Shown: positions 1 to 64,000 of the stretch, piece after piece | How positions within the stretch are numbered: the first letter of the stretch is position 1 | Layout: each line of letters begins with the position of its first letter | Source of the DNA: Nitrospirota bacterium | GTDB lineage: Bacteria > Nitrospirota > Thermodesulfovibrionia > Thermodesulfovibrionales > Dissulfurispiraceae | Reading direction: 5' to 3' | Assembly: GCA_963710375.1 (NCBI GenBank) | Contig: CAVPZX010000005.1 | Location: 160,001 to 224,000 of the forward strand | Length of the DNA stretch: 64,000 nt | Notes under the pieces: generated by a model | What the model was told of the DNA's origin: nothing | What the model saw: the letters and a program-made list of their open reading frames with translations, nothing else | The model's database searches: none | Position numbers and translations under genes: made by a program

Positions 1-830
1 TCCCTGAGGATGAACTTGAGACGGTAAGGAAAAATGAAGTTATTGATACAATGAGAACTATCGGTAAGGAATTATTAGACCTTTCTGCCGGTTATGAAGC
101 AGGCAGATTTTTCAGAGATGGTGTCGCAACCGCTATTGTGGGGAAGCCTAACGTAGGCAAATCATCACTGTTGAACGCCCTTCTCGAAAAGGACCGGGCC
201 ATCGTTACTGAAATGCCCGGGACGACCAGGGACGTAATAGAGGACACGCTGAACATTGAGGGTCTGCCGTTGCGCATTATGGATACTGCCGGTATACGCG
301 AGACACATAATCTTGCCGAAGCAGAGGGAGTAAAGAGGAGCCTGAAGGCTATAGAGGGTGCTGATATCGTTATTGCAGTGCTGGACAGCAGCATGCCCCT
401 TGATAAGGCTGATGAAGAACTGCTTAAGGCGGTTGCTTACAAAAGGACGATTGTCCTCATTAATAAATGTGATATCCGGTCGCCTGATTTCGCTGTTCCC
501 GACAGCGCAACGAATGTTGTTGAGGCATCGGCATTGACTGGAGAGGGTATCAGTGAATTGAAAGATATGATTTATAGCGTGTGTATTTCTTCCGGAGTTC
601 ACGGGGAGACTGAAGTCCCTCTCATTACCAACATCAGACACAAGCATTCACTGGACAGGGCCTCGCAGGCGCTTGCCGAGGCAGTAAACGTACTCGAAAA
701 CGACATTCCACTTGAGATCGTTGCCATGTATGTGCGGGAGGCGCTTGATTGGGTGGGAACAATAATCGGCATTTTTACTACAGAGGATATACTCAATAAA
801 ATATTCAGCGAGTTCTGTGTAGGCAAGTAA
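1..830 (+). CDS. mnmE: tRNA modification GTPase MnmE, 5' end outside window
   Basis: GKPNVGKSS P-loop, GTTRD, DTAG, NKCD and C-terminal FCVGK; frame open from the window start. Confidence 0.97.
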   Translation, partial: PEDELETVRKNEVIDTMRTIGKELLDLSAGYEAGRFFRDGVATAIVGKPNVGKSSLLNALLEKDRAIVTEMPGTTRDVIEDTLNIEGLPLRIMDTAGIRETHNLAEAEGVKRSLKAIEGADIVIAVLDSSMPLDKADEELLKAVAYKRTIVLINKCDIRSPDFAVPDSATNVVEASALTGEGISELKDMIYSVCISSGVHGETEVPLITNIRHKHSLDRASQALAEAVNVLENDIPLEIVAMYVREALDWVGTIIGIFTTEDILNKIFSEFCVGK

Positions 831-938
831 GCAGTAAGCAGCAAAAACGGAAAAGAAAAACAGGCTATGTAAAAAAGAATGGATTCCCACCTACGAGGGA
901 ATCCATTCTTTTTTAAGTCTTTGCTGCCTACTGCCTAT
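826..938. repeat. Heptamer inverted arms (AGTAAGC / GCCTACT) enclosing the terminator
   Basis: agtaagc agtaagc agcaaa ... tttgct gcctact gcctat; left arm contains the mnmE stop. Confidence 0.6.
870..915. terminator. Perfect 19-bp stem hairpin, probable bidirectional terminator; core ATTCCC-N8-GGGAAT
   Basis: TAAAAAAGAATGGATTCCC-acctacga-GGGAATCCATTCTTTTTTA between convergent genes, with A/T tails on both sides. Confidence 0.75.
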
Positions 939-943
939 TTTTT

Positions 944-1849
944 TTACTTTTTCGGGGCCGGTGCAGGTTGCGGCGTAGGCTCCGGGCTTGGGGCCGGCAC
1001 CATCTTAGGGGCGGCAGACAGTTTTGCAAGTTCATCCTTGTTTATGTCGGCCTTGTAATTCTTTTTGAGGCCGTCTATGTATTTATCAAAGTTGCTTTTC
1101 TGTTTTTCGGCTGTCAAACGCTGCATGATCATTCCCTTTACTTTGTCATAATCGACAATCGTTCCTTTGACATCGGTCACCTTGAAAATGTGAATGCCGT
1201 CCTTTAATTTTACAGGCATTCCAACTTCACCCTTCCTTAATTTGAAGACAACATCCTCGATTTCGGGGGCAAGTTCACCCTTCTTGAAGAAACCCATGCT
1301 ACCGCCGGACTTTGCAGATTTTTTGTCCGTCGAAACTTCGGCAGCTACTTTTGCGAAATCCTCGCCGTTCTTGAGCTTTTCAAGAGCTTTTTTCGCATCG
1401 CCTTCATTCAGCACGACTATCTGGCTCAGCTTGATCTGATTGCGCAGCATAAAATCGTCCTTATGGCTGTTGTAATAGTCTGCGGCATCCTTCTCGCTGA
1501 CTTGTGATGTTGCCTCTATCTCTTTTTGAAGCAGCTCGTTTATCAGAGTAATCTTTTTGAAGTCCTCAACCTTTCTCTCGAAATCCTTATTCTTGTCCAA
1601 TCCCATTTTCTTGGCTTCAAGATACAGCATTTCTTTTTTGACCAGTTCGTCCACAAACCGTGAGGTGCCTTCAGGCCCCTGGAAGAATTGTTTTGCCATT
1701 TCCGGCAGCGCATTCATTTCTTCCTGCACATCCTCTTTGGTGAGGGTGTCGCCATCAATTTTTACTACGTAACTGCCTTGCATCCCTCCGCCTTTTGAAC
1801 AGGAGGCAACAAAAATAAAGGCCACAAACAATAACAATATTTTTCTCAT
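944..1849 (-). CDS. PpiC/parvulin-type peptidyl-prolyl isomerase lipoprotein (PrsA/SurA-like)
   Basis: Lipobox VASC; rotamase motif FAKVAAEVSTD..SAKSGGSMGF; Pro-rich tail. Confidence 0.9.
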   Translation of the reverse strand: MRKILLLFVAFIFVASCSKGGGMQGSYVVKIDGDTLTKEDVQEEMNALPEMAKQFFQGPEGTSRFVDELVKKEMLYLEAKKMGLDKNKDFERKVEDFKKITLINELLQKEIEATSQVSEKDAADYYNSHKDDFMLRNQIKLSQIVVLNEGDAKKALEKLKNGEDFAKVAAEVSTDKKSAKSGGSMGFFKKGELAPEIEDVVFKLRKGEVGMPVKLKDGIHIFKVTDVKGTIVDYDKVKGMIMQRLTAEKQKSNFDKYIDGLKKNYKADINKDELAKLSAAPKMVPAPSPEPTPQPAPAPKK

Positions 1850-1930
1850 TATCAGGAATCTCCTTTTAAAATAGTAGTCTGAAACTCTAACATAATTTAG
1901 CCGTAAAAGTAAAAAATAGCGCTAAATGTG

Positions 1931-2117
1931 CTGCAATTCAGACAGAACAGGGTAATTTTTCTTTGCAAGCGATTAGTCCACTGTGCCAGTGCTGCTGTCT
2001 ATACGGAAAATCGGCCTGGTTCCAGATATATATCTGTGGGCTCGGCGTTACTCGCCCACTGCAGATAACCCAGGCGCTCGACTGCAGAAAAACAACCCTA
2101 TTCTGTCTGAATAGCAG
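1931..2117. other. ~187-nt long imperfect hairpin (MITE-like element or structured ncRNA)
   Basis: Terminal IR ctgcaATTCAGACAGAAcAGGGT / ACCCTaTTCTGTCTGAATagcag plus inner stem gcctgg..tatctg.tgggc / gccca..cagata..ccaggc. Confidence 0.5.
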
Positions 2118-2212
2118 ATAAATGGGTAATGCGTTATGAATAACAATAAATCTATAGCCTGTAACTATAACCTGATGATCTCTGTATAATAAATATCGGA
2201 GTACGGTTATCA

Positions 2213-3268
2213 ATGAAAAAAGTAGTGGTCGGCATGAGCGGCGGGGTGGATTCATCCGTTACGGCGTATCTCCTGAAAGAGCAGGGATATGAGGTTGAGG
2301 GGGTGAGTTTTGTTCTTTATGAGGCGCGCCTAAAAACCCTCTTTTCCGGTTGCTGTTCTCTTGAATCTATCGACGATGCCCGAAGGACCGCAGGACATAT
2401 CGGTTTAAAACACACGGTAATTGATCTGAGAGAGGAATTCCTGGAGCAGGTAATAGAGCCGTTTATTGATGCCTATAAGAAGGGAATTACTCCAAATCCA
2501 TGTATTCTCTGCAACAAGCATATAAAATTCCCCCATCTCCTGAAGATCGCGACCCAGAAGGATGCTGCGTATATTGCAACAGGTCATTATGCGAGAGTTA
2601 TTGATAAAGAACTAAAGAAGGGAATCGACGTGCGAAAGGACCAGTCTTATGTGCTATATGTCTTGAGGCAGGAGGAATTGTCCAGACTTGTACTGCCCCT
2701 CGGAGTCAAGACAAAGCAGGAGGTGCGTGAGATAGCAAAAATGCTGAATCTCCCCGCTGCCAAAAGGCCTGAGAGTCAGGAAATTTGCTTTATTGGCGAT
2801 AAGAGCTACTGTGCCTTCATGGAGGGTCTGGCCGAGAAAATGGAAGGGCGGATTATAGATGTTGAAACAGGCAAAACATTGGGCAGTCACAAGGGAATCC
2901 ACCTCTATACAATTGGTCAGAGGAAAAGAATGGGGATTGCCGTCGGCAAGCCGCTCTACGTGGCAGGAATAGATCCAGCGCAGAATGCTATTTACATAGG
3001 ACCGAGAGAAGCTGCGATGAGGAGGGCCTTTGAAGTTAAAGAAATTAACTGGCTGGCGCCGGCTCCTGCCGGACCCTTCAGGGCAACGGTGAAAATAAGG
3101 TCTACAATGAGAGATGAGCCCGCCACTATAACGGCTGTTGGAGATGACCTTGCCGAAGTTGTATATGTTGAGCCTCAGTGGGCGCCTGCGCCGGGGCAGA
3201 GCGCTGTGTTCTATAACGGCGATACAGTTTTTGGGGGGGGGATTATCCGGTCCGTGCATGAAAGGTGA
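2213..3268 (+). CDS. mnmA: tRNA 2-thiouridylase MnmA
   Basis: SGGVDS, TPNPCILCN, ATGHYA, KDQSY, ESQEICF, APGQSAVFY. Confidence 0.97.
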   Translation: MKKVVVGMSGGVDSSVTAYLLKEQGYEVEGVSFVLYEARLKTLFSGCCSLESIDDARRTAGHIGLKHTVIDLREEFLEQVIEPFIDAYKKGITPNPCILCNKHIKFPHLLKIATQKDAAYIATGHYARVIDKELKKGIDVRKDQSYVLYVLRQEELSRLVLPLGVKTKQEVREIAKMLNLPAAKRPESQEICFIGDKSYCAFMEGLAEKMEGRIIDVETGKTLGSHKGIHLYTIGQRKRMGIAVGKPLYVAGIDPAQNAIYIGPREAAMRRAFEVKEINWLAPAPAGPFRATVKIRSTMRDEPATITAVGDDLAEVVYVEPQWAPAPGQSAVFYNGDTVFGGGIIRSVHER

Positions 3269-3374
3269 AACTCTTGTAATTGTCACACAATTTTTTCTTT
3301 TTTATTCGATAAGTGTTATGTATTTTTTTGTTGCATGTAATACGTTGCAGTAATAATTTAAAAGGAGGCAGGCT

Positions 3375-5385
3375 TTGTTCGACTTGCGAAGGCTGATTCG
3401 TCAATATTGGTTTTTCGCCGCTGTTATCATACTGACAATCGCCAAACTACTATTGATTAGTGGACAAGAGCTGCGTCCGAACTTGAGCGGCTATGATGAC
3501 CTTCATTTCCTATCTGTTGCAGAAAAACTTAAGACATCTTGTTGGCTGGGAAGCTATGATCAGCAGACTCTTGTCGAACGGGATGTTCTTCCCTCTATGG
3601 ATTGCTGTTACCAGTTCAGCAGGCATGCCTCTCCTTTTCTCCCAACATGTTCTTTATGTAATCGCCTGTGCAGTAATGGTTACCGCCCTGCGTCCTTCAC
3701 TGCAGACATCAGGAACGAGGCTGTTTCTGTATGCCTTTCTGCTGTTCAACCCCATTAGCTATGCCGTTCCCTATACTACACAGGTCACGAGGGAGAGCGT
3801 TTATTGTTCCCTTACACTTCTTGTTGTTGCATGTGCTGCAGGTCTTATGCTTAGGATAGAATGGCCGGTTAAAAAAATATGCCAATGGTCGATAGCTCTG
3901 GGGTTATTACTGTCTTCTTTCTGGCTTACCCGCGAAGAGGGCGTGTGGATCACCCCGCTGTTGGTTATAATGCTCGGCTCTGCAATGGTTTTTCTATGGA
4001 GAAAGAAACCGGTTCAGTGGTCCAAGATGTTGATTCTAGGAGCGTTACCCATCATTATTTTGGTTGTCTGTGTGGGAACTGTAGCAGGCATTAATAAGAT
4101 TCGTTATGGCATTTTTGCCACTGTTGAATTAAAAAATTCCAACTTCATTGATGCATATGGAGCGCTGTCGCGTGTTAAATCGTCCAGCTGGAAACAATAT
4201 TATCCGGTGCCAAAGGATGTTAGAGAAAAAATTTATGCTGTTAGTCCGGCTTTCAGGGAAATCGAGCCGTTTCTGGATGGTTCGCTCGGGGAAAGATGGA
4301 TGGCTTATGGTTGCAATCAAGCCGGTCTTTGTGATGACATAGGAGGCGGGTGGTTTCTGTCAGCATTCCGTGAGTCCGTCACCGCAGCCGGCCATCATAG
4401 TTCAGGAACTGCCGCCATGGCATATTATCGCCGCCTAGCTTCAGAAATCAATGCGGCTTGTGACAGCCATTTGTTGGATTGCCTTCCCCCTCGTTCTACT
4501 ATGATGCCGGTATGGCACAGTGAGTATAACAAACAATTCCTCGATACGATACTGTTGGCGGCAAGCAACATAACAGGATTATCCGGCTTCACTGTTCAGC
4601 CGGAGCCTAGGATAATGCCGACGGATAAGCTCGATTATTTCAGGGCGATGACAAGGGAACGGATTTCTTCTCCAAGTACAGGGTTGTCTATTTCAGGATG
4701 GGTGGTCGATCTACAGGGATTGGCCTTAAGATTTTCCATAATCAATAAAAATGGTGCTAAAGCAGATTCCGCGGTTGAACGTGAATTTTCTCCCGGGCTC
4801 TACGAATTTTTTCTGAAGCGGGGTCAGGATATCCCTTCAGCCAGAAGAGCCGGCTTTAACATCATCACGTCCTGTTCTTCGGATTGTTCCCTGCTTATCG
4901 AGTCTGATAAAGGTATATCAAAAAACATTCCCCTTGATGGAACCATTGAAAACAGTCTGGACAACTCGCTGGCCCTTCATCTGAATTTCGTAAAAGCTGT
5001 CCCGATTTATCCAACAATCTCTACGTCAGTTGAGAGGACGAAACTTCTTTTATTGGATAAAGTCGGCAAATTCTACCAGCGTATAATGCCGGCCTTGGCC
5101 ATTCTCTCACTTGCCGGATATTTTCTGGTCACCTACTTTGTTCTGCAAAGGCGGCTCGCTCCGGAGCGATGGCTGATTGCGACATCTCTGTTTATATCGA
5201 TCGCAGGAAGGATTGTGCTCTTATCAATTATAAACGTTTCGTTATATCCGAGCATACATATTCGGTATCTCTCGCCGGTGTATCCCTTGCTGCTGCTTTT
5301 TGAATTCTTAGCGGTAACTGACTGTCTTGTCCTGGTTCGCACACGTTTTATTTCAACAAGTTATAAGGACAGTTTTTTAAAATAA
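3375..5385 (+). pseudogene. Polytopic membrane protein (GT-C-like), split by an apparent frameshift near 3570-3580
   Basis: ORF 3375 gives an N-terminal TM plus DD..WLGSY..TL; the frame of ORF 3493 continues GMFFPLW with many TM helices. Confidence 0.55.
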
Positions 5386-5480
5386 ATATTAAAAGCCCAA
5401 CCGCACCGAATCAGAAATACCCGGCAATGACTTCCGATATCCATTTTTACTCCTCTAGGTCTGTTCCACTGCGATGAATT

Positions 5481-6395
5481 TTACGGTGTTGATGCTTTCT
5501 TGTTCTGCTTTAAGAGAGTCTTTTTGAAATAAAAAAGGTTTAATAAATATAAAATAATTATAAGCAATATCCCAAACACAACATTGTCGAGCAACGACAA
5601 GATGACGGCCTTTTCTTTTTCGATGCCAACGCGTGACAAGAAGAACATAAAAGTCCCCTCTCTTATGCCCAGACCTGAAATCGAAATCGGGACCAAGGCC
5701 AGCACAGCTGCGATTGCGACAACGCTTGACAGATATGTAAAGCTGACAACTATCCCCAGTGATCTTGCCAAAACGTAAAACTGCAGGAAGTACAAGGCAT
5801 AGATCACCACATTAAGAAGCATCATTTTAATTTCGATCGAAGCATCAATGGACATATCTACAGACATATTGAATAACCGGCGCACCAAATTGATCAGACG
5901 GTTTTTGAAAATAAAGGTCATAAAAACCAGACCGAGGACCAGATAGAGCAGCGAGGGAAAATGATAGTTAATTACAAAAAAAATCCCGATAACCGCCAAA
6001 AGACACATGCAAAAAAGGTCTTGAAATCTGTCATGGAGATAAATGACAATTCCCTTTTTGGCCTCGATATCAAAATACTCTTTCATCAGGATAACTTTCA
6101 CGACATCCCCGAATCTTCCTGGTGTAAAAAATCCAAGATAATACGACTCGATATTGAGACTAACGTTATTAGCGTAACTGATAGTTTTGCCGAGATGGTT
6201 ATGGAGGATATGCCAACGGTACACTTTGACAAAATAAAAAAGAAAGAAAAAGAGAAAATAGAGACCAACTAATCTAATATCTATACGGCGCAAAACCTGA
6301 ATGACATGGGGAATATCCAATGAATAAATGATATATGCCAGTATGCCCAGCCCCAGCAATCTAAGGTATTTAATAATATTCTTTACTGAAAGCAT
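5481..6395 (-). CDS. Lysylphosphatidylglycerol synthase TM-domain / flippase-like protein
   Basis: RW, TPGRFGDVVK, DR and PISISGLGIRE motifs; hydrophobic. Confidence 0.85.
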   Translation of the reverse strand: MLSVKNIIKYLRLLGLGILAYIIYSLDIPHVIQVLRRIDIRLVGLYFLFFFLFYFVKVYRWHILHNHLGKTISYANNVSLNIESYYLGFFTPGRFGDVVKVILMKEYFDIEAKKGIVIYLHDRFQDLFCMCLLAVIGIFFVINYHFPSLLYLVLGLVFMTFIFKNRLINLVRRLFNMSVDMSIDASIEIKMMLLNVVIYALYFLQFYVLARSLGIVVSFTYLSSVVAIAAVLALVPISISGLGIREGTFMFFLSRVGIEKEKAVILSLLDNVVFGILLIIILYLLNLFYFKKTLLKQNKKASTP

Positions 6396-6411
6396 GTTTT
6401 CTCCGCGATTA

Positions 6412-7545
6412 TTATCTGCCTAATTTTTTTCTAATTGCAGGGCCGATCAATGAAGCGAGTCGCTTAGGCATATATTTTGACCAAAGCCTATTGGGCAACC
6501 CCGGTCTTACAAATGCAGGTGTGCTTGAATACCGTTTATTTAAAGGATAAAAGTAATGAGAATAATCATAAAATGAAGTGCCCCATTTTTCTTTATATTT
6601 CCTTTGCCCCTCGTACCGTGCAACACTAAAATCGAAGAATTGACAACCCTTTGAATATGCCGCTTTGATCATTTCCCAGTGAACGAAATCATTTGGACGG
6701 TAAGCCAAATACTTTTTTTCGGAAAGAATAAAAATTATGTTCAGACAAGATTTTGTTTTCACTCCCCACAAGAGCGCCGCAATGTCTCCGTTGAATTTAG
6801 CCGTAAAGAGCTGCACTCTATCTTTCATTAGGCGCACCATATTCAAAAAAAAGATCAAAGGGTGCGGCGCGGTGCCGAATTCCTTCATTTTTTCGAGATA
6901 CATGGGATAAAAGATATTTTCAATGATCTGTTCACTGTATTCATTCTCACACGAAAGCGCATTTTCTTCTGCGCGTTTCAGATTTTTTTTTATGCTGTGG
7001 TCCAGGGCCTTATACATGCCGGCAGGCTCCGAGAGCTTTAGTATTGCATTTTCACAATCCGGCTGTTTAAAAAATATATTGTCGGGCACTTCACCGCCGG
7101 AGCATTTCACCCCCTTCAATTCAATATGGGAGGCGCCGCTTCCTTTTAGCAGCATGTCAAGCGCAGCCGCAAGGACATCCCTTTCAAGAACAATTCCGTT
7201 ATTGAGCACGATGCCCCCGTAATCAGCAAAAGGCATAGAAACAAGTTTCTTGCTTTGTGCAAACGGTTTCACCAATATGCTCGGCAAAATGCCGCAAAGC
7301 TTGCCGTTTTCATAAAATCCGAGCGTGTACCCCTTTAAACCGTATGTTTCTTCCACAAAAGTTGTATACGAGCCCAATTGGCTATATCTGCCCTGCGGGT
7401 GGTTATCCACAAAATCGTCCCACTCAATCAAATCACTGTTAGTAAGCAATCGATATTCCATTAAAATATTATCTCCGGTTTTCAGGCTGCCTTGCTCAAC
7501 TTGGCAAAGTAAACCTGATGAAGAGGAACTGTATATTTTTCCCAT
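6412..7545 (-). CDS. FemAB-like GNAT acyl/aminoacyl transferase (true start may be downstream, at MEYRLL)
   Basis: WDDFV, LVSMPFADYGG, FDF..YKEKWG. Confidence 0.8.
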   Translation of the reverse strand: MGKIYSSSSSGLLCQVEQGSLKTGDNILMEYRLLTNSDLIEWDDFVDNHPQGRYSQLGSYTTFVEETYGLKGYTLGFYENGKLCGILPSILVKPFAQSKKLVSMPFADYGGIVLNNGIVLERDVLAAALDMLLKGSGASHIELKGVKCSGGEVPDNIFFKQPDCENAILKLSEPAGMYKALDHSIKKNLKRAEENALSCENEYSEQIIENIFYPMYLEKMKEFGTAPHPLIFFLNMVRLMKDRVQLFTAKFNGDIAALLWGVKTKSCLNIIFILSEKKYLAYRPNDFVHWEMIKAAYSKGCQFFDFSVARYEGQRKYKEKWGTSFYDYSHYFYPLNKRYSSTPAFVRPGLPNRLWSKYMPKRLASLIGPAIRKKLGR

Positions 7546-8168
7546 ATCACCTTTGCGCCAGCTGATTCAAAAAGGCGATGGTACTCCTCCAGCGTCAGGT
7601 AATACTTGCCGCCATCCGTTATTTTCCAATATACTCGTTTTATGGCCTTCAGAAAAAGATTTGAAGACTGAAGTGGTTCATAGAGGAGAACCATTCCCCC
7701 TACCCTCACCGCTTCCATTACAAGCTCCCGAAGCGTGTCCATATCGTTAAGATGGTGCAGAACTCCACAGATTATCACTACGTCAAATGAATCGTTCTTA
7801 AGAGGATACGGGAGCTGGGTCAGGTGCAGCCATTGGCACTCAGGGTACTTCGAACGGCAGTAATCCACCATTTTTTCGCTGATATCGCTGCCCGTGAAGG
7901 AACCGAGAGACAACCCATGGGACTTGAATAATGAGTAAACGTAGCCTTCGCCGGAACCGATTTCAAAAACCAGACTGGAGGGCGGAGTATTCTGGATAAA
8001 CTCATCTGCAACGTTTACTGGATAGCGGTAGACGATGGGGCGGAGGCATTTCGCAAATGCGGTAACGAAATCTATTTTCAATCGATAGAGCCGGGGCAAG
8101 TCGAATAGCTTTTCCGCCAAGCTGTCTTTACGGGTTTTGCGATGCTGACGATTATAAAATGAAGTCAT
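7482..8168 (-). CDS. Class I SAM-dependent methyltransferase
   Basis: FEIGSGEG, DIS, SFDVV..VLHH. Confidence 0.85.
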   Translation of the reverse strand: MTSFYNRQHRKTRKDSLAEKLFDLPRLYRLKIDFVTAFAKCLRPIVYRYPVNVADEFIQNTPPSSLVFEIGSGEGYVYSLFKSHGLSLGSFTGSDISEKMVDYCRSKYPECQWLHLTQLPYPLKNDSFDVVIICGVLHHLNDMDTLRELVMEAVRVGGMVLLYEPLQSSNLFLKAIKRVYWKITDGGKYYLTLEEYHRLFESAGAKVIWEKYTVPLHQVYFAKLSKAA

Positions 8169-8266
8169 ATCATTGGCCCCTTTCTCTTTTTTATTGGTGG
8201 AGTTGCCGCATTACAAGACCATCGGGCTGAAAAGAATACATATGCGACTGATGCATGCTAAGATTT

Positions 8267-8965
8267 TCAGCCATCCTTTATAAATATTACTGCCTCCCTA
8301 TGCAGGTCTAATAAACAATGAAATCCTTTATTCTCTAACACATCTCTAAAAACCGGGTTGATATATAAAATGTATATGCTTCGCCTGTGTAATCTCAAAG
8401 ATTCTTCAATGTTGTCTATGACTTTGATGAATACTTCCTCTCCGAACGGGTTGTAGAAAAAGAATATATCCGCATCATCCGGTATCGGGTATTTGGCTGC
8501 ATCAATATTCGAGATTTCAACTTTGGTGGCGTCGTATTTCTTTTTATTCCTCCGGTAAATGCGCAAATTGTCTTCGCAAATAGCACATAAGGCTTGTGAG
8601 ATTTCCACGCCGATAAGGCGTTTGAATCCGTATTCAAGTGCTACCAGAAGCACGCGGCCTTTTCCAGAGCCGAAGTCAATTAATACACTGTCGCCGAAGT
8701 CCATTTTTAATGTGGTGAGAAGTTTTTGGAGAATGTAATAATTAGCAGCCTGATATTTATATGCATTCTTCCTATCGGTAGCCCCAATATTCAGATCATC
8801 AACTTCAACGACACCTGTGGTATTAGTCCCGTACCGCAGATCAAAATAGAACTCGAAAAAAATAAATACTAACGTGCCGAAAAAGCCTCTTTTTCTGATT
8901 GAGCCCACAAGTAGTGTTCTATAGAATTCCCGCACGATTATCCTCATCCTTTTGTAGAATATCAC
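8267..8965 (-). CDS. Class I SAM-dependent methyltransferase
   Basis: IDFGSGKGR, GVEIS, FFYNPF. Confidence 0.85.
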   Translation of the reverse strand: MIFYKRMRIIVREFYRTLLVGSIRKRGFFGTLVFIFFEFYFDLRYGTNTTGVVEVDDLNIGATDRKNAYKYQAANYYILQKLLTTLKMDFGDSVLIDFGSGKGRVLLVALEYGFKRLIGVEISQALCAICEDNLRIYRRNKKKYDATKVEISNIDAAKYPIPDDADIFFFYNPFGEEVFIKVIDNIEESLRLHRRSIYILYINPVFRDVLENKGFHCLLDLHREAVIFIKDG

Positions 8966-9755
8966 AGAATTGGGAGCATGTTATGAATGTAAAGCCCTTT
9001 TCGACAGATGTAGAAATCAGAGCGTTGAAAAAGTCTCTTGCCCTCGTTGAACCGCAGAGATTAAAATAAATCATATTGCGTATTGCCCGGGGCGGGGTTA
9101 TTGCCCTATGAGAACTTTGGACCAAATCAAAGCAATGGCAGTAGAACATTACAATAACAGAGTCGGCCAAATATCTGGAAATAACTCTCTTAATAGAAGA
9201 ACCCAATAACATGAAATAGGGGCTTCCAAATGGAATTTTCATTACCCCGATACTGCTGACAGGAATTCTGATAAAATTGTTCTCCTGGACCTGGGCCTCG
9301 TTAAGTCGTTTGTATCTGCCTGCTCTAACTATGAAGTCCACCTGGGAAGAATCATAACGGAACCATTGCCGAATACAGGCAAGTGCATAATCACTAATTT
9401 TAAAAGCCGGAGCCCTGAAGCCCTCAACTTTAAAACCCTTCCCGGCAATTTTATTGTAAGACCGCGCTACTTCTTCTTCTACTTCCTTATCCGAAAGGCT
9501 GTCCAAAAACTTAAAAGTACGCTCGGCAACTGGGTGGGAGTATCCGTGCGATGCCACTTCATGGCCATGGCCGATAATGTCTTTAACAAGATCAGGATAA
9601 TCATTAACAATTTGGCAGGTAACAAAAAATGTCCCCTTAATTTTATATGCATCCAGTAGTTCAAGAAAACTATTAACACCTTTTTCGGTATGCGGACCAA
9701 AATATTCGACATCGCAGGTAAACATGAAATACTTATTTTTCACAACTGCCGCCAT
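8919..9755 (-). CDS. Polysaccharide deacetylase family protein (start approximate)
   Basis: TCDVE, GTFFV, HEVASHGYSH, GFRAP, YDSS; the longer 5' ORF extension overlaps the upstream gene. Confidence 0.85.
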   Translation of the reverse strand: MAAVVKNKYFMFTCDVEYFGPHTEKGVNSFLELLDAYKIKGTFFVTCQIVNDYPDLVKDIIGHGHEVASHGYSHPVAERTFKFLDSLSDKEVEEEVARSYNKIAGKGFKVEGFRAPAFKISDYALACIRQWFRYDSSQVDFIVRAGRYKRLNEAQVQENNFIRIPVSSIGVMKIPFGSPYFMLLGSSIKRVISRYLADSVIVMFYCHCFDLVQSSHRAITPPRAIRNMIYFNLCGSTRARDFFNALISTSVEKGFTFITCSQFCDILQKDEDNRAGIL

Positions 9756-9813
9756 ATATTGCTTGAGTGATAACTCATACCGTCCGGATAAACCGGGCCG
9801 GAGTATGTCGTGC

Positions 9814-10872
9814 CTATTTCCGAAGCCATGTCTTGAGAACAGTCTTTGAAAAGTTGAGCCCGTAAGACCAATTCTGCCCCTTTTTGCTATCTCCGGATAA
9901 TCTCCGCAGCACTGTGACAGGCGCATCTGAAATCCGTATCCCCTTCCTTGCGGCATCGATGATCAACTCCGCCGTATGAAACTGGTCCTGCAAGAGAAGG
10001 AGTTTCTGTAATGAGGAGACGCGGAAAGCCCGGAATCCGTTAGAACAATCGGTTATATGCGTTCCCGCCAATATGTTAATAACGAAAGTGAAGACGTGGA
10101 TGCCGACCCACCGAAACGCGCTGTCCTTTTCTCTTCTCCCCAGTACCCTGGAGCCGATCACGATATCCGCCTTGTCCGCAAGAATCGGTCCAACAAGAAG
10201 AGCGATCTCTTCCGGCAGGTGCTGTCCATCACCGTCCATCGTGACAACAACCGAGGCCCCCCCCATAGCCGCTATATCATAGCCCAGGCGGAGCGCCGCC
10301 CCTCCGCCGCGGTTAATGGGATTAGAAACAACTGGATAGCCGTGGCTTTTGACAACCTCGACGGTGTTGTCAGTGCTCCCGTCATCCACTACGAGAACGC
10401 CCAGTTCTCGCCCCGCGACAGCCCGTGGCATTTTAGGGAGGACTATATCCAGATTCTCAGCTTCATTCAAGGCCGGAATGATTACAGTAATCTCCTTTAT
10501 CCCATTTAGCCCTCCTCGGCTCTGCGCAAAGCTCTTGAGAGCCAACTTCCTCACGAGGAGATCGAATTGGAAAGATTTTTGCGTGTCCTTGGACCTAAGA
10601 CCGAAAATGAGGACCCACAGCAGCAGGTTTGAAAAGACGAGCAGCATGATGAGCCGGCCTAACGCCTTGTCTTCAAGTGACAGCATACCGGCAACGATAT
10701 TGATGCTGTTTGGCACAGCAGCGACAGTAATCAGCGCTACACCAAACAGGGACATAAGAAAGAATTCGCGCCGCCGTATAAAGTGAGTCCTGAACCGCCC
10801 AAACGACCAAAGCATGAGGATCGCTCCGGACAATACCCCTAACAACCGCAGAAACACTAACTGGTTTTCCAT
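9814..10872 (-). CDS. DUF2304-like membrane domain fused to a GT2 (DPM1-like) glycosyltransferase
   Basis: Three N-terminal TMs; IPALNE, VDDGSTD, DGDGQH, D..NGFRA. Confidence 0.85.
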   Translation of the reverse strand: MENQLVFLRLLGVLSGAILMLWSFGRFRTHFIRRREFFLMSLFGVALITVAAVPNSINIVAGMLSLEDKALGRLIMLLVFSNLLLWVLIFGLRSKDTQKSFQFDLLVRKLALKSFAQSRGGLNGIKEITVIIPALNEAENLDIVLPKMPRAVAGRELGVLVVDDGSTDNTVEVVKSHGYPVVSNPINRGGGAALRLGYDIAAMGGASVVVTMDGDGQHLPEEIALLVGPILADKADIVIGSRVLGRREKDSAFRWVGIHVFTFVINILAGTHITDCSNGFRAFRVSSLQKLLLLQDQFHTAELIIDAARKGIRISDAPVTVLRRLSGDSKKGQNWSYGLNFSKTVLKTWLRK

Positions 10873-10912
10873 AGGCCCTCTGTCCGTTGCAATTCTATGA
10901 AAGAGGAGGTGA

Positions 10913-12062
10913 TTATTTCCACTTTACGCCACGGAAAATCGCGTCCCTGTTTATGCTGTCTTTATGCGCTTCGATAACCTTCAGCATATTGTCGAGGACG
11001 GCATCGGTTAGGAAGTGAGGCTCAAGGCCCAATTCAAGCAGACCTGAATATTTGGGGTTGTAATAATGTTCTTCCTTTTCAATTCTAGGATTTTCAATAT
11101 GCTTGACTTTAATATGGTAACCCATTCGTTTGCCGGCGTCCCGCACTCTTTCGGCGAGTTGATTGACACTGAACATTTCTGTAACTTGATTAAATATCCT
11201 GAGTTCGCCGGCAGGCTGCAGGGTGCATAGCTGACAAATAGACGCACTGCATGGAATCCCTGATATTCAAATAACCCCGTGTCTGCCCGCCCTTTCCGTA
11301 CACCGTAAGCGGATGGCCGGAAACAGCCTGCACTAAAAACCGGTTTAAAACAGTCCCGAAAATCTCATCATAGTGGAAATTAGGCATTAAACGTTCATCC
11401 ATGTCAACCTCTTCAGTGGAGATACCATATACCGGTCCCTGCATGAGGTCTGTAACGCGTAACTTCCAGTTTCTGACGTAGAACCACAAAAGGTCTGTAT
11501 CCTGTATCTTAGTTGTATGGTATAGGGACCCAGCTTGCCTGGGAAACAGGAATTTATCGCGTTTGCCCTTATGATCAATTTCGAGCCAACCTTCTTCTAT
11601 GTCTATGTTGGGGGTTCCGTATTCGCCCATCGTTCCCAGTTTCACGATGTGGCACTCCGGAGCAAACTCTTTTACTGCATAAACCACATTAAGAGTTCCT
11701 GAAAGATTATTTTGCAGCGTGAAAGCCGCGGTATCCCTGCTTATCATTGAATAAGGCGCAGATGGCTGTTCGGCATAATGGATTACAGCATCAGGATGAT
11801 ATTCATTAAAGATCTTTGACAGAAATGCGTATTCGGTAATATCGCCAATACATATCTTGATTTTTTTTCCTGTAAGACCCCGCCATAAATCTGCTCTCAG
11901 CTTTAGATTGGGGCAGTGAATTAACGGTTCACAATCGAGTTCCATAGCGGCCTTTCGTTTAAAATAATTGTCTACAATAATGACCTTATGTCCCCTATTT
12001 GAGAAATACATTGCTGTGGGCCACCCGAGATAGCCATCGCCGCCTAATATCAGAACTCTCAT
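10913..12062 (-). pseudogene. sqdB: UDP-sulfoquinovose synthase-like (SqdB/SQD1) epimerase, apparent +1 frameshift near 11215
   Basis: GGDGYLGWPTA, AEQPSAPYSM, KLGTMGEYGTPN, GKGGQTRG; removing one base gives ..PA.AGELRIFNQVTEMFSVN joining ORF 10913 (NPRIEKEEHYY). Confidence 0.8.
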
Positions 12063-13147
12063 GAATTATGCCGTCCCGGTAATTTAATGTAGACGTTTTC
12101 CGGTAACACATTCGGGAGCATGAGAAATGATACGATCTCGTTTTTTTTCATAGGAAGAATGTTTGCTGAATTATAGGTCTGGAGAACCGGAGTGAGTGAA
12201 ATATCCCTATAGGTATAATCGATATCCATATATATATTCTTGAAGGCCGGTAAAACGACAAGGAATTGTTCGGAATCGAAAGCCCTCCTGGTTTCTTCAT
12301 CATTCATAAGTTCTTCGTAAAATTTTTCTCCCGGCCGCGCACCGACTTCAACAATTGCCATTTTTTCAGGATGATGGTTATATAATGGGGCTAAAAGGGA
12401 TATCATCGCTTCTGCCAAGTCTTTTATATTTAATACCGGCATCTTTGTAATAAACACTTCACCGCCTTTAGCCAGGAACATACTTGTTATAATGAGACAT
12501 ACAGCATCCTCAAGAGTCATTACAAAGCGTGTCATTGTCCGGTCTGTCAGAGTTATCGGACCGCCTTTCATTATCTGCCTGCAAAAAATAGGTATCACCG
12601 ATCCGCTTGAGCCGGCAACATTTCCAAACCGTGTTGACGCAAATGTAGGCGGCTTGTCTTTCTGGCGCAAGGCATTAGCGGCTGTTATAAGGCGTTCTCC
12701 CATTAGTTTAGATGTCCCCATTACATTCGTTGGATTAACTGCCTTATCGGAACTTGTGAATAAAACCTTGCGGACCCTGTTTGCAAGTGCGGATTTGATA
12801 ACATTCTGCACACCGATTATGTTTGTCTGTACCGCATCAAAAGGGGACCGCTCACACAGAGAAACGTGTTTATAAGCTGCAGCATGAAAGACGAAATCGA
12901 GGCCCTCAAACATGTGCATCATCTTTTCATCATCTCTTACATCAGCCAGAAAAGCCTGAAACCCGGGTTCGTCCCTATATGATTCTTCAAGGGAAAAAAG
13001 TGCGCTTTCATTATTGTCCAGGGCTCTAACTTCTTTAGGGGAATATTGCAGCAGTTGCCGCACTAACTCCTGACCGATTGTCCCAGCGGCACCCGTAACA
13101 GCTATGCTGCAATTTTTAAAAAAGGCATCCAACGTCAACATCGTCAC
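12059..13147 (-). CDS. UDP-HexNAc 4,6-dehydratase family (Polysacc_synt_2; PseB/FnlA/CapD-like)
   Basis: TGAAGTIG, FHAAAYKHV, SSDKAVNP, RFGNV..S.GSVIP, MTRF, RPGEK. Confidence 0.9.
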   Translation of the reverse strand: MTMLTLDAFFKNCSIAVTGAAGTIGQELVRQLLQYSPKEVRALDNNESALFSLEESYRDEPGFQAFLADVRDDEKMMHMFEGLDFVFHAAAYKHVSLCERSPFDAVQTNIIGVQNVIKSALANRVRKVLFTSSDKAVNPTNVMGTSKLMGERLITAANALRQKDKPPTFASTRFGNVAGSSGSVIPIFCRQIMKGGPITLTDRTMTRFVMTLEDAVCLIITSMFLAKGGEVFITKMPVLNIKDLAEAMISLLAPLYNHHPEKMAIVEVGARPGEKFYEELMNDEETRRAFDSEQFLVVLPAFKNIYMDIDYTYRDISLTPVLQTYNSANILPMKKNEIVSFLMLPNVLPENVYIKLPGRHNS

Positions 13148-13511
13148 GATTTATTTACACCTAATTCTCTTCCCTTAAAAGGGGGAGCATTGACGTTATT
13201 CGCTATCATTGACTCTTTTCACTCAGCGACAACTTTCCAGCCACTCAACTGTTTGTAATATAATATCACTTTTGCCCAAAATAATTTGAAAAAAACTAAC
13301 ACTCTTTTATAACGCTTCTGCCGATCCACGGAGGGACAACTATAATTGCATTTTGCAGCATATTCAACTGCTTCCTGCAACTGTTTCCCGGAAAAGTTAA
13401 AACATCCGCACGTTCGGGGGAAAATGAAGCAATGAATGAAATACTCGACCTTTTTAAAATGAGCATGCGATATGTTATTTTAAATGTACTCAAAGTAAGG
13501 AGGCGGACGTC

Positions 13512-13964
13512 ATGCAGGGAAGCATAGTTTCCATAAATGTCAGCGATAAAAAGGGCGTAAGAAAAAAGCCTGTCGATGAAGTTACAATCGGCGAAAACTT
13601 CGGAATCGAGGGTGATGCCCATGCTTCATCGGAATGGCACAGGCAGGTAAGCCTGCTCGCTCTTGAGAGCATACAAAAAATGCAGGCAATGGGACTCAAG
13701 GTCCAGCCTGGTGATTTTGCCGAGAACATTACTACGGAGGGGCTCGATCTCCCCGCTCTTCCAATCGGCACAAGGATTCGCCTTGGCAGTGACGTTATCG
13801 GCGAGGTAAGCCAAATCGGCAAGGAATGCCATACGCGGTGCGCTATTTACTACGAGGCTGGTGATTGTGTAATGCCGAAAGAAGGTATTTTTATATGGAT
13901 ACTAAAGGGCGGCGTGGTCAGAAAAGGAGATAAAATAGACGTTAGCATGCGTGACACTTTATGA
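13512..13964 (+). CDS. MOSC domain protein
   Basis: GDAHA..WHRQVSLL, GDFAEN, QIGKECH..C.I....G.C.MP.EG. Confidence 0.9.
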   Translation: MQGSIVSINVSDKKGVRKKPVDEVTIGENFGIEGDAHASSEWHRQVSLLALESIQKMQAMGLKVQPGDFAENITTEGLDLPALPIGTRIRLGSDVIGEVSQIGKECHTRCAIYYEAGDCVMPKEGIFIWILKGGVVRKGDKIDVSMRDTL

Positions 13965-14440
13965 TCACCGTTGCTGTGCTTACATTGAGTGATAAAGGCT
14001 CCAGGGGGGAGCGGGCGGACCAGAGCGGACCCTTGATCGCAGATATCATTAAAGGTATAGGCAGAATCGACTATTATGATACGCTGCCCGATGAGCGGGA
14101 GTTGATAAAAAAGAGACTCCTGGAATATGCCGGCAAGGTAGACCTTGTCCTTACTACCGGCGGCACCGGTCTTTCTCCAAGGGATGTGACTCCGGAGGCA
14201 ACGCTTGATGTGATCGAACGGCAGGTGCCGGGCATTGCAGAGGCCATGAGGATGGAGGGGATGAAAAAGACCGGCAGGTCAATGCTGTCAAGAGCTGTTG
14301 CTGGTGTGAAAGGACAAACGTTGATCATAAACCTGCCAGGGAGCCCCAAAGCGGTCAAGGAAAATCTTGAGACGATTCTTGAGGTCCTTCCCCACGCTGT
14401 TGAGAAAATAAAAGGCGACACCAAGGATTGCGCGCGATGA
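13961..14440 (+). CDS. mogA: Molybdopterin adenylyltransferase MogA/MoaB
   Basis: SDKG, TTGGTG..PRDVTPEAT, SRA, NLPGSPK. Confidence 0.92.
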   Translation: MITVAVLTLSDKGSRGERADQSGPLIADIIKGIGRIDYYDTLPDERELIKKRLLEYAGKVDLVLTTGGTGLSPRDVTPEATLDVIERQVPGIAEAMRMEGMKKTGRSMLSRAVAGVKGQTLIINLPGSPKAVKENLETILEVLPHAVEKIKGDTKDCAR

Positions 14441-15147
14441 AAGACGTCTCTTTTACCCTGTCTTTTTTTGCAGGAGTCCTTTCGTTTCTTTCCCCCTGTG
14501 TTTTGCCGCTCGTCCCTGCATATCTTTCGTTTGTGACAGGGCTTTCCCTGGCAGAGCTTAAATCATCTCCACGCCTGTCAAAGGCCATGGGCAACACGTT
14601 TGCCTTCATAATGGGATTTTCGACGATTTTTGTTGCGCTCGGCGCCTCTTCATCTTTCATTGGCAGCCTGTTCCTGAGGTATCAGGACTATCTCAGGATA
14701 GTGGGGGGCATCCTGACTATCGTATTCGGTTTCTTTATTGCCGGTTTTTTGAAACTTGATTTTCTTATGAGGGAAAAGAGATTCCATATGGATAAGGGGC
14801 CGGCGGGTTATGTTGGAGCATATTTAGTCGGTATGAGCTTTGCTGCCGGATGGACACCCTGTATTGGCCCTATTCTCGGCACTATCTTGATTTATGCAAG
14901 TTCAAAGGCATCGGCAACGTACGGCTTGAAACTCCTTTCCGTTTACTCACTGGGGCTTGCCATTCCGTTTATACTTTCGACACTTGCCATCAATGCGTTT
15001 CTAAGCCATGCAAAAAAGATTTATAAATTCATGAATGTAATAATGATTTTCAGTGGTCTGATATTGATAGCATTCGGCATTATGCTTTTGACCAACAGGG
15101 TCAGTATGCTGTCAGCCATGCTTCCCGATTTGGGAATTAAGTTTTGA
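14428..15147 (+). CDS. ccdA: Cytochrome c biogenesis protein CcdA
   Basis: FLSPCVLPLVP and WTPCIGPILG. Confidence 0.93.
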   Translation: MRAMKDVSFTLSFFAGVLSFLSPCVLPLVPAYLSFVTGLSLAELKSSPRLSKAMGNTFAFIMGFSTIFVALGASSSFIGSLFLRYQDYLRIVGGILTIVFGFFIAGFLKLDFLMREKRFHMDKGPAGYVGAYLVGMSFAAGWTPCIGPILGTILIYASSKASATYGLKLLSVYSLGLAIPFILSTLAINAFLSHAKKIYKFMNVIMIFSGLILIAFGIMLLTNRVSMLSAMLPDLGIKF

Positions 15148-15152
15148 GGACG

Positions 15153-15288
15153 AAAGATGGAAGGTGAGAGCGTGAGAAGTTGTGAAGGTGAGAGTAAAAC
15201 AGAAGTTGAGAAGTTGAGAAGTTGTGAGGTTGGGATTTTGCTCATCTTCGCACCTTCGCACCTTCTCACGCTCTCAACTTCCATCTTT
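15153..15288. repeat. Octamer (GAAGTTGA family) hairpin element at the lptE 5' end
   Basis: aaagatggaaggtgagagcgtgagaag... / ...cttctcacgctctcaacttccatcttt. Confidence 0.9.
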
Positions 15289-16146
15289 TGTTTCTGCTGC
15301 ATTCTTTGTTCCGGCTGCGGGTATACCATTCAAACGAGGGCCAACCTTCCCTTTGAGACCATTTCTATCGGCACGATAGAGAATAAAACATCTGAGCCCA
15401 AACTTCAGGACAGGTGTCACGTGGCATTGGCAGAGACCTTTTCCCAACACGGTTACGAGGTAAGCTCCATTGCCCGCTACAGGCTCCAGGGTGAGATATA
15501 CCGGTTCGAGTTGATCCCTACAACCGAAGTGAACCTCGCTGCGACACAATATCAGATCGTGATGAAGGGGAGCTTTAAACTTGTTGATACGGAAAGCGGC
15601 AAATCGATTCCACTTGGGGCGGACAGCCCGTTTATCACTTATTTCAACGCTAACACCACTGACCCGCTCGAGGAAATTATGACACAAAAAGAGCTCGCGG
15701 AGGCCAGCGCTATGGCAAATCTGGCGCAGACGTTAGTCAGCCTTGTTACTTACAATACTCCCAAAAATTTTGCGAGCCTGCTGTTTAAGCCTGACGATAT
15801 AAAAAATGTGGAGGGCCTTATCGTCAAGCTGAGGGATGCAAAAGACCCGCTCTCGGAATATTTACGGGACCAATTTACTCCGGACCTTCAACGCAAAATA
15901 GATGCCTATAACCAGTTCGATTATTCGGCAAAGGAGCTCAAGACTGCACTGGCCAATGCGTTAAACAGTATAATCCAGAACAAGGACATTTTTGATGAAA
16001 AGCGTTTTGCCCATGTCATGCTCAGCGATGAGACCATGCAGCTTATCAGACAGAATGCGCAAGGCGGTAATCGGGTGAAACTCAACCGGATACTTCTTGA
16101 GGAGGCGTATCCGGACGAACTGCAAAAACCGGCAGGCAATAGGTAA
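15157..16146 (+). CDS. lptE: LptE-like LPS assembly lipoprotein with a repeat-encoded N-terminus and an extra C-terminal domain
   Basis: Lipobox-like CSGC followed by GY; ENKT.EP; position directly upstream of holA. Confidence 0.7.
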   Translation: MEGESVRSCEGESKTEVEKLRSCEVGILLIFAPSHLLTLSTSIFCFCCILCSGCGYTIQTRANLPFETISIGTIENKTSEPKLQDRCHVALAETFSQHGYEVSSIARYRLQGEIYRFELIPTTEVNLAATQYQIVMKGSFKLVDTESGKSIPLGADSPFITYFNANTTDPLEEIMTQKELAEASAMANLAQTLVSLVTYNTPKNFASLLFKPDDIKNVEGLIVKLRDAKDPLSEYLRDQFTPDLQRKIDAYNQFDYSAKELKTALANALNSIIQNKDIFDEKRFAHVMLSDETMQLIRQNAQGGNRVKLNRILLEEAYPDELQKPAGNR

Positions 16147-16156
16147 TGGAAAATAT

Positions 16157-16241
16157 GAAGGTGAGAAGATGGGAAGTTGCGAAGTTGAGCAAACCGGCCT
16201 TCGTAAGTCACACCTTCACACGTTCTCAACTTCTCATCTTC
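16157..16241. repeat. Octamer hairpin element between lptE and holA
   Basis: gaaggtga gaagatgg gaagttgc gaagttga ... caccttc acacgttc tcaacttc tcatcttc. Confidence 0.9.
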
Positions 16242-16250
16242 GGATATTGA

Positions 16251-17153
16251 ATGAGCATAAAGCAATTTCATCAGGAACTTTCCAAGGGGATGCCCTCCCC
16301 GGTGTATCTCTTATACTCATCAGAAGATTTTCTGCTCTATGAGGCTATCTCCGGAATAAAAGAGCAGTGTAGGGATACAGTTGGATTTAATTTTGACGTG
16401 TACGACATTAAGTCGCCTGACGATACGATTCCGGTAGAACAGATTGTGGATATCGTGAACACGATGCCGTTTATATCCGCGCGAAGGATAGTTGTTATCA
16501 ACAACATACAGAAACTTGCCAAAAAGGATGTGCAAAAGATCGAGGCTTACCTGCTTAATCCTGCTGATACTGCGCTTTTGGTAATGCTCCATACAGGTGC
16601 ATCGCCAAAGCTTTTTAGTGCAGCGGCATCAGGAAGCATTAAGACAATTGCTCTTACAGTCCAGGAAAAGGACCTTCACCTGTGGATAAAGGAGCAGGCC
16701 AAACAGAAGAAGGTGCGCCTTACCGACAGCGCGGTCGAATATCTTATTACTATGGCCGGGACTGACCTTGGCATGCTCTCTGCAGAAATAGAAAAGCTTG
16801 CATGTTTTATCAGCGACCGTGTCATTGACGTTGCCGACCTGAAGAGCATCATCTATTCTGGAGTTGAGTATACCGCCTTTGACCTTCTTGATGCGCTTAA
16901 GAGAAAAGATGCGAAGGAGGTATTCAGGATATTTGAGAACGTCACTAAAAATCAGGAACCTCAAATGCTGCTCGGCGCTCTGAATTATTATTATGGACGG
17001 CAAGGGTACGCTTACCAGAAAAAAGATGCATCCGGGCCGGTCCAGACAGTCCGGCTCTTGCATGAGGCGGACTTTGCGATAAAGTCATCGCACAAGTATG
17101 TTATCGAAGATCTGCTTGTTAAGCTGCTTAAAACTCCGAAGATGAGAAGTTGA
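16251..17153 (+). CDS. holA: DNA polymerase III delta subunit
   Basis: PVYLL..E.FL, T.PF....R.V, EIEKL; lptE-holA-rpsT context. Confidence 0.9.
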   Translation: MSIKQFHQELSKGMPSPVYLLYSSEDFLLYEAISGIKEQCRDTVGFNFDVYDIKSPDDTIPVEQIVDIVNTMPFISARRIVVINNIQKLAKKDVQKIEAYLLNPADTALLVMLHTGASPKLFSAAASGSIKTIALTVQEKDLHLWIKEQAKQKKVRLTDSAVEYLITMAGTDLGMLSAEIEKLACFISDRVIDVADLKSIIYSGVEYTAFDLLDALKRKDAKEVFRIFENVTKNQEPQMLLGALNYYYGRQGYAYQKKDASGPVQTVRLLHEADFAIKSSHKYVIEDLLVKLLKTPKMRS

Positions 17154-17205
17154 GAAGATGTGAAGGTGTGATCTCAATTTCCCAACCTCCCAACTTCTCA
17201 CCTTC
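17138..17205. repeat. Octamer hairpin element overlapping the holA and rpsT stop codons
   Basis: gaagatga gaagttga gaagatgt gaaggtgt / tcaatttc ccaacctc ccaacttc tcaccttc. Confidence 0.9.
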
Positions 17206-17494
17206 AATCTTTTTTCTGCGCTGCGTTTGCTTTTTTTGCGAGCTTTGAGATCTTTCTGGATGCGGTATTCTTATGAATTATACCCTTAGACGCAGCAGTG
17301 CTGATAGTGCTGACAGCCTCTTTCAAAGCCTTTCCTATCTCTTCTTTGTTTTTTCCGGATAGCACGGACTCTGCTTTTTTGGTTTGGGTCTTTATGCTTG
17401 CCCGCACCGACTGACCGCGCAGTCTTCTTTTTTCATCCTGGCGGGCTTTCTTTATAGCCGAGAGATTTTTTTTAGGTGCTGACTTAGCTGCCAC
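17204..17494 (-). CDS. rpsT: 30S ribosomal protein S20
   Basis: SAIKKARQ..KRR, KGIIHKNTASRKISKL; GTG start behind AGGAGG. Confidence 0.95.
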   Translation of the reverse strand: MAAKSAPKKNLSAIKKARQDEKRRLRGQSVRASIKTQTKKAESVLSGKNKEEIGKALKEAVSTISTAASKGIIHKNTASRKISKLAKKANAAQKKD

Positions 17495-17510
17495 TATATA
17501 TCCTCCTCGT

Positions 17511-17677
17511 GACGGTCTCGTAAAAAGCTCATATACTACGTTCCACCCCAGCAAGTCTGTGACTTGCCAGGGACCCCGGGCGTTGCACTGCGTACTCAGT
17601 CACTGCGGCGTACCCAACAGTACGCCTCATTCCTAAGTACTTGCGCGCCTTGCCTATGAACTTTTTACGAGACCGTC
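17511..17677. mobile_element. MITE-like palindromic element, 167 bp
   Basis: Perfect 17-bp TIR GACGGTCTCGTAAAAAG / CTTTTTACGAGACCGTC, internal stem ggcgtac..gtacgcc, no transposase. Confidence 0.7.
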
Positions 17678-17760
17678 TGTGCTTAATTTTGTTTGCTACG
17701 AAGTTATATTAATATCATAAATCTTAACAGAAAATCAATGTTTATGCTAAAATCTGTCAT

Positions 17761-18699
17761 ATGAAATATACTCCGGCTGACCCCAGCGGTCTAAAAACTT
17801 ATTCCATTACAGACCGCCACAGCAAAGTGTCCATAGATAAGGCGGCCCTCCCGCACACTAAGGGCGGTTCGCTCAAAGATTTCGCAGGCAGCCTCCCTGA
17901 CTTCCTTGCCGCAAGTGACATAAAAGCCGTAGTGCGGGCAGTGGTGCAGGCGTACAGAAACGGCAGGCCGGTGGTCCTGGGCATGGGAGCCCATGCAATA
18001 AAGGTGGGTCTCTCGCCATTGATCATTGATTTAATGCAGCGCGGAATTATTACCGCTGTCGCAGCAAACGGAGCCTGTATCATACACGATTTTGAGATTG
18101 CCTTTATCGGGCGTACCTCGGAGGATGTGGCGCAGGAGCTTTGCACCGGCTCCTTTGGCATGGGCAGGGAAACCGGCAGTATGCTGAACAAGGCCATCTC
18201 TGAAGGCGTAAAAAAGGGTGATGGGATAGGCCGCTCAGTGGGTTCATATATAGATGCTTCATCTTTTCCCTTTAAAGAGAAGAGCATTTTCGGCTGGGGC
18301 TTCAGGCTTGATATTCCCATGACCGTCCATGTTGCGCTGGGCGCAGATATTATTCATATGCATCCGGAGGCTGATGGTGCAAGTATTGGTAAGGGGAGCC
18401 TCAGGGATTTCAGGCTTTTTACCTCGGTTGCGGCCGATCTCGAAGGCGGAGTTTATATCAACCTCGGTTCAGCTGTTCTTCTGCCCGAGGTATTCCTTAA
18501 GGCCCTGAACAGTGCGCGGAATCTTGGAAACAGGGTTGAAGCGTTTACCACTGTAAACATGGATTTTGTCCAGCACTACCGCCCCCGCGAAAATGTACTG
18601 CACAGGCCGACAATGACGAAAGGGCAATGTTTTGCGCTCACAGGGCATCATGAGATAATGGTGCCGCTGCTGGCGGCGATGATAATCGAAGAATTATAA
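17761..18699 (+). CDS. Conserved protein, deoxyhypusine-synthase-like fold
   Basis: GAHAIKVGL, IHDFE, GSAV.LPEVFLKA, GHHEIM. Confidence 0.6.
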   Translation: MKYTPADPSGLKTYSITDRHSKVSIDKAALPHTKGGSLKDFAGSLPDFLAASDIKAVVRAVVQAYRNGRPVVLGMGAHAIKVGLSPLIIDLMQRGIITAVAANGACIIHDFEIAFIGRTSEDVAQELCTGSFGMGRETGSMLNKAISEGVKKGDGIGRSVGSYIDASSFPFKEKSIFGWGFRLDIPMTVHVALGADIIHMHPEADGASIGKGSLRDFRLFTSVAADLEGGVYINLGSAVLLPEVFLKALNSARNLGNRVEAFTTVNMDFVQHYRPRENVLHRPTMTKGQCFALTGHHEIMVPLLAAMIIEEL

Positions 18700-18713
18700 A
18701 AAAACAAAAAAGA

Positions 18714-18822
18714 AACCACAGAGACACGGAGACACAGAGAAATCAAATGATGGCTAATTAAAGAAAAGACTTTTTCTTTCTCTACTTGGAGCATATCTCT
18801 GTGCCTCTGTGTCTCTGTGGTT
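18714..18822. repeat. Octamer (CACAGAGA) hairpin element, copy 1
   Basis: aaccacagagacacggagacacagaga ... tctctgtgcctctgtgtctctgtggtt. Confidence 0.9.
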
Positions 18823-18853
18823 GATTTTGGTTTGGAAGGATTTTAGAGGAACC

Positions 18854-19045
18854 ATGACTGTTATAGTTGATGAAGAAAAGTGCATCGGCTGCGGCAATTG
18901 CGAGGAGATTTGTCCCGCTGTGTTCCACCTCAGCGAGATAACCGCTAAATCGGAAGTTATCGACGAAGAGGCATGCGAGTTCGTGGGCTGCTGCGAAGCT
19001 GCTGAAGAAAATTGCCCGGTTGAAGCGATAACCATTGAAGAATGA
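18854..19045 (+). CDS. Small ferredoxin
   Basis: CIGCGNCEEICP and distal CPVEAI. Confidence 0.9.
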   Translation: MTVIVDEEKCIGCGNCEEICPAVFHLSEITAKSEVIDEEACEFVGCCEAAEENCPVEAITIEE

Positions 19046-19698
19046 CCGCTGAAGAGCTCTCCGCAGCGTGGCCTCTCTTAACAAAGCAGGTAAAAAGTCT
19101 CAGTACTCCATGGCTAGAAAATTATGCCGGCAGTGACAGGAACCCTTTTAAAGTGCTTATTTCATGCCTTCTGAGCCTAAGGACACAGGACAAGACAACC
19201 GGCGAAGCGTCTGAAAGGCTGTTTGCCCTGGCATCGGTCCCTGAAGTGCTGGCCGGCCTACCGGTGAAGACAATAGAAAAAGCGATCTACCCGGTGGGGT
19301 TTTACCGCGTGAAGGCGCAGAGGATCAAGGCAATAAGCAGGGAAATAATTAAGCGGTATGGAGGAAAAGTGCCCGATACTATAGAAGAACTCCTCACCCT
19401 TAACGGCGTGGGCAGAAAGACCGCTAACCTTGTGGTTGTCCTGGGCTACGATAAACCCGGCATTTGCGTGGATACTCACGTGCATAGGATTACAAATAGA
19501 TGGGGATACGTTAAAACCAAGAGTCCTGACGAGACAGAGGTTGCTTTAAGAGAGAAGCTTCCCCGTAAATACTGGAAAGTCATTAACAGGCTTCTTGTGG
19601 CTTTTGGACAGAATATTTGCAAACCCATCTCGCCTTTATGCAGCATCTGCGGTCTTAACCAGTACTGTCAAAAAGTCAATGTTACGAGTCACCGCTAA
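19042..19698 (+). CDS. nth: Endonuclease III
   Basis: HhH L.GVGRKTAN, VDTHVHR, C-x6-C-x2-C-x5-C. Confidence 0.93.
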   Translation: MTAEELSAAWPLLTKQVKSLSTPWLENYAGSDRNPFKVLISCLLSLRTQDKTTGEASERLFALASVPEVLAGLPVKTIEKAIYPVGFYRVKAQRIKAISREIIKRYGGKVPDTIEELLTLNGVGRKTANLVVVLGYDKPGICVDTHVHRITNRWGYVKTKSPDETEVALREKLPRKYWKVINRLLVAFGQNICKPISPLCSICGLNQYCQKVNVTSHR

Positions 19699-19973
19699 TC
19701 TTAGCTGCATTAGTCAGTACAAACTCGCATCGTGAGCATTTCTGAAAAGTAAGTGGGGGCTTAGGGCAAATATAAGGATTCGGCGGCACCGGCGGAAGTA
19801 TCGCCGGAGGGGGGAATGGCGATAACAACGGCGGAAACGGCAAAGCGATAAATTATGGGTAAACTCAAAAAAACTCGTTGAGGCCGGTGAAAAAATAGAT
19901 TAACGAAAGAGGATAAATGTGCATATTTCAGAGGCATCGGAATGCAAAATTTGCAGTTCGGGTATAGGGCGAT

Positions 19974-20609
19974 ATGACGGGAATGATGTGGAGTAATTTT
20001 TGGAGAGTGGGCACTATAAAAGGGACGACGATAAATTTTGTTGATACTCCTGCAATAGGAGCGACTTCATTCCTCATCCCCCTGTATATTTTTCTTGTTC
20101 TTGTTGCTATAAGTATATTTACTTTTCAGAAGCTGCATCGCAATGAAACCAATAGGCATGCTATTACAAAGTCCGTGCTTTCAGCTTTTGTCGTGGGGAT
20201 TTTGTTGTTTACATTGAGAATGGATTATGGATGGTACAACATATGGCAGCTTAACATGAAAGGTCCTCTGGAAAGCCTAGACCCGGACGCCGCTGCGGAT
20301 ATGCGGGGCCTACATTTGCTTGCCCAGGAAATTAAACAAAAGGTGCCTTTGACCCAAACAATAAAAATCTTATCAGACTATTCTTACTATGACAGGATGT
20401 TGCTCAGATACTACCTGCAGCCGATAAAAATCTCTGATAACCCAAATTATATTATTTTGTTTAACCATAAGGACATGGTATTCGATTCGGTACAACATGT
20501 CTTGTTTGGGAAAGATAGAAACATCGTGGAGAATAATCTTGACTTCGTTACTTCTTACGGAGACACCTTTTTTTTGTTTAAAAAGAAAAACACCCACGCT
20601 AAACAGTGA
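19974..20609 (+). CDS. Hypothetical membrane protein
   Basis: 211-aa ORF with two TM segments. Confidence 0.55.
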   Translation: MTGMMWSNFWRVGTIKGTTINFVDTPAIGATSFLIPLYIFLVLVAISIFTFQKLHRNETNRHAITKSVLSAFVVGILLFTLRMDYGWYNIWQLNMKGPLESLDPDAAADMRGLHLLAQEIKQKVPLTQTIKILSDYSYYDRMLLRYYLQPIKISDNPNYIILFNHKDMVFDSVQHVLFGKDRNIVENNLDFVTSYGDTFFLFKKKNTHAKQ

Positions 20610-20616
20610 GGAATGA

Positions 20617-22053
20617 GTGGAAATAATAATGCTTGCATATGCATTATTTCTGCCGGCCGTGACAGGCTTCCTGCTTGTCTGCTATTTTTCACGTTGCGAT
20701 ACCGGCCAAAGTTTTTTTGAGAGGTTTTCTCTGGGGTTTGGTCTCGGCATGGGAATACTAACTTTTGAAATGTTCATTACTGCATTGCTGAAGATTAAGT
20801 TTTCCCTGTTGATCTTATCCTTAATACAGATATTGACGGCAGTTCTATGTACATGGCAGCTCTTAAAGGCCAACTACTCTATTAAGGACATACTGAATAT
20901 CTCGCTGTTTAACGAGGAAGAAGTTTCCTTCTTTAAGTCATCCAAAGTTCGGTCTTTTTTTATTTTGATTATTGCCGGCTGGATTCTTCTCAAGCTCCTG
21001 TTTGTAATTTATGAAGGTGCAGTGTTACCGGTAAATGCATGGGACAGCCTCGATATCTGGAGTTCGGGCGCTAAGTTTTTTTTCTATGAGAAAGGCTTAG
21101 CGCTTGATCCAGGGAATGAGCACTTCTTCAGCAAAGGATATAGGACTTTCCCGAATTACCCCTTAAATGTCCCCTTGATGCAAGTATGGATTTCGATTTG
21201 TCTTGGGGATATACATGAAGTTTATATGAAATATTGGGATATCGTTTATTTCGTAGGGGTTGTTGTTCTGCTCTTTTTTTCTGTCAAAAGAGAATCTAAT
21301 TTACTTATCGGGATTATGGCAGCTTTTTCCGTCTCAACTGTTCCTCTTCTTACGCGCCATGCCCTTGATGCTTATGCGGAACTGACTCTTGCTTATTATG
21401 CACTTTCTGCAGCTATTTGCTTTCAGAGATATATGAAAAAGTCTGAGCAGCAAATAGATAATAATTATGGGTTCCTTCTGCTTATAGGGATGTTTGCGGC
21501 TTTATGTCTATGGACCAAGATGGAAGGCCTTTTTTTCACGTTGGCATTAAGCGCAACTCTATTTCTGTATGCTTTCCTGAAGAAAAACCCGATAAGAACT
21601 TTTCTCACTAATATTTGTGTCTATCTTATCCCGATAATCGTTATTGGGACATCCTGGTATGTTTTTTTGCTCTTTTTCAGCATAGGAGGCCGCGGCGTGT
21701 TGATCTCTCCGGTAGTTCATTGCGAAGTTATAAGGGTGATATTGGATCAGATATTTCTTTCGGCCAACTTCAATATTGTTTTCTCGTTCTTCCTAGCAAT
21801 TGTGTCACTGGGTATCGGATCTATTTTCAATTCTGAATTGAAATACCTTCTGCTCCCATTATTGATGGTAATGGGTATGTACCTTTCACTTTACCTCGCT
21901 ACAAGCGAGTTCGTATTTGCTCTGAATTTGGAGGCAGTGGACCGTAATATCCTGACCTTTATTCCGCTGATGTATTATATCAGCGCATTAATTACGGCAA
22001 AGTTACTCTCTGGATATAACGCTGCCCATCAAAAGGCGCAGCAATGTCAATAG
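20617..22053 (+). CDS. GT-C-like polytopic membrane glycosyltransferase
   Basis: WD...W...AK, YP..VP, K.EG motifs; many TMs. Confidence 0.65.
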   Translation: MEIIMLAYALFLPAVTGFLLVCYFSRCDTGQSFFERFSLGFGLGMGILTFEMFITALLKIKFSLLILSLIQILTAVLCTWQLLKANYSIKDILNISLFNEEEVSFFKSSKVRSFFILIIAGWILLKLLFVIYEGAVLPVNAWDSLDIWSSGAKFFFYEKGLALDPGNEHFFSKGYRTFPNYPLNVPLMQVWISICLGDIHEVYMKYWDIVYFVGVVVLLFFSVKRESNLLIGIMAAFSVSTVPLLTRHALDAYAELTLAYYALSAAICFQRYMKKSEQQIDNNYGFLLLIGMFAALCLWTKMEGLFFTLALSATLFLYAFLKKNPIRTFLTNICVYLIPIIVIGTSWYVFLLFFSIGGRGVLISPVVHCEVIRVILDQIFLSANFNIVFSFFLAIVSLGIGSIFNSELKYLLLPLLMVMGMYLSLYLATSEFVFALNLEAVDRNILTFIPLMYYISALITAKLLSGYNAAHQKAQQCQ

Positions 22054-22113
22054 CTGAAATGCGTTATATTTAAGCGGCGTGAGCGTAAGTCGGTAATGTC
22101 TAAGAAAATAAAG

Positions 22114-22196
22114 TGCCGGTGGAGAGACTTGAACTCTCATGAGCCGAAGCTCAACGGATTTTGAGTCCGTCGCGTCTGCCATTCCACCACACCGGC
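22114..22196 (-). tRNA. tRNA-Leu(CAA)
   Basis: GCCGGTG acceptor stem, anticodon arm ACGGA-CTCAAAA-TCCGT, long variable arm, GTTCAAG T-loop; CCA not encoded. Confidence 0.95.
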
Positions 22197-22211
22197 TGGT
22201 GCTTGCCCCGT

Positions 22212-22406
22212 TTATCTGCCGTGCATCCTGAAGAAATTTTCGAGAGAACGGTCATAGGTGCGCTCGAACTTCGCATTGAAAAAGCACGCGGGCAGTTCCC
22301 CGTTTTTCCTGTGATAACGAAGACATTCGCAGCATTTATTCTTCCGCTCACAGGAACTGTAGGTGCAATTGCAATATTTCTCATTGCTCGCTGATATGCA
22401 TTCCAT
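22212..22406 (-). CDS. Small Cys-rich protein (DUF6485-like)
   Basis: CNCTY..C.RK..CCECL.YH...ELPACFF...ERTYDRS. Confidence 0.75.
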   Translation of the reverse strand: MECISASNEKYCNCTYSSCERKNKCCECLRYHRKNGELPACFFNAKFERTYDRSLENFFRMHGR

Positions 22407-22419
22407 AGGCGTTAGTATA

Positions 22420-23580
<1,161 letters not shown>

Positions 23581-23589
23581 TCAAAGTCT

Positions 23590-23690
23590 GTGAAACGTGA
23601 AAAGTGAAAGGTGAAAAGTCATAATACTGGCATCTTTATTCGCGACTCACCATTTCCCCTTCCTTTCACCTTTCACGATTCACCTTTCAC
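23590..23690. repeat. Heptamer (GTGAAAA) hairpin element between tgt and nrdJ
   Basis: gtgaaac gtgaaaa gtgaaag gtgaaaa ... ctttcac ctttcac gattcac ctttcac. Confidence 0.85.
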
Positions 23691-23789
23691 GTCCTTTATG
23701 TCCCCGATGTTTATTAACAAACCATTAACACGCATTTCACAGTAAAACAAGTTTTAAATCAGGAGATTGCAAAAATAGCAATTTTTTCC

Positions 23790-23842
23790 TTGACTCCTAC
23801 AAGATATTGTGGTTTAATGTTTAGAACTATACAATATAGCGG
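23790..23842 (+). promoter_or_regulatory. sigma70-like promoter overlapped by NrdR-box-like sites
   Basis: TTGACT-17-TTTAAT; CTACAAGATATTGTGG resembles the NrdR consensus; weaker second site about 30 bp downstream; directly upstream of an RNR gene. Confidence 0.65.
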
Positions 23843-23882
23843 TTTTATTAAAATTTGTCTTAATCAGGATGGAGATGACTCT

Positions 23883-26153
23883 ATGGAACAAAAACAGGGG
23901 GACTTTATGGGAAGAGCATCCAGGGTTTTAAGTCTGTCGGCTAATGCAGTGACGGTTCTTGAAAAGCGTTATTTAAAAAGAAATGAGGAAGGCAAGGTCA
24001 TTGAAACCCCAGAGGAACTCTTCCGGAGGGTTGCCCGTCATGTCGCTGCAGCTGATACCTTATATGGGAAATCAGAAGCGGATGTAAAATATGTTGAAGA
24101 GGAATTTTACGACCTTATCACTTATCTTGATTTTTTCCCTAATAGCCCGACGCTGATGAATGCCGGCAGGAGATTGGGCCAGCTTTCTGCCTGCTTTGTG
24201 CTCCCGGTGGATGATTCCATGGAATCCATATTCGATGCTGTAAAATATGCCGCTATCATTCATAAATCAGGTGGAGGCACCGGCTTCAGTTTTTCTAAAC
24301 TCAGGCCGAAAGGAGATGTAGTCGGCTCGACCAAGGGCATATCCTCGGGGCCCATATCGTTCATGACAGTATTCGATAACGCCACAGAAGCGGTGAAACA
24401 GGGTGGTACGAGAAGGGGCGCTAATATGGGTATTCTGCGAATTGACCACCCCGATATTCTCGAATTTGTGACCTGCAAAGACTCCAACAAGCGGCTTAAC
24501 AATTTCAATATCTCTGTGGGGCTGACCGAGCCCTTCATGAAAGCGGTTGAAGAAGACAAGGAGTATGAACTCCAGAACCCGAGGAGCAGAAAGACCATTG
24601 CCAGCCTAAAGGCAAGGTCGGTATTTGAGACCATCATCAAACAGGCCTGGAAAAACGGCGAGCCAGGAATTGTTTTCCTGGACAGGATTAACTCATCAAA
24701 CCCGACTCCTGAGCTGGGAGAGATTGAGTCAACCAACCCATGCGGCGAGCAGCCTTTGATGCCTTATGAATCCTGCAATCTTGGCTCTATAAACCTTTCG
24801 AGAATGGTGAAAATTAATGATGAAGGACGGTGTGTTGCCGACTGGTCCCGCTTAAAAGATGTTACCTGGAAGGCTGTGCACTTCCTCGACAACGTTATTG
24901 ATGTCAACAAGTACCCGCTCCGCATGATTGAGGAAATGACAAAAGCAAATAGAAAAATCGGCCTAGGGATCATGGGATGGGCTGATATGCTTATCCAGAT
25001 GAGAATACCCTACAATTCAGAAGCTGCTATAGGTCTGGCAGAAGAGGTGATGGGATTCATCCAGACTGAAGGGAGGCTGGCTTCCTGTGCCCTTGCTGAA
25101 GAGCGCGGCGTATTTACAAACCATAAACACAGTATCTACCGGGATGAGATGCCTGTAAGGAATGCAACTGTCACTACGATTGCGCCAACGGGCAGCCTTT
25201 CGATTCTCGCATGCTGCACCTCGGGCATAGAGCCGCTCTTTGCGGTATCGTTTGTAAGAAATGTGATGGAAGGCACTAAACTTATAGAGGTGAACCCTTT
25301 CTTTGAGAAAGAAGCCAAAGAGAAAGGATTATGGAGCAGGGAACTCATAGAAAAGATTGCCGCGACAGGCTCTATCGCAAATTTCAAAGAATTCCCTCAG
25401 GAGATGCGCGAGGTATTTGTCACGGCCCACGACATAACTCCTATGGACCATATAAAGATGCAGGCAGCGTTCCAGAAATATGTGGACAATGCTGTATCAA
25501 AAACGGTGAACTTTCCTCATTCGGCCACTTCAAAAGACGTGGAAGATGTCTACATGCTGGCATATAAGAAGGGATGCAAAGGCGTAACGGTATACCGTGA
25601 CGGTTCCAGGGAAGAGCAGGTACTCTCTACAGGAAAAGGCGAAGAGAAGACAGAGCAAAAGCAGCAGGTCCCGGCGAAAATCACTCCAAAAAAACGGCCC
25701 CATGTCATTAAAGGCTGCACACGGCTGCTTAAGACAGGGTGCGGCAACCTTTATGTAACGATTAACGAGGATGAGAACGGCAAACCTTTTGAGGTGTTCA
25801 CCAATATCGGCAAGGCAGGCGGCTGCGCCTCAAGCCAGGCAGAAGCAATCGGAAGACTCATCTCGCTTTCCCTGAGATCGAATGTCGAGCCGGAAGAGAT
25901 TGTGCAGCAGTTAAAAGGCATCTCGTGCCACCAACCCTCATGGAACGAGGGCGGCAAAGTGCTTTCATGTTCCGACGCAATTGCCAAGGCCCTTGAGAAG
26001 TACTATCATACAGCAACAAGCGGCGATAAGGGCAACGGCAAGTCGACGGAACACGATATCATGCTGATCGGCGCTTGCCCTGAATGCGGCGGCGCTGTTG
26101 AGCATGAAGGCGGCTGCGCAATATGCCGCAACTGCGGATTTACGAAGTGTTAA
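23883..26153 (+). CDS. nrdJ: Class II (B12-dependent) ribonucleotide reductase with C-terminal TSCPD/Zn-ribbon domain
   Basis: PNSPTLMNAG, SACF, TNPCGE, CNLGS, IAPTG, YRDGSR, TGCG.LYV, terminal Cys cluster. Confidence 0.95.
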   Translation: MEQKQGDFMGRASRVLSLSANAVTVLEKRYLKRNEEGKVIETPEELFRRVARHVAAADTLYGKSEADVKYVEEEFYDLITYLDFFPNSPTLMNAGRRLGQLSACFVLPVDDSMESIFDAVKYAAIIHKSGGGTGFSFSKLRPKGDVVGSTKGISSGPISFMTVFDNATEAVKQGGTRRGANMGILRIDHPDILEFVTCKDSNKRLNNFNISVGLTEPFMKAVEEDKEYELQNPRSRKTIASLKARSVFETIIKQAWKNGEPGIVFLDRINSSNPTPELGEIESTNPCGEQPLMPYESCNLGSINLSRMVKINDEGRCVADWSRLKDVTWKAVHFLDNVIDVNKYPLRMIEEMTKANRKIGLGIMGWADMLIQMRIPYNSEAAIGLAEEVMGFIQTEGRLASCALAEERGVFTNHKHSIYRDEMPVRNATVTTIAPTGSLSILACCTSGIEPLFAVSFVRNVMEGTKLIEVNPFFEKEAKEKGLWSRELIEKIAATGSIANFKEFPQEMREVFVTAHDITPMDHIKMQAAFQKYVDNAVSKTVNFPHSATSKDVEDVYMLAYKKGCKGVTVYRDGSREEQVLSTGKGEEKTEQKQQVPAKITPKKRPHVIKGCTRLLKTGCGNLYVTINEDENGKPFEVFTNIGKAGGCASSQAEAIGRLISLSLRSNVEPEEIVQQLKGISCHQPSWNEGGKVLSCSDAIAKALEKYYHTATSGDKGNGKSTEHDIMLIGACPECGGAVEHEGGCAICRNCGFTKC

Positions 26154-26325
26154 CCAGTGGGTGGGTTGATCTTACCCGGTGGTAAAACTGCATTCTTTCA
26201 TATTCACGTTTTCAAGCCTGACCCCGAGGGACGGGCTTTACTCATTGCTTGGTTAAATGCAACAGGTTCAGAAAATTTAAAGAGCTATCCCCGAGGGAGA
26301 AAGCCCAAACATTGCCTGATAACCT

Positions 26326-28050
26326 TCACAGTGAAACCTTTATTAGCAATTGCTGAGCCCTTTGGTCGTCCGGCTTTATCTTTAATCCTGCAATTAATTC
26401 CCTGCGCGCCTTTTCCATTTGTCCTGTTTTATAATAGGCCAGTCCAAGATTAAAATGTATCTCCGCGATATCCGGTCTCAGGTTTACAGCAATCAGAAAC
26501 TGCTCCAAAGCCTTGTCAGGTATATTGCTATCTTCATAGGCGCCGCCAAGATTATTATGCACTGCTACATCACCGGGAGATTTCTTAGCAGTGTCTTCCC
26601 ATAGTCTGATTTTGTCTCCCCACAACTCGTTGCGCCGATATGTGGCAATTGCCAAAACTCCTGCTACTAGGACAAGCATCACCAGTATGCCCTTTCCTGC
26701 CTTGAGTGAATGCACCCTTGTCTTTATCAGAAATGCCCCTGTAACCACAGCAATACTTATCCCCACTGAAGGCAAATACACTCTATACTCATCTATAAGC
26801 CTGGTAAGCGGGATAAGGCTTGATTCGACGGAAAGGGTGATAAAAAACCACAGAATCCCGAAGCTGATAAGGCGAAACTCAGTACTGAGGGCAGAGGATT
26901 CAGCACTGAGAGACAAGGACTGAATGCCGTGGACCGCCGGCTGAGTATTCAGTCCTTTCCACTTAATCCATGTTTTTTTCTCAGTCCTCAGCACTAAATA
27001 TATACCCAGTCCAAAGAGCGTGAAGAGCAACAGAAAGGACAGCAACACTTGAGGGTCGAAGGCAGACTTAAACACCGGATAGTCGTAATCAATGTTCTGA
27101 TTCACCGGCATAAACAGTAGTCTCAAGTATGTGACAATAACCCTGAACTCGGTCAGCACATACTCTGGCCGAGAGAACACGACGGAGACATAGCCCGGAA
27201 GAGGGTCTATCCCTGCGCCGGCAGTTCCTTTCAGGTATATAAGTGTCTGCGGAATTATGCTCATGGTGAGAAGCATGAGGGCAAGGGGAATCATTCTACT
27301 TTTCAGAGCGGCTCTAAAGAAAAGGAACTCGTACAAAGTAATTACCAATGGCAGCGTAAAGGCATTCTCCTTCGTCTTCATCGCCAGCACCGCTGAAATG
27401 AAGGATATGCTGTAATAAAAGAGTCTCTGTTGCTTGCCCACAGATAGCCGAGATGATATATAGGCGGTCAGGGAGAGTAGATAGAAAAACGCTGCAAGAG
27501 AGGCAACCCGCTGAAATACATAGGTCACTGCCATTGTTTGAAGAGGATGAACTGCAAACAGCATTGATGAGAAAAAAGCAATATACAGGGAGTTCTGTTT
27601 CATTGACGATTTGGCAAAAAATGGCGTTCTGAATGTCAATAAAACAAGCAAATAAACCAGAATAGAGTTTGCAACATGGATAGCTATATTGACAATATGG
27701 TAGCCAGTCACAGAGAAGCCGTGCATCTTGTAATTAAGTGCAAAGGTGAGAAAGCCGATATATCGGAGCACGAGGAAATTGTAATATTCAAACCCTCGTG
27801 CATCCGACGGGTTTACGAAATAATGAAGGTCCCTTACAATTGGATTTCTGACAAGAAACAAATCCTCATCCCATTGAAACGGAGCATTGAGGGTATTGGA
27901 ATAGATGATGAGAATTATAAAGACTATGCAGGCAATATGCACAAGGGTGTTATTTGGCGATGACCGTGGGCTGAAAGACTCTTGCGATATAGGCATGGGG
28001 CGTTTTTCTGTATTGCTTGTCTTGTTTGTTTTTTTATTTTTCTTTTTCAT
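26326..28050 (-). CDS. TMTC-like membrane glycosyltransferase (GT-C + TPR), paralog 1
   Basis: WDE, YH..N..IH..N, FAVHP..T.AV.Y..QR, KE, E.R.YLP, C-terminal TPRs. Confidence 0.75.
   Translation of the reverse strand: MKKKNKKTNKTSNTEKRPMPISQESFSPRSSPNNTLVHIACIVFIILIIYSNTLNAPFQWDEDLFLVRNPIVRDLHYFVNPSDARGFEYYNFLVLRYIGFLTFALNYKMHGFSVTGYHIVNIAIHVANSILVYLLVLLTFRTPFFAKSSMKQNSLYIAFFSSMLFAVHPLQTMAVTYVFQRVASLAAFFYLLSLTAYISSRLSVGKQQRLFYYSISFISAVLAMKTKENAFTLPLVITLYEFLFFRAALKSRMIPLALMLLTMSIIPQTLIYLKGTAGAGIDPLPGYVSVVFSRPEYVLTEFRVIVTYLRLLFMPVNQNIDYDYPVFKSAFDPQVLLSFLLLFTLFGLGIYLVLRTEKKTWIKWKGLNTQPAVHGIQSLSLSAESSALSTEFRLISFGILWFFITLSVESSLIPLTRLIDEYRVYLPSVGISIAVVTGAFLIKTRVHSLKAGKGILVMLVLVAGVLAIATYRRNELWGDKIRLWEDTAKKSPGDVAVHNNLGGAYEDSNIPDKALEQFLIAVNLRPDIAEIHFNLGLAYYKTGQMEKARRELIAGLKIKPDDQRAQQLLIKVSL
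26878..26996. repeat. Degenerate heptamer (GGACTGA) hairpin in frame in paralog 1
   Basis: gtactga gggcaga ggattca gcactga gagacaa ggactga ... tcagtcc tcagcac. Confidence 0.7.
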
Positions 28051-28418
28051 GATATGCTAAAAAATTCCTACTATAGCCCCGCCGATTACTATAACATTTT
28101 GTTCTCTTCAATTGAGACGGCGGACTCGATGTTTGGCGCTATGCCCATATCGGAACTTATGCAATGGTCGGGCGTCTGTGCCTCTGAGAATTTTTTGGGG
28201 ATGGTGCATGCGCCTTGTTAACAGCTTGGGTCTTTTCCCTTGCCACCCCCTGACAACCTCTCGCCTGAATAAGTGGCAGGAATAGATCGGAATTAGCGGC
28301 AGATTGACCTGAACAGGTGGCAAGTTTGCATCGGAATAGGTCAAAAATGTGTAGGAATCTTCATATATTTGGTATCATAGATTGTGACATCTAACATTAC
28401 GGGAGGATCAACGATACT

Positions 28419-28952
28419 ATGACTAAACTAACTAAAGACCAGTACTATTTAAACATTGCTAAAACGGTTGCTGAAAAAAGCACGTGCCTGAATGTTGAAA
28501 TAGGCTGCGTTATAGAAAAGGCAGATCAAATAATTGCAACGGGATATGTGGGCGCACCTCGTAAAACTAAAGACTGCGTAGACTTAGGTTTCTGCATAAG
28601 ACGTAAGAACAACATTGAGTCCGGGCGTGGTTACGAGATGTGTCGCAGTGTACATGCAGAAATGAACGCTCTAATTAACGCAGCAAGGGCTGGGGTTTCA
28701 GTATTGGATGGGAATATGTATGTGTATGCTGGGAAGAGAACCGATAGTGAGCTCGATGCTGTCAAAGCCTATCCATGTCTATTATGCAAAAAGATGATTA
28801 TCAATGCCGGCATCTGCAGGTTTGCAGGCAACAATCCTGATAATAGCTTGACTGTCTATTCTGTATCCGATTGGGTGAAAGATTGGCAGGAACTGGACGA
28901 TCTGACGCAGGATAAAGAACTATATAAAGTTGAATATGACAAATCTAAATAA
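28419..28952 (+). CDS. dCMP deaminase family protein
   Basis: STC, TGY.GAP, HAE.NA, PCxxC. Confidence 0.9.
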   Translation: MTKLTKDQYYLNIAKTVAEKSTCLNVEIGCVIEKADQIIATGYVGAPRKTKDCVDLGFCIRRKNNIESGRGYEMCRSVHAEMNALINAARAGVSVLDGNMYVYAGKRTDSELDAVKAYPCLLCKKMIINAGICRFAGNNPDNSLTVYSVSDWVKDWQELDDLTQDKELYKVEYDKSK

Positions 28953-29062
28953 GGAGATTCTTTACACTACTATGTTTACATATAATAAATATATTAGTAT
29001 CAAATAATATTATTTATCTGATAGTTATACCATCTTTACATAGTACTTATAAAGCTTTTAAG

Positions 29063-29512
29063 GATTTCCTGGAGATTGCAAAGGTGGTTGCATCCCGCTC
29101 CACCTGTTTGCGGAGACGATATGGAGCTGTAATCGCCAAGGACAATGTTATTGTGAGCACCGGCTATAATGGCGCACCGCGCGGCTCCGTAAACTGTATT
29201 GACAAGGGGACCTGCCGCAGAAAGGAACTCAATATCCCTTCGGGTAAGCTATATGAGTTGTGCGAGGCTGTGCATGCGGAGCAGAACGCAATTGTAAATG
29301 GCTCTCCTGAGAGGATGAAGGACGCAATTATTTATATTGCCGGTTTTGAAGAAGACGACACATTTGCCGAGGGCAAGCCGTGTCTCTCATGCAGAAGAAT
29401 GATACAGAACGCTATGATAAAACATGTAGTTTATCTCAAAAAGGGCGGCAATATCGTGATAGTCAAGGATGTGCGGGCGTTGGACGAAATCCCTCTGCCC
29501 GCGGTCCCCTGA
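29063..29512 (+). CDS. Second dCMP deaminase family protein, start unclear
   Basis: FLEIAK.VA.RSTC, TGYNGAP, HAEQNA, PCxxC; homology extends upstream of GTG 29084 with no canonical start. Confidence 0.8.
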   Translation, partial: DFLEIAKVVASRSTCLRRRYGAVIAKDNVIVSTGYNGAPRGSVNCIDKGTCRRKELNIPSGKLYELCEAVHAEQNAIVNGSPERMKDAIIYIAGFEEDDTFAEGKPCLSCRRMIQNAMIKHVVYLKKGGNIVIVKDVRALDEIPLPAVP

Positions 29513-29676
29513 CACTTCATCCACCCAGCTGTATCTATCCTTGGTGAGGATTTAACCCCTCTGTATACCCCGTAGTAACGGTCGAAGTGAAAGAGGTTTG
29601 TGGTAACCCCCTGGCAATTAGGTTCATTGACAATACTTATAAAAGTGCATATCATAAATACATATAGGAGGCGCAT

Positions 29677-29910
29677 ATGAGATCAACATTGAACATCCCC
29701 GATGAACTGGTTGAACAGGTGCAGAAAGAATCCGGCAGCAAAACAAAGACCGAGGCTATTACGACGGCCATGCAGGAATACCTGCGGCTGCAGAAGCGGA
29801 AGAAACTCATAGCGCTTCTCGATAAAAAGTCTTTTGCCTTTGATTGGGAGAAGCAGGAAGAGGAAGAACTTAAGGCCGAAAAGAAGAGGCAGCAAATCCT
29901 TGGGAAATAA
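29677..29910 (+). CDS. vapB: VapB-type antitoxin
   Basis: MRSTLNIPDEL..TKTEAI..A RHH-like N-terminus; overlaps the PIN gene. Confidence 0.85.
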   Translation: MRSTLNIPDELVEQVQKESGSKTKTEAITTAMQEYLRLQKRKKLIALLDKKSFAFDWEKQEEEELKAEKKRQQILGK

Positions 29911-30286
29911 TCGGCAGGTCCTTATTGATACAAGTGCATGGGTTGCATCATTTCGCAAGAACGAAGAGACTCGTAAAAAGATCAAAAGACTCATTGAAGA
30001 AGACCGCGCCGCAATCTGTGGAGTCGTTGTTTATGAACTCCTCCAGGGTATCAGGGACAATGATGAAGCTTCTGTGATTGAAAAAGCACTTCAGGGGTTA
30101 CACTTTTATGAAACGTCACAGGAAGTGTGGCATTCCGCCGGCCTAAGCTCCTGTTTGCTCAGGCGCAATGGCGTTACGATTCCGATGTCGGATGTTGTGA
30201 TAGCTGCCGTAGCCCGCATGTATGATCTTGAAGTGTTGACCACCGACGCTCATTTTAAGCAAATCGACAACTTGAAATTTTATTGA
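29900..30286 (+). CDS. vapC: VapC PIN-domain toxin
   Basis: LIDTSAW, EL, D..IAA, T.D.HF. Confidence 0.9.
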   Translation: MGNNRQVLIDTSAWVASFRKNEETRKKIKRLIEEDRAAICGVVVYELLQGIRDNDEASVIEKALQGLHFYETSQEVWHSAGLSSCLLRRNGVTIPMSDVVIAAVARMYDLEVLTTDAHFKQIDNLKFY

Positions 30287-30388
30287 TCCCAACTCCGGCC
30301 GCTAAAATCTTAGTAGTGATAATATTGAAAATGTTTTTTTTGCTCTATATAATACGTTGTGCAATAAAGAATCGAGGGGAAAAAATAG

Positions 30389-31363
<975 letters not shown>

Positions 31364-31413
31364 GGCCCTTTGATTTCTTGCCTGGAGTAGTGACATAATA
31401 CCTTTTATATAAC

Positions 31414-31498
31414 GGGCGATAGGTCATAGGTAACAGGTGGCAGGAAAACTTATAACAGTTTATTCAATAACCAAATAACCAATGAACAATGACCTATA
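31414..31498. repeat. Degenerate heptamer inverted arms upstream of gspG
   Basis: ggcgata ggtcata ggtaaca ggtggca ... caataac caatgaa caatgac ctat; ATAGGTCAT/ATGACCTAT is a perfect inverse pair. Confidence 0.55.
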
Positions 31499-31523
31499 AG
31501 CAGTATTGTATAGGGGTGAGACG

Positions 31524-31928
31524 ATGAAAAAAAGAAGATATGATGCCCAGGGTTTTACACTTATTGAGATACTGATTGTGGTCATGATTATCGGCCTGAT
31601 AGCCTCTCTTGTGGCGCCCAATCTTATGGGCAAATTCGAGAGGTCCAAGGAGGAAATTACCAAGGCTCAGGTCGAGATGCTTTCCTCCAGTGTCCAGTCT
31701 TTTATGCTTGATGAGGGCAGGTGCCCTAACGACCTATCAGAACTGGTCAAACCCAGCGACACAAACGATACAAAATGGAGAGGACCGTACCTTTCAAAAC
31801 AGGAACTCCCCAAGGACGGATGGAGCAGGGATTACCAGTATAAATGTCCGGGTGATCATGGACCATTTGACCTCTATTCCCTCGGCCCCAACGGAAAGAT
31901 CGATGAGAAGATCTTGAAGAACTGGTAG
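31524..31928 (+). CDS. gspG: T2SS major pseudopilin
   Basis: G|FTLIE, W.GPYL, D.W..DYQY..PG, DLYSLG. Confidence 0.93.
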   Translation: MKKRRYDAQGFTLIEILIVVMIIGLIASLVAPNLMGKFERSKEEITKAQVEMLSSSVQSFMLDEGRCPNDLSELVKPSDTNDTKWRGPYLSKQELPKDGWSRDYQYKCPGDHGPFDLYSLGPNGKIDEKILKNW

Positions 31929-31929
31929 C

Positions 31930-33612
31930 ATGCTTCTTGGCGAGATTCTTATATCACGGTTCAGCGTAAAACAAGAAGATGTAGAGAGGGCCCTGACGGT
32001 CCAGAAGCAGGTCGGCGGCTACCTCGGACAGATCCTCATCCAGCAGGGCATAATTACTGAAACACATCTTGTGGAGGCATTGTCGGAGCAGTTGGCCATC
32101 CCTGTTTTCGACTGGGAAAACTACGAGACGGACCGCGAAGGCGTAATTATCCCTCTGTCCCAGGAAGTGGACCTCGATTTCATTGTGAGGAACCATTTTG
32201 TCCCTGTGCAGTTCGACAGGAACAAAGGCGTTATCACATTTGTCACTGACGATCCCCTGAATAATTCCGTTGAAGAGTATTTAACCAAAAGCACCCCTTA
32301 TTCAGTCGTTACTCTCCTTGCCGCCGAACGGGCTGTCAGGGAATTATCCAAAACATATATAGGGGACAAGGACGATAATTTTGTTTCCCTTCATGTGGAT
32401 GACACGCCTGAGCGCCTGAAGGAGCTGGCGTTCGAAGCCCCTGTTATCAAATATCTGAACAACCTTGTGAGCAGGGCGGTGGAATTGCGGGCTACGGATA
32501 TCCATATAGAGCCGGTAGGGGACAAGTACCGGGTGCGGTTCAGGATCGACGGAATACTCCATGATATCGACTCGCTGGAAGATGCCTTTTACCTTGCTGT
32601 TGTATCGAGGATAAAGCTCCTTTCCGCCCTGGACATAGCAGAGAAGAGATTGCCCCAGGACGGCAAGTTCAGCACCAAAATCGCATCCATTTTCCTCGAC
32701 ATCAGGGTGTCCACCATCCCAATGGTGAAAAGCGAGAGCGTTGTGATGAGGCTGCTCTACAGGGAACGGCTTACTTTCGATATCATGCAGCTTGGCATGG
32801 AATCGGACCATGCGAAGACAATCATTGATCTTATAGCAAAGCCATACGGCATTCTCCTGGTGACAGGCCCCACCGGTTCAGGCAAGACCACCTCGCTTTA
32901 TTCAATGCTTACGCGCCTGAACAACACTGACAGGAAAATCATAACTGTGGAAGACCCGGTGGAGTACCAGATCGATGGAATAAACCAGATTCAGGTTAAA
33001 ACCGAGATCGGTTTGACCTTTGCCTCAGCCCTCCGTTCTATTCTCAGACACGATCCCGATGTCATTATGGTGGGTGAAATCAGGGACAGGGAGACGGCGG
33101 AAATTTCCATTCATTCTGCGCTTACAGGACATCTCGTTCTTTCTACTCTTCACACCAACGATTCTCCAGGCAGTCTTTTCAGGCTGATGGAAATGGGACT
33201 GGAAGATTATTTGTTGAACGCCTCTGTTATAGGGGTTATAGCACAGCGCATTATAAGAAAGAATTGTCCGAAATGCACTGATATCTGCCATGTGCCCGAT
33301 GAGGTATTGACGGAGTTTGACCTCCATTCTCTATATGGAAGGTTCAAGCACCTGCTGGGCGGCGAAATGGTTTTCAAAAGGGGTAAGGGCTGCCCCGCCT
33401 GCGCCGGGACCGGGTACAAGGGCAGGATGTCCATCTTCGAGTGCTTTGATTATACCGATGATCTTAAGGATACATTCCTCAGAGGCCGTTCTCTCGAAAC
33501 GCTGCGGGCTGCTCTCAGGGAAAGACACTCCTTCCGGTCGCTCCGTGAGGATGGCTTACTGAAGGTGATGAAGGGACTTACTACCATAGAAGAGATATTG
33601 AGGGTGAGCTGA
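31930..33612 (+). CDS. gspE: T2SS ATPase
   Basis: GPTGSGKTT, EDPVE, LRHDPD, STLHTND, two CxxC. Confidence 0.93.
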   Translation: MLLGEILISRFSVKQEDVERALTVQKQVGGYLGQILIQQGIITETHLVEALSEQLAIPVFDWENYETDREGVIIPLSQEVDLDFIVRNHFVPVQFDRNKGVITFVTDDPLNNSVEEYLTKSTPYSVVTLLAAERAVRELSKTYIGDKDDNFVSLHVDDTPERLKELAFEAPVIKYLNNLVSRAVELRATDIHIEPVGDKYRVRFRIDGILHDIDSLEDAFYLAVVSRIKLLSALDIAEKRLPQDGKFSTKIASIFLDIRVSTIPMVKSESVVMRLLYRERLTFDIMQLGMESDHAKTIIDLIAKPYGILLVTGPTGSGKTTSLYSMLTRLNNTDRKIITVEDPVEYQIDGINQIQVKTEIGLTFASALRSILRHDPDVIMVGEIRDRETAEISIHSALTGHLVLSTLHTNDSPGSLFRLMEMGLEDYLLNASVIGVIAQRIIRKNCPKCTDICHVPDEVLTEFDLHSLYGRFKHLLGGEMVFKRGKGCPACAGTGYKGRMSIFECFDYTDDLKDTFLRGRSLETLRAALRERHSFRSLREDGLLKVMKGLTTIEEILRVS

Positions 33613-34811
33613 TGGATTTCAAATACAGGTGTCTCGACCCTGCCGGCAGAGTTATCGCGGGAAGTATAACAGCCGGAGGTTCTGCGGAGGCACTCTATCT
33701 CCTTAAACAGCGGGACTTGACCGTAGTAGAAATAAATGAGGTGGCTGCGAGGGCCGCAAAAATGCGCGGTTTCAGGAAAAAGGCGAGGGACGCAGACCTT
33801 TATAACGTGTTCCGTGAAATGAGCATACTCCTCAAATCCGGAATAAAGATAGACAGGGCGCTTGAAATCATCGTCAATTCCAGTTCGTCTTTACAAATCA
33901 GGGAAACCCTCTCGACTATCCTGAAGGATATCAAGGCCGGCAAGACTATATCGCGGGCCTTTTCCGACACGGGGAAGTTCACCCTGCTCAGCACCACGAT
34001 GATCCATGCCGGAGAAAGTGTGGGTGATGTGAGGTCGGCCTTTGAGAACATCGCTGAATACCAGCGGTTCCAAATGCAGTTAAAGGGAGAAATAAAGAAC
34101 GCCCTCGCATATCCTTCTTTTCTGATAGGCGCCAGTATGCTTGTCATTTTTGTTATATTCAAGTTCATCATACCGCGATTTTTCAGCATTTTCGGCAAAA
34201 ATGATGCAACCCTTCCCGTTACGGCAAAGATCCTCTATTCCATAGGCAATTTTCTCAGCATCACAAATTTTTATTTTATCTCATTTGCTGTTGCGCTGGT
34301 TTTCGTAATGCTGAAGGTAGTGAATACAAAAAAGGTCCTTTCAAAGGCCTATTCATACTTAATTTATATTCCTCTCTTCGGCAGCCTGATTCTCTATCTC
34401 GAATTGTCCAGGTTTTCCTATTCTATGTACTCTATGCTCAACAGCGGCATCGCGTTCATCGATGCCCTGCGTTTGTCCACGGGGGTTATTATGGACAAAA
34501 AAGTACGTGCATCCATTGAGCCGACTATTGACCAGATCAAGGAGGGAAAAGGCATCGCCGATGTTTTTTCCCATGTGCATATCCTGCCGGAGATAGTGCC
34601 GAACATGATCCGGGTGGGAGAAGAGAGCGGCAATCTCAGGGACATTTTTTTTGAGATTCACCGTATTTTCGACGAACGTTTCAGAAACACGACCAAAAGA
34701 GTACTTGCGCTCGTGGAGCCGGTGGTCATCACCGTCACCGGCATCATTGTGGGATTTATTGTTATCTCCCTGATCATGACAGTGATGAGCGCAAGCGACA
34801 TAAAATTATGA
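33612..34811 (+). CDS. gspF: T2SS inner-membrane platform protein
   Basis: GE..G twice, AL.YP, LVEP. Confidence 0.92.
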   Translation: MDFKYRCLDPAGRVIAGSITAGGSAEALYLLKQRDLTVVEINEVAARAAKMRGFRKKARDADLYNVFREMSILLKSGIKIDRALEIIVNSSSSLQIRETLSTILKDIKAGKTISRAFSDTGKFTLLSTTMIHAGESVGDVRSAFENIAEYQRFQMQLKGEIKNALAYPSFLIGASMLVIFVIFKFIIPRFFSIFGKNDATLPVTAKILYSIGNFLSITNFYFISFAVALVFVMLKVVNTKKVLSKAYSYLIYIPLFGSLILYLELSRFSYSMYSMLNSGIAFIDALRLSTGVIMDKKVRASIEPTIDQIKEGKGIADVFSHVHILPEIVPNMIRVGEESGNLRDIFFEIHRIFDERFRNTTKRVLALVEPVVITVTGIIVGFIVISLIMTVMSASDIKL

Positions 34812-35227
34812 AGAGGGCAAAGGGCGAAGGGCAAAGGGCAAAGGGTTTTACGCTCATAGAATTACTCATGGTTATCACCATTATCGGGATGATGTTCTCC
34901 GTGAGCGTTCCGATTTCCTATTCCATTTACCAGCGCTATCAGGCATCCCTCAAAGCGGAAAAGGTCTTGACCTTTGTCAGCTCCCTGAAGTTGGAGGCCT
35001 TTTTGTACGGACGGGATAGGCTTATCGAGTCAAAGGAGGGCAGGATGCTCATTGACGGGACTGATCCGGGAGGGTTTAATGATATGTTTATCCAGGTAGA
35101 CAACCCCATCACGTTTTACAGGACGGGTACTACTTCCGGGGGTCAGATCAAGGTGTATGCTGATAGCAATACCTTTCTTATAGTAATACAGGCCCCTTTC
35201 GGAGGACTCGTGATGAAATCGGCATAA
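34808..35227 (+). CDS. gspH: Minor pseudopilin (GspH-like)
   Basis: G|FTLIE; operon order. Confidence 0.75.
   Translation: MKRAKGEGQRAKGFTLIELLMVITIIGMMFSVSVPISYSIYQRYQASLKAEKVLTFVSSLKLEAFLYGRDRLIESKEGRMLIDGTDPGGFNDMFIQVDNPITFYRTGTTSGGQIKVYADSNTFLIVIQAPFGGLVMKSA
34814..34845. repeat. Heptamer (AGGGCAA) array encoding the GspH leader
   Basis: agggcaa agggcga agggcaa agggcaa aggg. Confidence 0.9.
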
Positions 35228-35228
35228 T

Positions 35229-35681
35229 ATGGCAAAGGGCAAAGGGCAAAGGGCAAAGGGTAACGAGAGAGGTTTTCTGATCCTTGAGGTCATGATCGCG
35301 AGCCTGATTCTGACCGCCGGTGTCGCAGCGACCATGTATCTTTTCAGGCTCGGATTTCAGTATCTGGAACGGGCGAATGATTCCAACCTGATCTCGTCCA
35401 AACTGCCTCAGGTCATCAACTTCCTGAAGGTGCTCGATATGGAAGCACAGAGCGGGACCGAAGATATGGGTGATGATGTTATAATGCATTGGGACGCCAA
35501 GCTAATCGAGACGGTGCGGCCTGTACATGATACACCTGATGGCAAGGAGTCCCATCCCTTTAATCTGTACCTTTATAAGGTGAACATACGCCTCGATTAT
35601 AAAAATCTGAACAGGGACTACAAAATAAATATATTCAGGAGTTCCAGGCTTAATGAGACTCATTTGCCGCGGGAATTTTAG
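35229..35681 (+). CDS. gspI: Minor pseudopilin (GspI-like)
   Basis: G|FLILE; operon order. Confidence 0.7.
   Translation: MAKGKGQRAKGNERGFLILEVMIASLILTAGVAATMYLFRLGFQYLERANDSNLISSKLPQVINFLKVLDMEAQSGTEDMGDDVIMHWDAKLIETVRPVHDTPDGKESHPFNLYLYKVNIRLDYKNLNRDYKINIFRSSRLNETHLPREF
35231..35260. repeat. Heptamer (GGGCAAA) array encoding the GspI leader
   Basis: ggcaaa gggcaaa gggcaaa gggcaaa ggg. Confidence 0.9.
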
Positions 35682-36318
35682 AGGATACACATTTATCGAG
35701 GTGCTGGTGGCCATGGCAATTTTCAGCGCCATGGTAACGCTTGCCACCATGGCGCTGGATCAGGGACTGAAGCAGTATCGCGGCCTAATGGAAAAAGGAG
35801 TCAATTTCTGGGACAAGGCCAGGTACATCTGGGTCAACGGCAGCTTCGGTTCCGCGGTCGATTACTATGTGCATAGAGATGGTATGGGCTTTGTACCGTA
35901 TTTCCTCGGTGATGGCGAAAGGATTTCCTATGTGTCTCTGTCTCCTGTCATGGGAGATCTGCCGGTCGTTGTCTGGATCGTGAAGGAGAAAAAAGATAAT
36001 GGACTTTATGCTGTGGTATATTATGAACTGCCTGTTTATACGAAAGATTACAACGAATTGGACAGGGAGTATGTCACAGGCGATTACAAAAAAGGATATT
36101 CCGTGCCGCTGCTGGATGGGGTTACAGATATTAATATGGAATTCTTCGGGTTTGATTTCATGACACGGAAGGCCGTGTGGTCCCCTGACTTTGACGGAAG
36201 CAAAAACAGATCGCTGCCCTCTGCGGTGAAGCTTACTTATGTTTCTGAGAACAAAAAACAGATAATGCTGTTTTGCATCAACACAAACTCCATGAGAAAG
36301 TCAAGTTATAATGAATAA
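35653..36318 (+). CDS. gspJ: Minor pseudopilin (GspJ-like)
   Basis: G|YTFIE and C-terminal LPSAVKL. Confidence 0.75.
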   Translation: MRLICRGNFRGYTFIEVLVAMAIFSAMVTLATMALDQGLKQYRGLMEKGVNFWDKARYIWVNGSFGSAVDYYVHRDGMGFVPYFLGDGERISYVSLSPVMGDLPVVVWIVKEKKDNGLYAVVYYELPVYTKDYNELDREYVTGDYKKGYSVPLLDGVTDINMEFFGFDFMTRKAVWSPDFDGSKNRSLPSAVKLTYVSENKKQIMLFCINTNSMRKSSYNE

Positions 36319-37231
36319 TTATAAGAGGGCCGGGGGTTCCGCCAGCATCCTTGCGTTATTGATAACAGGGGTTATTATTACCGTGGGAATCGGGTTCAAC
36401 TGGCTCGTGAAAGAACACCTGAAGGCTGCCGAGGGAATGAAACGCAAGACCGAAGCGATGCTGACGGCTGTCTCCACTTACAACACCCTCGTATACAGCA
36501 TACTTGCAGGTGTAACGGCTCCTGATCAGGTTGTTTTTATGAACGGGGGGAACCTTCTTGGCGTGAAAAGCATTCCCCTGAATAACGAAGGAGTCAGTGT
36601 TGGCGCTGATATAGAGATAAAGATCCAGGACAGTAACGGCATGATTTCTCTTGCCGGTCCCGACCTTTTGGCCCTGCAAAGGTTGTTGCGCAACGCAAAT
36701 CCTGACCAGGATCAGAGCGCAACAATCATAGACAGCTACCTTGATTGGATTAGCAGGGGCAACATGGTGCACATCAATGGTGCCAAGGAGGCTTATTACA
36801 GGGCCCAGGGTAAACCGTACACTGCCCGGAATTACCCGATGCAGTACAAAGAGGAGTTCGCATTTGTGAGAGGAATGGACCAGGAGCTCTACAAAAAAAT
36901 ATCTCCTTTTGTGACCTTGCTTCCCAATTCAGGCTTTAATCCCAACACAGCCCCTGATCCGGTTCTGGCAGCTTTTCTGGGTATCGACGAGGAAGCAGTG
37001 CAGAACCTTAAGGCATATATGAAGACGGCGCCGCTCACTTCCAACTCTACACTCTTTAATATTGTGCGAAGGACCATAGCCGGGGAAGGATTCGATTTCA
37101 ACCCTTCACGGTTCTGGGATATAACAATAAATGTTGGCAAGCCCGAACCTGTGTATTCTCTCAGGGCTGGAATCGACATAAGATGGAACGAAACATATCC
37201 ATACTCCGTCATTTATTGGGGAAAGGACTGA
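36311..37231 (+). CDS. gspK: Minor pseudopilin GspK
   Basis: I.D..G, LDW, GA.E.YY, V.GM, N.NTA...VL. Confidence 0.85.
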   Translation: MNNYKRAGGSASILALLITGVIITVGIGFNWLVKEHLKAAEGMKRKTEAMLTAVSTYNTLVYSILAGVTAPDQVVFMNGGNLLGVKSIPLNNEGVSVGADIEIKIQDSNGMISLAGPDLLALQRLLRNANPDQDQSATIIDSYLDWISRGNMVHINGAKEAYYRAQGKPYTARNYPMQYKEEFAFVRGMDQELYKKISPFVTLLPNSGFNPNTAPDPVLAAFLGIDEEAVQNLKAYMKTAPLTSNSTLFNIVRRTIAGEGFDFNPSRFWDITINVGKPEPVYSLRAGIDIRWNETYPYSVIYWGKD

Positions 37232-38547
37232 TGGAGGGTTGGATGTTTAGGAGATTGGAAGGTTGGAAGCTCGGCAATTTGGCAGCTCGAAAGCTCGGTG
37301 GTTTGGCTAACCCTCTAACCCGCAAGTTCTCCAATCTTCTAATTGGTTACTGGCATAAAGGGGGGGTGGAAATTTACCGGCTTTCCGCCCCAAAAAGTCA
37401 AAGGCTTTCCGGGGGCGCCGGGCCCGCGGAAAGCAAGATCACTCTGTTTGCATCCGGAGGTCTCGACACACTTAAACCTGTCAAAGCATTCGGCAAAATA
37501 GTATTGATTGTGGGGAGAGACCTTTTTCTCCACACAAGGAAAAAGTTTCCCCCGGCATCGTTAGATGATTTGAAGAAAGCTGTAAACCTTGAAATCGGCG
37601 AGTTGTTCCCACTGAAGAGTCCCTCCTTTTTCCTCAATGTTTTTGAGAGGACCGAAGCTTACACCCTGGCTGATATATGGGCGTGGGACAGTTCTGGATA
37701 TGACAACCTGAAGCGTGTGCTCCCCTTTACCTATGTATTGCCGGAAGACATGGCCTTTATATCAGGGGAACCCGAAATCAGTGTTTTGAGCGGCTCTGCC
37801 GGCGACGCCGGTGTCTCCCATTTGCTGGCTCATTCAAAAGAAGGATTTCTCGGCATGTCGTCATTCAGAGGCCGGGTCAGCCGGAGCCACATAGAGAAGC
37901 TTCTCAAGGCGATCAGCAGTCATGCGGAAGAGGTTAAGAGGGTGAACCTTTACGGGGGAGCAGAAGCTGTTACCGCTATTAATGACCTTGGATTCCCGGT
38001 CGTGAAAAAGGAGACCAGGGGGTATCCCGCCTGCCTTGAAAATTTGAGCAGGCTCGATCTTAAACAGTTCAGTGTCCGGACAGAACCGGCTTTTATGGAA
38101 TACATTGATGTCGGCATCAGGTCCGTAATATACCTTTTTGTTGCGTATGGCATATCCCTTATTGTTGCAGGCAGGCATTATGATGCTGCAATCAGTGAAG
38201 TGAAGATAAAGACTGCAAGGCTGACTACGAGCATGTCTGCCGTAATCGTGGGGCAGAAGAAAGATTACGAGGAGGCTGCGGACGAGATGAAGGAAAAGCT
38301 GAAGGGTTGGCGTCCGCCGTTGCCTGTAATGGAGGCGTTGGCCAAAAATCTGCCTGACAAGAGCTATGTGACAAGAATGGTACTTAATGAGACCACACTG
38401 GAGTTGACACTTGCATCGAATGACCCCCTGGCGGTTGTGAAAGCCGTGGGGAGAACTGACGGAGTAAAAACAGTGAAATTGAAGGGCTCGCCTTCGAAAA
38501 ATGATAAAGGGCTTTATACCTTCTATCTTACGGTGGAACTGAAATGA
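37231..38547 (+). CDS. GspL/PilN-like assembly protein
   Basis: Cytoplasmic domain, one TM, coiled coil, LP..SYV; operon order. Confidence 0.65.
   Translation: MEGWMFRRLEGWKLGNLAARKLGGLANPLTRKFSNLLIGYWHKGGVEIYRLSAPKSQRLSGGAGPAESKITLFASGGLDTLKPVKAFGKIVLIVGRDLFLHTRKKFPPASLDDLKKAVNLEIGELFPLKSPSFFLNVFERTEAYTLADIWAWDSSGYDNLKRVLPFTYVLPEDMAFISGEPEISVLSGSAGDAGVSHLLAHSKEGFLGMSSFRGRVSRSHIEKLLKAISSHAEEVKRVNLYGGAEAVTAINDLGFPVVKKETRGYPACLENLSRLDLKQFSVRTEPAFMEYIDVGIRSVIYLFVAYGISLIVAGRHYDAAISEVKIKTARLTTSMSAVIVGQKKDYEEAADEMKEKLKGWRPPLPVMEALAKNLPDKSYVTRMVLNETTLELTLASNDPLAVVKAVGRTDGVKTVKLKGSPSKNDKGLYTFYLTVELK
37233..37341. repeat. Degenerate octamer (GGAAGCTC/GGAAGGTT) arms at the 5' end of the gspL-like gene
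   Basis: ggagggtt ggatgttt aggagatt ggaaggtt ggaagctc ggcaattt ggcagctc gaaagctc ... aaccctct..ccaatcttct. Confidence 0.6.
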
Positions 38548-38551
38548 AGAC

Positions 38552-38654
38552 AGAAGTTGAGAAGTTGCGAAGGTGAGAAGATGAGAGAAAGGATACTGCG
38601 TGAAAATGTGGGTTTGGGGTCTCAACTTCACAACTTCACAATTTCTCAACTTCT
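38552..38654. repeat. Octamer hairpin element between the gspL-like and gspM-like genes
   Basis: gaagttga gaagttgc gaaggtga gaagatga ... tcaacttc acaacttc acaatttc tcaacttc. Confidence 0.92.
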
Positions 38655-38674
38655 ATGTTTACAGCGGCGCTGAA

Positions 38675-39214
38675 ATGATGAGCAGGGATAGATTAAAAAT
38701 ATTAGGGGCTTATGTGTTGGCGGCGCTGATAATAGCTCGGGTTGTTATAACGCCTCTTCAGCACTCGCTGCAGGAGAAAAAGGCCCTTCTGAATGAATAT
38801 CAGGACACCTATAAGGTGCGCATGCTTTCCTTCGAAAAATATAAGGAGCAGGCAAAGGGGAAAAACAAAGAGAGCTCGTCGGTTAACGAAGGCTTCCTGA
38901 AATCGCTTTATAGCAGGGACATTCTTTACAGCGAATTGCAGTCGGATGTCGTTGAGAAGATTTTGGGCCTGGCCGGTAAAGAGGGGCTTACCCTGGGGAG
39001 TTATGATTTTGCAGAACCGACTTACCTGAAAGCCATCAGCGAAGTCCCTGTTGTAATCAGGCTGAACGGCGAACAGAAAGGAATCGTTGCCATGCTAAGG
39101 GAATTGGATACGAATGACAAGAAACTGGTGGTAAGGCGGTTCGATATTACTAAAAACGGACCTTACTCCGCCCAGTGCCTCATGACCATATCCGCCTTCA
39201 GGCTCGAGAAATGA
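38675..39214 (+). CDS. GspM/PilO-like protein
   Basis: N-terminal TM, coiled coil, ferredoxin-like C-terminus; operon order. Confidence 0.65.
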   Translation: MMSRDRLKILGAYVLAALIIARVVITPLQHSLQEKKALLNEYQDTYKVRMLSFEKYKEQAKGKNKESSSVNEGFLKSLYSRDILYSELQSDVVEKILGLAGKEGLTLGSYDFAEPTYLKAISEVPVVIRLNGEQKGIVAMLRELDTNDKKLVVRRFDITKNGPYSAQCLMTISAFRLEK

Positions 39215-40164
39215 AAAAGATTCAGACAGAAAAAATCGAGCTTTTCGCAAGGAAATATATTTTTGACATAGGCATTGCAGCCATATTCTTTTTTTTCGCG
39301 CTTGTCCTTGCAGAAAGGCCGAAGGTGGACCTTCGCCTGAGAAATGCTTTGCCGGCATTGTCCGGGAAAGTCAGCGTTAAGCAGATACCGGTGACTGCTG
39401 CTCCTGCCGGCGCCCAGCAAAGTCTCGGTCTTTCCAGGGACCAGGTTCCGGCAAAAGACGGTAATATAAATCCGGACATTTCAGATTTTTATGCGGATGA
39501 ATTCAGGATCCAGGGAAAAGATGTTCGTAAGCTCTGTGAAGCAATCAGGAGTGACGGTTATAAAATCGGGGCAATAAATGCTTCCGCGGGCACTATTGAA
39601 CGGCTCAATGCAGGAAATCTTATTGAACGGCTCAATGCCGGAAATCTTATCGAGTGGCTGAATAGCTTGCTCAGGGTCGGCGATTTGTTCGATAAAATTA
39701 CCTATATGAAACCGGACCTTGTCCTGACAGATGAGATAAAAGAACTCAGGGACCAAACTGAAGAGAAACGCGGGAAGCCATTTAACGGCCTCAAAGATGA
39801 CGAGAAGAAGGCAATAAAAAGGCTGAACAGATTGATGTTAGAGCTGGCTTATCCAAAGGAAACCCCGAAGAACAGGAATCTTGTGGTAAGGAATATATTC
39901 GATCCGGAAGGCAACTACGAACAGCCCAAAGAGTTGATAATCATTCCTGAAAAACCATATAATCTCATTGCTGTCCTGGAAGGAAAGGAAAAGAGGGCGA
40001 TATTAAGGGATTATACCGGCAATATGGTTTCTCTCAAGACAGGTGATAAGATGATCGACGGAGCTGTTGTTATCAAAATCGACAAGCTGAGCGTTACAGC
40101 AAAAAAAGGCGTGAAGAAAATGGAATACAGGATTTTCGATGTTAAACCGAAAAAGAAAAAATAA
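39211..40164 (+). CDS. GspC/PilP-like protein with an inserted helical domain
   Basis: One TM, RNIF, L.AV...K.AI..L..GD..DG..V..I; lies before the secretin. Confidence 0.55.
   Translation: MKKIQTEKIELFARKYIFDIGIAAIFFFFALVLAERPKVDLRLRNALPALSGKVSVKQIPVTAAPAGAQQSLGLSRDQVPAKDGNINPDISDFYADEFRIQGKDVRKLCEAIRSDGYKIGAINASAGTIERLNAGNLIERLNAGNLIEWLNSLLRVGDLFDKITYMKPDLVLTDEIKELRDQTEEKRGKPFNGLKDDEKKAIKRLNRLMLELAYPKETPKNRNLVVRNIFDPEGNYEQPKELIIIPEKPYNLIAVLEGKEKRAILRDYTGNMVSLKTGDKMIDGAVVIKIDKLSVTAKKGVKKMEYRIFDVKPKKKK
39595..39648. repeat. 27-bp tandem duplication (IERLNAGNL x2)
   Basis: attgaacggctcaatgcaggaaatctt / attgaacggctcaatgccggaaatctt. Confidence 0.9.
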
Positions 40165-40213
40165 AAGGTTAATTTTTGATGACAAAGAGATGAAGGGAGA
40201 ACAAGGGAGAATT

Positions 40214-42391
40214 ATGAGCAGGATATTTCAATGTATCGTGACGGTAATAATTTCTTTAGTGGTCTTTGGATGCGCTTCAACCAAAGAGGTGAAGCCTTCT
40301 GCGTCCGGGCAGGACAATCAACCGGCTGCGGCGTCTGTGACGCAAGGAGACAAAGTCCAGGAAACAAAAAATATTGAATCACTTCAGCCTGCTGAGGAAC
40401 CGAGCCAGAAGAGGCCGGACGAAGACATATTAATGCCGCAAATTAAGAAATCTCTTTATCAGAAATCGCTTCCCGCCAAAGCTGAGCGTATGCCGATAGA
40501 TCCGAAGCGTATTGTGCATGTTTCGGGGAACGTTATTCTTAATGCTGAATCCATGCCCCTTTCGGACTTTATCGTATATGCCCTTGGCGATACCCTGAGG
40601 ATAACTTTTTTCGTGGACGAGCCGGTAATGGCCATGAAAAATCCTATTACCCTCAGAATGACACAGGAAATGCCTGCGGAAAAGGTCGTTGAAGTCGTCA
40701 TAGGCTTTCTCGAGAAAAATGGTTTGGTCGTGGAGGAAAAGGGCGGGGCCCTGTATATCATGAAGCCGAAACCGCCGGCTGTCCAGTCCCCTCCGGTGGA
40801 TTTCAGGATAGGCAGGAATACCGAGGACAGCCCTGCAAACGTATTTCAGTTCGTGCCTTTCAGGCATTTGCATGGAGCGCAAGTAATGCAACTGCTTGGG
40901 GATTTGTTTAAGGATGTCAGGATACAATGGTATAACAAAGAAAACGCCCTTATGCTCAGCGGACCGGCTTCATCCATGAAAGAGATGATCGATTTTATTG
41001 ATTTTATCGATGTCCCCACGTTGAGTGATAAAAAACTCTTTTTGTTCCAGCTTACGTACTGGCAGCCTGATGATTTCATAAGACAGATTAGTGCGATATT
41101 GGAGGGAGTCGGCTATTCTATTGCAAAAGGTCCTGCCGATCCCGGTATTGAATTTATCCCAATCAAGTATCTCAATAGCATACTTATCGTGTCTCCTGAT
41201 GACGCCACGCTGAAATTCGCCCTTGACTGGAAAAGAAGACTCGATACCGCTGAGTCGGCCGGAACAGAGGAAAAGGTATTCACTTTTACCCCGCAGTATT
41301 CCAAGGCGTCGGATCTTGTGGACTCCATAAAAAAGCTGTATGGTGTGATGCCGGCGATCGCGCCGGCAAGAGGACCTCAGGGAGTGCAGGCTGCTCCTGT
41401 TGGCGCTGCTGCCCCGACTGCCACGGCTGCTGCCGCAGTCCCACTTCCGACTACTGCTTCCGTGTCTCCTGCGTCTCCTGTGTCTTCTGTGTCTTCTGCC
41501 TCAATCCCGGGGCTGAAGATTTCAGGCGACGACAGGAGAAATATTGTCGTCATCATTTCAACCCCCTCCATATTCAAGTCTGTTCTCGCTATCCTACAGG
41601 AGCTGGATAAGCCGCCTAAACAGGTGCTCATAGAGGCCATGATAGCCGAGCTGACCCTTACAGACGATCTGTCCTACGGGCTCGAATGGTACCTGCAGAC
41701 CAGGAATAAGACATCGGGCACATCGAACTCGCTTACCACCCTCGGTCAGCTAGGGCTAAACACATCCTCCGGCCTTGTATATAACTTTTTGTCTGACTCG
41801 CAGAGATTACAGGCCGTTGTGAATGCTTTTGCGCAGCAGAACAAGGTGAATATTCTTTCGACTCCTAGGATAATGGTCCTCGATAATCAGACCGCAACAT
41901 TGAATGTAGGATCTCAAGTGCCCATTTTAGGGGGCCAGACAACAACTTCCACTGTTGAAGGGTCTACTGTAAATGCCCAGGTTGTTTCATACGTCACTAC
42001 AGGAATTACCGTGAGTGTAACACCGACAATCAACACCGAAGGACTGCTTACCCTTCAAATATCTGTTACGGACAGTCAGGCGGTGCCGAATTCAACTTCT
42101 TCAATAAACAGCCCTTTGATAACCAACGACTCGCTGTCCACCAGCATTGTTGCCACGACATCGGAAACTATATTATTGGGAGGGATGATGTCGGACAGTG
42201 TGACCGACAGTGAGTCGAAAGTTCCCCTTCTCGGTGATATACCGTTGCTAGGGAACCTTTTCAAGACAAGGTCAAAGGACAAAACAAAGACTGAATTAAT
42301 AATAATGTTGACGCCCAAGATTCTGACAAGCGGCGACGAGGCAGCAAGAATCACCAATGAAATTAGAAAGAGTATTAAATGGTTGCAGTGA
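40214..42391 (+). CDS. gspD: Lipoprotein secretin
   Basis: Lipobox VFGC; LD.P.KQVLIEA, LSTP, KVPLLGDIPLLG.LF, ELII..TP. Confidence 0.93.
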   Translation: MSRIFQCIVTVIISLVVFGCASTKEVKPSASGQDNQPAAASVTQGDKVQETKNIESLQPAEEPSQKRPDEDILMPQIKKSLYQKSLPAKAERMPIDPKRIVHVSGNVILNAESMPLSDFIVYALGDTLRITFFVDEPVMAMKNPITLRMTQEMPAEKVVEVVIGFLEKNGLVVEEKGGALYIMKPKPPAVQSPPVDFRIGRNTEDSPANVFQFVPFRHLHGAQVMQLLGDLFKDVRIQWYNKENALMLSGPASSMKEMIDFIDFIDVPTLSDKKLFLFQLTYWQPDDFIRQISAILEGVGYSIAKGPADPGIEFIPIKYLNSILIVSPDDATLKFALDWKRRLDTAESAGTEEKVFTFTPQYSKASDLVDSIKKLYGVMPAIAPARGPQGVQAAPVGAAAPTATAAAAVPLPTTASVSPASPVSSVSSASIPGLKISGDDRRNIVVIISTPSIFKSVLAILQELDKPPKQVLIEAMIAELTLTDDLSYGLEWYLQTRNKTSGTSNSLTTLGQLGLNTSSGLVYNFLSDSQRLQAVVNAFAQQNKVNILSTPRIMVLDNQTATLNVGSQVPILGGQTTTSTVEGSTVNAQVVSYVTTGITVSVTPTINTEGLLTLQISVTDSQAVPNSTSSINSPLITNDSLSTSIVATTSETILLGGMMSDSVTDSESKVPLLGDIPLLGNLFKTRSKDKTKTELIIMLTPKILTSGDEAARITNEIRKSIKWLQ

Positions 42392-42433
42392 AGAAGGGGC
42401 AATAGGCTATGGGTGATAGGAAATAAAAAAACG

Positions 42434-42541
42434 AACCACAGAGGCACTGAGACACAGAGAAAGCAAATGATAGCGAAAAAGGAAAAGACGTTTTCTTTCT
42501 GTATTATGGAGCATACCTCTGTGCCTCTGTGTCTCTGTGGT
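42434..42541. repeat. Octamer (CACAGAGA) hairpin element, copy 2
   Basis: Arms and internal loop both align with 18714-18822. Confidence 0.9.
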
Positions 42542-42775
42542 ATGTTTTTGCAATTGGCAAATTTGGCATCAAAATTGCTCTCTATATAAATAAAATTCAA
42601 GGGTAATAATTTTTTTAGACTCAGTGAAAAAAGGGTTGTTCTTTTTGAATGGATATGGTATATATATCATACTTTGTGTTTTCTATTATATATTTGATCG
42701 GGTTGCAACGGTACTTTAAACATCACGTCCGCGGGAGAGGATTGAGGCGTGGGGTAATAGGGCTGTATTAATCAC

Positions 42776-42804
42776 TTGACAAGAAGATATAATTTAATTA
42801 TTAT
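42776..42804 (+). promoter_or_regulatory. Near-consensus sigma70 promoter, implying a ~200-nt leader
   Basis: TTGACA-17-TATTAT. Confidence 0.65.
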
Positions 42805-43016
42805 TAGTGCATCTTTAAAGCTTTAGGCAGAGGCGGTAAATGTTTAAAATGAAATTAATCATCGGTTGTTATTTAGGGTTAGAGTAAATGAAATTCAGTA
42901 ATCAAGGAGGTGATGAGAAAAGCCGATCCTTGGGAGAGTAAGGAAGCAGGAAGTGCGAACACTTTGCGGTTATCATCATTATTATTTATTATTTATCAAA
43001 AAAAGGAGGATTGAAA

Positions 43017-44591
43017 ATGACTAAGTTTTTAAAGGTTTCTTTTTTAGCAATGTTGATTGTTGCCGTAATGGCATTGCCGGCCTTTGCAGGCACCATTACA
43101 TTTTGGGGTTCACCTGGCGGTACAAGTGGTGCAGCTAATGTCAAATATTCAGTTGCCTTGGAGGCAATGAATGCTGCGAGAAATTTCACTATAACCAGTT
43201 CATCCGGGACAACCGGCTCCGGATACGCTAATGCGCCATTAAAAATCACCCCCGGCCAGCAATTGGCCAGCGGCTCATTGTTGACTATCACATTGGCAAA
43301 TGCCGCGTTTAATGCCGGAGCTACCGGAAGCGTACTTTTGTGCGCTGCTACCAGCGATACCGCGTCAGTAGACGTCCCTGTTGCGGCCCAGCAGCCTGCA
43401 GCAAACAGCGCAAGCTTGTCGTGGGTATTAGGTACTACAGTATCCACCGGCCAATTTCTCTTTGTGACAACGTCTGGGACAACATCTTGCAGTAACAGTA
43501 ATGCAAGCTTGAGTGTTCAGTTCCAGCCTGTCTCATCAGCAGCCTTGGCCTCGGTTTCTTATACTGTTTCCCTGAACTCAACCACGTATGACCAAAAATC
43601 GGCTGTCAATTTCGCTAACTTTGCTAGGGAGTTCACAACAGCTTACGCAAATTTACCTTCTACAATTGATTATACGACGAACAGCGCTTCAAACGGAGCC
43701 CATTTTGTTGTAGGTACAGGAGCTAATGCTGCCAACGCGGGTACGGCGAATATTGCTCGCGGCACGGTAGATTTTAGTGCTGAGGCCGTCGGCGCCACCG
43801 GTGCCAGCCTTTCAGTAGCAGGTATATTGTCCCTTCAGGATTCAGCATCCTGGCAGGGTGTGAAGGATGCTTATGTGCTTGGTAGTGCTGGTGGTGGTAA
43901 TAATTGTGCCGCCGCTGGGCCTGGAGCTAATAACGCGATAGTACAAGGCGCTGCAAATCTTGGCACTGGAACAGTGAACCTGGCTGTATCTTCAGCCGCA
44001 TTTAATGGTGCGGCGTCCTATGCTGCGGTTGCGTGCGTTGATGTGCTGGGCAATACTGTTCTTCAGTCCAGGTCGATCAAGGGATTCTACACTGTCAACG
44101 GTGGAGTCGCTGATGTTGATTCCGCGACACTCCTTATGACCTGGTCACCTAACGGTTATCAGGCAATAATTCCGTATATTAACGGATCCTCGACATTCGA
44201 CACGATATGCACCATCAGTAACCAGGGCGCAACTGCTGCACCTGCGACTGCTACTTTACTTTCAGCAGAGAGCATAGGCGCGGCTGGAGGATCTATTCCA
44301 ACAGGTGCACAGGGTATTAGCCTGGGTACAGTGCCGGCTAATGGACTAATACGTGTAGACTTTACTTCATCAATTACGCCTTACACGTATAGCGGTGGTG
44401 TTGAGACCGCAGGCACGGCAGTTGCGATTCCTGGCGTCCAGGGTAATGACAGGATGTCTGTCATACTGAATGTCGGAGCAGGTGTAACTGCGATTCAGAC
44501 AAATTGCATTCAAACGGATACCCTTGCTGGTGTCAAGAGAAATGTGCCGGTGCTGACGCAAACCAGTGGCACAGTTCCATGGCAGCAGTAA
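43017..44591 (+). CDS. Secreted Ala/Thr/Ser/Gly/Val-rich protein, probable S-layer protein
   Basis: Sec signal ending AFA, few charged residues, AGGAGG RBS, own promoter and terminator, follows the T2SS operon. Confidence 0.6.
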   Translation: MTKFLKVSFLAMLIVAVMALPAFAGTITFWGSPGGTSGAANVKYSVALEAMNAARNFTITSSSGTTGSGYANAPLKITPGQQLASGSLLTITLANAAFNAGATGSVLLCAATSDTASVDVPVAAQQPAANSASLSWVLGTTVSTGQFLFVTTSGTTSCSNSNASLSVQFQPVSSAALASVSYTVSLNSTTYDQKSAVNFANFAREFTTAYANLPSTIDYTTNSASNGAHFVVGTGANAANAGTANIARGTVDFSAEAVGATGASLSVAGILSLQDSASWQGVKDAYVLGSAGGGNNCAAAGPGANNAIVQGAANLGTGTVNLAVSSAAFNGAASYAAVACVDVLGNTVLQSRSIKGFYTVNGGVADVDSATLLMTWSPNGYQAIIPYINGSSTFDTICTISNQGATAAPATATLLSAESIGAAGGSIPTGAQGISLGTVPANGLIRVDFTSSITPYTYSGGVETAGTAVAIPGVQGNDRMSVILNVGAGVTAIQTNCIQTDTLAGVKRNVPVLTQTSGTVPWQQ

Positions 44592-44616
44592 AAATGTAGT
44601 AATAGGTCTTTCAGAG

Positions 44617-44646
44617 AAGAGGCGGACTTTTGTCCGCCTCTTTTTT
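44617..44646 (+). terminator. Intrinsic terminator
   Basis: AAGAGGCGGAC-tttt-GTCCGCCTCTT followed by a T run. Confidence 0.9.
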
Positions 44647-44657
44647 GTATAAAAATT

Positions 44658-44681
44658 AACCACAGAGACATAGAGTCAGAG
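44658..44681. repeat. Solo left arm of the CACAGAGA element
   Basis: aaccacagagacatagagtcagag. Confidence 0.6.
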
Positions 44682-44684
44682 GGG

Positions 44685-45179
44685 ATGAAAGAGGGAGGTA
44701 TAAAATTGGGCTCTAAAAAGTCATTAATATGCATTTTTTTGTTTTCTGCCGTGGTACTTTTCTTAACGGATGCGCGCTCTGAAGAAAATCATTGGAAGTT
44801 TATGGGCAAGACAAAGGACACCCATTATCTTATATATTACGATACAGCGAACGTTGACTACATAAGAAAAGACTATGTGCGTGTGAGACTTAAAAAGGAA
44901 CTCTCGGAAGAGGGATTAGTGCAGTTCAGGAAGGATTTCTATTCTTCTGTTAAAACCGCCGAGGAACAGTCAGGAGGCAAAGTGGAAAACCCGGAGCCCC
45001 TTTTGAAAGCGTTGGCAAAACACGAGACAAAGGAGTATCCAATCGATATTGACTGCTCCAGCAATGAGTTGAAAGTGCAGCCTGACAAGATGTCGGCAAT
45101 CAATATTGTTGTTGTCGATGAAATACAGGCAGGTACGGCATTTGAGAAAATAAGAGACGAGGTTTGCCCGAAAAAATGA
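44685..45179 (+). CDS. Hypothetical exported protein
   Basis: Signal peptide; W....Y.D pattern and two Cys. Confidence 0.65.
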   Translation: MKEGGIKLGSKKSLICIFLFSAVVLFLTDARSEENHWKFMGKTKDTHYLIYYDTANVDYIRKDYVRVRLKKELSEEGLVQFRKDFYSSVKTAEEQSGGKVENPEPLLKALAKHETKEYPIDIDCSSNELKVQPDKMSAINIVVVDEIQAGTAFEKIRDEVCPKK

Positions 45180-45230
45180 GGAGCCTGTCGGCTTGCTTTT
45201 TTGTTATTCTCTGTTTTATTATTCAACTCC

Positions 45231-47141
45231 ATGTCTAAATCAAAAGAAAAATCAAAAGAAAACCACTCGACAGTAATGCGAAAGGAGATGGCCTCAGAGG
45301 GGACCGCAGACAGTATTGTCGTCCATGAATATCCTTCCGTCGTAGAGTGGTTTAAGACCGTTGCAACCAACATAACCAACAACTGGTTCATTATCGGACT
45401 GGCGATATTCGCGGTATTTGTTGCTTTCATGTTTTATTATCCATCGGTGGGTGGCGACGAAGACATTTGGTTTCATATCAGATATGGATATCACTTTGTC
45501 CATAACATGACATGGAAGATAAACCACGCACAGTTCAACTGGATCCCTTTTGAACCTAATTTCAAGTATGTGACCTGGATAGGAAGCTCCATACTTTATA
45601 TATTCTATGCTCTGATGTCGCATTACGGGCTCTATCTGCTCCAATACATAGTCATAGGCTCTATTGTGGGCTGCTTCCTTTATTTCCTTAAAAAAACAGC
45701 ATACCGCTTCGATATTACAAGTCTGCTGGCAATGCTGGCTGTCCTTCTGGTTTTGAACCTCAAATACCTCTATATCAAGCCGGATATGTTCAGCGGATTG
45801 TTGTTTACCGTTGCCTGCATGCTTTACTATAAGGTCAAGGAAACCGGAAACTGGAGACTGTTTTATGTCTATCCGCCGATGTTCCTCCTCTGGGTTAATA
45901 CTCATGGCGGCTTCATAGTGGGACTATTCTTTATAAGCGCCGCACTCGGATGCGAATTCGTTAATTCCTTCATATTCAGGAATGCGAGACTCGACAACAA
46001 AAGCCTTCTGCATTTTGCGTTAAACGTTGTCCTTAGCTATGCCGTTATCGGTATAAACCCTGAAGGCTATGGCTACTTTACAGGCATAATCAGCGATTTT
46101 TTCTCTCCGGGGATGAAAACGACAGAGGCAATCATAGCTGAATATGGCAGCATGTGGGGCACTCTTTTGCTTAAACCTGCAGGTTTCAGGTTTAAATTTG
46201 CAGCATTTTCAATGCTCGCTATGCTTGTAGTGTTTATCGGAATATGCATTTATCTTATCAAGAAGAAGAAATTCTTTGATATGCCGTCCGTCTTTCTTGT
46301 TGTCTTTTTCTATATCTTTGCAATGTCCATTGTTCGCGCATCCCAATATTATCCCCTTATCTGGTTCTTTGCCTTTTTTTACGTTTATAAGCGGTTCGAT
46401 GCCGTAAAGATCAAAGGCGTCTTCAACTTTATATCCCTGTTAATAATATTCATGTTGTGCTTTAGAATAGTCAATTTGGCGCTTGTTGATTATGACTCGA
46501 TTGCATGGTTTGGCACCAACTGGGAGGAAAGCTACCCTGTCAAGGAAGTGCAATACATAAAGAAGGCGAACCCTCCGGGCAATTTGTGGAATGATTACTT
46601 GACGGGAGGCTATCTCTTATGGGCACTGTATCCCAAATACAAGGTCTTCGTCGATCCGCGCTACGGCGGATACATGGCAAACTTTATGCCCACGGCCGAG
46701 GAGTATAAAGATGCTAAAGGACTGGAGGCGTATACAAAGAGGTTCCCCTTCAAGGTGGCCATCGTGGCTTATCATGAAACTCAGATTATCGAATGGCTTC
46801 TGAAAGCGGATTGGAGGATTGCCTTCCTGGACAAGAACGCCCTGGTAATTGTCAATAAGTCGGTGATCCCCGAGCTGTCGAAAGCTGCCCTGGAAGAGGA
46901 CGTCAGCACCAATAGATTTTTGAATGTCGATAACCCCAACATTCTCAGGACATTGTTTAATTTCTATGTAAACCTTGGTCCAAGTTTCGGAAGGGAGATT
47001 ATAGAAATATACCAGAGGAACGTCAGAACAATCTACAGGAACAGGGATTCCGATCTGAACAACATGCGGAATTTTCTTGAACAGAAAGAGGCCGAGATAG
47101 CTGCGCAGAAAGGCAAAGGCAAGACTGGACAAACAAAATGA
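45231..47141 (+). CDS. Polytopic membrane protein, GT-C-like
   Basis: D.WFH...G, LW.N.HGGF, GGYL.W, FVD.R. Confidence 0.65.
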   Translation: MSKSKEKSKENHSTVMRKEMASEGTADSIVVHEYPSVVEWFKTVATNITNNWFIIGLAIFAVFVAFMFYYPSVGGDEDIWFHIRYGYHFVHNMTWKINHAQFNWIPFEPNFKYVTWIGSSILYIFYALMSHYGLYLLQYIVIGSIVGCFLYFLKKTAYRFDITSLLAMLAVLLVLNLKYLYIKPDMFSGLLFTVACMLYYKVKETGNWRLFYVYPPMFLLWVNTHGGFIVGLFFISAALGCEFVNSFIFRNARLDNKSLLHFALNVVLSYAVIGINPEGYGYFTGIISDFFSPGMKTTEAIIAEYGSMWGTLLLKPAGFRFKFAAFSMLAMLVVFIGICIYLIKKKKFFDMPSVFLVVFFYIFAMSIVRASQYYPLIWFFAFFYVYKRFDAVKIKGVFNFISLLIIFMLCFRIVNLALVDYDSIAWFGTNWEESYPVKEVQYIKKANPPGNLWNDYLTGGYLLWALYPKYKVFVDPRYGGYMANFMPTAEEYKDAKGLEAYTKRFPFKVAIVAYHETQIIEWLLKADWRIAFLDKNALVIVNKSVIPELSKAALEEDVSTNRFLNVDNPNILRTLFNFYVNLGPSFGREIIEIYQRNVRTIYRNRDSDLNNMRNFLEQKEAEIAAQKGKGKTGQTK

Positions 47142-47914
47142 AGGTTGTTATTTTAGCAGGGGGGCTTGGCACACGTCTGAGCGAAGAGACTGATATAAAA
47201 CCCAAGCCGATGGTCGAGATAGGCGGAAAGCCTATCCTCTGGCATATCATGAAGATTTATTCTCACTATGGTTTCAATGATTTCATCATCTGCCTCGGCT
47301 ATAAAGGCTATGTCATAAAGGAATACTTCGCCAACTATTTCCTTCATCAGTCCGATGTTACTATAGATTTGAGCGTCAACAAGCTGGAGGTCCATAACTG
47401 TAAGGCAGAGCCCTGGAGGATTACCCTTATAGAGACAGGATTGAACACGAATACAGGAGGCAGGATAAAGAGAATAAAAGATTATGTCGGCGAAGAGACC
47501 TTTATGCTTACCTACGGAGATGGCGTTGCTGATGTAGATATAGGTGGACTCCTGGAGTTTCACAAATCTCACGACAAGGCAGCTACAATCACCTCAGTTC
47601 AGCCTACTGGCAGATACGGTGCATTGGAACTTGATGAAAAGAGTAGAGTGACAAATTTTCAGGAAAAACCGCAAGGCGATGGGGCGTGGGTAAACGGCGG
47701 CTTTTTTGTATTGGAGCCTGAGGTATTTGATTATATATCCGGGGATGAAATCATATGGGAAAGGGAACCGCTCGAATATTTAGCGAGTCACGGTCAGCTC
47801 GATGCATATAAACACCAGGGATTCTGGAAATGTATGGATACCCTTCGCGACAAGACAGAGTTGGAAACCCTCTGGAGTTCCCGAAACGCACCCTGGAAGA
47901 AATGGAACGACTAA
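47138..47914 (+). CDS. rfbF: Glucose-1-phosphate cytidylyltransferase
   Basis: LAGGLGTRLSEET..PKPM, TGGR, TYGDG, FW.CMDTLRD. Confidence 0.96.
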   Translation: MKVVILAGGLGTRLSEETDIKPKPMVEIGGKPILWHIMKIYSHYGFNDFIICLGYKGYVIKEYFANYFLHQSDVTIDLSVNKLEVHNCKAEPWRITLIETGLNTNTGGRIKRIKDYVGEETFMLTYGDGVADVDIGGLLEFHKSHDKAATITSVQPTGRYGALELDEKSRVTNFQEKPQGDGAWVNGGFFVLEPEVFDYISGDEIIWEREPLEYLASHGQLDAYKHQGFWKCMDTLRDKTELETLWSSRNAPWKKWND

Positions 47915-47918
47915 ATAT

Positions 47919-48014
47919 GAAGTTGAGAAATTGAGAAGATGTGAAGATGAGAAAAAGAAATGTAAGCCTGATTTGTTGTCGCGCACCTTCTCACCTTCTC
48001 AGCTTCCCATCTTC
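47919..48014. repeat. Octamer hairpin element directly upstream of the four-helix-bundle gene
   Basis: gaagttga gaaattga gaagatgt gaagatga ... gcaccttc tcaccttc tcagcttc ccatcttc. Confidence 0.92.
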
Positions 48015-48028
48015 GGATCGCCGAAGGT

Positions 48029-48433
48029 GTGATGGTGGGCAATAGTCAGAAAATAAAAAGTGTTAGGGATTTGGATGTTTATAAGATGGCTTTCAATGCG
48101 GCAATGGACATTTGGCAGATAACAAACGGTTTTCCCAAAGAAGAAAAATATTCTCTTGTAGATCAAATAAGGCGTTCTTCAAGATCTGTATGTTCAAATC
48201 TTGCAGAAGCGTGGCGAAAGAGGCGATATAAAGCCGTGTTCAAGAATAAGTTGACTGATGCTATGCAAGAGGCTTCTGAAACGCAGACATGGCTGGAGTT
48301 CAGTGTTGCTTGTAAATATGTTGATCAAAATAAATTTGATGACTTTGATCAAAAATATGAACATATATTAGCTATGTTGAATAATATGGACTTGAAAGCT
48401 GAATCCTTCTGCTTCTCAACTTCTGATAAATAA
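48029..48433 (+). CDS. Four helix bundle protein (23S rRNA IVP / TIGR02436-like)
   Basis: DL.VY, FP.EE.YSL.DQIRRSSRSV..N.AE.W, E..ET.TWL. Confidence 0.93.
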   Translation: MMVGNSQKIKSVRDLDVYKMAFNAAMDIWQITNGFPKEEKYSLVDQIRRSSRSVCSNLAEAWRKRRYKAVFKNKLTDAMQEASETQTWLEFSVACKYVDQNKFDDFDQKYEHILAMLNNMDLKAESFCFSTSDK

Positions 48434-49638
48434 TGTTTAGGGACGTATATAGAGGTAAGCAAGTATTAATCACTGGTCACACGGGATTCAAAGGCTCTTG
48501 GCTTGCCCTGTGGCTCAGAGAGTTAGGAGCGAATATAATCGGTTATTCCCTTGATCCACCTACAAACCCCAATCATTTTGATTTGCTAGCCTCTTCTCAG
48601 GTTCTCACCTTCTCATCTTCTCAACTTCCCAACTTCATCTCTATTTTCGGAGATATACGGGATGTAAAGAAGCTGAATCAGACCTTTCAGAACTATAAGC
48701 CTGATATAGTCTTCCACCTCGCTGCACAACCTCTCGTCAGGTATTCATATAAACATCCGCTCGATACATTTGAGACAAATGTGATAGGGACAATAAATGT
48801 TCTTGAAGCTTGCAGACAGACTGAATCAGTCAGGGCAGTAGTAAATATAACGAGCGACAAGTGCTATGAAAACAAAGAATGGGTATGGGGCTATCGTGAG
48901 AGTGACCCGTTTGGCGGTTACGACCCCTACAGCGCATCAAAAAGTTGCGCAGAGCTTGTGACTAACTGTTACAGGCGCTCTTTCTTTATAACTGAAACTG
49001 AGAAGTTGAGAAGGTGTGAAGGTGAGAGTAAAGCCGAAGGACTCACAACTTCTCAACTTCTCAACTTCACAACTTCAGTCCTTTTAGCCAGCGCAAGAGC
49101 GGGCAATGTCATAGGCGGCGGAGATTGGGCAGCGGACAGATTGATTCCCGACATTATGAGGGCGGTCAGCCGGAATAAGAAGGTTGTTATCAGAAATCCC
49201 AAGTCAACCCGTCCCTGGCAGCATGTGCTGGAGCCGTTGTCAGGTTATCTGGCGCTTGGGCAGAAGCTCTTGGAAGGGAAATCGGAATTTGCCGATGGGT
49301 GGAATTTTGGGCCTGATGATGAAAGCAACATATGTGTTGAAGAAGTTGCAGAAAAGATGACCAGCTTCTGGCATAAAATTGGTTACCAACGCAAACCATT
49401 TAAACATCCAAGCCTCCGGCCATCCGACCCTCATGAGGCTGGTCTGTTAAAACTTGACTGCTCGAAAGCCCATTCAAGGCTTGAGTGGAAACCTGTCTGG
49501 GATATTAAGAAAACGCTTGTAATGACCGCTCAATGGTATAAAGAGTTTTACGAACGTGATGGAATAATGAGTCAGAAGGATTTGGATGAGTATATTCTGA
49601 ATGCGAAGGAAAAAGGTTTGCGTTGGGCAGTTGATTGA
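48433..49638 (+). CDS. rfbG: CDP-glucose 4,6-dehydratase with in-frame repeat inserts
   Basis: TGHTGFKGSWL, HLAAQPLV, YSASK, RAGNVIGGGDW, RPWQHVLEP. Confidence 0.96.
   Translation: MFRDVYRGKQVLITGHTGFKGSWLALWLRELGANIIGYSLDPPTNPNHFDLLASSQVLTFSSSQLPNFISIFGDIRDVKKLNQTFQNYKPDIVFHLAAQPLVRYSYKHPLDTFETNVIGTINVLEACRQTESVRAVVNITSDKCYENKEWVWGYRESDPFGGYDPYSASKSCAELVTNCYRRSFFITETEKLRRCEGESKAEGLTTSQLLNFTTSVLLASARAGNVIGGGDWAADRLIPDIMRAVSRNKKVVIRNPKSTRPWQHVLEPLSGYLALGQKLLEGKSEFADGWNFGPDDESNICVEEVAEKMTSFWHKIGYQRKPFKHPSLRPSDPHEAGLLKLDCSKAHSRLEWKPVWDIKKTLVMTAQWYKEFYERDGIMSQKDLDEYILNAKEKGLRWAVD
48591..48636. repeat. Single octamer arm in frame in rfbG (SSQVLTFSSSQLPNF)
   Basis: tcaggttc tcaccttc tcatcttc tcaacttc ccaacttc. 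Confidence 0.9.
48991..49079. repeat. Octamer hairpin in frame in rfbG (TETEKLRRCEGE..TTSQLLNFTTS)
   Basis: actgaaactgagaagttgagaaggtgtgaaggtgagagt / actcacaacttctcaacttctcaacttcacaacttcagt. Confidence 0.95.
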
Positions 49639-49662
49639 GCAGGTTTGTCGGAAGACTCCTAC

Positions 49663-51108
49663 ATGGAAAGAAGAGAACAACTAAAACAGGAAATATTTGA
49701 GAGAATAAGGGCATTTTATCAGCTTGTGCATGAGACATCCCACAATGCAGAGTTTGTTGCAGGCAAAAGTCGCATAAACTATGCAGGCCGGGTATTTGAT
49801 GAAGAAGAGATGATTAATCTTGTCGATAGTTCCCTTGATTTCTGGCTTACAACAGGCAAATATGCCGAAAGGTTTGAAAAAGAATTTGCAGATTTCCTTG
49901 GAGTGAAATATTGCTCTCTTGTCAATTCAGGGTCTTCAGCTAATCTCCTCGCGTTTATGGCGTTAACATCTCCGAAGCTCGGTGATAGAAGCATTCAGAG
50001 GGGCAATGAGGTCATAACAGTAGCAGCAGGTTTCCCAACCACAGTCGCTCCCATCATTCAGTATGGCGCTGTGCCGGTATTTGTTGATGTTACGCTGCCG
50101 GCATACAACATAGATTGTTCGCAGCTCGAAAATGCACTATCAGATAAAACAAAGGCTGTAATGGTCGCGCATACCCTCGGCAATCCCTTCGATATCCGGA
50201 CGGTAAAAACGTTCTGCGATAAACATAATCTCTGGCTCATCGAGGATAACTGCGACGCTCTTGGCAGTAAATACCGAAGGTGGGAAGTTGAGAAGGTGAG
50301 AAGTTGTGAACGTGAGAAGGCAGGCCCAACTTCACAACTTCACAACTTCCCACCTTCGGAGCTTTACGGCTACACCGGGACTTTCGGGCATATTGGAACG
50401 TCGAGTTTTTATCCGCCCCATCATATGACTATGGGAGAAGGCGGCGCTGTTTATACGAACGATATTCAGCTCAAAGGGATAATAGATTCTTTCCGTGACT
50501 GGGGCAGGGACTGCTGGTGTGTGTCGGGTAAAGACGATACATGCAAAAAACGCTTTAAATGGCAGCTCGGAGAACTTCCTTACGGATATGATCACAAATA
50601 TATCTATTCCCATTTCGGGTATAACTTAAAGGTTACCGACATGCAGGCGGCTATAGGCTGTGCGCAACTCGAAAAGCTGCCCTTTTTTATTGAAGCAAGA
50701 AAGAAAAACTGGAGTCTTCTGAGGGACGGGCTGCATGACCTTTCAGATAAGTTTATCCTGCCTGAGCCTACTGCGAATTCAGAGCCATCCTGGTTTGGGT
50801 TCCTGTTGACTGTGAAGGAGAGCGCGGGTTTTACGAGGGATGAGATAGTGAATTATCTTGAATCAAATAACATCCAGACACGTATGCTCTTTGCAGGAAA
50901 TATACTGAAGCATCCCTGCTTCGATGAAATGAGAAAAACCGGCCACGGTTTCCGTGTCATTAGGGACTTACCGGTAACTGACCGCATAATGCGCGACAGT
51001 TTTTGGGTTGGGGTCTATCCGGGGATGAAAGAAGAGGCGATCGAATATGTCATGCAAAAGATAAAAGAGTATGCAAGACATGAACAATCGATTCCCGGTT
51101 TAGGGTAA
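49663..51108 (+). CDS. rfbH: CDP-4-keto-6-deoxyglucose 3-dehydrase (RfbH/DdhC) with an in-frame repeat insert
   Basis: NSGSSANL, EDNCDALG, SFYPPHH.T.GEGG (His in place of the PLP Lys), RDCWC..G.D.TC. Confidence 0.95.
   Translation: MERREQLKQEIFERIRAFYQLVHETSHNAEFVAGKSRINYAGRVFDEEEMINLVDSSLDFWLTTGKYAERFEKEFADFLGVKYCSLVNSGSSANLLAFMALTSPKLGDRSIQRGNEVITVAAGFPTTVAPIIQYGAVPVFVDVTLPAYNIDCSQLENALSDKTKAVMVAHTLGNPFDIRTVKTFCDKHNLWLIEDNCDALGSKYRRWEVEKVRSCEREKAGPTSQLHNFPPSELYGYTGTFGHIGTSSFYPPHHMTMGEGGAVYTNDIQLKGIIDSFRDWGRDCWCVSGKDDTCKKRFKWQLGELPYGYDHKYIYSHFGYNLKVTDMQAAIGCAQLEKLPFFIEARKKNWSLLRDGLHDLSDKFILPEPTANSEPSWFGFLLTVKESAGFTRDEIVNYLESNNIQTRMLFAGNILKHPCFDEMRKTGHGFRVIRDLPVTDRIMRDSFWVGVYPGMKEEAIEYVMQKIKEYARHEQSIPGLG
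50274..50359. repeat. Octamer hairpin in frame in rfbH
   Basis: ccgaaggtgggaagttg... / ...caacttcccaccttcgg; outer 17 bp perfectly complementary. Confidence 0.95.
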
Positions 51109-53199
51109 TATTTCATTCAGCAATTGCCGGGTTTTTTGGTCATCCGGCTTTATCTTTAACCTTGTCATCAATTGAATGCGCGCATTTTCTATAATATCCG
51201 GTCTCAGGCGCAGGGCAGTTTCGAATTCATTTTTGGCCTTGTCAAGTCTGTCGCTGTCGTAATAAACAAGGCCAAGATTAAAATGTGCTTCTGCGTAATC
51301 GGGCGCAAGTTTAATGGCAATCAGATACTGCTCAATAGATTTGTCAGGCATGTTGATGGCATGATAGGCAATGCCGAGATTATTATGTGCCTCAGCATAA
51401 TCAGGCTTGAGTTTAATGGCAATGATATATTGCTCAATAGCATTGTCAAGCATGTTGCGACTTTTATAAAAATTACCAAGTCTGGCATGTGCATTTGCGT
51501 AACGGGGGAATCTTTTAACTGTATCTTCCCACATTTTTTTGCTGTCTCCATATAGATTGTTCTGCAAATGAGCTGCGACTGACAGAATGCTTATAATAAG
51601 GGCGAGCGTCACTAGTATCACATTGCCGGCTTTCTGTGAACGAATTTTTTCTTTCAGCAGAAATACCCCCGTAACTGTGCAAATGATTACCCCGACCGAG
51701 GGCAGATACATTCGATACGTTTCAATAAGCCTCGGCGTAGGTATAATGCTCGATTCAACTGAAAGGGTGATAAAGAACCACAATATACCGAAACCCATCA
51801 AACGAAAAGCAGGACTAAGGGCAGAGGACTGAGAGGCGAGGACTGAGGACTGAGGACTGAGAGACGAGGACTGAGAGGCGAGGACTGAGGACTGAGGACT
51901 GAGAGACGAGGACTGAGAGGCGAGGACTGAGTTTTCGTCTTCGCGCTTTGCCCTCAGTCCTTTGCCCTTAGTCCTCAGTCCTGGACCCTCTTCCTTTGGC
52001 CCTTTCCACTCAGTCCTCAGTCCTTCGCCCTCAGTCCTCAGTCCTCGCCTCTCTTTTTTCTGCACTAAATAAATCCCCAGTCCAAATAGCGCTGAGAGAA
52101 ACACAAATGAAACGGATACCTGCGGTTGAAAAAAAGACTTAAACACAGGGTACTCATAATTGAGTTCCAGGTTTGCCGGGAAAAACAGCATTCGCAGGTA
52201 AGTGACAATGACCCTGAACTGGGTGAAAAAATACTCTCCCCGCGAGTAGTCCCAGGTGAATCCGGCCATATATGAGCCCGGGTCAATAAGGCTGGGATTA
52301 ATCAGTTGTGTGCCGCGTACTTCGGTCACTGTCGGCATGCTCATAATAGTCAGAGGTATGATGCAAAGTGAAAGCAATAATGGAGCAAGAACGAGCATCC
52401 TCTTCTTAATGCCGCCATTAAAAAAACAAAACTCGTACAACGTTATCACAAAGGGCAGAGTAAACGCATTCTCCTTTGTTTTCATTGCCAGGACCGCTGA
52501 AAGAAGGGATATGGCGTACATAGTCCGGCGCCGGGCTTTATGATGGTCAGGAGCCTCCAATCTGAACTTAATATATGCTGTGAGGGAAAGGAGATAGAAA
52601 AAAGCGGCGAGAGAGGCATAACGTTGCATGACATACGTAACCGCCGCTGTCTGCAGCGGGTGGACGGCAAACAGAGCGGCGGAGAAGAAGGCAATCACTG
52701 CCGGATTGCCTGAACTTGAGAAATTGAGAACTTGTGAAGGTGTGCCCTTTGCCCTATGCCCTATGCCTTTCATGTAAGGTGTTCTGAATGTCAATAGAAC
52801 AAGCAAATAAACCAGGATTGTATTGGCGATATGAATGGCAATATTGACAATATGGTAGCCGGTCACCGATAAACCGTTTATACGGTAGTTGAGCGCAAAG
52901 GTGAGATGCGAGATGTAGCGGGATATGAAAAAACGGTAATTCTCAAACCCTTGAGCTGTTGAGGGGTGAAGGAAATAATTAAGGTCCTTGATAATAGGCT
53001 CGTTAACAATATGCATCTCTTCATCCCACTGAAATGGGACATTCAAGGCATTGGAGTAAATGATCAGAATAAGCAGAGACAGACAAGCGATATGCACAAA
53101 GGAGTTATATGTCAATGACAGCGGACTGAACGATGCATGTGCAGGGGGAAGGTCATTGTGACGGATCAGCTTATTTGTTTTCTTACCCTTGTTTTTCAT
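51100..53199 (-). CDS. TMTC-like GT-C + TPR protein, paralog 2
   Basis: Same motifs as 26326-28050; TPRs. Confidence 0.75.
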   Translation of the reverse strand: MKNKGKKTNKLIRHNDLPPAHASFSPLSLTYNSFVHIACLSLLILIIYSNALNVPFQWDEEMHIVNEPIIKDLNYFLHPSTAQGFENYRFFISRYISHLTFALNYRINGLSVTGYHIVNIAIHIANTILVYLLVLLTFRTPYMKGIGHRAKGTPSQVLNFSSSGNPAVIAFFSAALFAVHPLQTAAVTYVMQRYASLAAFFYLLSLTAYIKFRLEAPDHHKARRRTMYAISLLSAVLAMKTKENAFTLPFVITLYEFCFFNGGIKKRMLVLAPLLLSLCIIPLTIMSMPTVTEVRGTQLINPSLIDPGSYMAGFTWDYSRGEYFFTQFRVIVTYLRMLFFPANLELNYEYPVFKSFFQPQVSVSFVFLSALFGLGIYLVQKKERRGLRTEGEGLRTEWKGPKEEGPGLRTKGKGLRAKREDENSVLASQSSSLSPQSSVLASQSSSLSPQSSVLASQSSALSPAFRLMGFGILWFFITLSVESSIIPTPRLIETYRMYLPSVGVIICTVTGVFLLKEKIRSQKAGNVILVTLALIISILSVAAHLQNNLYGDSKKMWEDTVKRFPRYANAHARLGNFYKSRNMLDNAIEQYIIAIKLKPDYAEAHNNLGIAYHAINMPDKSIEQYLIAIKLAPDYAEAHFNLGLVYYDSDRLDKAKNEFETALRLRPDIIENARIQLMTRLKIKPDDQKTRQLLNEILP
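51811..52053. repeat. Heptamer (GGACTGA) hairpin in frame in paralog 2
   Basis: (ggactga)n ... (tcagtcc)n; encodes GLRTE.. and SPQSSVL.. Confidence 0.95.
52712..52767. repeat. Composite octamer + heptamer insert in frame in paralog 2
   Basis: gaacttga gaaattga gaacttgt gaaggtgt followed by gcccttt gccctat gccctat gcc. Confidence 0.85.
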
Positions 53200-54285
53200 A
53201 AAAGATCCCTGACCGTTTCAGCGTGAGATTGCATTCAATAACTGACGGGCTATCTGGTCATCAGGCTTTATCTTTAATCTCGCTATCAACTCTCTGCGCG
53301 CATTTTCCAGTTGTCCCATATTATAGTAGAGGACTCCGAGATTAAAATGAGCTGTTTCATTATCCGGTTGGAGGCGTATGACAGTTTGTAATTCATTCAC
53401 GGCCTTGTCAGGCATGTTGAGGGACTGATAAAGAATAGCGAGATTATTGTGCGCTTCCACATAGTTGGGCTTCTCCTGTATTGCGGCCAGATAGTGTTCA
53501 GTTGCCTTGCCAGACATGCCCTGATCTTTATAGACATTGGCTAGATTATAATGCGCCTCAGGGTAATCAGGCTTCAGATTAATGGCAGTCTGAAACTCTT
53601 TTATAGCCTTGTCAGGCATGTTGAGGGCCTGATAAACAGCTCCCAGATTATTATACGCTTCTATAAAATCGGGTTTTAGATTAATGGCAGTCAGAAACTC
53701 TTTTATAGCCTTGTCAGGCATTTTGAGGGCCTGATCATAGAGGACGCCAAGATTGTAATGCGCCTTCCAGTGCCCAGGGGCAAGACTTATTGCAGTCAGA
53801 TATTCCTTTAAAGCAGCATCGGGCATACCGAGGTCTTGATAGCTGTTGCCGAGACCGAGATGCGCTTCAGTGGAATCAGGATTAATTTTCAAGGCAAGCT
53901 GAAACTGTTCCGCAGCCTTGTCCGACATGCGATGGTGTCGGTAGGCCAACCCAAGATTATAATGCACTCTTTCTTTTGCAGGGAATTTTAACGCGTCTTC
54001 TTTCCATAACTTGACTTCGTCTCTCCACATATCATTGCGCATATATGTAGCAACTGACAGTACGCCTGCAGCAAGTGCAAGAATGGTTACTATCACCCTA
54101 CCGGCTTTTGGGGAACGCAGATTTTCTTTCAGCAGAAATGCACCGGTAACAACGCAAACAAATATCCCCATTGAAGGCAGATACACGCGGTGTTCAAAAA
54201 TCACATCGGCGATGGGTATGATGCTCGACTCCACTGAGAGAGTGATGAAAAACCACAATATCCCGAAACCCATCAACTTAAAGGC

Positions 54286-54556
54286 AGGACTGAGGGCAGA
54301 GGACTGAGAGGCGAGGACTGAGGACTGAGGACTGAGTGCCAAGGACTGAGAGACGAGGGCAGAGGACTGAGGACTGAGAGACAAGGACTGAGAGGCGAGG
54401 ACTGAGGACTGAGTGTCAAGGACTGAGGACTGAGCAGAGAGGACTGAGTTTTGGTCTTCGATCTTTGCACTCAATCCTCTGCCCTCAGTCCTCAGTCCTG
54501 GATCCTCTTTCCTTTGGCCCTTTCCACTCAGTCCTCAGTCCTCTGTCCTCAGTCCT
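54286..54556. repeat. Heptamer (GGACTGA) hairpin in paralog 3
   Basis: (ggactga)n ... (tcagtcc)n. Confidence 0.95.
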
Positions 54557-55036
54557 TGTTTTTTTCTCGCTCCACAGCACTAAATAAATGCCCAGCCCGA
54601 AAAGCGCGGCAAGAAACATAAACGAAAAGATCACCTGGGGGTAAAAGAAAGATCTATAAATAGGATAGTCATAGTCGACATTCTGTCCTGCGGGGAAAAA
54701 CAGCAGCCGCATATATCTCACAATTACTGAGAACTCCGTCATCAGGTATTGCCATGGCGTCGTCCTTGTCTGCACTGTTATCTTGCTCGCATCCGACAAT
54801 ACTTTCCCCAACGGCTGGCTCACATTCAGCAAGCTCAAAGGAATGATGACCACTGTTGCCAGCAGCGGCAAGGCCCATAGAGCCCTCCTGAGCAGATTGC
54901 CTCTGCCGAAGAACACCAGTTCGTACAACACAACAATAAACGGCAGTGTAAAGGCTATCTCCTTTGTCATCATCGCAAGCACAGCCGAAACAATAGAAAT
55001 CCCATAATAAAAATATGGCATGTATTTTCGTTTTTC

Positions 55037-55310
55037 CCGGCTACCGGCCACCGGCCCCTGGCCACTGTCTTTTGCTTCTTGCCCTCCGCCCTCAGTCCTC
55101 AGTCCTTGGTCCTCTGCCCTCAGTCCTCGCCTCTCAGTCCTCAGTCCTTGGTCCTCTGCCCTCAGTCCTCTGCTCTCAGTCCTCAGTCCTTGGTCCTCCG
55201 CCCTCAGTCCTCGCCTCTCAGTCCTCAGTCCTTGGTCCTCTGCCCTCAGTCCTCGCCTCTCAGTCCTCAGTCCTCTGCCCTCAGTCCTTGTTTTATTACC
55301 CTCAGTCCTT
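55037..55310. repeat. Heptamer array with a 42-bp higher-order unit, in frame in paralog 3
   Basis: ctcagtcctcagtccttggtcctctgccctcagtcctcgcct repeated about 4 times (GLRTERRGLRAEDQ), next to ccggcta ccggcca ccggccc ctggcca. Confidence 0.95.
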
Positions 55311-55454
55311 GACTTTATATATGTCACTAATGAAAGGAGATAAAAAAATGAAGCGAGGGACGCAAGCCTCTGCACTATATAAGTGACCGCCTGAGTTTGG
55401 ATAGGATGCACCGCAAACAAGACAGCAGAGAAGAAGGCGATCAGCCCGGAATCG

Positions 55455-55520
55455 CTGAGTACTAAAGACTGAGGACTTAGGACTGAGGGCATAGGACTGA
55501 GGACTGAGGACTGAGGACTC
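55455..55520. repeat. Heptamer arm in frame in paralog 3
   Basis: Encodes SPQSSVLSPMPSVLSPQSLVLS. Confidence 0.9.
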
Positions 55521-55841
55521 ATGGCCGGTGTTCTGAATGTAAATAGCACAAATAAATAAACCAGCATGGAGTTAGCAATATGAATTGCAAGATTGACTAT
55601 ATGGTAGCCGGTCACATTTGAACCACCCAAGCTGTAGTTCAGGGAAAATGTCAGATACCCGATGAATCGTCTAGAAAAATGTTCATACCCTGTGGAACTG
55701 AACAGAAAATTTCCGATATGACGCACTATACTGTTATCAATTATGTTGAATTCATCGTCAAATACAAACGGCGCATGAAAAGTATTAGAATAACAAATCA
55801 GGCATAATAGAGCTATAATGCCGGCATGTAAGAGCTGGGAA

Positions 55842-58091
55842 TTATGATTTTGATTTGGAAATTTCATTCAGCAACTGTCGGACATTTTGGTCGTTAGGTT
55901 TTATCCTTAATATCGTTGTCAATTCCCTGCGTGCCTTTTCTTTCTGTCCCCTCTCATAATAGAGTTCTCCAAGATTGGAATGCGCCTCTATATAATCGGG
56001 CTTCAGTTTAATGGCAATCAGATAATATTCTATGGCCTTGTCGGGCATTTTCTGGTCTTCATAGATTACGCCAAGATTATTATACGCCTCTGCGCAGTCA
56101 GGCTTTAGTTTAACAGCAATCAGATACTCTTTTAAAGCCCTTCCACGCATGCTGCGGGACTGATAAAACACGCCACCCAGATCAAGATGGGCCTCCACAT
56201 AATCAGGCCTCAGTTCTACGGCAGTCATAAACTCTTTTATAGCTTTCTCGGGCATTTTACGATCTTTATATATATTGCCAAGGTTATAATGTGCCTCAGG
56301 TAAGTCCGGATTAAGCTTGGAAGCAATCATAAACTGCTCAATCGCCTTGTCAGGCATATTACGGTCTCGGTAGATAACCCCGAGGTTATTGTATTCCTCT
56401 GCAGAATCAGGTTTCAGCCCAATGGCAATCCGGTACTGCTCTATGGCTTCATCGAACTTTTTTTGAGACTGATAGAGGCGACCAAGATTATAATGCGCCC
56501 TTTCCTTGGCAGGTGATTTTGCCACGACGTCTTTCCACAGTCTTATACTGTCTCCCCACACTTCGTTCCGCAGATACGTAGCGACCGACAAAACTCCTAT
56601 AGCAAGGGCCAGCATCAAGATTATTACCCTGCCGTACCTGGGCGAACGCACCTTTTCTATTAACAAAAAGGCCCCTGTAACTGTACAAATAATCATTCCT
56701 ATTGAAGGCAGATAAGCACGGTGCTCGTAAATTACATCAGTGATAGGTATTATGCTTGACTCGACCGAAAGAGTGATAAAAAACCACAATATACCAAAAC
56801 CCATCAAACGAAAAGCAGGACTGAGAGGCGAGGACTGAGAGGCGAGGACTGAGGACTGAGCAGTTAGGACTGAGTTTTGGTCTTCGCGCTTTGCACTCAG
56901 TCCTTTGACCTCAGTCCTCAGTCCTGGACCCTCTTCCTTTGGCCCTTTCCACTCAGTCCTCAGTCCTCTGTCCTCAGTCCTTGCTTTATTACCCTCAGTC
57001 CTCAGTCCTTGGTCCTTCGTCTTCAGCACTAAATAAATGCCCAGCCCGAAAAGCGTCACCAGAAACAGAAGCGACAGCATCACCTGGGGATAGAAGAAAG
57101 ATCTATACACCGGATAGTCATAATCGAGGTTCTGCCCTGCAGGGAAAAACAGCAGCCGCACATACGTCACGATCACAGTGAACTCTGTTATCAGATACTG
57201 CCACCGCGTCATGCTTGTTCCCGCCGCAGTCACCTGATTCACATCCGACAACACCTTCCCCAACTGTTGGCCCACATTCAGCATGCTCAGTGGAATGATG
57301 ACCACTGTTGCCAGCAGCGGTAAGGCCCATAGCGTCCTCTTAATCAGATTGCCTCTGCCGAAAAACACCAACTCGTAAATCACAATGATAAACGGCAGCG
57401 TAAAGGCTATCTCCTTTGTCTTCATCGCCAGCACCGCAGAGATAATAGAGATGCTGTAGAAGAAGAGATACCGGAAGTTGCCCTTTGCCCCGCCTGAGGC
57501 GGGCCCTCTGCCCTCTGCTATTAGCCTGAACCGAACATAAAAGTACAACGAGGCAACATAAAACAAAGCTGCCAAAGACGCAAGCCGCTGCACTATGTAT
57601 GTCACTGCCTCGGTTTGGATAGGATGCACCACAAATAACGCGGCAGAAAAAAAGGCAATCAGATTAGAATTTCTGAGGACCGAGGACTGAGGACTGAGAG
57701 GCAAGGACTGAGGACTGAGAGACGAGGACTGAGGGTTCATTAACGGAGTCCTGAATGTAAGCACCACCAATCCATAAACCAGAAGCGCACAGGCCAGATG
57801 TATGGCAAGATTTACTACATGGTAGCCGGTCACATCAAGGCCGCCCAAGCGGTAGTTCAGGGCGAATGTCAGAAACCCTATAAAACGGCGGGGATTATTT
57901 TCATATCCTTTGGAGCTGAAGATAAAATTGCCGATATCATGGACTACCCTGTTATCCCTTATAGAGTATTCGTCGTCAAATATAAACGGCACATGGAAAC
58001 TGTTGGAATAGACGATTATTCCTGCCAAAATTATCAGGAAGGGATAAAAAAAATGATGGGCCGTTGCTGAATTCTTTGCCTTCCGAAACAT
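55842..58091 (-). CDS. TMTC-like GT-C + TPR protein, paralog 4
   Basis: FDD, YH..N..IH, HP.QTEAV.Y..QR, EHR.YLP, multiple TPRs. Confidence 0.78.
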   Translation of the reverse strand: MFRKAKNSATAHHFFYPFLIILAGIIVYSNSFHVPFIFDDEYSIRDNRVVHDIGNFIFSSKGYENNPRRFIGFLTFALNYRLGGLDVTGYHVVNLAIHLACALLVYGLVVLTFRTPLMNPQSSSLSPQSLPLSPQSSVLRNSNLIAFFSAALFVVHPIQTEAVTYIVQRLASLAALFYVASLYFYVRFRLIAEGRGPASGGAKGNFRYLFFYSISIISAVLAMKTKEIAFTLPFIIVIYELVFFGRGNLIKRTLWALPLLATVVIIPLSMLNVGQQLGKVLSDVNQVTAAGTSMTRWQYLITEFTVIVTYVRLLFFPAGQNLDYDYPVYRSFFYPQVMLSLLFLVTLFGLGIYLVLKTKDQGLRTEGNKARTEDRGLRTEWKGPKEEGPGLRTEVKGLSAKREDQNSVLTAQSSVLASQSSPLSPAFRLMGFGILWFFITLSVESSIIPITDVIYEHRAYLPSIGMIICTVTGAFLLIEKVRSPRYGRVIILMLALAIGVLSVATYLRNEVWGDSIRLWKDVVAKSPAKERAHYNLGRLYQSQKKFDEAIEQYRIAIGLKPDSAEEYNNLGVIYRDRNMPDKAIEQFMIASKLNPDLPEAHYNLGNIYKDRKMPEKAIKEFMTAVELRPDYVEAHLDLGGVFYQSRSMRGRALKEYLIAVKLKPDCAEAYNNLGVIYEDQKMPDKAIEYYLIAIKLKPDYIEAHSNLGELYYERGQKEKARRELTTILRIKPNDQNVRQLLNEISKSKS
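56817..57030. repeat. Heptamer (GGACTGA) hairpin in frame in paralog 4
   Basis: Same site and loop as 51811-52053. Confidence 0.93.
57673..57734. repeat. Heptamer arm in frame in paralog 4
   Basis: Encodes PQSSSLSPQSLPLSPQSSVL. Confidence 0.9.
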
Positions 58092-58103
58092 ATCCCCTGA
58101 CAG

Positions 58104-58493
58104 CTATCTTCCTGTTTTGGAGGGCGTTGTCCTGTCCTCTGTCCCTATCTTTTTTTCCAGGGTCTTAAGTTTTGTTTGCAGCAAACCCAACTCCTGGGCA
58201 AGACGGTTGTTTTTTACGTCCAGCAGGGATATTATTGTCGAGAAATGCAGGAGCAGCACCAGCAGAAATACAATTGCAAGGAGGAACAGGAACGACGGCG
58301 GGTAATAGATGCCTATCATATTTGATATCAGACTAAGCAGGTTCCTCGATACAGAAAAGCTTATTAAAACTATCGAAGCGGCAAGCCATATGAGGCTGTA
58401 GCGCTCCTTAAGGTGGCTGCGCCTTATGAGTTCTATGACTGCGAAAAATATTGAGACACTGACAGTAATAGCAACAACCTGGACGATATCCAT
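58104..58493 (-). CDS. DUF2304 family membrane protein
   Basis: LKERYSLIW, GIYYPP, LAQE; follows a GT2. Confidence 0.85.
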   Translation of the reverse strand: MDIVQVVAITVSVSIFFAVIELIRRSHLKERYSLIWLAASIVLISFSVSRNLLSLISNMIGIYYPPSFLFLLAIVFLLVLLLHFSTIISLLDVKNNRLAQELGLLQTKLKTLEKKIGTEDRTTPSKTGR

Positions 58494-58508
58494 AACACCT
58501 TTCTTATA

Positions 58509-59204
58509 TTAATCGATTTTCTTCATCAAATCAATAAATACTGCCAGAAGCACCTTGACCATATAATAAACTGCTCTTGAGATTGTTATCGACGATCTGC
58601 CGCTGGTGCGGGGACCTATTTCTGACGGCACTTCTACAATCTTCAACCTCTTTTTATGGGCAAGGATAAGGGCCTCCACCTCAGGATAGTCTTCAGAATA
58701 GATCGAACAGAAAAATTCGAGCGTTTTTTTTCCGTAAACCCGGAAGCCGGATGTGGTGTCTGTTATCCTTTGTCCTGTGATAGAGGAAACTACAAAGGAT
58801 AGTATCTTGGCGCCTATCCTCCTTTGCACCGACGATGTGAACCCGCCGTCTGAGAGAAATCTTGAGCCTACAACGAGGTCAGCGCCTTGAGAGACCCATG
58901 GCGCCAGTATCTTTTCGATCTGGTCTGCGTGGTGCTGCCCGTCTCCATCGAATTGTATGGCCGCGTCATATCCCTCCTGCAGAGCAAAGAGGAACCCTGC
59001 CTGCATGGCTCCGCCGATCCCAAGATTATATGGCAGATTTACGACCCTTGCACCCATATCCTCAGCTATGACCGGCGTCTTGTCCCGCGAGCCGTCGTTA
59101 ATGACAACTATATCTCCAACAGGGAAGTTGTCCCTTAGGTCCTGGATTACCCTGTTAATGCATCCTTCTTCATTATACGCCGGTATGATTACAAGTATAC
59201 GCAC
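58509..59204 (-). CDS. GT2 glycosyltransferase (DPM1-like)
   Basis: IPAYNE, NDGS.D, NLGIGGA, DGDGQH, D.TSGFR, DYPE. Confidence 0.92.
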   Translation of the reverse strand: MRILVIIPAYNEEGCINRVIQDLRDNFPVGDIVVINDGSRDKTPVIAEDMGARVVNLPYNLGIGGAMQAGFLFALQEGYDAAIQFDGDGQHHADQIEKILAPWVSQGADLVVGSRFLSDGGFTSSVQRRIGAKILSFVVSSITGQRITDTTSGFRVYGKKTLEFFCSIYSEDYPEVEALILAHKKRLKIVEVPSEIGPRTSGRSSITISRAVYYMVKVLLAVFIDLMKKID

Positions 59205-60227
59205 TTAGTCCCTCAGCACAAGTTCAGCCGCTGTAATAATGTTCATATTCAAAAGATCTTTATATTTTTCTATAGATAGCCGCTTTGAACCCCAAATCCT
59301 TTTCCTTTTTTTCAACGCTGCAGGCAGTCCGGCGATAGCGCCATACCATGCCTTGAGGACAACACCAATAAGATTTAAACTTCCGCCGCCCTGGGCAAAC
59401 CTTGCCACGCTGCCTTTGTCTGATAAGAGCCCGTAAAACTGAACAACGTATCTCCATATGGTATAAAACGGGAACAATAATATAAACGATGCCGGAAGGT
59501 CCTTCATAAGCACCCAGAAGCGGTTCCTTTCGATGTGATAGGCCTTAAACCCTGAATATGGTCCGCCTGTCTGTGAATACAAATGCCTGACAGTTGCCTG
59601 AGGAGCCAACACCGCCTTCCAACCCGCCAGCCTCGCCCTTAAACCGAGGTCAGCGTCCTCGCAGTAGCAAAAGAAATCTTCGTCGAAACCGCCGATGTCC
59701 TTCAGCATATCACCCCTGTAAAGGGCGGCGCAAGCGCTCGGGAAAAGCACCTCTCCGATGTTGTCGAATTGTCCGCTATCTATCTCGCCCCTTCCCCTCT
59801 GACGGGACATTCCGTCGGGGTATATAAGCATTCCCGCAGAATCCAACTCTCTTCCCTCTCGTCCAAGGAATATCTTAGAGGCCACCATGCCCACTAAGGG
59901 GTCCGATTCGGCAGCCTCGTACAATGCTTTGAGCCACCCGCTGTTTGCTATAGTGTCGTTATTCAGAGTAACTATATACCGGGCAGAAGAAGTTGCAAAG
60001 CCTGTATTGTTCCCCTCTGCAAAACCTGTGTTTTTTGCGAGACCGATGACCCTCACCCAGGGGAAATCATTCCTTATGAGATCAAGTGAGCTGTCTGTCG
60101 AGCCGTTGTCAACCACGATAACCTCGAAATCACTGAAGGTCTGGCAAGCAAGCGATACAATACAGTCGCGCAGATACCTTTCACCGTTCAGATTGACTAT
60201 TATAACCGATATAACTGGAGATGGCAT
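59205..60227 (-). CDS. GT2 glycosyltransferase
   Basis: VDNGSTD, N.GFA.GNN, LNND, FDE.FF.Y.ED.DL. Confidence 0.92.
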   Translation of the reverse strand: MPSPVISVIIVNLNGERYLRDCIVSLACQTFSDFEVIVVDNGSTDSSLDLIRNDFPWVRVIGLAKNTGFAEGNNTGFATSSARYIVTLNNDTIANSGWLKALYEAAESDPLVGMVASKIFLGREGRELDSAGMLIYPDGMSRQRGRGEIDSGQFDNIGEVLFPSACAALYRGDMLKDIGGFDEDFFCYCEDADLGLRARLAGWKAVLAPQATVRHLYSQTGGPYSGFKAYHIERNRFWVLMKDLPASFILLFPFYTIWRYVVQFYGLLSDKGSVARFAQGGGSLNLIGVVLKAWYGAIAGLPAALKKRKRIWGSKRLSIEKYKDLLNMNIITAAELVLRD

Positions 60228-60462
60228 ATCCCTGTATTAATCCCAAAAAAGATCCCCATATTTTGTTATATCATTATAACACTTCCTATTTGCCCTCGAT
60301 TGTTACCGCAACAAGATAAAAGCCCTCATTATTATAATAATGAGGGTATGAGGTGATGGCGTGGTGAGTTCTAGGAGTGGTATCTTATGTGGTATGATAA
60401 CAAAAACCAGATCATTAGACACTAATGATCTGTCATGCTTGAAAAGAGATACAAAAGCACAA

Positions 60463-61437
60463 ATGACTTCACACTTATATAAACAAAAACAATCGTTGGA
60501 ATTTTATGAAGATAGGTATGAAAAAGGATACATGGATGAATGGCCTGCTGAAAAAAAAAGAATTGTAAATGAAGTAATTCAGGAGATTAATCTGCCGGCT
60601 AAAGGTGAGGCATTGGATTTTGGATGTGGGAATGGGGTCCTTACGGAAATTATTCAGCAAGTACTTCCTTCTTGGAAAATATTCGGCACTGATTTAAGCA
60701 AGAAAGCTATTGATAATGCAAGGATACGCTATCCAAACTGTACTTTTTTTGAAGTAAACAGCCCGGATTTTACACGAAAGAAGTTTGATTTTGTCTTTAC
60801 ACACCACGTTTTTGAACATGTATATAATTTAAGTGACGTGTTTGATCAGATGAACGAATATCTAAAACCAGAATCTGCAATGCTTCACTTTTTACCTTGT
60901 GGAAATGAAGGAAGCTATGAATATAATATTTGCAAATTGCGAAAAGATGGGATTAATGCTGAACTTGAAAACCGGTTCTTTTTTGAAGATGAAAGTCATG
61001 TTCGAAGATTAACCACAGATGATTTCTGTAACCTCTGTCGAACTAAAGGTTTTCACTTAAATAAATCTTTTTATTTAAGTCAATACTATGGCGCAATAAA
61101 TTGGATTACAAATTCTCATCCCAGGTTTGTACTGATGTTTTCTGATAGTTCTCAGGCTGTTGATAAAAAGGCTGAACAAAAGTTAAAGAAAACCAGGATG
61201 TACTTGATTGTTATAACCTTACTACGGCTGCCTGCAAAGATTGTTGCAAAACTTTTGCCAAAAAAGAATAAACAATTCAAACACTATTTATTATTGCTAA
61301 TGGGATTACCTTTTTTCGTGTTTTCAAACCATATTGATAAGTATTGGAAAAGAAAAGCCAGAGATGAATGGGAAACAAAGAAGTTTGAGCGTAATGGCAG
61401 TGAAATGTGTTTGTACTTTAAGAGAAGTTTGAGATAA
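60463..61437 (+). CDS. Class I SAM-dependent methyltransferase (AT-rich; start approximate)
   Basis: LDFGCGNG, DLS, FDFVF..HVFEHV. Confidence 0.85.
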   Translation: MTSHLYKQKQSLEFYEDRYEKGYMDEWPAEKKRIVNEVIQEINLPAKGEALDFGCGNGVLTEIIQQVLPSWKIFGTDLSKKAIDNARIRYPNCTFFEVNSPDFTRKKFDFVFTHHVFEHVYNLSDVFDQMNEYLKPESAMLHFLPCGNEGSYEYNICKLRKDGINAELENRFFFEDESHVRRLTTDDFCNLCRTKGFHLNKSFYLSQYYGAINWITNSHPRFVLMFSDSSQAVDKKAEQKLKKTRMYLIVITLLRLPAKIVAKLLPKKNKQFKHYLLLLMGLPFFVFSNHIDKYWKRKARDEWETKKFERNGSEMCLYFKRSLR

Positions 61438-61477
61438 GGATTAACAATACATTGTTTTGGGATGAGGCGCCTTATAA

Positions 61478-62567
61478 ATGAAGCTGTCTAATTTTACTAA
61501 AGGCAGAGACAACAATTTCAATCTAATCCGGATTCTCGCAGCACTTTCTGTACTTATATACCACAGACTGCTTGCTGACAGCTACCCAGGATCCGGTGCT
61601 AGGGAGACTTGGCCTTACCCTGGGTTCAATTGGAGTTGATATTTTTTTCATTATTAGCGGCTTTCTTGTCACCGCCAGTATATTAAATAGACAAAGCGTT
61701 ATTGAATTTTTTTGGGCCAGAGTCCTTCGAATATTTCCGGCGCTGCTGATAATGCTGCTCTTGACCGTCTTCGTGCTTGGCAGTTTCTTTACCTCATTGC
61801 CTAAGATAACTTACCTGACCCAACCCATGACAATTAACTATTTTTTGAAAGGCGCAACCCTAATCACCGGAGTTGACTACATTTTACCGGGAGTTTTTAC
61901 CGGCAACCGATACGCGTACTATTTCAACGGGTCTCTTTGGTCGTTGCCCCTTGAAATAAGATTGTACTTAGCGTTGGCTGTTATATGGGTTGTGGTTCGA
62001 GCAATAAAGAGGAGTAGTTTAAGACTATTTCAAATAGCGATTGTTATTAATTTCGTTGCAGCTTTTGTTGTAGTTGCTCTTAATAACTTCGAAATGCATC
62101 ATATTTTTCCCCAAAGGGCCCACTTAATGTTCTTTTACGGTGCAGCCTTTTATATTCTGAAAGAACATATAACGCTATCTCGCTGGTGCTTCTGGTTGCT
62201 TTGTTTTGCTCTTCTGGCAGCAGCTATTACCAGTAAATATGTGTTCGTTATCACGTACGTGCTGATCGTTCCCTATATTGTATTCTACCTTGCATATATA
62301 CCTTCCGGATTCATCAGAAAATACAATCAAGTAGGGGATTACTCTTACGGCGTCTACATATATGCTTTTCCTATACAGCAATCAGTCGAAGCATTGGTTC
62401 CCGGACTTTCAGCTTTGTCTATGCTATGGATCTCAGCTTCCATTACTATCTTTGTGGCAGCACTTTCCTGGCATCTCTTAGAGCAACGTGCTCTCGGTTT
62501 AAAAGTACTTTACGTGGGTCACACCAAAAATACTCTCTCACGTTTCTTCCCTTATCACGTAAAATAA
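61478..62567 (+). pseudogene. Acyltransferase-3 (O-acetyltransferase) with an apparent +1 frameshift near 61567
   Basis: ATG 61478 gives R.NNFNLIR..AA..V..H; the other frame gives GVDIFF.ISGFL, R.LRIFP, NGSLWSL..E, SYG.YIY. Confidence 0.8.
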
Positions 62568-62635
62568 GATTCCCACGGCAGTATCCATGACCTCTGTCCG
62601 GCAAAAAGTCTTGAATTTGCTTAGTTCCCTATGTT

Positions 62636-62656
62636 ATTGTTCATATCATGAACAAT
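62636..62656. promoter_or_regulatory. Palindrome over the start codon, candidate auto-operator
   Basis: ATTGTTCAT-atc-ATGAACAAT. Confidence 0.55.
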
Positions 62657-63247
62657 GTTCCAGACTCGGAGAAGCGCGGTTCACTGCACATACTTACCGA
62701 ACTTTCTGACAATGACTCTCTGACCCAGAGGGACCTCAGCAGCAGCCTTGGCATAGCATTGGGCCTGGTGAACTCTTACATCAAGAACCTTATGGCAAAG
62801 GGCTTCATCACTGTCAAGGCCATACCACGCAGACGATACGCATATTATCTGACCCCAAAGGGTTTTGCCGAAAAGACCCGCCTTGCTTATGATCTTTTGC
62901 ACGATTATACGAGGATTTATCAGGAAGCGAGGTCAAATCTCAAGCGGCTGTTCGCCGAACTCAGTTCTGACGGCGTAAAGAGGGTAGTCTTTGCGGGCGC
63001 TGATGAGGTGGCAGAGATTGCGTACCTTACGCTGCTGGAGACGAACGTCGAGCTTACCGGCGTTGTTGATGAAGAAATGGCAGGAAAGAAGTTTTTTGGC
63101 AGGGATATAAAACCTTGTGCCGCAGTTGACAGCACGGCATATGATTGCATAATCGTTACTTCGTATCTTAAGAGGGAAACGATATATAAAAAGCTTATCA
63201 GCAGCAAAGTGAGGAAGGAAGACATAAAAGTCATCTTCCCTTTTTGA
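62648..63247 (+). CDS. MarR-type winged-helix regulator (EPS-associated) with a C-terminal Rossmann-like domain
   Basis: TQRDL...LG..LG.VN, Y.YYLTPKG..EK..L. Confidence 0.88.
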   Translation: MNNVPDSEKRGSLHILTELSDNDSLTQRDLSSSLGIALGLVNSYIKNLMAKGFITVKAIPRRRYAYYLTPKGFAEKTRLAYDLLHDYTRIYQEARSNLKRLFAELSSDGVKRVVFAGADEVAEIAYLTLLETNVELTGVVDEEMAGKKFFGRDIKPCAAVDSTAYDCIIVTSYLKRETIYKKLISSKVRKEDIKVIFPF

Positions 63248-63250
63248 AAC

Positions 63251-63282
63251 GCCTGCCGGTTTAAGGTTTTTTACCGGCAGGC
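63251..63282. terminator. GC-rich hairpin after the regulator
   Basis: GCCTGCCGGT ... ACCGGCAGGC; no clear U-tract. Confidence 0.45.
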
Positions 63283-63439
63283 ATTAGAGCGCCCTGAATG
63301 ACGGTACGGGCAACAGATAACTTATACGAACAGGCCACAAAAAGACCTGAATGGCGGCAGCCTGTTCGCTTTTTGGTTTGCTCATGGCAAAGCACCCGGA
63401 TTCCACTATCACGTCGGGGAATGACGTTAAGTATTCTTT

Positions 63440-64000
63440 ATGGGATTAAAGAATAAAAAAGTTTTAGTCACCGGGGCAGATGGCTTTATAGGCAGTCACC
63501 TTGTTGAGAAACTGCTCTCGGAAGGATGTCGTGTTAAGGCATTTGTTTATTACAATTCATTTAATTCCTGGGGATGGCTGGATAGCCTTTCTAAGGAGAA
63601 ACTGGAATGCCTTGAAATCTTCGCCGGCGATGTGAGAGACCCTAATGGAGTCAGGAAAGCCGTAAAAGGGGCTGATATAGTTTTTCATTTGGCCGCATTA
63701 ATTGGAATCCCGTTTTCATATCATTCACCTGATTCCTATATTGACACGAACATCAAAGGTACTCTGAATGTGCTCCAGGCTTGCAGGGATTTTGATGTAG
63801 GGCGGACTGTCATCACATCCACCTCTGAGGTATATGGGACAGCCAGGTATGTGCCTATAGATGAAAAGCATCCGCTTCAGGGGCAATCCCCTTACTCTGC
63901 TTCGAAAATAGGAGCTGATAAGATTGCAGAATCATTCTATCGTTCTTTTAACACCCCTGTTGTCATAGCGCGACCTTTTAATACCTATGGCCCCCGCCAA
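63440..64000 (+). CDS. NAD-dependent 4,6-dehydratase (LegB-like), truncated by the window end
   Basis: Translated by hand (not in ORF track): TGADGFIGSHL, YNSFNSWGWLD, HLAALIGIPFSY, QSPYSASK, RPFNTYGPRQ. Confidence 0.9.
   Translation, partial: MGLKNKKVLVTGADGFIGSHLVEKLLSEGCRVKAFVYYNSFNSWGWLDSLSKEKLECLEIFAGDVRDPNGVRKAVKGADIVFHLAALIGIPFSYHSPDSYIDTNIKGTLNVLQACRDFDVGRTVITSTSEVYGTARYVPIDEKHPLQGQSPYSASKIGADKIAESFYRSFNTPVVIARPFNTYGPRQ

Follow-up and report, generated by a model that had tools for sequence, protein, structure and literature searches.

Tandem-word hairpins in a Nitrospirota genome: site memory with family swaps, and a link to IVP genes

What kind of process places hairpins of one design, built from short tandem words of unrelated sequence, at locus after locus of a single bacterial genome? 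The question is raised by the window, a stretch of 64,000 nucleotides from a Nitrospirota genome (G000), for which the original prediction counted about 25 short-period loci between 826 and 57734. About 27 are found, with the units as it had named them. Gene models are open reading frame calls made in the present analysis. The loci at gene junctions, with the state of the site in relatives, are:

826..935, unstranded: AGTAAGC-family heptamer hairpin around a plain bidirectional terminator-like stem, convergent mnmE/PPIase junction; another family in G003, the plain stem alone in G005 and G009
15150..15291, unstranded: GAAGTTGA-family octamer hairpin, DsbD-like/lipoprotein junction; heptamer family in G002 and G003
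16131..16241, unstranded: octamer hairpin with a remnant heptamer-family purine arm ahead of it; heptamer hairpins in G002 and G005
17138..17205, unstranded: octamer hairpin at the 3' end of holA; G002 has a hexamer hairpin, G003 a different octamer family
18714..18822, unstranded: CACAGAGA-family hairpin; its loop matches 42436-42540, a whole-element copy
23590..23691, unstranded: GTGAAAA-family hairpin between divergent tgt and ribonucleotide reductase genes; different heptamer family in G002, with near-identical flanks
31419..31497, unstranded: decayed GGTCATA-family hairpin between galE and gspG
34814..34845, + strand: lone GGGCAAA purine arm that encodes the charged leader of a pseudopilin; G002 and G003 have an octamer family
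35231..35263, + strand: second GGGCAAA arm, within the leader of the pseudopilin that follows; G002 and G003 again have an octamer family
37232..37340, unstranded: decayed octamer hairpin at the junction of gspK and the next gene; full IVP cassette with heptamer arms in G001
38552..38654, unstranded: octamer hairpin at a secretion-operon junction
42397..42540, unstranded: remnant heptamer purine arm, then a CACAGAGA hairpin (nested), 3' of the secretin gene
47919..48014, unstranded: octamer hairpin immediately 5' of the IVP gene; purine arm alone in congeners

The remaining loci lie within genes:

22998..23034, - strand: lone in-frame octamer arm in tgt; full hairpin in G002, none in G009 or G005
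26879..26960, - strand: decayed in-frame GGACTGA-family hairpin in TPR membrane gene 26326-28050
48593..48636, + strand: lone in-frame pyrimidine octamer arm in rfbG; G002 has another family and G009 is empty
48999..49077, + strand: in-frame octamer hairpin in rfbG; other octamer family in G003
50276..50357, + strand: in-frame octamer hairpin in a gene for a DegT-family aminotransferase; G003 has another octamer family
51811..52046, - strand: in-frame GGACTGA hairpin in TPR membrane gene 51100-53199
52712..52767, - strand: chimeric in-frame locus, an octamer arm abutting a heptamer arm of a different family
54286..54556, - strand: GGACTGA hairpin in TPR gene 53218-55867 (a single gene when the extra base at 54508 is taken as erroneous)
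55037..55311, - strand: long lone in-frame GGACTGA arm, next to a small arm of another heptamer
55455..55519, - strand: lone in-frame GGACTGA arm, with 55083-55311 one of three pyrimidine-first neighbour pairs
56817..57021, - strand: in-frame GGACTGA hairpin in TPR gene 55842-58091
57673..57734, - strand: lone in-frame GGACTGA arm in TPR gene 55842-58091

In-gene copies preserve the reading frame. Four paralogous TPR genes contain all seven GGACTGA loci (26879 and 51811-57734), mostly at shared sites, so that these loci are not independent. At 54485 a gene appears to be split, probably through an error of assembly, since two runs each have a contig that lacks the extra base at 54508; splicing and recoding at the 54485 hairpin were rejected on this ground. 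Across the genome, the hosts of in-gene copies (identities from a scan of 20 of the 30 listed genes) include tgt, prmC, nadD, nadE, kdsB, rimO, hypF and acetolactate synthase. In-gene copies thus extend beyond surface and glycan genes, and the original prediction overstated its link to these. Frame-shifting, locally generated arrays of the kind that define phase-variable simple sequence repeats were not found among 963 ortholog pairs, 28 of which have in-frame arrays, or 19 adjacent-ORF cases, 2 of which have arrays nearby (both tandem full-length paralogues).

Genome-wide, 290 arrays of period 7 were found (2 in shuffled sequence), 57 of period 8 (0 shuffled) and about 121-136 of period 6 (1 shuffled), with 2-14 each for periods 4, 5, 9, 10 and 11. 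More than 200 hairpins of 6-, 7- or 8-letter words are present. An element measures about 100 bases and has two opposed arms, each of four to five words (median 4.2-4.4, alike for the three periods), drawn from a limited vocabulary of 17 clusters. A multi-family system of heptamers and octamers, as predicted, is thus confirmed; the hexamer family, among the largest in the genome, was overlooked because none is detected in the 64-kb window. The purine arm, said to be always 5' in well-formed hairpins, is mostly so genome-wide: for 198 of 240 purine arms the complement lies downstream, at up to 250 nt, and for 6 it lies upstream, while 185 of 228 pyrimidine arms have theirs upstream and 6 downstream; the figure for random windows is 11 of 2,340. 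Just three pyrimidine-first neighbour pairs occur in the whole genome. Since purine-first order is identical when read from either strand, it is uninformative on transcription.

Among 13 window loci tested for folding, 11 have z ≤ -3.4; the two weak folds, 31412-31500 (z -2.0) and 37228-37340 (z +0.2), are both decayed. The hairpins are no assembly artefact, as several are spanned by independent contigs (two runs, two studies) with 0-3 differences; the long GGACTGA arrays lie outside the spanned set and their copy numbers are provisional. In the window, a tRNA is the sole Rfam match. No terminal motif common to all families was found beyond an A-rich outer flank.

The original prediction had missed a gene that lies among these loci:

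48029..48433, + strand: four-helix-bundle gene (PF05635 / TIGR02436; IVP) between rfbF and rfbG; its 3' end is a remnant pyrimidine arm

This gene is present at the rfbF/rfbG junction in G001, G002 and G003 and absent there in G009, G015, G016 and G030. It is one of six PF05635 genes above cut-off in the genome, and all six have arrays on their flanks, no two of them of one word family. Each thus has the layout of an S23p/IVP cassette, with the ORF between the arms; the other hairpins lack this ORF and are likely derivatives of such cassettes. One gene-less hairpin (G000:C5:326777-326848) retains the first IVP codons where congeners have the entire cassette.

Word length is predicted by protein clade across phyla, at 60-70% identity. 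Among homologues of the octamer IVP, 61 of 76 flanks have period 8 upstream of the gene and 57 of 79 downstream; among those of the hexamer IVP, period 6 is found in 60 of 77 and 68 of 75, respectively. With the heptamer IVP as query, period 7 is found upstream in 7 of 7 homologues of at least 60% identity, and period 8 in 5 of 5 at 48-54%. The closer two IVP proteins are in sequence, the more alike are their words (Mantel rho 0.54 and 0.33, against null values of at most 0.11 and 0.10), an agreement also expected from co-inheritance as a cassette. The IVP proteins are under purifying selection (dN/dS 0.05-0.19 in 8 of 10 pairs, 2 misaligned pairs being excluded), no catalytic domain was found in them, and both solved homologues are five-chain entries. 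Several G000 families are without a matching IVP gene, as is, in G003, the commonest family in the 1.34 Mb of that genome examined. A GxxExxY gene, which is nuclease-like, is absent from G000; 2 of 9 congeners have one each, both with word arms. Among the papers searched by title and abstract, which leave out most subscription papers, none ties an IVP clade to its word array or reports that families swap.

Other partners were considered. G000 (98.8% complete) has no match to the reverse transcriptase family RVT_1 (PF00078), which speaks against a reverse transcriptase as partner and, together with the position of the window gene between rfbF and rfbG, against its identity as a DGR accessory gene (Avd); of 27 homologues in the genus, the only one that is probably a DGR-type Avd (by eye) lacks arrays. 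The sole Y1 transposase gene (PF01797) has flanks without clear word-array arms (by eye), so a RAYT partner was likewise rejected, and with it a REP-REPIN-RAYT identity.

The sites of the hairpins are remembered between genomes, and the families at them often are not. Junctions filled in G000 are also filled in a congener in 52 of 61 cases, compared with 49 of 343 elsewhere (odds ratio 35, p 6e-28), although a targeting-free model in which about 30% of junctions are tolerant and near saturation fits this two-by-two table equally well. The corresponding counts are 9 of 11 and 3 of 23 in G002, and 6 of 19 and 5 of 124 in G005; none of 6 sites is filled in G009 (14 junctions compared in all). Occupancy is not regional (20 of 140 near, 29 of 203 far). 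Empty orthologous sites, which were to be looked for, do occur in congeners: the tgt site, for example, is empty in G009 and G005. About half of the co-occupied junctions hold another family in the congener: the 5-mer cosine is below 0.3 at 35 of 52, of which 7 are drifted words of one superfamily (by eye), and the period differs at 19 of 52. At such divergence, insertion junctions can be placed only approximately. Site memory with family and period swaps, which extends to a helix of 23S rRNA, is new here.

Both 23S genes of G000 carry a hexamer hairpin, with a predicted long stem, at about nt 272-404. In the 19 genomes of the family that were read, this helix is short in 7 and bears an insertion in 12; among congeners it is empty or holds a 6-, 7- or 8-mer hairpin, and it differs between the two rRNA operons of one congener. 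An insertion in an rRNA helix that is short in relatives, with complementary termini and a stable stem, is characteristic of an rRNA intervening sequence (IVS); the two 23S copies have these properties, the window loci lying outside rRNA. The outer stem shows compensatory changes among genera (by eye). The genome has an RNase III gene, and RNase III probably excises the 23S copies.

How new copies arise is suggested by loops and arms. Across 302 hairpins, an arm complements its own partner barely better than it does family-mates (0.690 and 0.675; p 0.046), which argues against local inversion; the own-partner advantage is clear in a few heterogeneous families. A paralogue was found for 51 of 172 loops (2 when shuffled) and none was detectable for 121, and 51 of 53 paralogous loop pairs are of the same family (20% expected). 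One pair of identical loops belongs to the two rRNA operons and is no transposed pair. Where the family has changed, the loop is not retained: at 10 swapped sites the loops score no better than the null, a result on which the rewriting of arms around a resident loop was rejected and which favours the spread of whole copies over in-place writing. One shared process, as originally proposed, is thus supported over independent slippage by the near-equal complementarity of partners and family-mates, the recurring whole hairpins and the tie to IVP clades; of its two suggested forms, 'writes or spreads', the spreading fits better. The 51 loops resemble MITEs in being multi-copy whole elements with unrelated flanks; that identity was rejected for want of target-site duplications. 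In 336 hairpins, direct repeats shared by the two outer flanks reach the same length as in shuffled pairs, a comparison weakened by old copies and imprecise ends, and none was seen in paralogue alignments. There is modest support for nesting. An other-family purine arm lies on the left flank of 19 of 336 hairpins and a pyrimidine arm on that of 2 (about 5 expected); the right-flank counts are 8 and 3, and other-family arms stand on both sides in 3 of 336, with 1 in the opposite order.

We consider it fairly probable that the hairpins are mobile, gene-less relatives of IVP/GxxExxY cassettes, which spread at the DNA level and replace one another at re-used sites. Hairpin copies would be inserted as DNA without target duplication, preferentially within an earlier hairpin or next to one; the arms of the earlier hairpin would then decay, leaving site memory with family swaps. 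A pentameric IVP may recognise its own word array and promote copying, the chemistry being supplied by host recombination or repair enzymes or by the GxxExxY nuclease of such cassettes. Copies would survive where tolerated, in gaps between stop codon and ribosome-binding site, leader peptides, surface loops and the rRNA helix, whose copies RNase III would probably remove from the RNA. More tentatively, and with doubt prevailing, IVP pentamers could be word-specific nucleic-acid readers, each clade recognising a 6-, 7- or 8-base word of its own with about one word per subunit, that home hairpins with or without a gene into others, rival families evicting each other at fixed sites in operons, proteins and rRNA. 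If true, such elements would be mobile without a transposase and governed by a protein-repeat code, a class of their own that is new, and they would be the source of the unexplained heptamer repeats of bacteria.

The hairpins might instead be RNA elements selected by the host, for RNase III processing or as stabilising or terminating stems, the junction needing a hairpin of whatever word and IVP acting as an RNA-binding regulator. We regard this as unlikely. It accords with the 85% site retention, the covarying outer stem of the 23S helix and the RNase III gene, the enzyme that excises the heptamer-bearing Coxiella IVS (PMC4990558). The purine arm also begins -30 to +20 nt from the upstream stop at 142 of 167 co-directional junctions, and the first ATG follows the hairpin at 141 of 151, but these positions result partly from the shortness of the junctions. 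On the transcribed strand, however, G·U pairs are not preferred over A·C (315 vs 296; p 0.47), the sense strand is the better folder in 80 of 157, and both orientations occur, at random with respect to transcription (9 to 10 in 19 independent pairs). Moreover, full hairpins stand in frame in nadD, prmC, rimO and rfbG, where cleavage would inactivate the message, and most copies are dispensable in congeners, as the G009 and G005 counts show.

Quite unlikely, in our judgement, is fragile-site repair, in which breaks at a hairpin are mended by ectopic conversion from another and the IVP genes are passengers, with no factor encoded by the element. It covers site memory, whole-element replacement, random orientation and the lack of target duplications, as well as families without a cognate gene and the surplus, at distances up to 2 kb, of neighbours that belong to one family (40 of 98; 20% shuffled), and leaves unaccounted for the clade-specific word length across phyla, the purifying selection on IVP and the steady four to five words per arm. 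Independent slippage, with a second arm made by local template switching, is largely refuted and very improbable: variable arm lengths, some long arrays and the slight own-partner advantage fit it, but the shared vocabulary, paralogous loops, a change of period at a single site in which the two arms still match and the IVP-clade tie do not.

With the relation to IVP cassettes as the preferred reading, known systems can be compared. Rickettsia palindromic elements are in-frame hairpin insertions in housekeeping proteins and cyanobacterial STRRs are heptamer tandem arrays; to our knowledge neither these nor the cyanobacterial small dispersed repeats have multi-family word arms, a cognate cargo gene or swaps at orthologous sites. 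The original prediction had set the Rickettsia elements and STRRs aside as not matching and had missed the closest analogue, the rRNA IVS. REP/REPIN-RAYT systems have a gene between inverted repeats, gene-less doublets in intergenic space and a protein clade that matches the repeat family; here, by contrast, the arms are tandem short words rather than single palindromes and the linked gene is not an HUH transposase.

Heptamer repeats are over-represented, without explanation, in many bacterial genomes, and the inverted GGGAATC pairs of Xanthomonas and Nostoc, read as G-quadruplex formers, are like the present hairpins mostly of four units, intergenic, often convergent and variable between close species; in the available text they differ in having one word family per genome and are not linked to a gene family, swaps or rRNA (PMC4692102). 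The TAACTGA repeats of Beggiatoaceae, whose transfer mechanism is described as unknown, share short heptamer sets just 5' of start codons and a patchy distribution across phyla, but are direct and almost never inverted, and the main text has no four-helix or intervening-sequence proteins (PMC4679880). In Coxiella burnetii and Leptospira, 23S IVSs carry an S23p/23S_rRNA_IVP ORF of no known function, with tandem heptamers upstream of it in the RNase III-excised Coxiella IVS (PMC4990558). The present system shares with them complementary arms around a four-helix-bundle ORF and a hairpin within both 23S genes; it differs from these accounts in its more than 200 gene-less copies outside rRNA, many families, three periods and same-site replacement, and its rRNA copy is gene-less, near the 5' end rather than in helix 45, and only putatively excised. 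Heptamer repeats and S23p/IVP proteins are joined in one system by this genome, where the coexistence of three periods with six protein clades makes a direct cross-wise binding test possible. The fixed-site swaps, that in the rRNA helix included, point to an undescribed homing or replacement process, by which housekeeping proteins also gain peptide loops.

The window lies on one of nine contigs (C5) of a 3.19-Mb genome (G000) and contains housekeeping genes, a type II secretion operon, rfbF–rfbG-type sugar genes and paralogues of a TPR membrane protein; gene names without a cited family match are our reading of the translations. Tandem arrays of short words were recovered where the original prediction had placed them, and the genome as a whole holds 290 of period 7 and 57 of period 8, versus 2 and 0 after local shuffling. 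The periodicity scan also returned 136 period-6 arrays (1 after local shuffling). Once arrays were merged and hexamers filtered, 468 arms were left. The purine-rich arm is 5′, as had been claimed: 198 of 240 purine arms have their complement downstream and 6 upstream, and pyrimidine arms have it upstream in 185 of 228 cases and downstream in 6 (random windows, 11/2,340). This purine-first order reads identically on either strand. The hairpins (n = 231) have a median stem of 39 bp and a median loop of 34 nt, and at each of the three periods (6, 7 and 8) an arm has a median of 4.2–4.4 words. Several are covered by contigs of runs X2 and X3 with 0–3 differences, which argues against assembly artefacts there, but the long arrays at 51811–57021 are unbridged. 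A surplus base at window 54508, which breaks the gene at 54485, is missing from contigs of both runs and is probably a one-base assembly error in a TPR membrane-protein gene. The four TPR paralogues (window 26326–28050 and 51100–58091) are membrane proteins with C-terminal TPR repeats and adjoin glycosyltransferase genes; their Pfam matches are TPRs only, and by eye we take them to be TMTC-type protein glycosyltransferase-like.

The gene at window 48029–48433, overlooked in the original prediction, encodes a four-helix-bundle protein (PF05635, TIGR02436; here IVP), the solved relatives of which, 2RLD and 2GSC, each have five chains. IVP genes are associated with word arrays: all six above cut-off in the genome are flanked by arrays, each of its own distinct family, usually with a purine arm on the upstream side and a pyrimidine arm downstream (the gene at C5:269654 has purine arms only, within the flank examined). 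When 27 homologues from the genus were placed in a tree, members of a supported clade had a word family in common; a DGR Avd-like homologue, recognized by eye, is without arrays. Among 80 homologues of the window IVP from many phyla, period 8 is found upstream in 61 of 76 and downstream in 57 of 79 flanks of sufficient length to score; for 80 metagenomic homologues of a hexamer-clade IVP, period 6 is found in 60 of 77 and 68 of 75 such flanks. Upstream of 12 homologues of a heptamer-clade IVP, the seven at 60% identity or above have period 7 and the five at 48–54% period 8. Word similarity rises with IVP protein identity, a trend that is no proof of binding because co-inheritance alone yields it. 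IVP dN/dS is 0.05–0.19 in 8 pairs (2 misaligned pairs left out). In congener G002, an Avd-like gene (L075, G002:C5:1870–2175) is followed by an apparent DGR template repeat, with no word arrays. GxxExxY genes (PF13366) flanked by word arms occur in two congeners; one (L238, G003:C2:1592980–1593330) lies between rfbG and the aminotransferase gene, with duplicated hairpins from an additional word family on either side, and the corresponding window junction (49638–49645) is empty.

Cassettes, in which word arms enclose an IVP gene, and gene-less hairpins share sites. Both flanks of 13 of the 22 cassettes in relatives map to one junction of our genome, nine junctions in total, of which three hold a cassette, three a gene-less hairpin and three are empty. 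The gene-less hairpin at C5:326777 still has arms of the cassette's family together with the opening codons of the IVP gene, and reads as an internal deletion of a cassette. At window 37232 and C5:328251, the hairpin family differs from that of the relative's cassette. In both 23S genes of the genome, one helix (near nt 272–404) contains a hexamer hairpin that lacks a gene.

Form of this 23S helix in congeners
G001: short
G005, G007: hexamer
G002: octamer
G006: decayed
G003: octamer in one operon, heptamer in the other

The rest of the 23S gene is nearly identical across these congeners, and the hexamer and heptamer forms have a common outer stem. Across 19 genomes of the family, the helix has an insertion in 12 and none in 7, with no ORF at this helix in any of them. 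The 23S copies connect gene-less hairpins directly to rRNA intervening sequences (IVSs). A further hexamer hairpin lies in the spacer upstream of a 23S gene (G000:C2:687129–687197), and one 23S gene of G003 (L343, G003:C1:3914–6804), strongly unlike its other two, is probably contamination. Systems for comparison include REP/RAYT, RPE, STRR and Avd. Three more each match part of the present system: the S23p-bearing IVS of Coxiella with its heptamers (PMC4990558), the inverted pairs of heptamers in Xanthomonas (PMC4692102) and the Beggiatoaceae repeats (PMC4679880).

We consider it reasonably probable that these are DNA-level mobile hairpins: they come from IVS-type cassettes and would favour older hairpins as insertion sites, and the cognate IVP pentamer is the likely specificity factor. 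The data show the association with IVP genes, the derivation, the copying of hairpins, their replacement and their frame-keeping; binding, targeting and chemistry we infer. Counting against this reading, some word families have no current cognate gene, most loops are unique and we know of no enzyme activity for IVP. Congener DNA compared amounted to 1.34 Mb for G003 (of 4.2), 0.48 Mb for G005, 0.12 Mb for G002 and 0.035 Mb for G009. At 404 junctions orthologous with G003 (amino-acid identity 88%), G003 is occupied at 52 of 61 that are occupied in our genome versus 49 of 343 others, some junctions scored as empty carrying sub-threshold hairpins. G005 and G002 agree with this pattern, and shuffled junctions gave 0/404. 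G009 has no occupied site at the 14 junctions compared. Proximity to an occupied site does not increase the occupancy rate. A model without targeting, in which about 30% of junctions are tolerant and near-saturated, also accounts for the G003 occupancies.

One family replaces another at these sites. Of the 52 shared with G003, 35 fall under a 5-mer cosine of 0.3, with 7 of these judged by eye to be drifted variants within one superfamily, and at 19 the period differs. Swapped sites do not retain the loop. Hairpins within genes, which keep the reading frame, behave similarly: in rfbG, tgt and the aminotransferase gene, congeners show a different family, a lone arm or nothing at all. On the left flank, newer hairpins are bordered by an older arm of a different family at a rate above chance (19 versus 2 of 336, about 5 expected); on the right the excess is weak (8 versus 3). 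Heptamer cluster 23 shows a genome-wide vocabulary shift, its third letter being mostly C in our genome and T in G003, orthologous sites included.

Hairpins are also copied whole. Among 172 loops of at least 22 nt, 51 (among them those of the two rRNA operons and of three TPR gene paralogues) have a paralogue elsewhere, versus 2 when shuffled, nearly always of the same family. Copies lie either way relative to transcription (9 versus 10) and the hairpins show no G·U preference; that the host selects them as RNA stems seems doubtful. The match of an arm to its own partner barely exceeds that to the remaining arms of its family (0.690 versus 0.675; 302 hairpins, P = 0.046), and arms are therefore not local mirror copies. 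The target duplications looked for around hairpins were not found. Conversion driven by repair, without a dedicated factor, would suit the families lacking a cognate gene, and we hold it somewhat less plausible still. Aligned copies have arms and loop in common and unlike flanks. As the origin of the word arrays, slippage is highly improbable.

Other features of the window include a secreted 526-residue Ala/Gly/Ser/Thr-rich protein, possibly an S-layer protein, encoded directly after the type II secretion operon (43011–44591; no Pfam match); an in-frame 27-nt tandem duplication with no relation to the word families (39594–39650); and two neighbouring dCMP-deaminase-family genes (28419–29512). 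A palindromic element roughly 200 nt long and without periodicity (1915–2140), of another type than the word hairpins, has a copy near G000:C2:434983; it adjoins a decayed word hairpin, and the same junction in G002, G003 and G005 holds word hairpins.

Follow-up and report, generated by a model that had tools for sequence, protein, structure and literature searches.

A hairpin repeat cassette as the probable source of the lipoprotein signal of an LptE-family gene in a Nitrospirota bacterium

Among the described repeats that come closest to the element considered here are the CTCTT pentamers of the Neisseria opa genes, where, in the sections of the account drawn on here (PMC3960869), pyrimidine-rich short tandem repeats code for part of an export leader, much as they do at the lptE gene discussed below. 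The Rickettsia palindromic elements, or RPEs, and MITEs provide another parallel: like the lptE element, which is probably translated, they are dispersed palindromes, of about 150 bp, that are translated within host proteins. The RPEs code for a conserved peptide, and the reviewed passages of that source do not speak of signal peptides (PMC10969869). Repeats with 7-nt units near gene ends have been reported as inverted GGGAATC pairs in Xanthomonas (PMC4692102) and as TAACTGA repeats in Beggiatoaceae, Cyanobacteria and Bacteroidetes (PMC4679880); going by the portions of the two papers used here, such heptamers sometimes form inverted pairs, vary between strains by whole units and occasionally lie within ORFs, as do the elements described below. 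The term "signal peptide" has 0 occurrences in the main texts of these two papers, and their supplements, which list in-ORF repeats, could bear on this point. A literature search that covered few subscription journals returned no description of signal peptides encoded by hairpin repeats. The locus presented here is a real and well-supported case of a repeat-derived export leader.

The window, a stretch of 64,000 nt from a Nitrospirota genome (G000; contig CAVPZX010000005.1, positions 160,001 to 224,000 of the forward strand), includes an open frame at 15157-16146 (+) that codes for 329 aa and crosses both arms of a hairpin to reach a lipobox, C-S-G-C, at residue 54. The hairpin occupies 15148-15293, with 15148-15190 pairing with 15251-15293; its minimum free energy is -82.2 kcal/mol (z -7.16), none of 200 shuffles was equally stable, and the long hairpin described in the first-pass annotation is thus real. 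Read from the ATG at 15157, codons 1-46 of the frame consist of hairpin DNA, and the stem ends inside codon 46. The purine arm (15148-15234, +) is made of two 8-mer blocks with the consensus GAAGNTGN and a short A-rich spacer between them; it codes for residues 1-26, if translated, and contains a GTG at 15172 and a TTG at 15214. The loop, GGGATTTTG (15232-15240, +), contains a second TTG at 15238 and is common to intergenic copies of the element and to two efflux-lipoprotein leaders. Complementary 8-mer units form the pyrimidine arm (15241-15293, +), which codes for residues 29-46 (LIFAPSHLLTLSTSIFCF), and the non-repeat tail CCILCSG-C (15295-15318, +), with the lipobox and Cys54, stays in place when the cassette is replaced. 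On the 5' side, a Shine-Dalgarno-like GAGGA (15146-15150), a 6-nt spacer and the ATG, the likely start, make up a segment (15146-15159, +) that the outer stem hides in the full RNA fold.

A contig from run X4, which belongs to another study and was not flagged as a possible source of the assembly, matches 14800-16190 with no differences, and because it does so from separate data, an assembly artefact was rejected as the origin of the hairpin and its frame. Rfam models gave only sub-threshold matches to miRNA hairpins at this site, with nothing near a gathering score, and a scan for promoters and terminators gave counts no higher than those in shuffles. No clear target-site duplication was found around the elements, the longest flanking direct repeat being a 5-nt T-rich word.

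By homology and predicted fold, the protein is assigned to the LptE family. Its own sequence (P0001) found no LptE match among Pfam and NCBIfam profiles, missing PF04390, and a PDB sequence search returned a single weak match (4kwy, E 0.14). The family is present, however, in 58 of 67 homologs (15 of 18 in a smaller set), and one 70% identical homolog, P0031, passes the PF04390 cut-off at 28 bits. In a search with the predicted structure (pLDDT 66 overall, higher over residues 11-140) the best matches were 8h1r_B (E 5e-7) and 8h1s_B (E 7.5e-7), the LptE chains of LptDE complexes; PelC and HpaA, which have the same fold, were also matched. The LptE-family domain spans 15319-15756 (+; about residues 55-200), and it is followed by an extra helical domain of about 125 aa, from 15769 to about 16143-16146 (+), that belongs to no Pfam family. 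Predicted-structure matches to this C-terminal domain (TM 0.70-0.74) are to parts of transporter-type proteins that are commonest in Planctomycetota; the domain is frameshifted in genome G005, and some LptE homologs reach about 430 aa.

Immediately upstream lies a gene of the ccdA/DsbD-TM family (14428-15147, +; PF02683, E 2.7e-15), preceded within 13512-15147 by MOSC and molybdopterin-binding genes. The TGA of ccdA (15145-15147) overlaps the ribosome-binding site of lptE, and the ATG at 15157 is no more than five codons of DNA downstream. This neighbor is found upstream of lptE in the seven genus members compared; in other genera the position is taken by sequence resembling the end of leuS. 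Directly 3' of lptE is holA, for the delta subunit of DNA polymerase III (16251-17153, +; TIGR01128, E 1.1e-47), an order also found in model bacteria. A second 8-mer hairpin fills the lptE-holA junction (16155-16248, no strand assigned) and is not translated into holA, whose ATG is just past the arm. This junction hairpin is swapped too: it is an 8-mer in G000 and G003, a differing 7-mer in each of G001 and G002, and absent from G007. An lptE ortholog was found in 56 of the 61 genomes searched, with a single match per genome, and the source names of the homologs indicate Nitrospirota. LspA is encoded in G000; a PF04453 search for LptD there found none, with a weak control, as the profile matched in 2 of 14 genomes. 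Background on the family, as given in part of one source, places LptE among the seven essential Lpt proteins of E. coli and describes it as nearly dispensable for growth of P. aeruginosa, where depletion impairs growth slightly, so LptE is not essential everywhere (PMC7204523).

The peptides and the CSG-C lipobox read from this leader in the first pass stand as written, with Cys54 as the +1 residue. The composition of the leader is less orthodox. Sec/SPII lipoprotein signals, as outlined in the relevant part of PMC9360617, have an n-region of positive charge, with Leu as the consensus at -3; set against this textbook signal, the lptE leader is long, has an acidic n-region and carries Cys instead of Leu at -3 (PMC9360617). 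Residues 1-24 hold four K/R against seven D/E, with K19 and R21 near the h-region, and do not form a positively charged n-region. The purine arm does code for a charged stretch, as had been proposed, but one that is net acidic (seven E, four K/R) rather than basic. Kyte-Doolittle means are 3.31 for residues 25-31 (the loop and the start of the arm), 0.42 for residues 32-42 and 3.24 for residues 43-50; over residues 36-50 the mean is 2.29, and a hydrophobic h-region is present before the lipobox, with Pro and His in the apolar stretch. The part of that stretch for which the pyrimidine arm codes is uneven: residues 32-42 are barely apolar, and the patch beside the lipobox is half non-repeat, because the stem ends in codon 46. 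Across the genome census described below, 8-mer arms have K+R of 0.26 and D+E of 0.21 on the purine side and a hydropathy of 0.36 on the pyrimidine side, and 7-mer arms have 0.28, 0.10 and 0.92, respectively. The suggestion that purine-then-pyrimidine polarity naturally yields charged-then-apolar peptides therefore applies strongly to 7-mers and weakly to this 8-mer (0.36 vs 0.92), and a basic-then-apolar, neatly co-opted signal is too tidy a picture for the lptE copy.

The hairpin is one of many. An initial scan of G000 found 110 array pairs in purine-then-pyrimidine order and 0 in the reverse order, and a stricter census retained 98 hairpins, of which 81 have a 7-nt and 17 an 8-nt period; its thresholds miss the lptE element and the leaders of two OEP-family lipoproteins, and these three were counted separately. 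The arms and loop of the lptE element recur in both OEP leaders and, intergenically, in G000-G003 (for example G000:C6:32629, 88% over 100 nt), and its 8-mer family forms 36 clusters in G000. Ten of the 36 clusters lie in the 15159-52730 region of the window, which as a whole is 2% of the genome, and this regional clustering suggests local copying or an imported block. Pattern scans of metagenomes gave 0 loci at first and then two, of which the first matches the G001 leader exactly and the second is intergenic. Two of six contig matches (L031 and L034) were set aside as chance matches without repeat arms.

Downstream of an arm, the census lists 123 long frames, and 54 rows are open into the pyrimidine arm; these were classed by hand, after the translations had been seen. 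Eleven of the 54 continue into proteins that are exported or carry a signal and whose translation would have to begin within the arm or upstream of it, there being no ATG or GTG from the arm to the cleavage site: RlpA-like, TolB, SBP_bac_5, FlgH, FlgA, FliP, an Ig-domain lipoprotein, a sensor kinase and three that were classed from the leader alone, namely a carbonic anhydrase, an AhpC/TlpA-like protein and a lipoprotein without a family. Another 31 lead to other Pfam-identified proteins, all of which have a start no earlier than the end of the arm and ahead of the domain, and 12 are unclassed (one duplicate, four judged spurious and unscanned, five without a Pfam match, one internal insertion and a split trpE). 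Arms are also translated well away from export signals. In G003, G005 and G007 the TrpE linker contains both of them in frame, and an 8-mer pyrimidine arm is in frame within a loop of tgt, the gene for tRNA-guanine transglycosylase, at about 22990-23045 of the window (-; L118). Since arms are in frame in such places, the pattern points to tolerance of hairpins in segments under little constraint, where they often prove useful, rather than to specific co-option. Co-option as an export signal, as first put forward, thus keeps its basis in the genome-wide use of arms by export leaders, but the same hairpins occur in TrpE and tgt and the lptE leader is replaced in close relatives.

The trpE-type gene at G000:C5:322079-323582 (-; L116, L117, L140) is split by a frameshift at its 7-mer linker hairpin, while in six congeners the frame runs unbroken for 492-542 aa; the split could come from slippage or from an error of assembly. 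At 51200-57900 and 26430-27920, the window has several related copies of a gene that contains TPRs; they carry long 7-mer hairpins of the GAGGACT type, and in one case the hairpin is in frame within the gene. A four-helix-bundle gene at 47917-48640 (L095; PF05635) has 8-mer arrays on both flanks and is a candidate for a role in the spread of the repeats.

Leaders were read for all but the six weakest-matching of the 56 orthologs, and the lipobox Cys is conserved in 49 of these 50 loci (in one it was not located). All 49 leaders have open frames. Periodic DNA of 7 or 8 nt occurs in the 66 nt before the Cys in 18 of the 49, against 0 of 246 mature-domain windows, in a sample whose related members are not independent, and the periodic leaders use different units, giving peptides such as TAYCLL, FTFHFSL, VTCYLL and ALCALL. 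The usual leader of the genus has about 28 residues; its start lies between the arms and a 7-mer arm supplies the h-region. This form is found in G003, which shares 89% of amino acids with G000 over 270 codons of mature lptE. In the comparison of ortholog N-termini that the first-pass annotation had proposed, repeat-coded h-regions are present in 18 of the 49, but the hairpin leader is not a fixed feature and is replaced among close relatives. The sister of P0001 in a tree of mature proteins is P0079 (99/97 support), and P0079 and P0078 have a different leader, of 43 residues, with the same CCILCSG-C tail; judged from its peptide, this leader looks like a product of another 8-mer family of the genome. 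The leader differs at the level of strains too. In two contigs of run X6 other letters replace the lptE leader, and one of the two rejoins the G000 sequence at 15297, which is codon 47; the strain comparison at this locus covered 4 of the 16 listed runs. The locus illustrates strain-level replacement of a leader, together with its probable horizontal sharing, in an envelope gene that is single-copy and conserved.

The case for horizontal sharing comes from G001, whose leader is colinear with that of G000 over 162 nt, with 91.4% nucleotide identity and the same number of units. Identity falls to 73.4% in mature lptE (Fisher p 1.5e-7) and 82.3% in ccdA (p 0.005); at fourfold sites the excess in the leader is marginal (4/19 vs 70/154 sites changed, p 0.05). 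The two leaders differ by 14 substitutions, none of which makes a stop; these alter 13 codons, 7 of them non-synonymously. When 27 mature proteins are placed in a tree, the one from G001 falls among proteins that have 7-mer leaders (100/100), and forcing it together with P0001, a pair picked from the leader match after a smaller tree, is rejected (AU p 4.35e-5). Neither the leader peptide nor the hairpin structure is tightly conserved. Because the leaders are 91% identical and the mature genes 73%, and because monophyly of the proteins is rejected, the cassette likely moves by recombination, and transfer of the junction between lineages would be the simplest reading of these sequences; old shared ancestry with repeated loss or replacement is less probable.

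We consider it probable that the hairpin leader of lptE is a cassette that was recombined in and is translated from the ATG at 15157 into a predicted lipoprotein signal. A dispersed 8-mer hairpin copy would have been inserted between the ccdA stop and the CCILCSG-C tail, replacing the usual 28-residue leader. The product would then be a 53-residue signal, with predicted lipidation at Cys54 and cleavage there, and the ATG might be held open by ribosomes that are ending ccdA or that load before the right arm is transcribed. The U-rich arm and the retained tail could supply enough hydrophobicity for Sec and for Lgt/LspA, the purine-arm peptide being a tolerated extension. Because the leader is cleaved off the protein, selection on it would be minimal and would require no more than that the frame be open and that a start and some apolar stretch be present, and cassettes with different units could thereby swap within and between species. 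The leader would then likely reflect a purifying-selection filter on mobile repeat DNA rather than a purpose-built signal or switch. A broader proposal, which we offer only tentatively, is that in these bacteria tandem-unit hairpins serve as interchangeable gene-junction cassettes, such that recombination at conserved flanks moves a ribosome-binding site, a start codon and an export leader between strains and species, and even a core gene of outer-membrane biogenesis swaps its whole signal faster than its synonymous sites change.

Much of this depends on where translation begins. The ATG at 15157 is, as first noted, the only in-frame ATG before the lipobox, and it sits in the left arm behind GAGGA; it is not the sole candidate, however, as the frame also contains the GTG at 15172 and the TTGs at 15214 and 15238. 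To open -15 to +12 in the full fold takes 30.5 kcal/mol for the ATG, 31.6 for the GTG, 7.4 for TTG 15214 and 11.9 for TTG 15238. The ATG cost drops to 6.4 kcal/mol with 15130-15160 kept open, as by the footprint of a ribosome at the ccdA stop, and to 6-8 before the right arm is complete (8.1 with a transcript ending at 15260). Translation probably starts at the ATG, coupled to ccdA. A start in the same cassette at TTG 15238 or TTG 15214, which would limit translation to the pyrimidine arm plus no more than one purine block and give a signal of 26 or 34 residues, is rather unlikely, though it has real attractions: the loop is the start site in most orthologs, the resulting lengths are usual for the LptE family, the two TTGs are the cheaper to open in the full fold, and TTG 15238 has the strongest Shine-Dalgarno energy (-6.3 kcal/mol, from GAGGT, against -5.6 for the ATG). 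But GAGGT is missing in G001 (-4.3; the G001 leader used for these energies and for folding was taken from the identical locus L036), TTG 15214 is nearly without such a site (-1.7), and starting in the loop leaves the h-region with no preceding basic residue. The ATG and its Shine-Dalgarno sequence (again -5.6) are kept in G001, where the sole indel relative to the lptE copy is in the spacer between them, and the called starts of P0078, P0079 and several other exported genes come no later than the left arm. The left arm has only two unit positions able to give an in-frame TGA, and neither does so in G000 or G001; as 51% of units end in A, absence at both has a chance probability of about 0.24, which makes for weak stop avoidance. 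Among copies in the same register (L129, out of register, was dropped), four of six non-coding ones contain a stop against none of three gene-leading ones, two of which are related.

The outer stem, near-perfect in G000 (34/37), sequesters both the Shine-Dalgarno sequence and the ATG, which a ribosome at the ccdA stop would release, and one might see in this a selected RNA control that makes lptE translation depend on ccdA; the split of trpE by a sister hairpin, where six congeners are continuous, similarly brings to mind a repeat tract for phase variation. Both ideas are improbable. Conserved RNA structure is unsupported, for of 35 outer-stem pairs compared between G001 and G000 four have changed, one by compensation and three by breakage; most orthologs have a start outside the stem or no hairpin, nothing in Rfam comes near a gathering score, and ccdA precedes lptE in the seven genus members compared, leuS-like sequence in other genera. 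As for phase variation, unit number is the same in G000 and G001 and the frames of 49/49 leaders are open. It is more improbable still that the cassette simply damaged the leader, leaving a protein that is poorly made or unlipidated in a cell that tolerates this. The acidic n-region, the Pro and His in the apolar stretch, the Cys at -3 and the failure of P0001 alone to match PF04390 would fit such damage, as would the slight effect of LptE depletion on P. aeruginosa growth described in the part of PMC7204523 cited above. However, the mature domain is intact, at 89% amino acid identity to G003 over 270 codons, the leader has stayed in frame through 14 substitutions in two lineages, and the identical sequence recurs in the independent X4 study. 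The recombined, translated cassette remains the preferred account.

A leader of this kind points to a source of signal-peptide diversity in which repeat DNA overwrites a signal in one step, instead of residue-wise drift, helped by the fact that, whatever the frame, the U-rich strand of the repeats translates into apolar residues. LptE lends itself to study, being single-copy with many orthologs, and the natural pair of leaders on the near-identical mature proteins P0001 and P0079 allows a direct test of what a lipoprotein signal minimally requires, for instance in n-region charge and in length. There is also a practical consequence, in that start calls and signal predictions are unreliable in repeat-rich Nitrospirota genomes.

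Set beside the systems with which we began, the lptE leader is distinct in several ways. With LptE/RlpB proteins (PF04390) the lptE product shares the fold, the position of the lipobox, holA downstream and family matches in most homologs, and it differs in its repeat-derived leader of probably 53 residues, in the extra domain of some 125 aa at its C-terminus, in having ccdA as the upstream neighbor and in a score below the Pfam threshold. In opa, as far as the cited sections go, one direct tract drives phase variation, whereas lptE has degenerate 8-mers, a two-arm hairpin and a genome-wide family (PMC3960869); length switching of the opa type was not seen at the locus in contigs, from which rare variants are dropped, and the units are degenerate. 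Unlike RPEs, the lptE-type elements consist of tandem units, fall into many unit families, lack a clear target-site duplication and are enriched in export leaders. From the heptamers of Xanthomonas and the other groups they are set apart by arms of 7- or 8-mers, by their purine-then-pyrimidine order and by the supply of export signals.

Follow-up and report, generated by a model that had tools for sequence, protein, structure and literature searches.

A four-helix-bundle gene between rfbF and rfbG of a Nitrospirota genome is a worn copy of a repeat-armed cassette

RESULTS

A four-helix-bundle gene lies between rfbF and rfbG

The stretch of DNA analysed here, which we call the window, comprises 64,000 nucleotides (G000:C5:160001-224000) and has its nearest relatives in the Nitrospirota. 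It holds rfbF, an open reading frame of 133 amino acids, rfbG and rfbH in a single row (Table 1), where the three rfb genes all score above their NCBIfam cut-offs and the stop codon of the 133-aa frame overlaps the ATG of rfbG. The site of this gene is the rfbF/rfbG junction and not a helix of 23S or 16S rRNA, and the sole Rfam match in the window is a tRNA gene at 22114-22196 on the minus strand. On the 5' side of the rfb genes are a secretin-like ORF (40139-42391) and a 526-aa ORF with a signal peptide (43011-44591), both named from sequence only.

TABLE 1 Genes, arms and inserts of the rfb locus, and further octamer elements of the window
Feature	Position	Strand	Basis or comparison
Gene-less octamer hairpin	15150..15291	.	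Heptamer hairpins in G057 and G061, decayed arms in G027 and G006
Gene-less octamer hairpin inside heptamer-arm remnant	16150..16248	.	
Gene-less octamer hairpin	17138..17205	.	Hexamer in G061, heptamer in G006, another octamer in G057
Lone purine arm, octamer family	22998..23029	+	
Gene-less octamer hairpin	38547..38659	.	Octamer variants in G037, G057 and G061
rfbF, glucose-1-phosphate cytidylyltransferase, host gene 5' of the insertion site	47138..47914	+	TIGR02623, 449 bits (cut-off 300)
Purine arm R1: GAAGNTGN units and A-rich inner end; begins 5 bases past the rfbF stop	47919..47956	+	Homologous to the 5' cassette arm in L001-L003
Pyrimidine arm Y1, terminal CTTCGG; pairs with R1 into a gene-less hairpin	47983..48016	+	No counterpart here in L001-L003
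Worn purine arm R2: CCGAAG end and 2-3 degenerate units; overlaps the start codon	48021..48042	+	
Four-helix-bundle gene (PF05635/TIGR02436), 133 aa from ATG; GTG 48029 is an alternative start	48032..48433	+	ORF, HMM, fold
Remnant 3' arm Y2: F-C-F codons and one octamer unit	48407..48424	+	24 bases shorter than in L001-L003
rfbG, CDP-glucose 4,6-dehydratase, three in-frame insert sites	48433..49638	+	TIGR02622, 489 bits; alignment
rfbG site 1: single pyrimidine arm, in frame	48598..48636	+	Alignment; 36 bases more than closest empty orthologues
rfbG site 2: full hairpin, in frame	48991..49079	+	Alignment
rfbG site 3: decayed arm, in frame	49395..49425	+	Alignment; 18 bases more than L083/L084
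rfbH, aminotransferase-family gene	49645..51108	+	NF011936, 745 bits
rfbH site: full hairpin, in frame, CCGAAG...CTTCGG ends	50274..50359	+	

The gene product scores far above the cut-offs of the family models (TIGR02436, 103.6 bits against 24; PF05635, 115 bits against 33.8), and its predicted structure (pLDDT 94.5) consists of four long helices (15-31, 36-62, 67-93 and 99-121). The fold matches 2GSC (TM 0.81) and also 2RLD and, more weakly, the Avd protein 4DWL (TM 0.73, 9% identity). The preliminary description of this DNA had pointed to a structural relation of the family to Avd of diversity-generating retroelements (DGRs), and this relation holds at the level of the fold. We nevertheless rejected the identification as a DGR Avd: the protein stays below the cut-offs of both Avd models (NF033474, 27.4 of 80; PF22296, 25.4 of 40), the reverse transcriptase model PF00078 has no match in the whole genome, and the neighbours are rfb genes. 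By homology with its solved relatives, the protein likely forms a homopentameric ring, and we infer that it binds its cognate repeat units; it is only mildly basic (pI 8.4).

The arms around the window copy are worn

The full hairpin that had been noticed at 47919-48014 is real, since it folds at -46.5 kcal/mol (z = -5.8) and none of 200 shuffles was as good. Equally real is the further unit 3' of it, CCGAAGGTGTGA at 48021-48032, which provides the GTG (48029) and ATG (48032) starts, and the worn arm R2 likely holds the ribosome-binding site. Of the inverse arm described at 48405-48424, one true unit remains (48416-48423), whereas the rest consists of codons for the conserved C-terminal F-C-F of the clade. 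The proposal that the gene sits as cargo in the loop of an element does not hold as stated for the window copy itself, where the bracket is weak. Here, R1 pairs with its partner Y1 at -32.9 kcal/mol as opposed to -20.9 kcal/mol with the gene end, the short arms beside the gene reach only -11.0 kcal/mol, and the duplex between the upstream and downstream flanks has a z score of +0.4. The bracket around the window copy is thus worn, but the proposal does describe three orthologous loci, L001, L002 and L003, whose stems enclose the gene.

In these three loci, the junction is occupied by the same gene, flanked by full inverted arms, and the gene-enclosing stems fold at -45, -66 and -72 kcal/mol, respectively. 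Relative to them, the window copy has a 3' arm that is 24 bases short and, upstream, an additional pyrimidine arm. A match to rfbG was found in 14 of the 61 genomes of the family (an upstream rfbF is lacking in L084 and L085; L082 and L086 are duplicates of L001 and L002, so that each pair entered the count a single time). In the loci of eight relatives nothing lies between rfbF and rfbG, which bears out the statement that the two genes are normally adjacent, and at the same junction L093 carries an internally deleted gene with arms. The presence of a full-armed gene in three orthologous loci together with an uninserted junction in eight leads us to conclude that the gene is a cassette. Two changes of the cassette label are required on the rfbG tree, and a single change suffices in 0% of 200 bootstrap trees; the rfbF tree is compatible with a single cassette origin. 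Contigs from eight DNA sequencing runs contained no joint that removes the cassette and have no bearing on expression or excision; the joints that they did contain were short-sided or linked octamer arms, and we attributed them to other copies or organisms. Purifying selection acts on the four-helix-bundle gene, with dN/dS values of 0.06-0.08 between the window gene and L001-L003 and of 0.02-0.12 in 11 of 13 pairs, the other two being saturated.

Each paralog has its own repeat unit

Six paralogs in the genome score above the cut-off, and all six are armed with inverted repeat arrays, the flanking repeats that the preliminary description had proposed to look for; each has its own unit. The arm-gene-arm design with the gene as cargo also holds family-wide, given an inverted-arm score of at least 12 in 122 of 138 family loci, compared with 30 of 138 in direct orientation. 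A 166-kb segment of a single contig (G000:C5:208000-373800) contains five of the six paralogs. Among 78 close homologues with enough flanking sequence, the arrays have a period of 8 in 60 of 64 cases upstream and 58 of 63 downstream, and a GAAG core is present in 37 of the 48 loci with at least 61% identity, against 2 of the 30 that fall below. A flank duplex better than all displaced controls was seen in only 33 of 77 homologous loci.

Repeat unit length tracks the protein tree. On an 81-row tree (every fourth of 80 homologous loci, plus L001 and L002), the unit period requires 11 changes, compared with a shuffled mean of 33.7, and none of 49 same-genome pairs has a common unit. A subset of 50 of the 80 loci gave 28 of 35 against 1 of 15, figures that are biased, since the subset was chosen after the flanks had been seen, and that are not our main evidence. 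The linkage of unit and clade could by itself reflect co-inheritance, with the arms travelling with the gene. Cassette arms match their own partner better than the arms of other cassettes (23.4 vs 17.2, p = 0.0002), and a corresponding excess occurs in gene-less (orphan) hairpins of the GTGAANN type, so that some pairing or conversion acts on the arms.

In-frame inserts in rfbG and rfbH

A dense run of in-frame octamer inserts had been reported directly downstream in rfbG and rfbH. This run is real (octamer inserts at 48605-48636, 48991-49079 and 50274-50359), and its arms are the only octamer arms of the window that are this tightly clustered. The reading frame is kept in all four coding inserts, as expected if the inserts are translated, and both insert length and unit at each site differ among orthologues. 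At rfbG site 1, L003 carries a different octamer unit; at site 2, other units or single arms occur in L001, L002, L003 and L083; and at site 3, where the window has a decayed arm, L001 and L003 have a clear octamer arm. L001 also has a different variant at both rfbG site 2 and the rfbH site.

As evidence for cis-action, the location of this run just 3' of the gene is weak. Eight octamer loci lie within 50 kb of the gene, with 0.72 expected, and permutation of the pairing between gene and repeat family yielded p = 0.017 at 5 kb and p = 0.11-0.27 at 10-50 kb; the clustering is mostly not family-specific. Extra sites at homologous loci number 6 upstream and 8 downstream. We therefore rejected cis-acting local spread as a general rule, the region being rich in all repeat families. 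On the minus strand at 51100-58091, four genes for TPR-containing membrane proteins hold long in-frame arrays of the AGGACTG family (array peptides SPQSSVL and RTEDQGL), whose cognate paralog is about 55 kb away at C5:269654.

Gene-less hairpins throughout the genome

Periodic arrays number 771 in the genome as opposed to 89 in the shuffled control. We counted 136 gene-less hairpins of six families, all of them with terminal inverted repeats, and in all 95 two-arm loci the purine arm comes first. Their loops, 3 to 174 bases long, are for the most part unrelated, the first half being A-rich and the second T-rich. Gene sequence is kept in a single one of the 136, a gutted cassette at G000:C5:278304-278457 in which AGGACTG arms enclose ~20 codons from the start of a four-helix-bundle gene; these 61 bases are 88.5% identical to the 5' end of the cognate paralog, the intact copy of which lies 8.7 kb off. 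The idea that empty hairpins are non-autonomous forms of the gene-bearing element is supported by this one gutted copy and by the deleted gene of L093, but the remaining loops are heterogeneous. Loop motifs common to 5, 4 and 3 hairpins at separate loci, across contigs, indicate that some hairpins were copied from one another, and hairpins with a common loop differ in arm order. We considered and rejected the copying of one arm by fold-back: octamer and hexamer arms are mirrored no better within than between hairpins, octamer orphan arms matching their own partners no better than the arms of other hairpins. A small mirroring excess is found only in GTGAANN hairpins and in the nearest flank bases.

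Several further elements deserve mention. Two identical 154-base hexamer hairpins with identical flanks (C2:686562 and C2:1070193) are probably part of a larger duplication. A CACAGAG-type hairpin lies at about 42435-42545; units of this type occur beside GxxExxY genes, and the cognate gene was not found, TIGR04256 and PF13366 having no match in the genome. Repeat families for which no paralog was assigned (AATGTTG, AAGCAGT, AATTACG, AATCGGAG and others) are possibly fossils of lost genes.

Such hairpins might be non-autonomous elements akin to MITEs that are mobilized as a unit by a transposase or recombinase whose gene lies elsewhere, so that the four-helix-bundle gene would be a passenger or an accessory end-binding factor. 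We regard this as quite improbable. The inward-facing terminal arrays with their recurrent CCGAAG/CTTCGG end are what such an element would show, as are the gutted copy and the loop motifs found across contigs. However, a target-site duplication is absent (observed repeat lengths equal those of permuted flanks), the loops vary widely in length and are mostly unrelated, copies with a common loop differ in the order of their arms, and cassette-oriented bracketing of other gene types was found for none of 3081 called genes by a test so strict that it recovered only 2 of the 6 paralogs.

A different possibility is that the cassette is an intervening sequence of the rRNA type placed in mRNA, whose RNA stem would be cut by RNase III or bound by the protein and would control operon expression, the element spreading via RNA. 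In 61 of 87 co-directional junctions the hairpin starts at most 15 bases past the upstream stop codon, yet 18 hairpins lie between divergent genes. A crude call by longest ORF places the gene in the orientation of both its neighbours at 41 of 69 loci. The intervening sequence of Coxiella is alike in build, with tandem heptamers in a terminal stem that is cut by RNase III (available text of PMC4990558), the stability of the L002 and L003 arms would suit such a stem, and RNA is what Avd binds (available text of 10.1101/2023.10.23.563531). Even so, we consider this reading unlikely. As a proxy for selection on RNA, which is our own and not a published criterion, we compared G·U with A·C mismatches on the transcribed strand: the ratio was 146:153 in orphan hairpins and 186:200 in cassettes, whereas tRNA acceptor stems gave 17:2 (a terminator control, at 4:0, is tiny). 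G·U is thus not above A·C in either class. Moreover, convergent gene ends are not enriched (16 of 121 intergenic hairpins vs 224 of 1629 gaps), for which reason we also rejected a role as terminators. The frame kept by all four coding inserts, as if translated, a reverse transcriptase search without a match in the genome, and a window gene that is intact and under selection although no stem encloses it likewise argue against an RNA element.

Different repeat families re-use the same junctions

The gene-less octamer hairpins at 15150, 16150 and 17138 of the window occupy junctions that carry hairpins with other units in congeners (Table 1). At the 16150 junction, for instance, G027, G037 and G061 have full heptamer hairpins, while G006 is empty. 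A comparison over 0.8 Mb from three congeners extends this pattern: junctions that bear a hairpin in G000 are occupied in 31 of 36 cases in G057 (10 of 93 at other junctions), 17 of 21 in G061 (4 of 43) and 4 of 13 in G027 (2 of 41). Because the automatic label of same or different unit over-calls "different," we counted only differences in unit length, which are present at 13 of 31, 6 of 17 and 2 of 4 co-occupied junctions, respectively. Long junctions that are unoccupied in G000 are occupied in G057 in 5 of 27 cases, and co-occupancy can come in part from ancestral filling of tolerant junctions. A switch from 7 to 8 bases across a whole two-armed array would seem to need replacement rather than point drift. 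The region at 17510-17680 holds a non-tandem palindromic repeat of ~170 bases with 22 BLAST matches in the genome and no Rfam match; its junction has a heptamer hairpin in G057 and G037 and is nearly empty in G027.

Another reading sees in the protein a host-useful, repeat-binding regulator that carries its own operator arms, with hairpins that arise by host slippage or gene conversion and are, or resemble, its binding sites. The strong purifying selection, the overlap of arms with start codons and ribosome-binding regions, and the persistence of repeats in genomes without the gene would all fit, and a regulatory role has been proposed for the TAACTGA repeats of Beggiatoaceae in the available text of PMC4679880. 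Yet a given junction holds different unit families in different congeners, in many cases with another unit length, which a stable regulon would not do, and this switching of families means that slippage alone is insufficient. Since arms also land in enzyme loops and broken or deleted copies exist (L093), we think a regulator of this kind rather improbable.

Gene presence and repeat counts correlate imperfectly

The preliminary description had called for a comparison of gene and hairpin counts across genomes, and gene presence indeed correlates with genome-wide repeat counts. A strict octamer pattern matched 40, 53 and 30 times in three genomes of the family whose gene is at least 84% identical, and 0-3 times in the remaining 58 of 61 (3 in the genome with the deleted copy L093; 3, 1 and 1 in three others; 0 in 54). 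Those three octamer-rich genomes are congeners with a common insertion. Two genomes with distant genes of the clade (62% and 50% identical) had zero matches. In a phylum sample of 250 further genomes, at least 10 matches were found in 9 of 18 genomes bearing the gene at 60% identity or more, compared with 6 of 232 others, and within one family in 9 of 18 with the gene vs 5 of 36 without (p = 0.008), where both the 60% and the 10-match cut-offs were fixed after the data had been seen and related genomes are not independent.

The exceptions run in both directions. Fewer than 10 matches were found in 9 of the 18 gene-bearing genomes of the phylum sample, five of these having zero, and repeat-rich genomes that lack the gene, which had been named as evidence against a link, do exist in part: 6 of the 15 octamer-rich genomes of this sample have no gene of the clade. 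Five of these six were profile-searched again and yielded genes of other clades only, with other units in the 12 inspected of 16 matches. For the hexamer paralog, 5 of 6 genomes with the gene and 4 of 54 without it had at least 4 matches, and the four hexamer-rich genomes without the gene are congeners of gene carriers. Taken together, the gene and the gene-less repeats co-occur, if imperfectly.

DISCUSSION

A possible mechanism of repeat writing

The re-use of orthologous junctions, the missing G·U bias, the missing target duplication and a genome search without a match to reverse transcriptase jointly point to DNA-level rewriting of existing sites rather than to an RNA stem or classical transposition. 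We see about an even chance that the cassette is a selfish DNA element whose protein helps to write its own repeat into existing hairpin sites. Under this scheme, the protein, predicted by homology to be ring-forming, would bind its cognate repeat units and aid host repair or recombination enzymes in writing units into old hairpin sites. In the chemistry that we prefer, the process would start where the loop of an old hairpin is broken or gapped; each free 3' end would then be extended by copying purine-strand units of another arm or cassette, and the extended ends would be rejoined. Now and then, the whole gene-bearing form would be copied in, whereby the element would be renewed. Such a model would yield the purine-arm-first order, independently composed arms, old units on the outside and single-arm states, and it would also account for the absent duplications and the re-use of sites.

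Searches of the 98.8% complete genome for partner enzymes gave no match to reverse transcriptase (PF00078), GxxExxY (TIGR04256/PF13366), Ku (PF02735), SbcD (TIGR00619) or AEP primase (PF01896). With no catalyst among the enzymes searched, the proposed break has no named cause. SbcD was our first candidate for a hairpin cutter and was rejected on account of its absence: it has no match in G000, as opposed to 13 of 14 control genomes. This absence might let palindromes persist.

A bolder reading is that the cassettes represent a new class of mobile element without nuclease, recombinase or reverse transcriptase of its own, in which a small ring protein reads its own 6-9-base unit and drives the rewriting of arms. 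We hold this to be conceivable but doubtful. If true, rival repeat families would displace one another at shared junctions and in shared protein loops, and one system would have produced both the 23S rRNA intervening sequences and the short tandem repeats, so far unexplained, of many bacteria. More generally, the locus ties the function of the 23S intervening-sequence protein family to the origin of bacterial short tandem repeats of 6-8 bases. The re-use of sites by different families implies targeting unlike that of classical transposition, and the re-use of in-frame enzyme loops implies a continuing supply of variable peptide inserts. Because the six paralogs of this one genome all differ in their units, a six-by-six binding matrix is predicted, and a small scaffold with the predicted clade-specific repeat recognition would be a useful tool.

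Comparison with known systems

Short tandem repeats comparable to those described here include the cyanobacterial STRR heptamers. The TAACTGA repeats of Beggiatoaceae, cyanobacteria and Bacteroidetes are similar in that short tandem units lie near gene ends, that only the stop-free strand persists inside ORFs and that their origin is unexplained; unlike ours, they are mostly direct repeats (available text of PMC4679880, the main text of which does not contain "four helix," "intervening" or "23S"). MITEs and Rickettsia palindromic elements resemble the hairpins as short inverted-repeat elements, some of which are fused in frame into enzymes (available text of PMC10969869). In contrast to both, the hairpins have no target duplication, their arms consist of tandem 6-9-base units and their sites are re-used; unlike the Rickettsia elements, they share no conserved ~150-base element, internal sequence or peptide.

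At the protein level, Xcc0516 (2GSC) and BT_0352 (2RLD) are the best sequence and fold matches, with five chains per entry, and 2GSC is described as a homopentamer in the available text of PMC4990558; at 23-28% identity, however, the protein studied here belongs to a different clade, with an 8-base unit. Avd of DGRs has the same fold, and the last avd codons likewise lie within a structured nucleic-acid element. In the accessible parts of two reports, the Avd pentamer binds a stem-loop via the same residues of different protomers (10.1101/2023.10.23.563531), RNA is the only Avd ligand described (10.1101/2023.10.23.563531, PMC10053308) and PF05635 is noted as Avd-like (PMC10053308). The differences are that our protein misses both Avd cut-offs, is 9% identical and comes from a genome in which the search for a reverse transcriptase gave no match.

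Among known systems, the ORF-bearing intervening sequence of 23S rRNA comes closest. In Coxiella burnetii, such a sequence in helix 45 encodes S23p between terminal repeats that contain tandem heptamers, and RNase III cuts it; ORF-bearing examples are also known from Leptospira, Brucella and Xanthomonas, and the mobility of intervening sequences with the aid of their ORF is treated as an open hypothesis (available text of PMC4990558). The literature searched, subscription journals and supplements aside, holds no description of such cassettes outside rRNA, so that a widespread cassette system appears to have gone undescribed there, of which the window copy is a worn example. What sets the present elements apart from those in rRNA is their position between protein genes, their six unit families, the purifying selection and the occurrence of gene-less hairpins genome-wide and in coding sequence with no RNA wobble signature. 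What the two have in common, as far as the text of PMC4990558 describes it, is the same protein family inside terminal inverted repeats, weak in the window copy, that include short tandem units in variable copy number.

What the first reader, a model, noticed from the sequence alone, without database searches (positions are those of the whole stretch)
48591..49432. Up to three separate repeat inserts in one rfbG gene
Seen: a solo pyrimidine arm (48591-48636), a full hairpin (48991-49079) just before ASARAGNVIGGGDW, and a degenerate octamer run catccaag cctccggc catccgac (49405-49432) resembling the inverse of the 37233 family. All preserve the frame. Inference: repeated local targeting next to the four-helix-bundle gene.
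Basis: partly seen in the sequence, partly recalled or inferred. Interest (0 to 1): 0.7.

Follow-up and report, generated by a model that had tools for sequence, protein, structure and literature searches.

The report
Repeat-rewritten loops in sugar enzyme
Three loops of an otherwise ordinary sugar-modifying enzyme gene hold in-frame runs of 8-base DNA repeats, related bacteria hold different repeat words at the same three loops, and a small neighbouring gene of unknown function likely determines which word gets written in.

Summary
All three inserts in rfbG (CDP-glucose 4,6-dehydratase) are real: +12, +20 and +6 residues over the modal loop length among 126 homologs. Sites 1 and 2 carry the 8-base word flanking the adjacent four-helix-bundle (PF05635) gene. 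Relatives fill the same loops with different words, sometimes two words in one register, while the enzyme core stays under purifying selection (dN/dS 0.07-0.095). The word is abundant in only 4 of 317 related genomes, the 4 with the close ortholog of that gene, and all 5 of its in-gene copies here lie within 26 kb of it. Local targeting is only partly supported: site 3 and several relatives' sites carry other words, and these loops hold nearly all internal insertions seen in the family. Best reading (inferred): cassette-specified words overwrite existing arrays, and selection keeps in-frame events; no catalytic enzyme was found. This scan found the cassette-plus-repeat system before on other DNA (49 findings, at least 44 genomes). 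Rickettsia palindromic elements and the Coxiella S23p intervening sequence are published precedents.

The parts
47138..47914 (+). rfbF, glucose-1-phosphate cytidylyltransferase (upstream gene)
   Evidence: TIGR02623, 449 bits over cut-off 300
47919..48014 (+). Intergenic hairpin of the GAAGNTGN word family (word A): purine arm 47919-47953, pyrimidine arm 47984-48014
   Evidence: TRF; fold z -4.7
48021..48038 (+). Short purine arm of word A at the start of the four-helix-bundle gene
   Evidence: Read by eye; relatives have a full purine arm here
48029..48433 (+). Four-helix-bundle gene (TIGR02436 / PF05635, Avd-like); its end overlaps the rfbG start
   Evidence: TIGR02436 103.7 bits, cut-off 24; Avd model 27.4 bits, below its cut-off 80; PF05635; 78-88% identical orthologs in the same slot in G001, G002, G003
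48405..48426 (+). Short, worn pyrimidine arm of word A inside the last codons of the four-helix-bundle gene
   Evidence: Read by eye; a full arm of about 4 units in G001, G002, G003
48433..49638 (+). rfbG, CDP-glucose 4,6-dehydratase, 401 aa, uninterrupted
   Evidence: TIGR02622 489 bits over cut-off 278; model matches 1rkx at Z 40.9, rmsd 2.4 over 337 residues; core dN/dS 0.07-0.095
48589..48636 (+). Site 1: solo pyrimidine arm of word A, codons 53-68, net +12 aa
48991..49079 (+). Site 2: full hairpin of word A, within codons 186-216, net +20 aa
   Evidence: (z -7.0)
49391..49430 (+). Site 3: decayed solo pyrimidine arm of the TCCAACCC family (word B), within codons 319-333, net +6 aa
   Evidence: rank 2 of 6.38 million positions; intact B arms at this site in L135, L112, L116
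50274..50359 (+). In-frame word-A hairpin in the next gene, rfbH (49645-51108); the same loop holds other alleles in relatives
   Evidence: fold z -9.5; 34 aa here against 5 aa in L137 and L114, B/F words in G003
37231..37337 (+).
   Evidence: fold z only -1.3

Best explanation
Three loops of a conserved CDP-glucose 4,6-dehydratase hold in-frame tandem 8-base repeats whose word differs between related genomes, and they are likely rewritten from time to time with the word of whichever four-helix-bundle cassette is active in the lineage. SHOWN: the inserts; their frame; the word differences at fixed sites; two-word arrays in one register; each four-helix-bundle gene flanked by its own word; the word's abundance tracking the cassette across genomes; enrichment near the cassette; purifying selection on the enzyme core. 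INFERRED: (1) the cassette (purine arm, small gene, pyrimidine arm) specifies the word in trans, and more often nearby; (2) new words land in arrays that already exist, arm by arm and in register, as by short-patch conversion from a single-stranded copy that the Avd-like protein would hold, with host repair or replication enzymes doing the chemistry; (3) events that shift the frame or hit the core are purged, leaving three tolerant loops; (4) an arm decays once its word is no longer active, as at site 3; (5) the inserts are translated as flexible, near-neutral loops.
For: Word states differ at fixed sites: in the 18-protein clade around the window's RfbG, sites 1, 2, 3 need 9, 10 and 7 changes. 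Two sites of one gene share a word in 20 of 37 pairs against 10.8 expected (p 0.002). In-register chimeras: L116 site 1 has D words in front of a B arm and a D-word cassette next door; G003 site 1 has a fresh perfect array behind a worn one; G003 site 2 has F words in the purine arm and B words in the pyrimidine arm, and G003 shows the same F/B mix in rfbH and tgt. All 6 four-helix-bundle genes of this genome have their own flanking word; protein clades track word classes in a tree of 43 rows. The word-A pattern gives 46, 52, 34 and 35 hits in G000, G001, G002, G003, 1-3 hits in 13 genomes and none in 300; those four are the only ones of 317 with the 78-100% ortholog, and rpoB rejects them as one clade (p-AU 1.9e-12). 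The same turnover is seen at a Tgt loop and both holA flanks. Core dN/dS 0.07-0.095 against 6 relatives; catalytic motifs are invariant in alignment A1.
Against: No catalytic enzyme was found: no reverse transcriptase in a 98.8% complete genome, and no detected array beside the single Y1 transposase. Word B is abundant in G003 (45 hits), yet none of its 4 four-helix-bundle genes over the cut-off is flanked by B. Change counts rest on a quick tree with many open forks and cannot separate rewriting from recombination: the same site-1 peptide recurs in non-sister proteins, the site-1 tract differs silently from G009 at 2 of 15 codons against 52% elsewhere, and rfbG is far more diverged from G003 than rpoB is (0.48 against 0.21). 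The co-occurrence rests on 4 related genomes, and the cassette-less neighbour G008 is 74% complete and lacks this whole region. Protein and word are physically linked, so their co-variation does not show that the protein sets the word. Low model confidence is not confined to the inserts (also 144-162 and 227-235).
Confidence: 0.45

Rival explanations
1. Independent insertions of whole MITE-like hairpins into empty loops, followed by imprecise loss and by recombination among rfbG alleles; the same loops recur only because selection tolerates nothing else, and no arm is overwritten.
For: Internal insertions of 4 or more residues in 126 homologs fall at these three loops plus one other spot in 2 proteins. 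An unrelated heptamer family fills site 1 in 10 and site 3 in 2 distant homologs. Some site-2 loops are shorter than the mode (4, 6, 7, 7 aa), like excision scars. Shared alleles and the low-divergence tract point to recombination.
Against: Two-word arrays keep one 8-base register, and single arms change word while the partner arm does not. By eye, no target duplication flanks site 2. The two arms of site 2 pair with several mismatches.
Confidence: 0.27
2. The four-helix-bundle gene is a passenger: a host process makes and spreads the arrays, the cassette is one more array pair that captured a gene, and closeness to rfbG reflects a tolerant, horizontally exchanged surface-polysaccharide region.
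For: All repeat families are denser in this region (22 of 217 loci within 50 kb; heptamer patterns overlap, so 217 double-counts). GGACTGA arrays cluster about 55 kb from their cassette. Two of the six cassettes have no same-word locus within 50 kb. Word B has no cassette in G003.
Against: Word A is enriched near its cassette beyond the general density (p 0.0006 at 35 kb, 0.018 at 10 kb; other A loci have at most 2 A neighbours in 35 kb), and genome-wide abundance follows the cassette in 4 of 4 against 0 of 313 genomes.
Confidence: 0.15
3. The arrays are kept for an RNA-level role in the rfb operon (pairing, RNase III cleavage, translation control), as for the S23p intervening sequence, and the peptides are incidental.
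For: Site 2 and the rfbH insert fold strongly (z -7.0, -9.5). Silent sites in site 1 are conserved against G009 (p 0.002, tract chosen after seeing it). The Coxiella IVS stem is cut by RNase III (PMC4990558, passages).
Against: Sites are often solo arms or empty in close relatives. The site-1 arm pairs with the upstream purine arm no better (28 of 32) than with five other purine-orientation arms; G002 has different words at the two places and G009 has no upstream arm. Every DNA-level allele printed reads in frame, which removal from the RNA would not require.
Confidence: 0.08
4. Local slippage in Pro/Ser-rich loops made the repeats in place, with no element involved.
For: Words A, B, C, D and F are a few substitutions apart when written in one register (seen).
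Against: An 8-base period is not codon-sized; site 2 has two complementary arms; the words match genome-wide families (48 A arms in this genome, 0 in a shuffle) and lineage-specific cassettes.
Confidence: 0.05

Closest known systems
Rickettsia palindromic elements (RPEs); PMC3767692, passages seen, which cites Ogata et al. for the original description
   Same: Palindromic repeats inside pre-existing ORFs without destroying the frame, in solvent-exposed regions; for RPE-4, -6 and -7, orthologs carry different repeat groups at or near the same place, and the authors weigh hot spots against common origin.
   Different: RPEs are 100-150 bp elements; here the arms are tandem 8-base words, solo arms are common, words change in register, and a small partner gene tracks the word. 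No sequence comparison with RPEs was run.
23S rRNA intervening sequence with S23p ORF, Coxiella burnetii; PMC4990558, passages seen
   Same: A gene of the S23p/PF05635 kind between terminal inverted repeats, with tandem heptamers of variable number before its start.
   Different: Here the cassette sits between two operon genes, not in rRNA, uses 8-base words, and gene-less arms lie in frame in neighbouring proteins. RNase III excision was not tested.
GGGAATC heptamer repeats of Xanthomonas and GGGGA(C/T)T of Nostoc; PMC4692102, passages seen
   Same: Dispersed arrays with a preference for four units, near gene ends, some as inverted pairs, a minority intragenic (11% and 7% in the two xanthomonads).
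   Different: G-quadruplex-type words; the passages seen name no partner gene and no word replacement at fixed protein loops.
TAACTGA repeats of marine Beggiatoaceae; PMC4679880, passages seen
   Same: Heptamer arrays, mostly intergenic; those inside ORFs are mostly in the stop-free orientation.
   Different: Almost all direct repeats (1 inverted of 170 sets); 'four helix' and 'S23' do not occur in its main text.
Diversity-generating retroelement accessory protein Avd; PMC10053308, passages seen
   Same: PF05635 resembles Avd in sequence and structure; the neighbour gene hits the Avd model weakly (27.4 bits).
   Different: No reverse transcriptase in this genome; the variation is word replacement, not adenine mutagenesis.

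Membership tests
CDP-glucose 4,6-dehydratase (RfbG, TIGR02622) | Score over the curated cut-off, rfbF-rfbG-rfbH context, NAD-binding and catalytic motifs, fold | tested here: met
   489 bits over 278; motif residues invariant in A1; Z 40.9, rmsd 2.4, 337 aligned to 1rkx. Activity not assayed.
Four-helix-bundle / 23S-IVS protein (TIGR02436, PF05635) | Score over the curated cut-off | tested here: met
   103.7 bits over 24; 115 bits over 33.8
ORF-bearing 23S rRNA intervening sequence | S23p-type ORF between inverted arms with tandem short words | tested here: met
   Full arms in G001, G002, G003; worn 3' arm in the window
ORF-bearing 23S rRNA intervening sequence | Location inside the 23S rRNA gene | tested here: not met
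   Lies between rfbF and rfbG
ORF-bearing 23S rRNA intervening sequence | Excision from the RNA by RNase III | not testable with these tools
   Needs transcript-end mapping or an in vitro assay
Rickettsia/Wolbachia palindromic elements (works like) | Repeat lies in frame inside a conserved gene and is absent from orthologs | tested here: met
Rickettsia/Wolbachia palindromic elements (works like) | Encoded peptide lies at the protein surface | tested here: inconclusive
   Inserts fall in gaps against 1wvg (10, 21 and 6 residues) and in low-confidence segments of the model, but other segments are low too; solvent exposure was not computed
Rickettsia/Wolbachia palindromic elements (membership) | Homology to the 100-150 bp RPE families | not tested
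   No RPE sequences were compared; the tandem-word anatomy differs
Diversity-generating retroelement | Reverse transcriptase in the system | tested here: not met
   PF00078: 0 matches in the 98.8% complete genome; 3 of 14 control genomes ring
REP/REPIN with RAYT (Y1) transposase (features recalled) | Y1 transposase flanked by the repeats | tested here: not met
   One PF01797 match; no detected 7/8-mer array within 10 kb, nearest family locus about 15 kb away
MITE (features recalled) | Fixed element with terminal inverted repeats and target-site duplication | tested here: inconclusive
   Terminal inverted words present at site 2; no duplication seen by eye; native codons are replaced and no close empty allele was available

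The most novel reading that the evidence does not exclude
Four-helix-bundle (PF05635) cassettes are word-specific repeat writers without a reverse transcriptase: each protein clade specifies a 6-8-base word and installs it in existing arrays, arm by arm and preferentially near its own gene, so that fixed protein loops are rewritten again and again and keep a layered record of which cassettes the lineage has carried. That would give a function to a large orphan family and a source for the unexplained 7-8-base repeats of bacteria.
Probability: 0.3. Interest if true: 0.85.

Novelty: new variant of a known kind. Interest (0 to 1): 0.55.

Why it matters
It is a compact natural test bed for an open question, the origin of tandem 7-8-base repeat arrays in bacteria and the function of PF05635 proteins. 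One gene with three marked loops, a known cassette next door and relatives with other words gives concrete substrates for an assay of word-specific writing. It also shows repeat DNA replacing loop peptides in enzymes under strong purifying selection. The enzyme itself is ordinary, and the cassette-plus-repeat system has been noted many times in this scan.

Tried and rejected
Long-range pairing of the solo site-1 arm with the purine arm upstream of the four-helix-bundle gene: 28 of 32 complementary, equalled by five other purine-orientation arms, and not conserved in G002 or G009; rejected. A plain regular expression found no intact word-B array at site 3 and only 2 weak hits in the genome against 0, 0, 1 in shuffles; the trained matrix was needed. 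The genome-contig scan returned 80 loci at 46-57% identity, none close, and they were not used further. The metagenome pattern scan gave 6 loci. GxxExxY gene (TIGR04256): none in the genome. Reverse transcriptase: none. No RNA holder listed among 12 runs, so translation and RNA processing stay open. Contigs of 4 runs showed no indel allele at the three sites; contigs drop rare variants. The Minerva preprint (10.64898/2026.09.22.753630, passages) does not mention four-helix or Avd proteins. Ten paper searches listed no paper on word replacement at fixed protein loops tied to PF05635 cassettes; subscription journals are mostly outside the library and no supplements were read. No paper on the 1rkx or 1wvg structures was opened (listing only). 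No complex was predicted.

Full report
Setting. The finding lies in rfbG (48433-49638), a CDP-glucose 4,6-dehydratase (TIGR02622, 489 bits), between a four-helix-bundle gene (TIGR02436) preceded by rfbF, and rfbH. Names on close homologs (Nitrospirae bacterium, Thermodesulfovibrionales) suggest a Nitrospirota host; the genome has 3.19 Mb in 9 contigs and is 98.8% complete. Word labels A-F and H7 below are my own.

Observation. Site 1 is a solo pyrimidine arm of period 8 (48593-48636; no fold). Site 2 is a hairpin at exactly 48991-49079 (z -7.0). Both use word A (GAAGNTGN on the purine strand), which has 48 arms in 25 loci in the genome and 0 in one shuffle. Site 3 escapes TRF, but a matrix built from 29 units of relatives' TCCAACCC-type arrays (word B) ranks it 2nd of 6,383,850 positions for three units and 2nd among loci for five units; the 37233 arm ranks 1st for four and five units, and 16 of 17 bases match between them. 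I compared 126 proteins: the window's, 119 of the 120 hits (the self fragment P0008 dropped) and 6 from loci. Five could not be parsed at each site, and one site-1 label (P0023) was set by hand. Modal repeat-free lengths are 7, 11 and 9 residues against 19, 31 and 15 here. A contig of run X3 spans the gene with one other letter and no gap; contigs of X5 and X6 bridge the sites in pieces.

The same loops, other words. Repeat-derived peptides (score 15 bits or more) occur at site 1 in 34 of 121, site 2 in 31 of 121 and site 3 in 19 of 121 proteins. In the 18-protein clade around the window's enzyme (SH-aLRT 95, quick tree with the inserts cut out) site 1 shows A 5, B 4, C 4, D 2, none 3, and the three sites need 9, 10 and 7 changes of a possible 13, 12 and 8 (maxima are my arithmetic). 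Two sites of one gene share a word more often than chance (20 of 37 pairs, 10.8 expected, p 0.002; kin are not independent). Distant homologs carry an unrelated heptamer at site 1 (10) and site 3 (2). Apart from one spot in 2 proteins, these loops hold all internal insertions of 4 or more residues, so tolerance explains the positions. DNA shows layered arrays: D words in register before a B arm in L116, a fresh array behind a worn one at G003 site 1, and an F purine arm facing a B pyrimidine arm at G003 site 2. The pattern is not special to rfbG: a loop of RfbH, a loop of Tgt in six genomes and both flanks of holA in five genomes show the same turnover.

The enzyme. Core dN/dS against six relatives is 0.07-0.095 with dS 1.1-1.9, and the NAD-binding and catalytic residues are invariant in 37 aligned proteins. 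The model (mean pLDDT 76) matches 1rkx at Z 40.9 (Foldseek). The inserts fall in gaps against 1wvg and in segments under pLDDT 50, but two other segments are as low, so the surface position is likely, not shown. Every DNA-level allele printed reads in frame, which favours translation; these loci were found by protein search, which favours intact genes.

The neighbour gene. The genome has six four-helix-bundle genes over the cut-off, each flanked by its own word; the one before rfbG is the only word-A cassette. G001, G002 and G003 have its ortholog (78-88%) in the same slot with full arms. In a tree of 43 rows, protein clades track word classes (quick tree, several long branches). Across 317 genomes of the order, a word-A pattern gives 46, 52, 34 and 35 overlapping hits in G000, G001, G002 and G003, 1-3 hits in 13 genomes and none in 300; those four are the only ones with the close ortholog, and 19 others have more distant homologs, most with other words. 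rpoB rejects the four as one clade, but the intervening G008 is 74% complete and lacks holA and tgt; G005 (94% complete, Tgt 90% identical) lacks both cassette and word. Locally, 8 of 21 repeat loci within 35 kb are word A (p 0.0006; 4 of 10 within 10 kb, p 0.018), and all 5 word-A loci deep inside ORFs of 150 aa or more lie within 26 kb.

Against a simple local model. Site 3 is word B, which has no intact array here (0 hits against 45 in G003). G002 site 1 and G003 site 2 carry non-cassette words. G009 keeps a 45-of-48 identical site-1 arm with no cassette and no fresh A array. Two of six cassettes have no same-word locus within 50 kb. None of G003's four cassettes is flanked by word B. The rfb locus looks exchanged: silent differences from G003 are 0.48 in rfbG and 0.21 in rpoB, and site 1 differs from G009 at only 2 of 15 silent codons. 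Recombination may therefore account for part of the change counts, though each distinct word at a site still needs its own origin.

Mechanism. I commit, at 0.45, to cassette-specified overwriting of existing arrays, filtered by selection. The inserts, word differences, chimeras, co-occurrence and enrichment are shown; word specification by the protein, conversion chemistry and translation are inferred. There is no reverse transcriptase, no GxxExxY gene and no array at the one Y1 transposase. The idea that the protein holds a single-stranded copy rests on its likeness to Avd (PMC10053308, passages) and on recalled knowledge of Avd. Rivals: whole-element insertion plus recombination (0.27), passenger gene (0.15), RNA-level role (0.08), local slippage (0.05).

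Known systems. It works like Rickettsia palindromic elements, for which different repeat groups at one orthologous spot have been reported (PMC3767692, passages), and its cassette resembles the Coxiella S23p intervening sequence, which has inverted termini and tandem heptamers (PMC4990558, passages). Similar arrays are described in Xanthomonas and Nostoc (PMC4692102, passages) and Beggiatoaceae (PMC4679880, passages). It is not a DGR, not a REP/RAYT system and not an rRNA IVS by the features tested. Ten searches listed no paper on word replacement at fixed loops tied to these cassettes; no supplements were read. Earlier notes of this scan describe the cassette-plus-repeat system in at least 44 genomes, hairpins in this genome and clade-word tracking; a look-up for word turnover at one loop found none. 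These notes are leads, not support.

Verdict. Observation confirmed, interpretation partly supported. New variant of a known kind; interest 0.55.

Noticed in passing
window 22998-23029 (tgt, 22420-23565, - strand); L205-L211: A Tgt loop holds a solo word-A arm here, an A hairpin in G002, an F/B hairpin in G003, a CACAGAG-type array in G007 and short worn versions in G005 and G009.
   Followed up: partly
window 50274-50359 (rfbH): In-frame word-A hairpin (34 aa against 5 aa in L137 and L114); G003 has B/F words, G001 and G002 other A alleles at the same loop.
   Followed up: partly
window 16157-16241 and 17138-17205 (holA flanks); L201-L204: The same two intergenic spots carry different word families in G002, G003, G007 and G001.
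   Followed up: partly
window 51100-58091 (- strand): Large membrane/TPR genes carry long in-frame GGACTGA heptamer arrays (Ser-rich peptides); the split at 53218-55867 may come from an array. Their cognate four-helix-bundle gene lies about 55 kb away at C5:269654.
   Followed up: no
window 52712-52767: A word-A arm abuts a GCANAGN heptamer arm inside the TPR gene, a two-family hybrid.
   Followed up: no
P0031 and P0042, after RfbG residue 147: An 18-residue insert beginning PPSPPFNKGG at a fourth spot, apparently another palindromic repeat family.
   Followed up: no
window 48589-48663 against L135: About 75 nt around site 1 are far more alike at silent sites than the rest of rfbG (2 of 15 against 52%); a recombination tract or a DNA-level constraint.
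   Followed up: partly
G003 genome: Word B is abundant (45 hits) without a B-flanked PF05635 gene among those found; its partner, if any, is unknown.
   Followed up: no
G000:C2:735002-735053: A second worn word-B hairpin outside the window.
   Followed up: no
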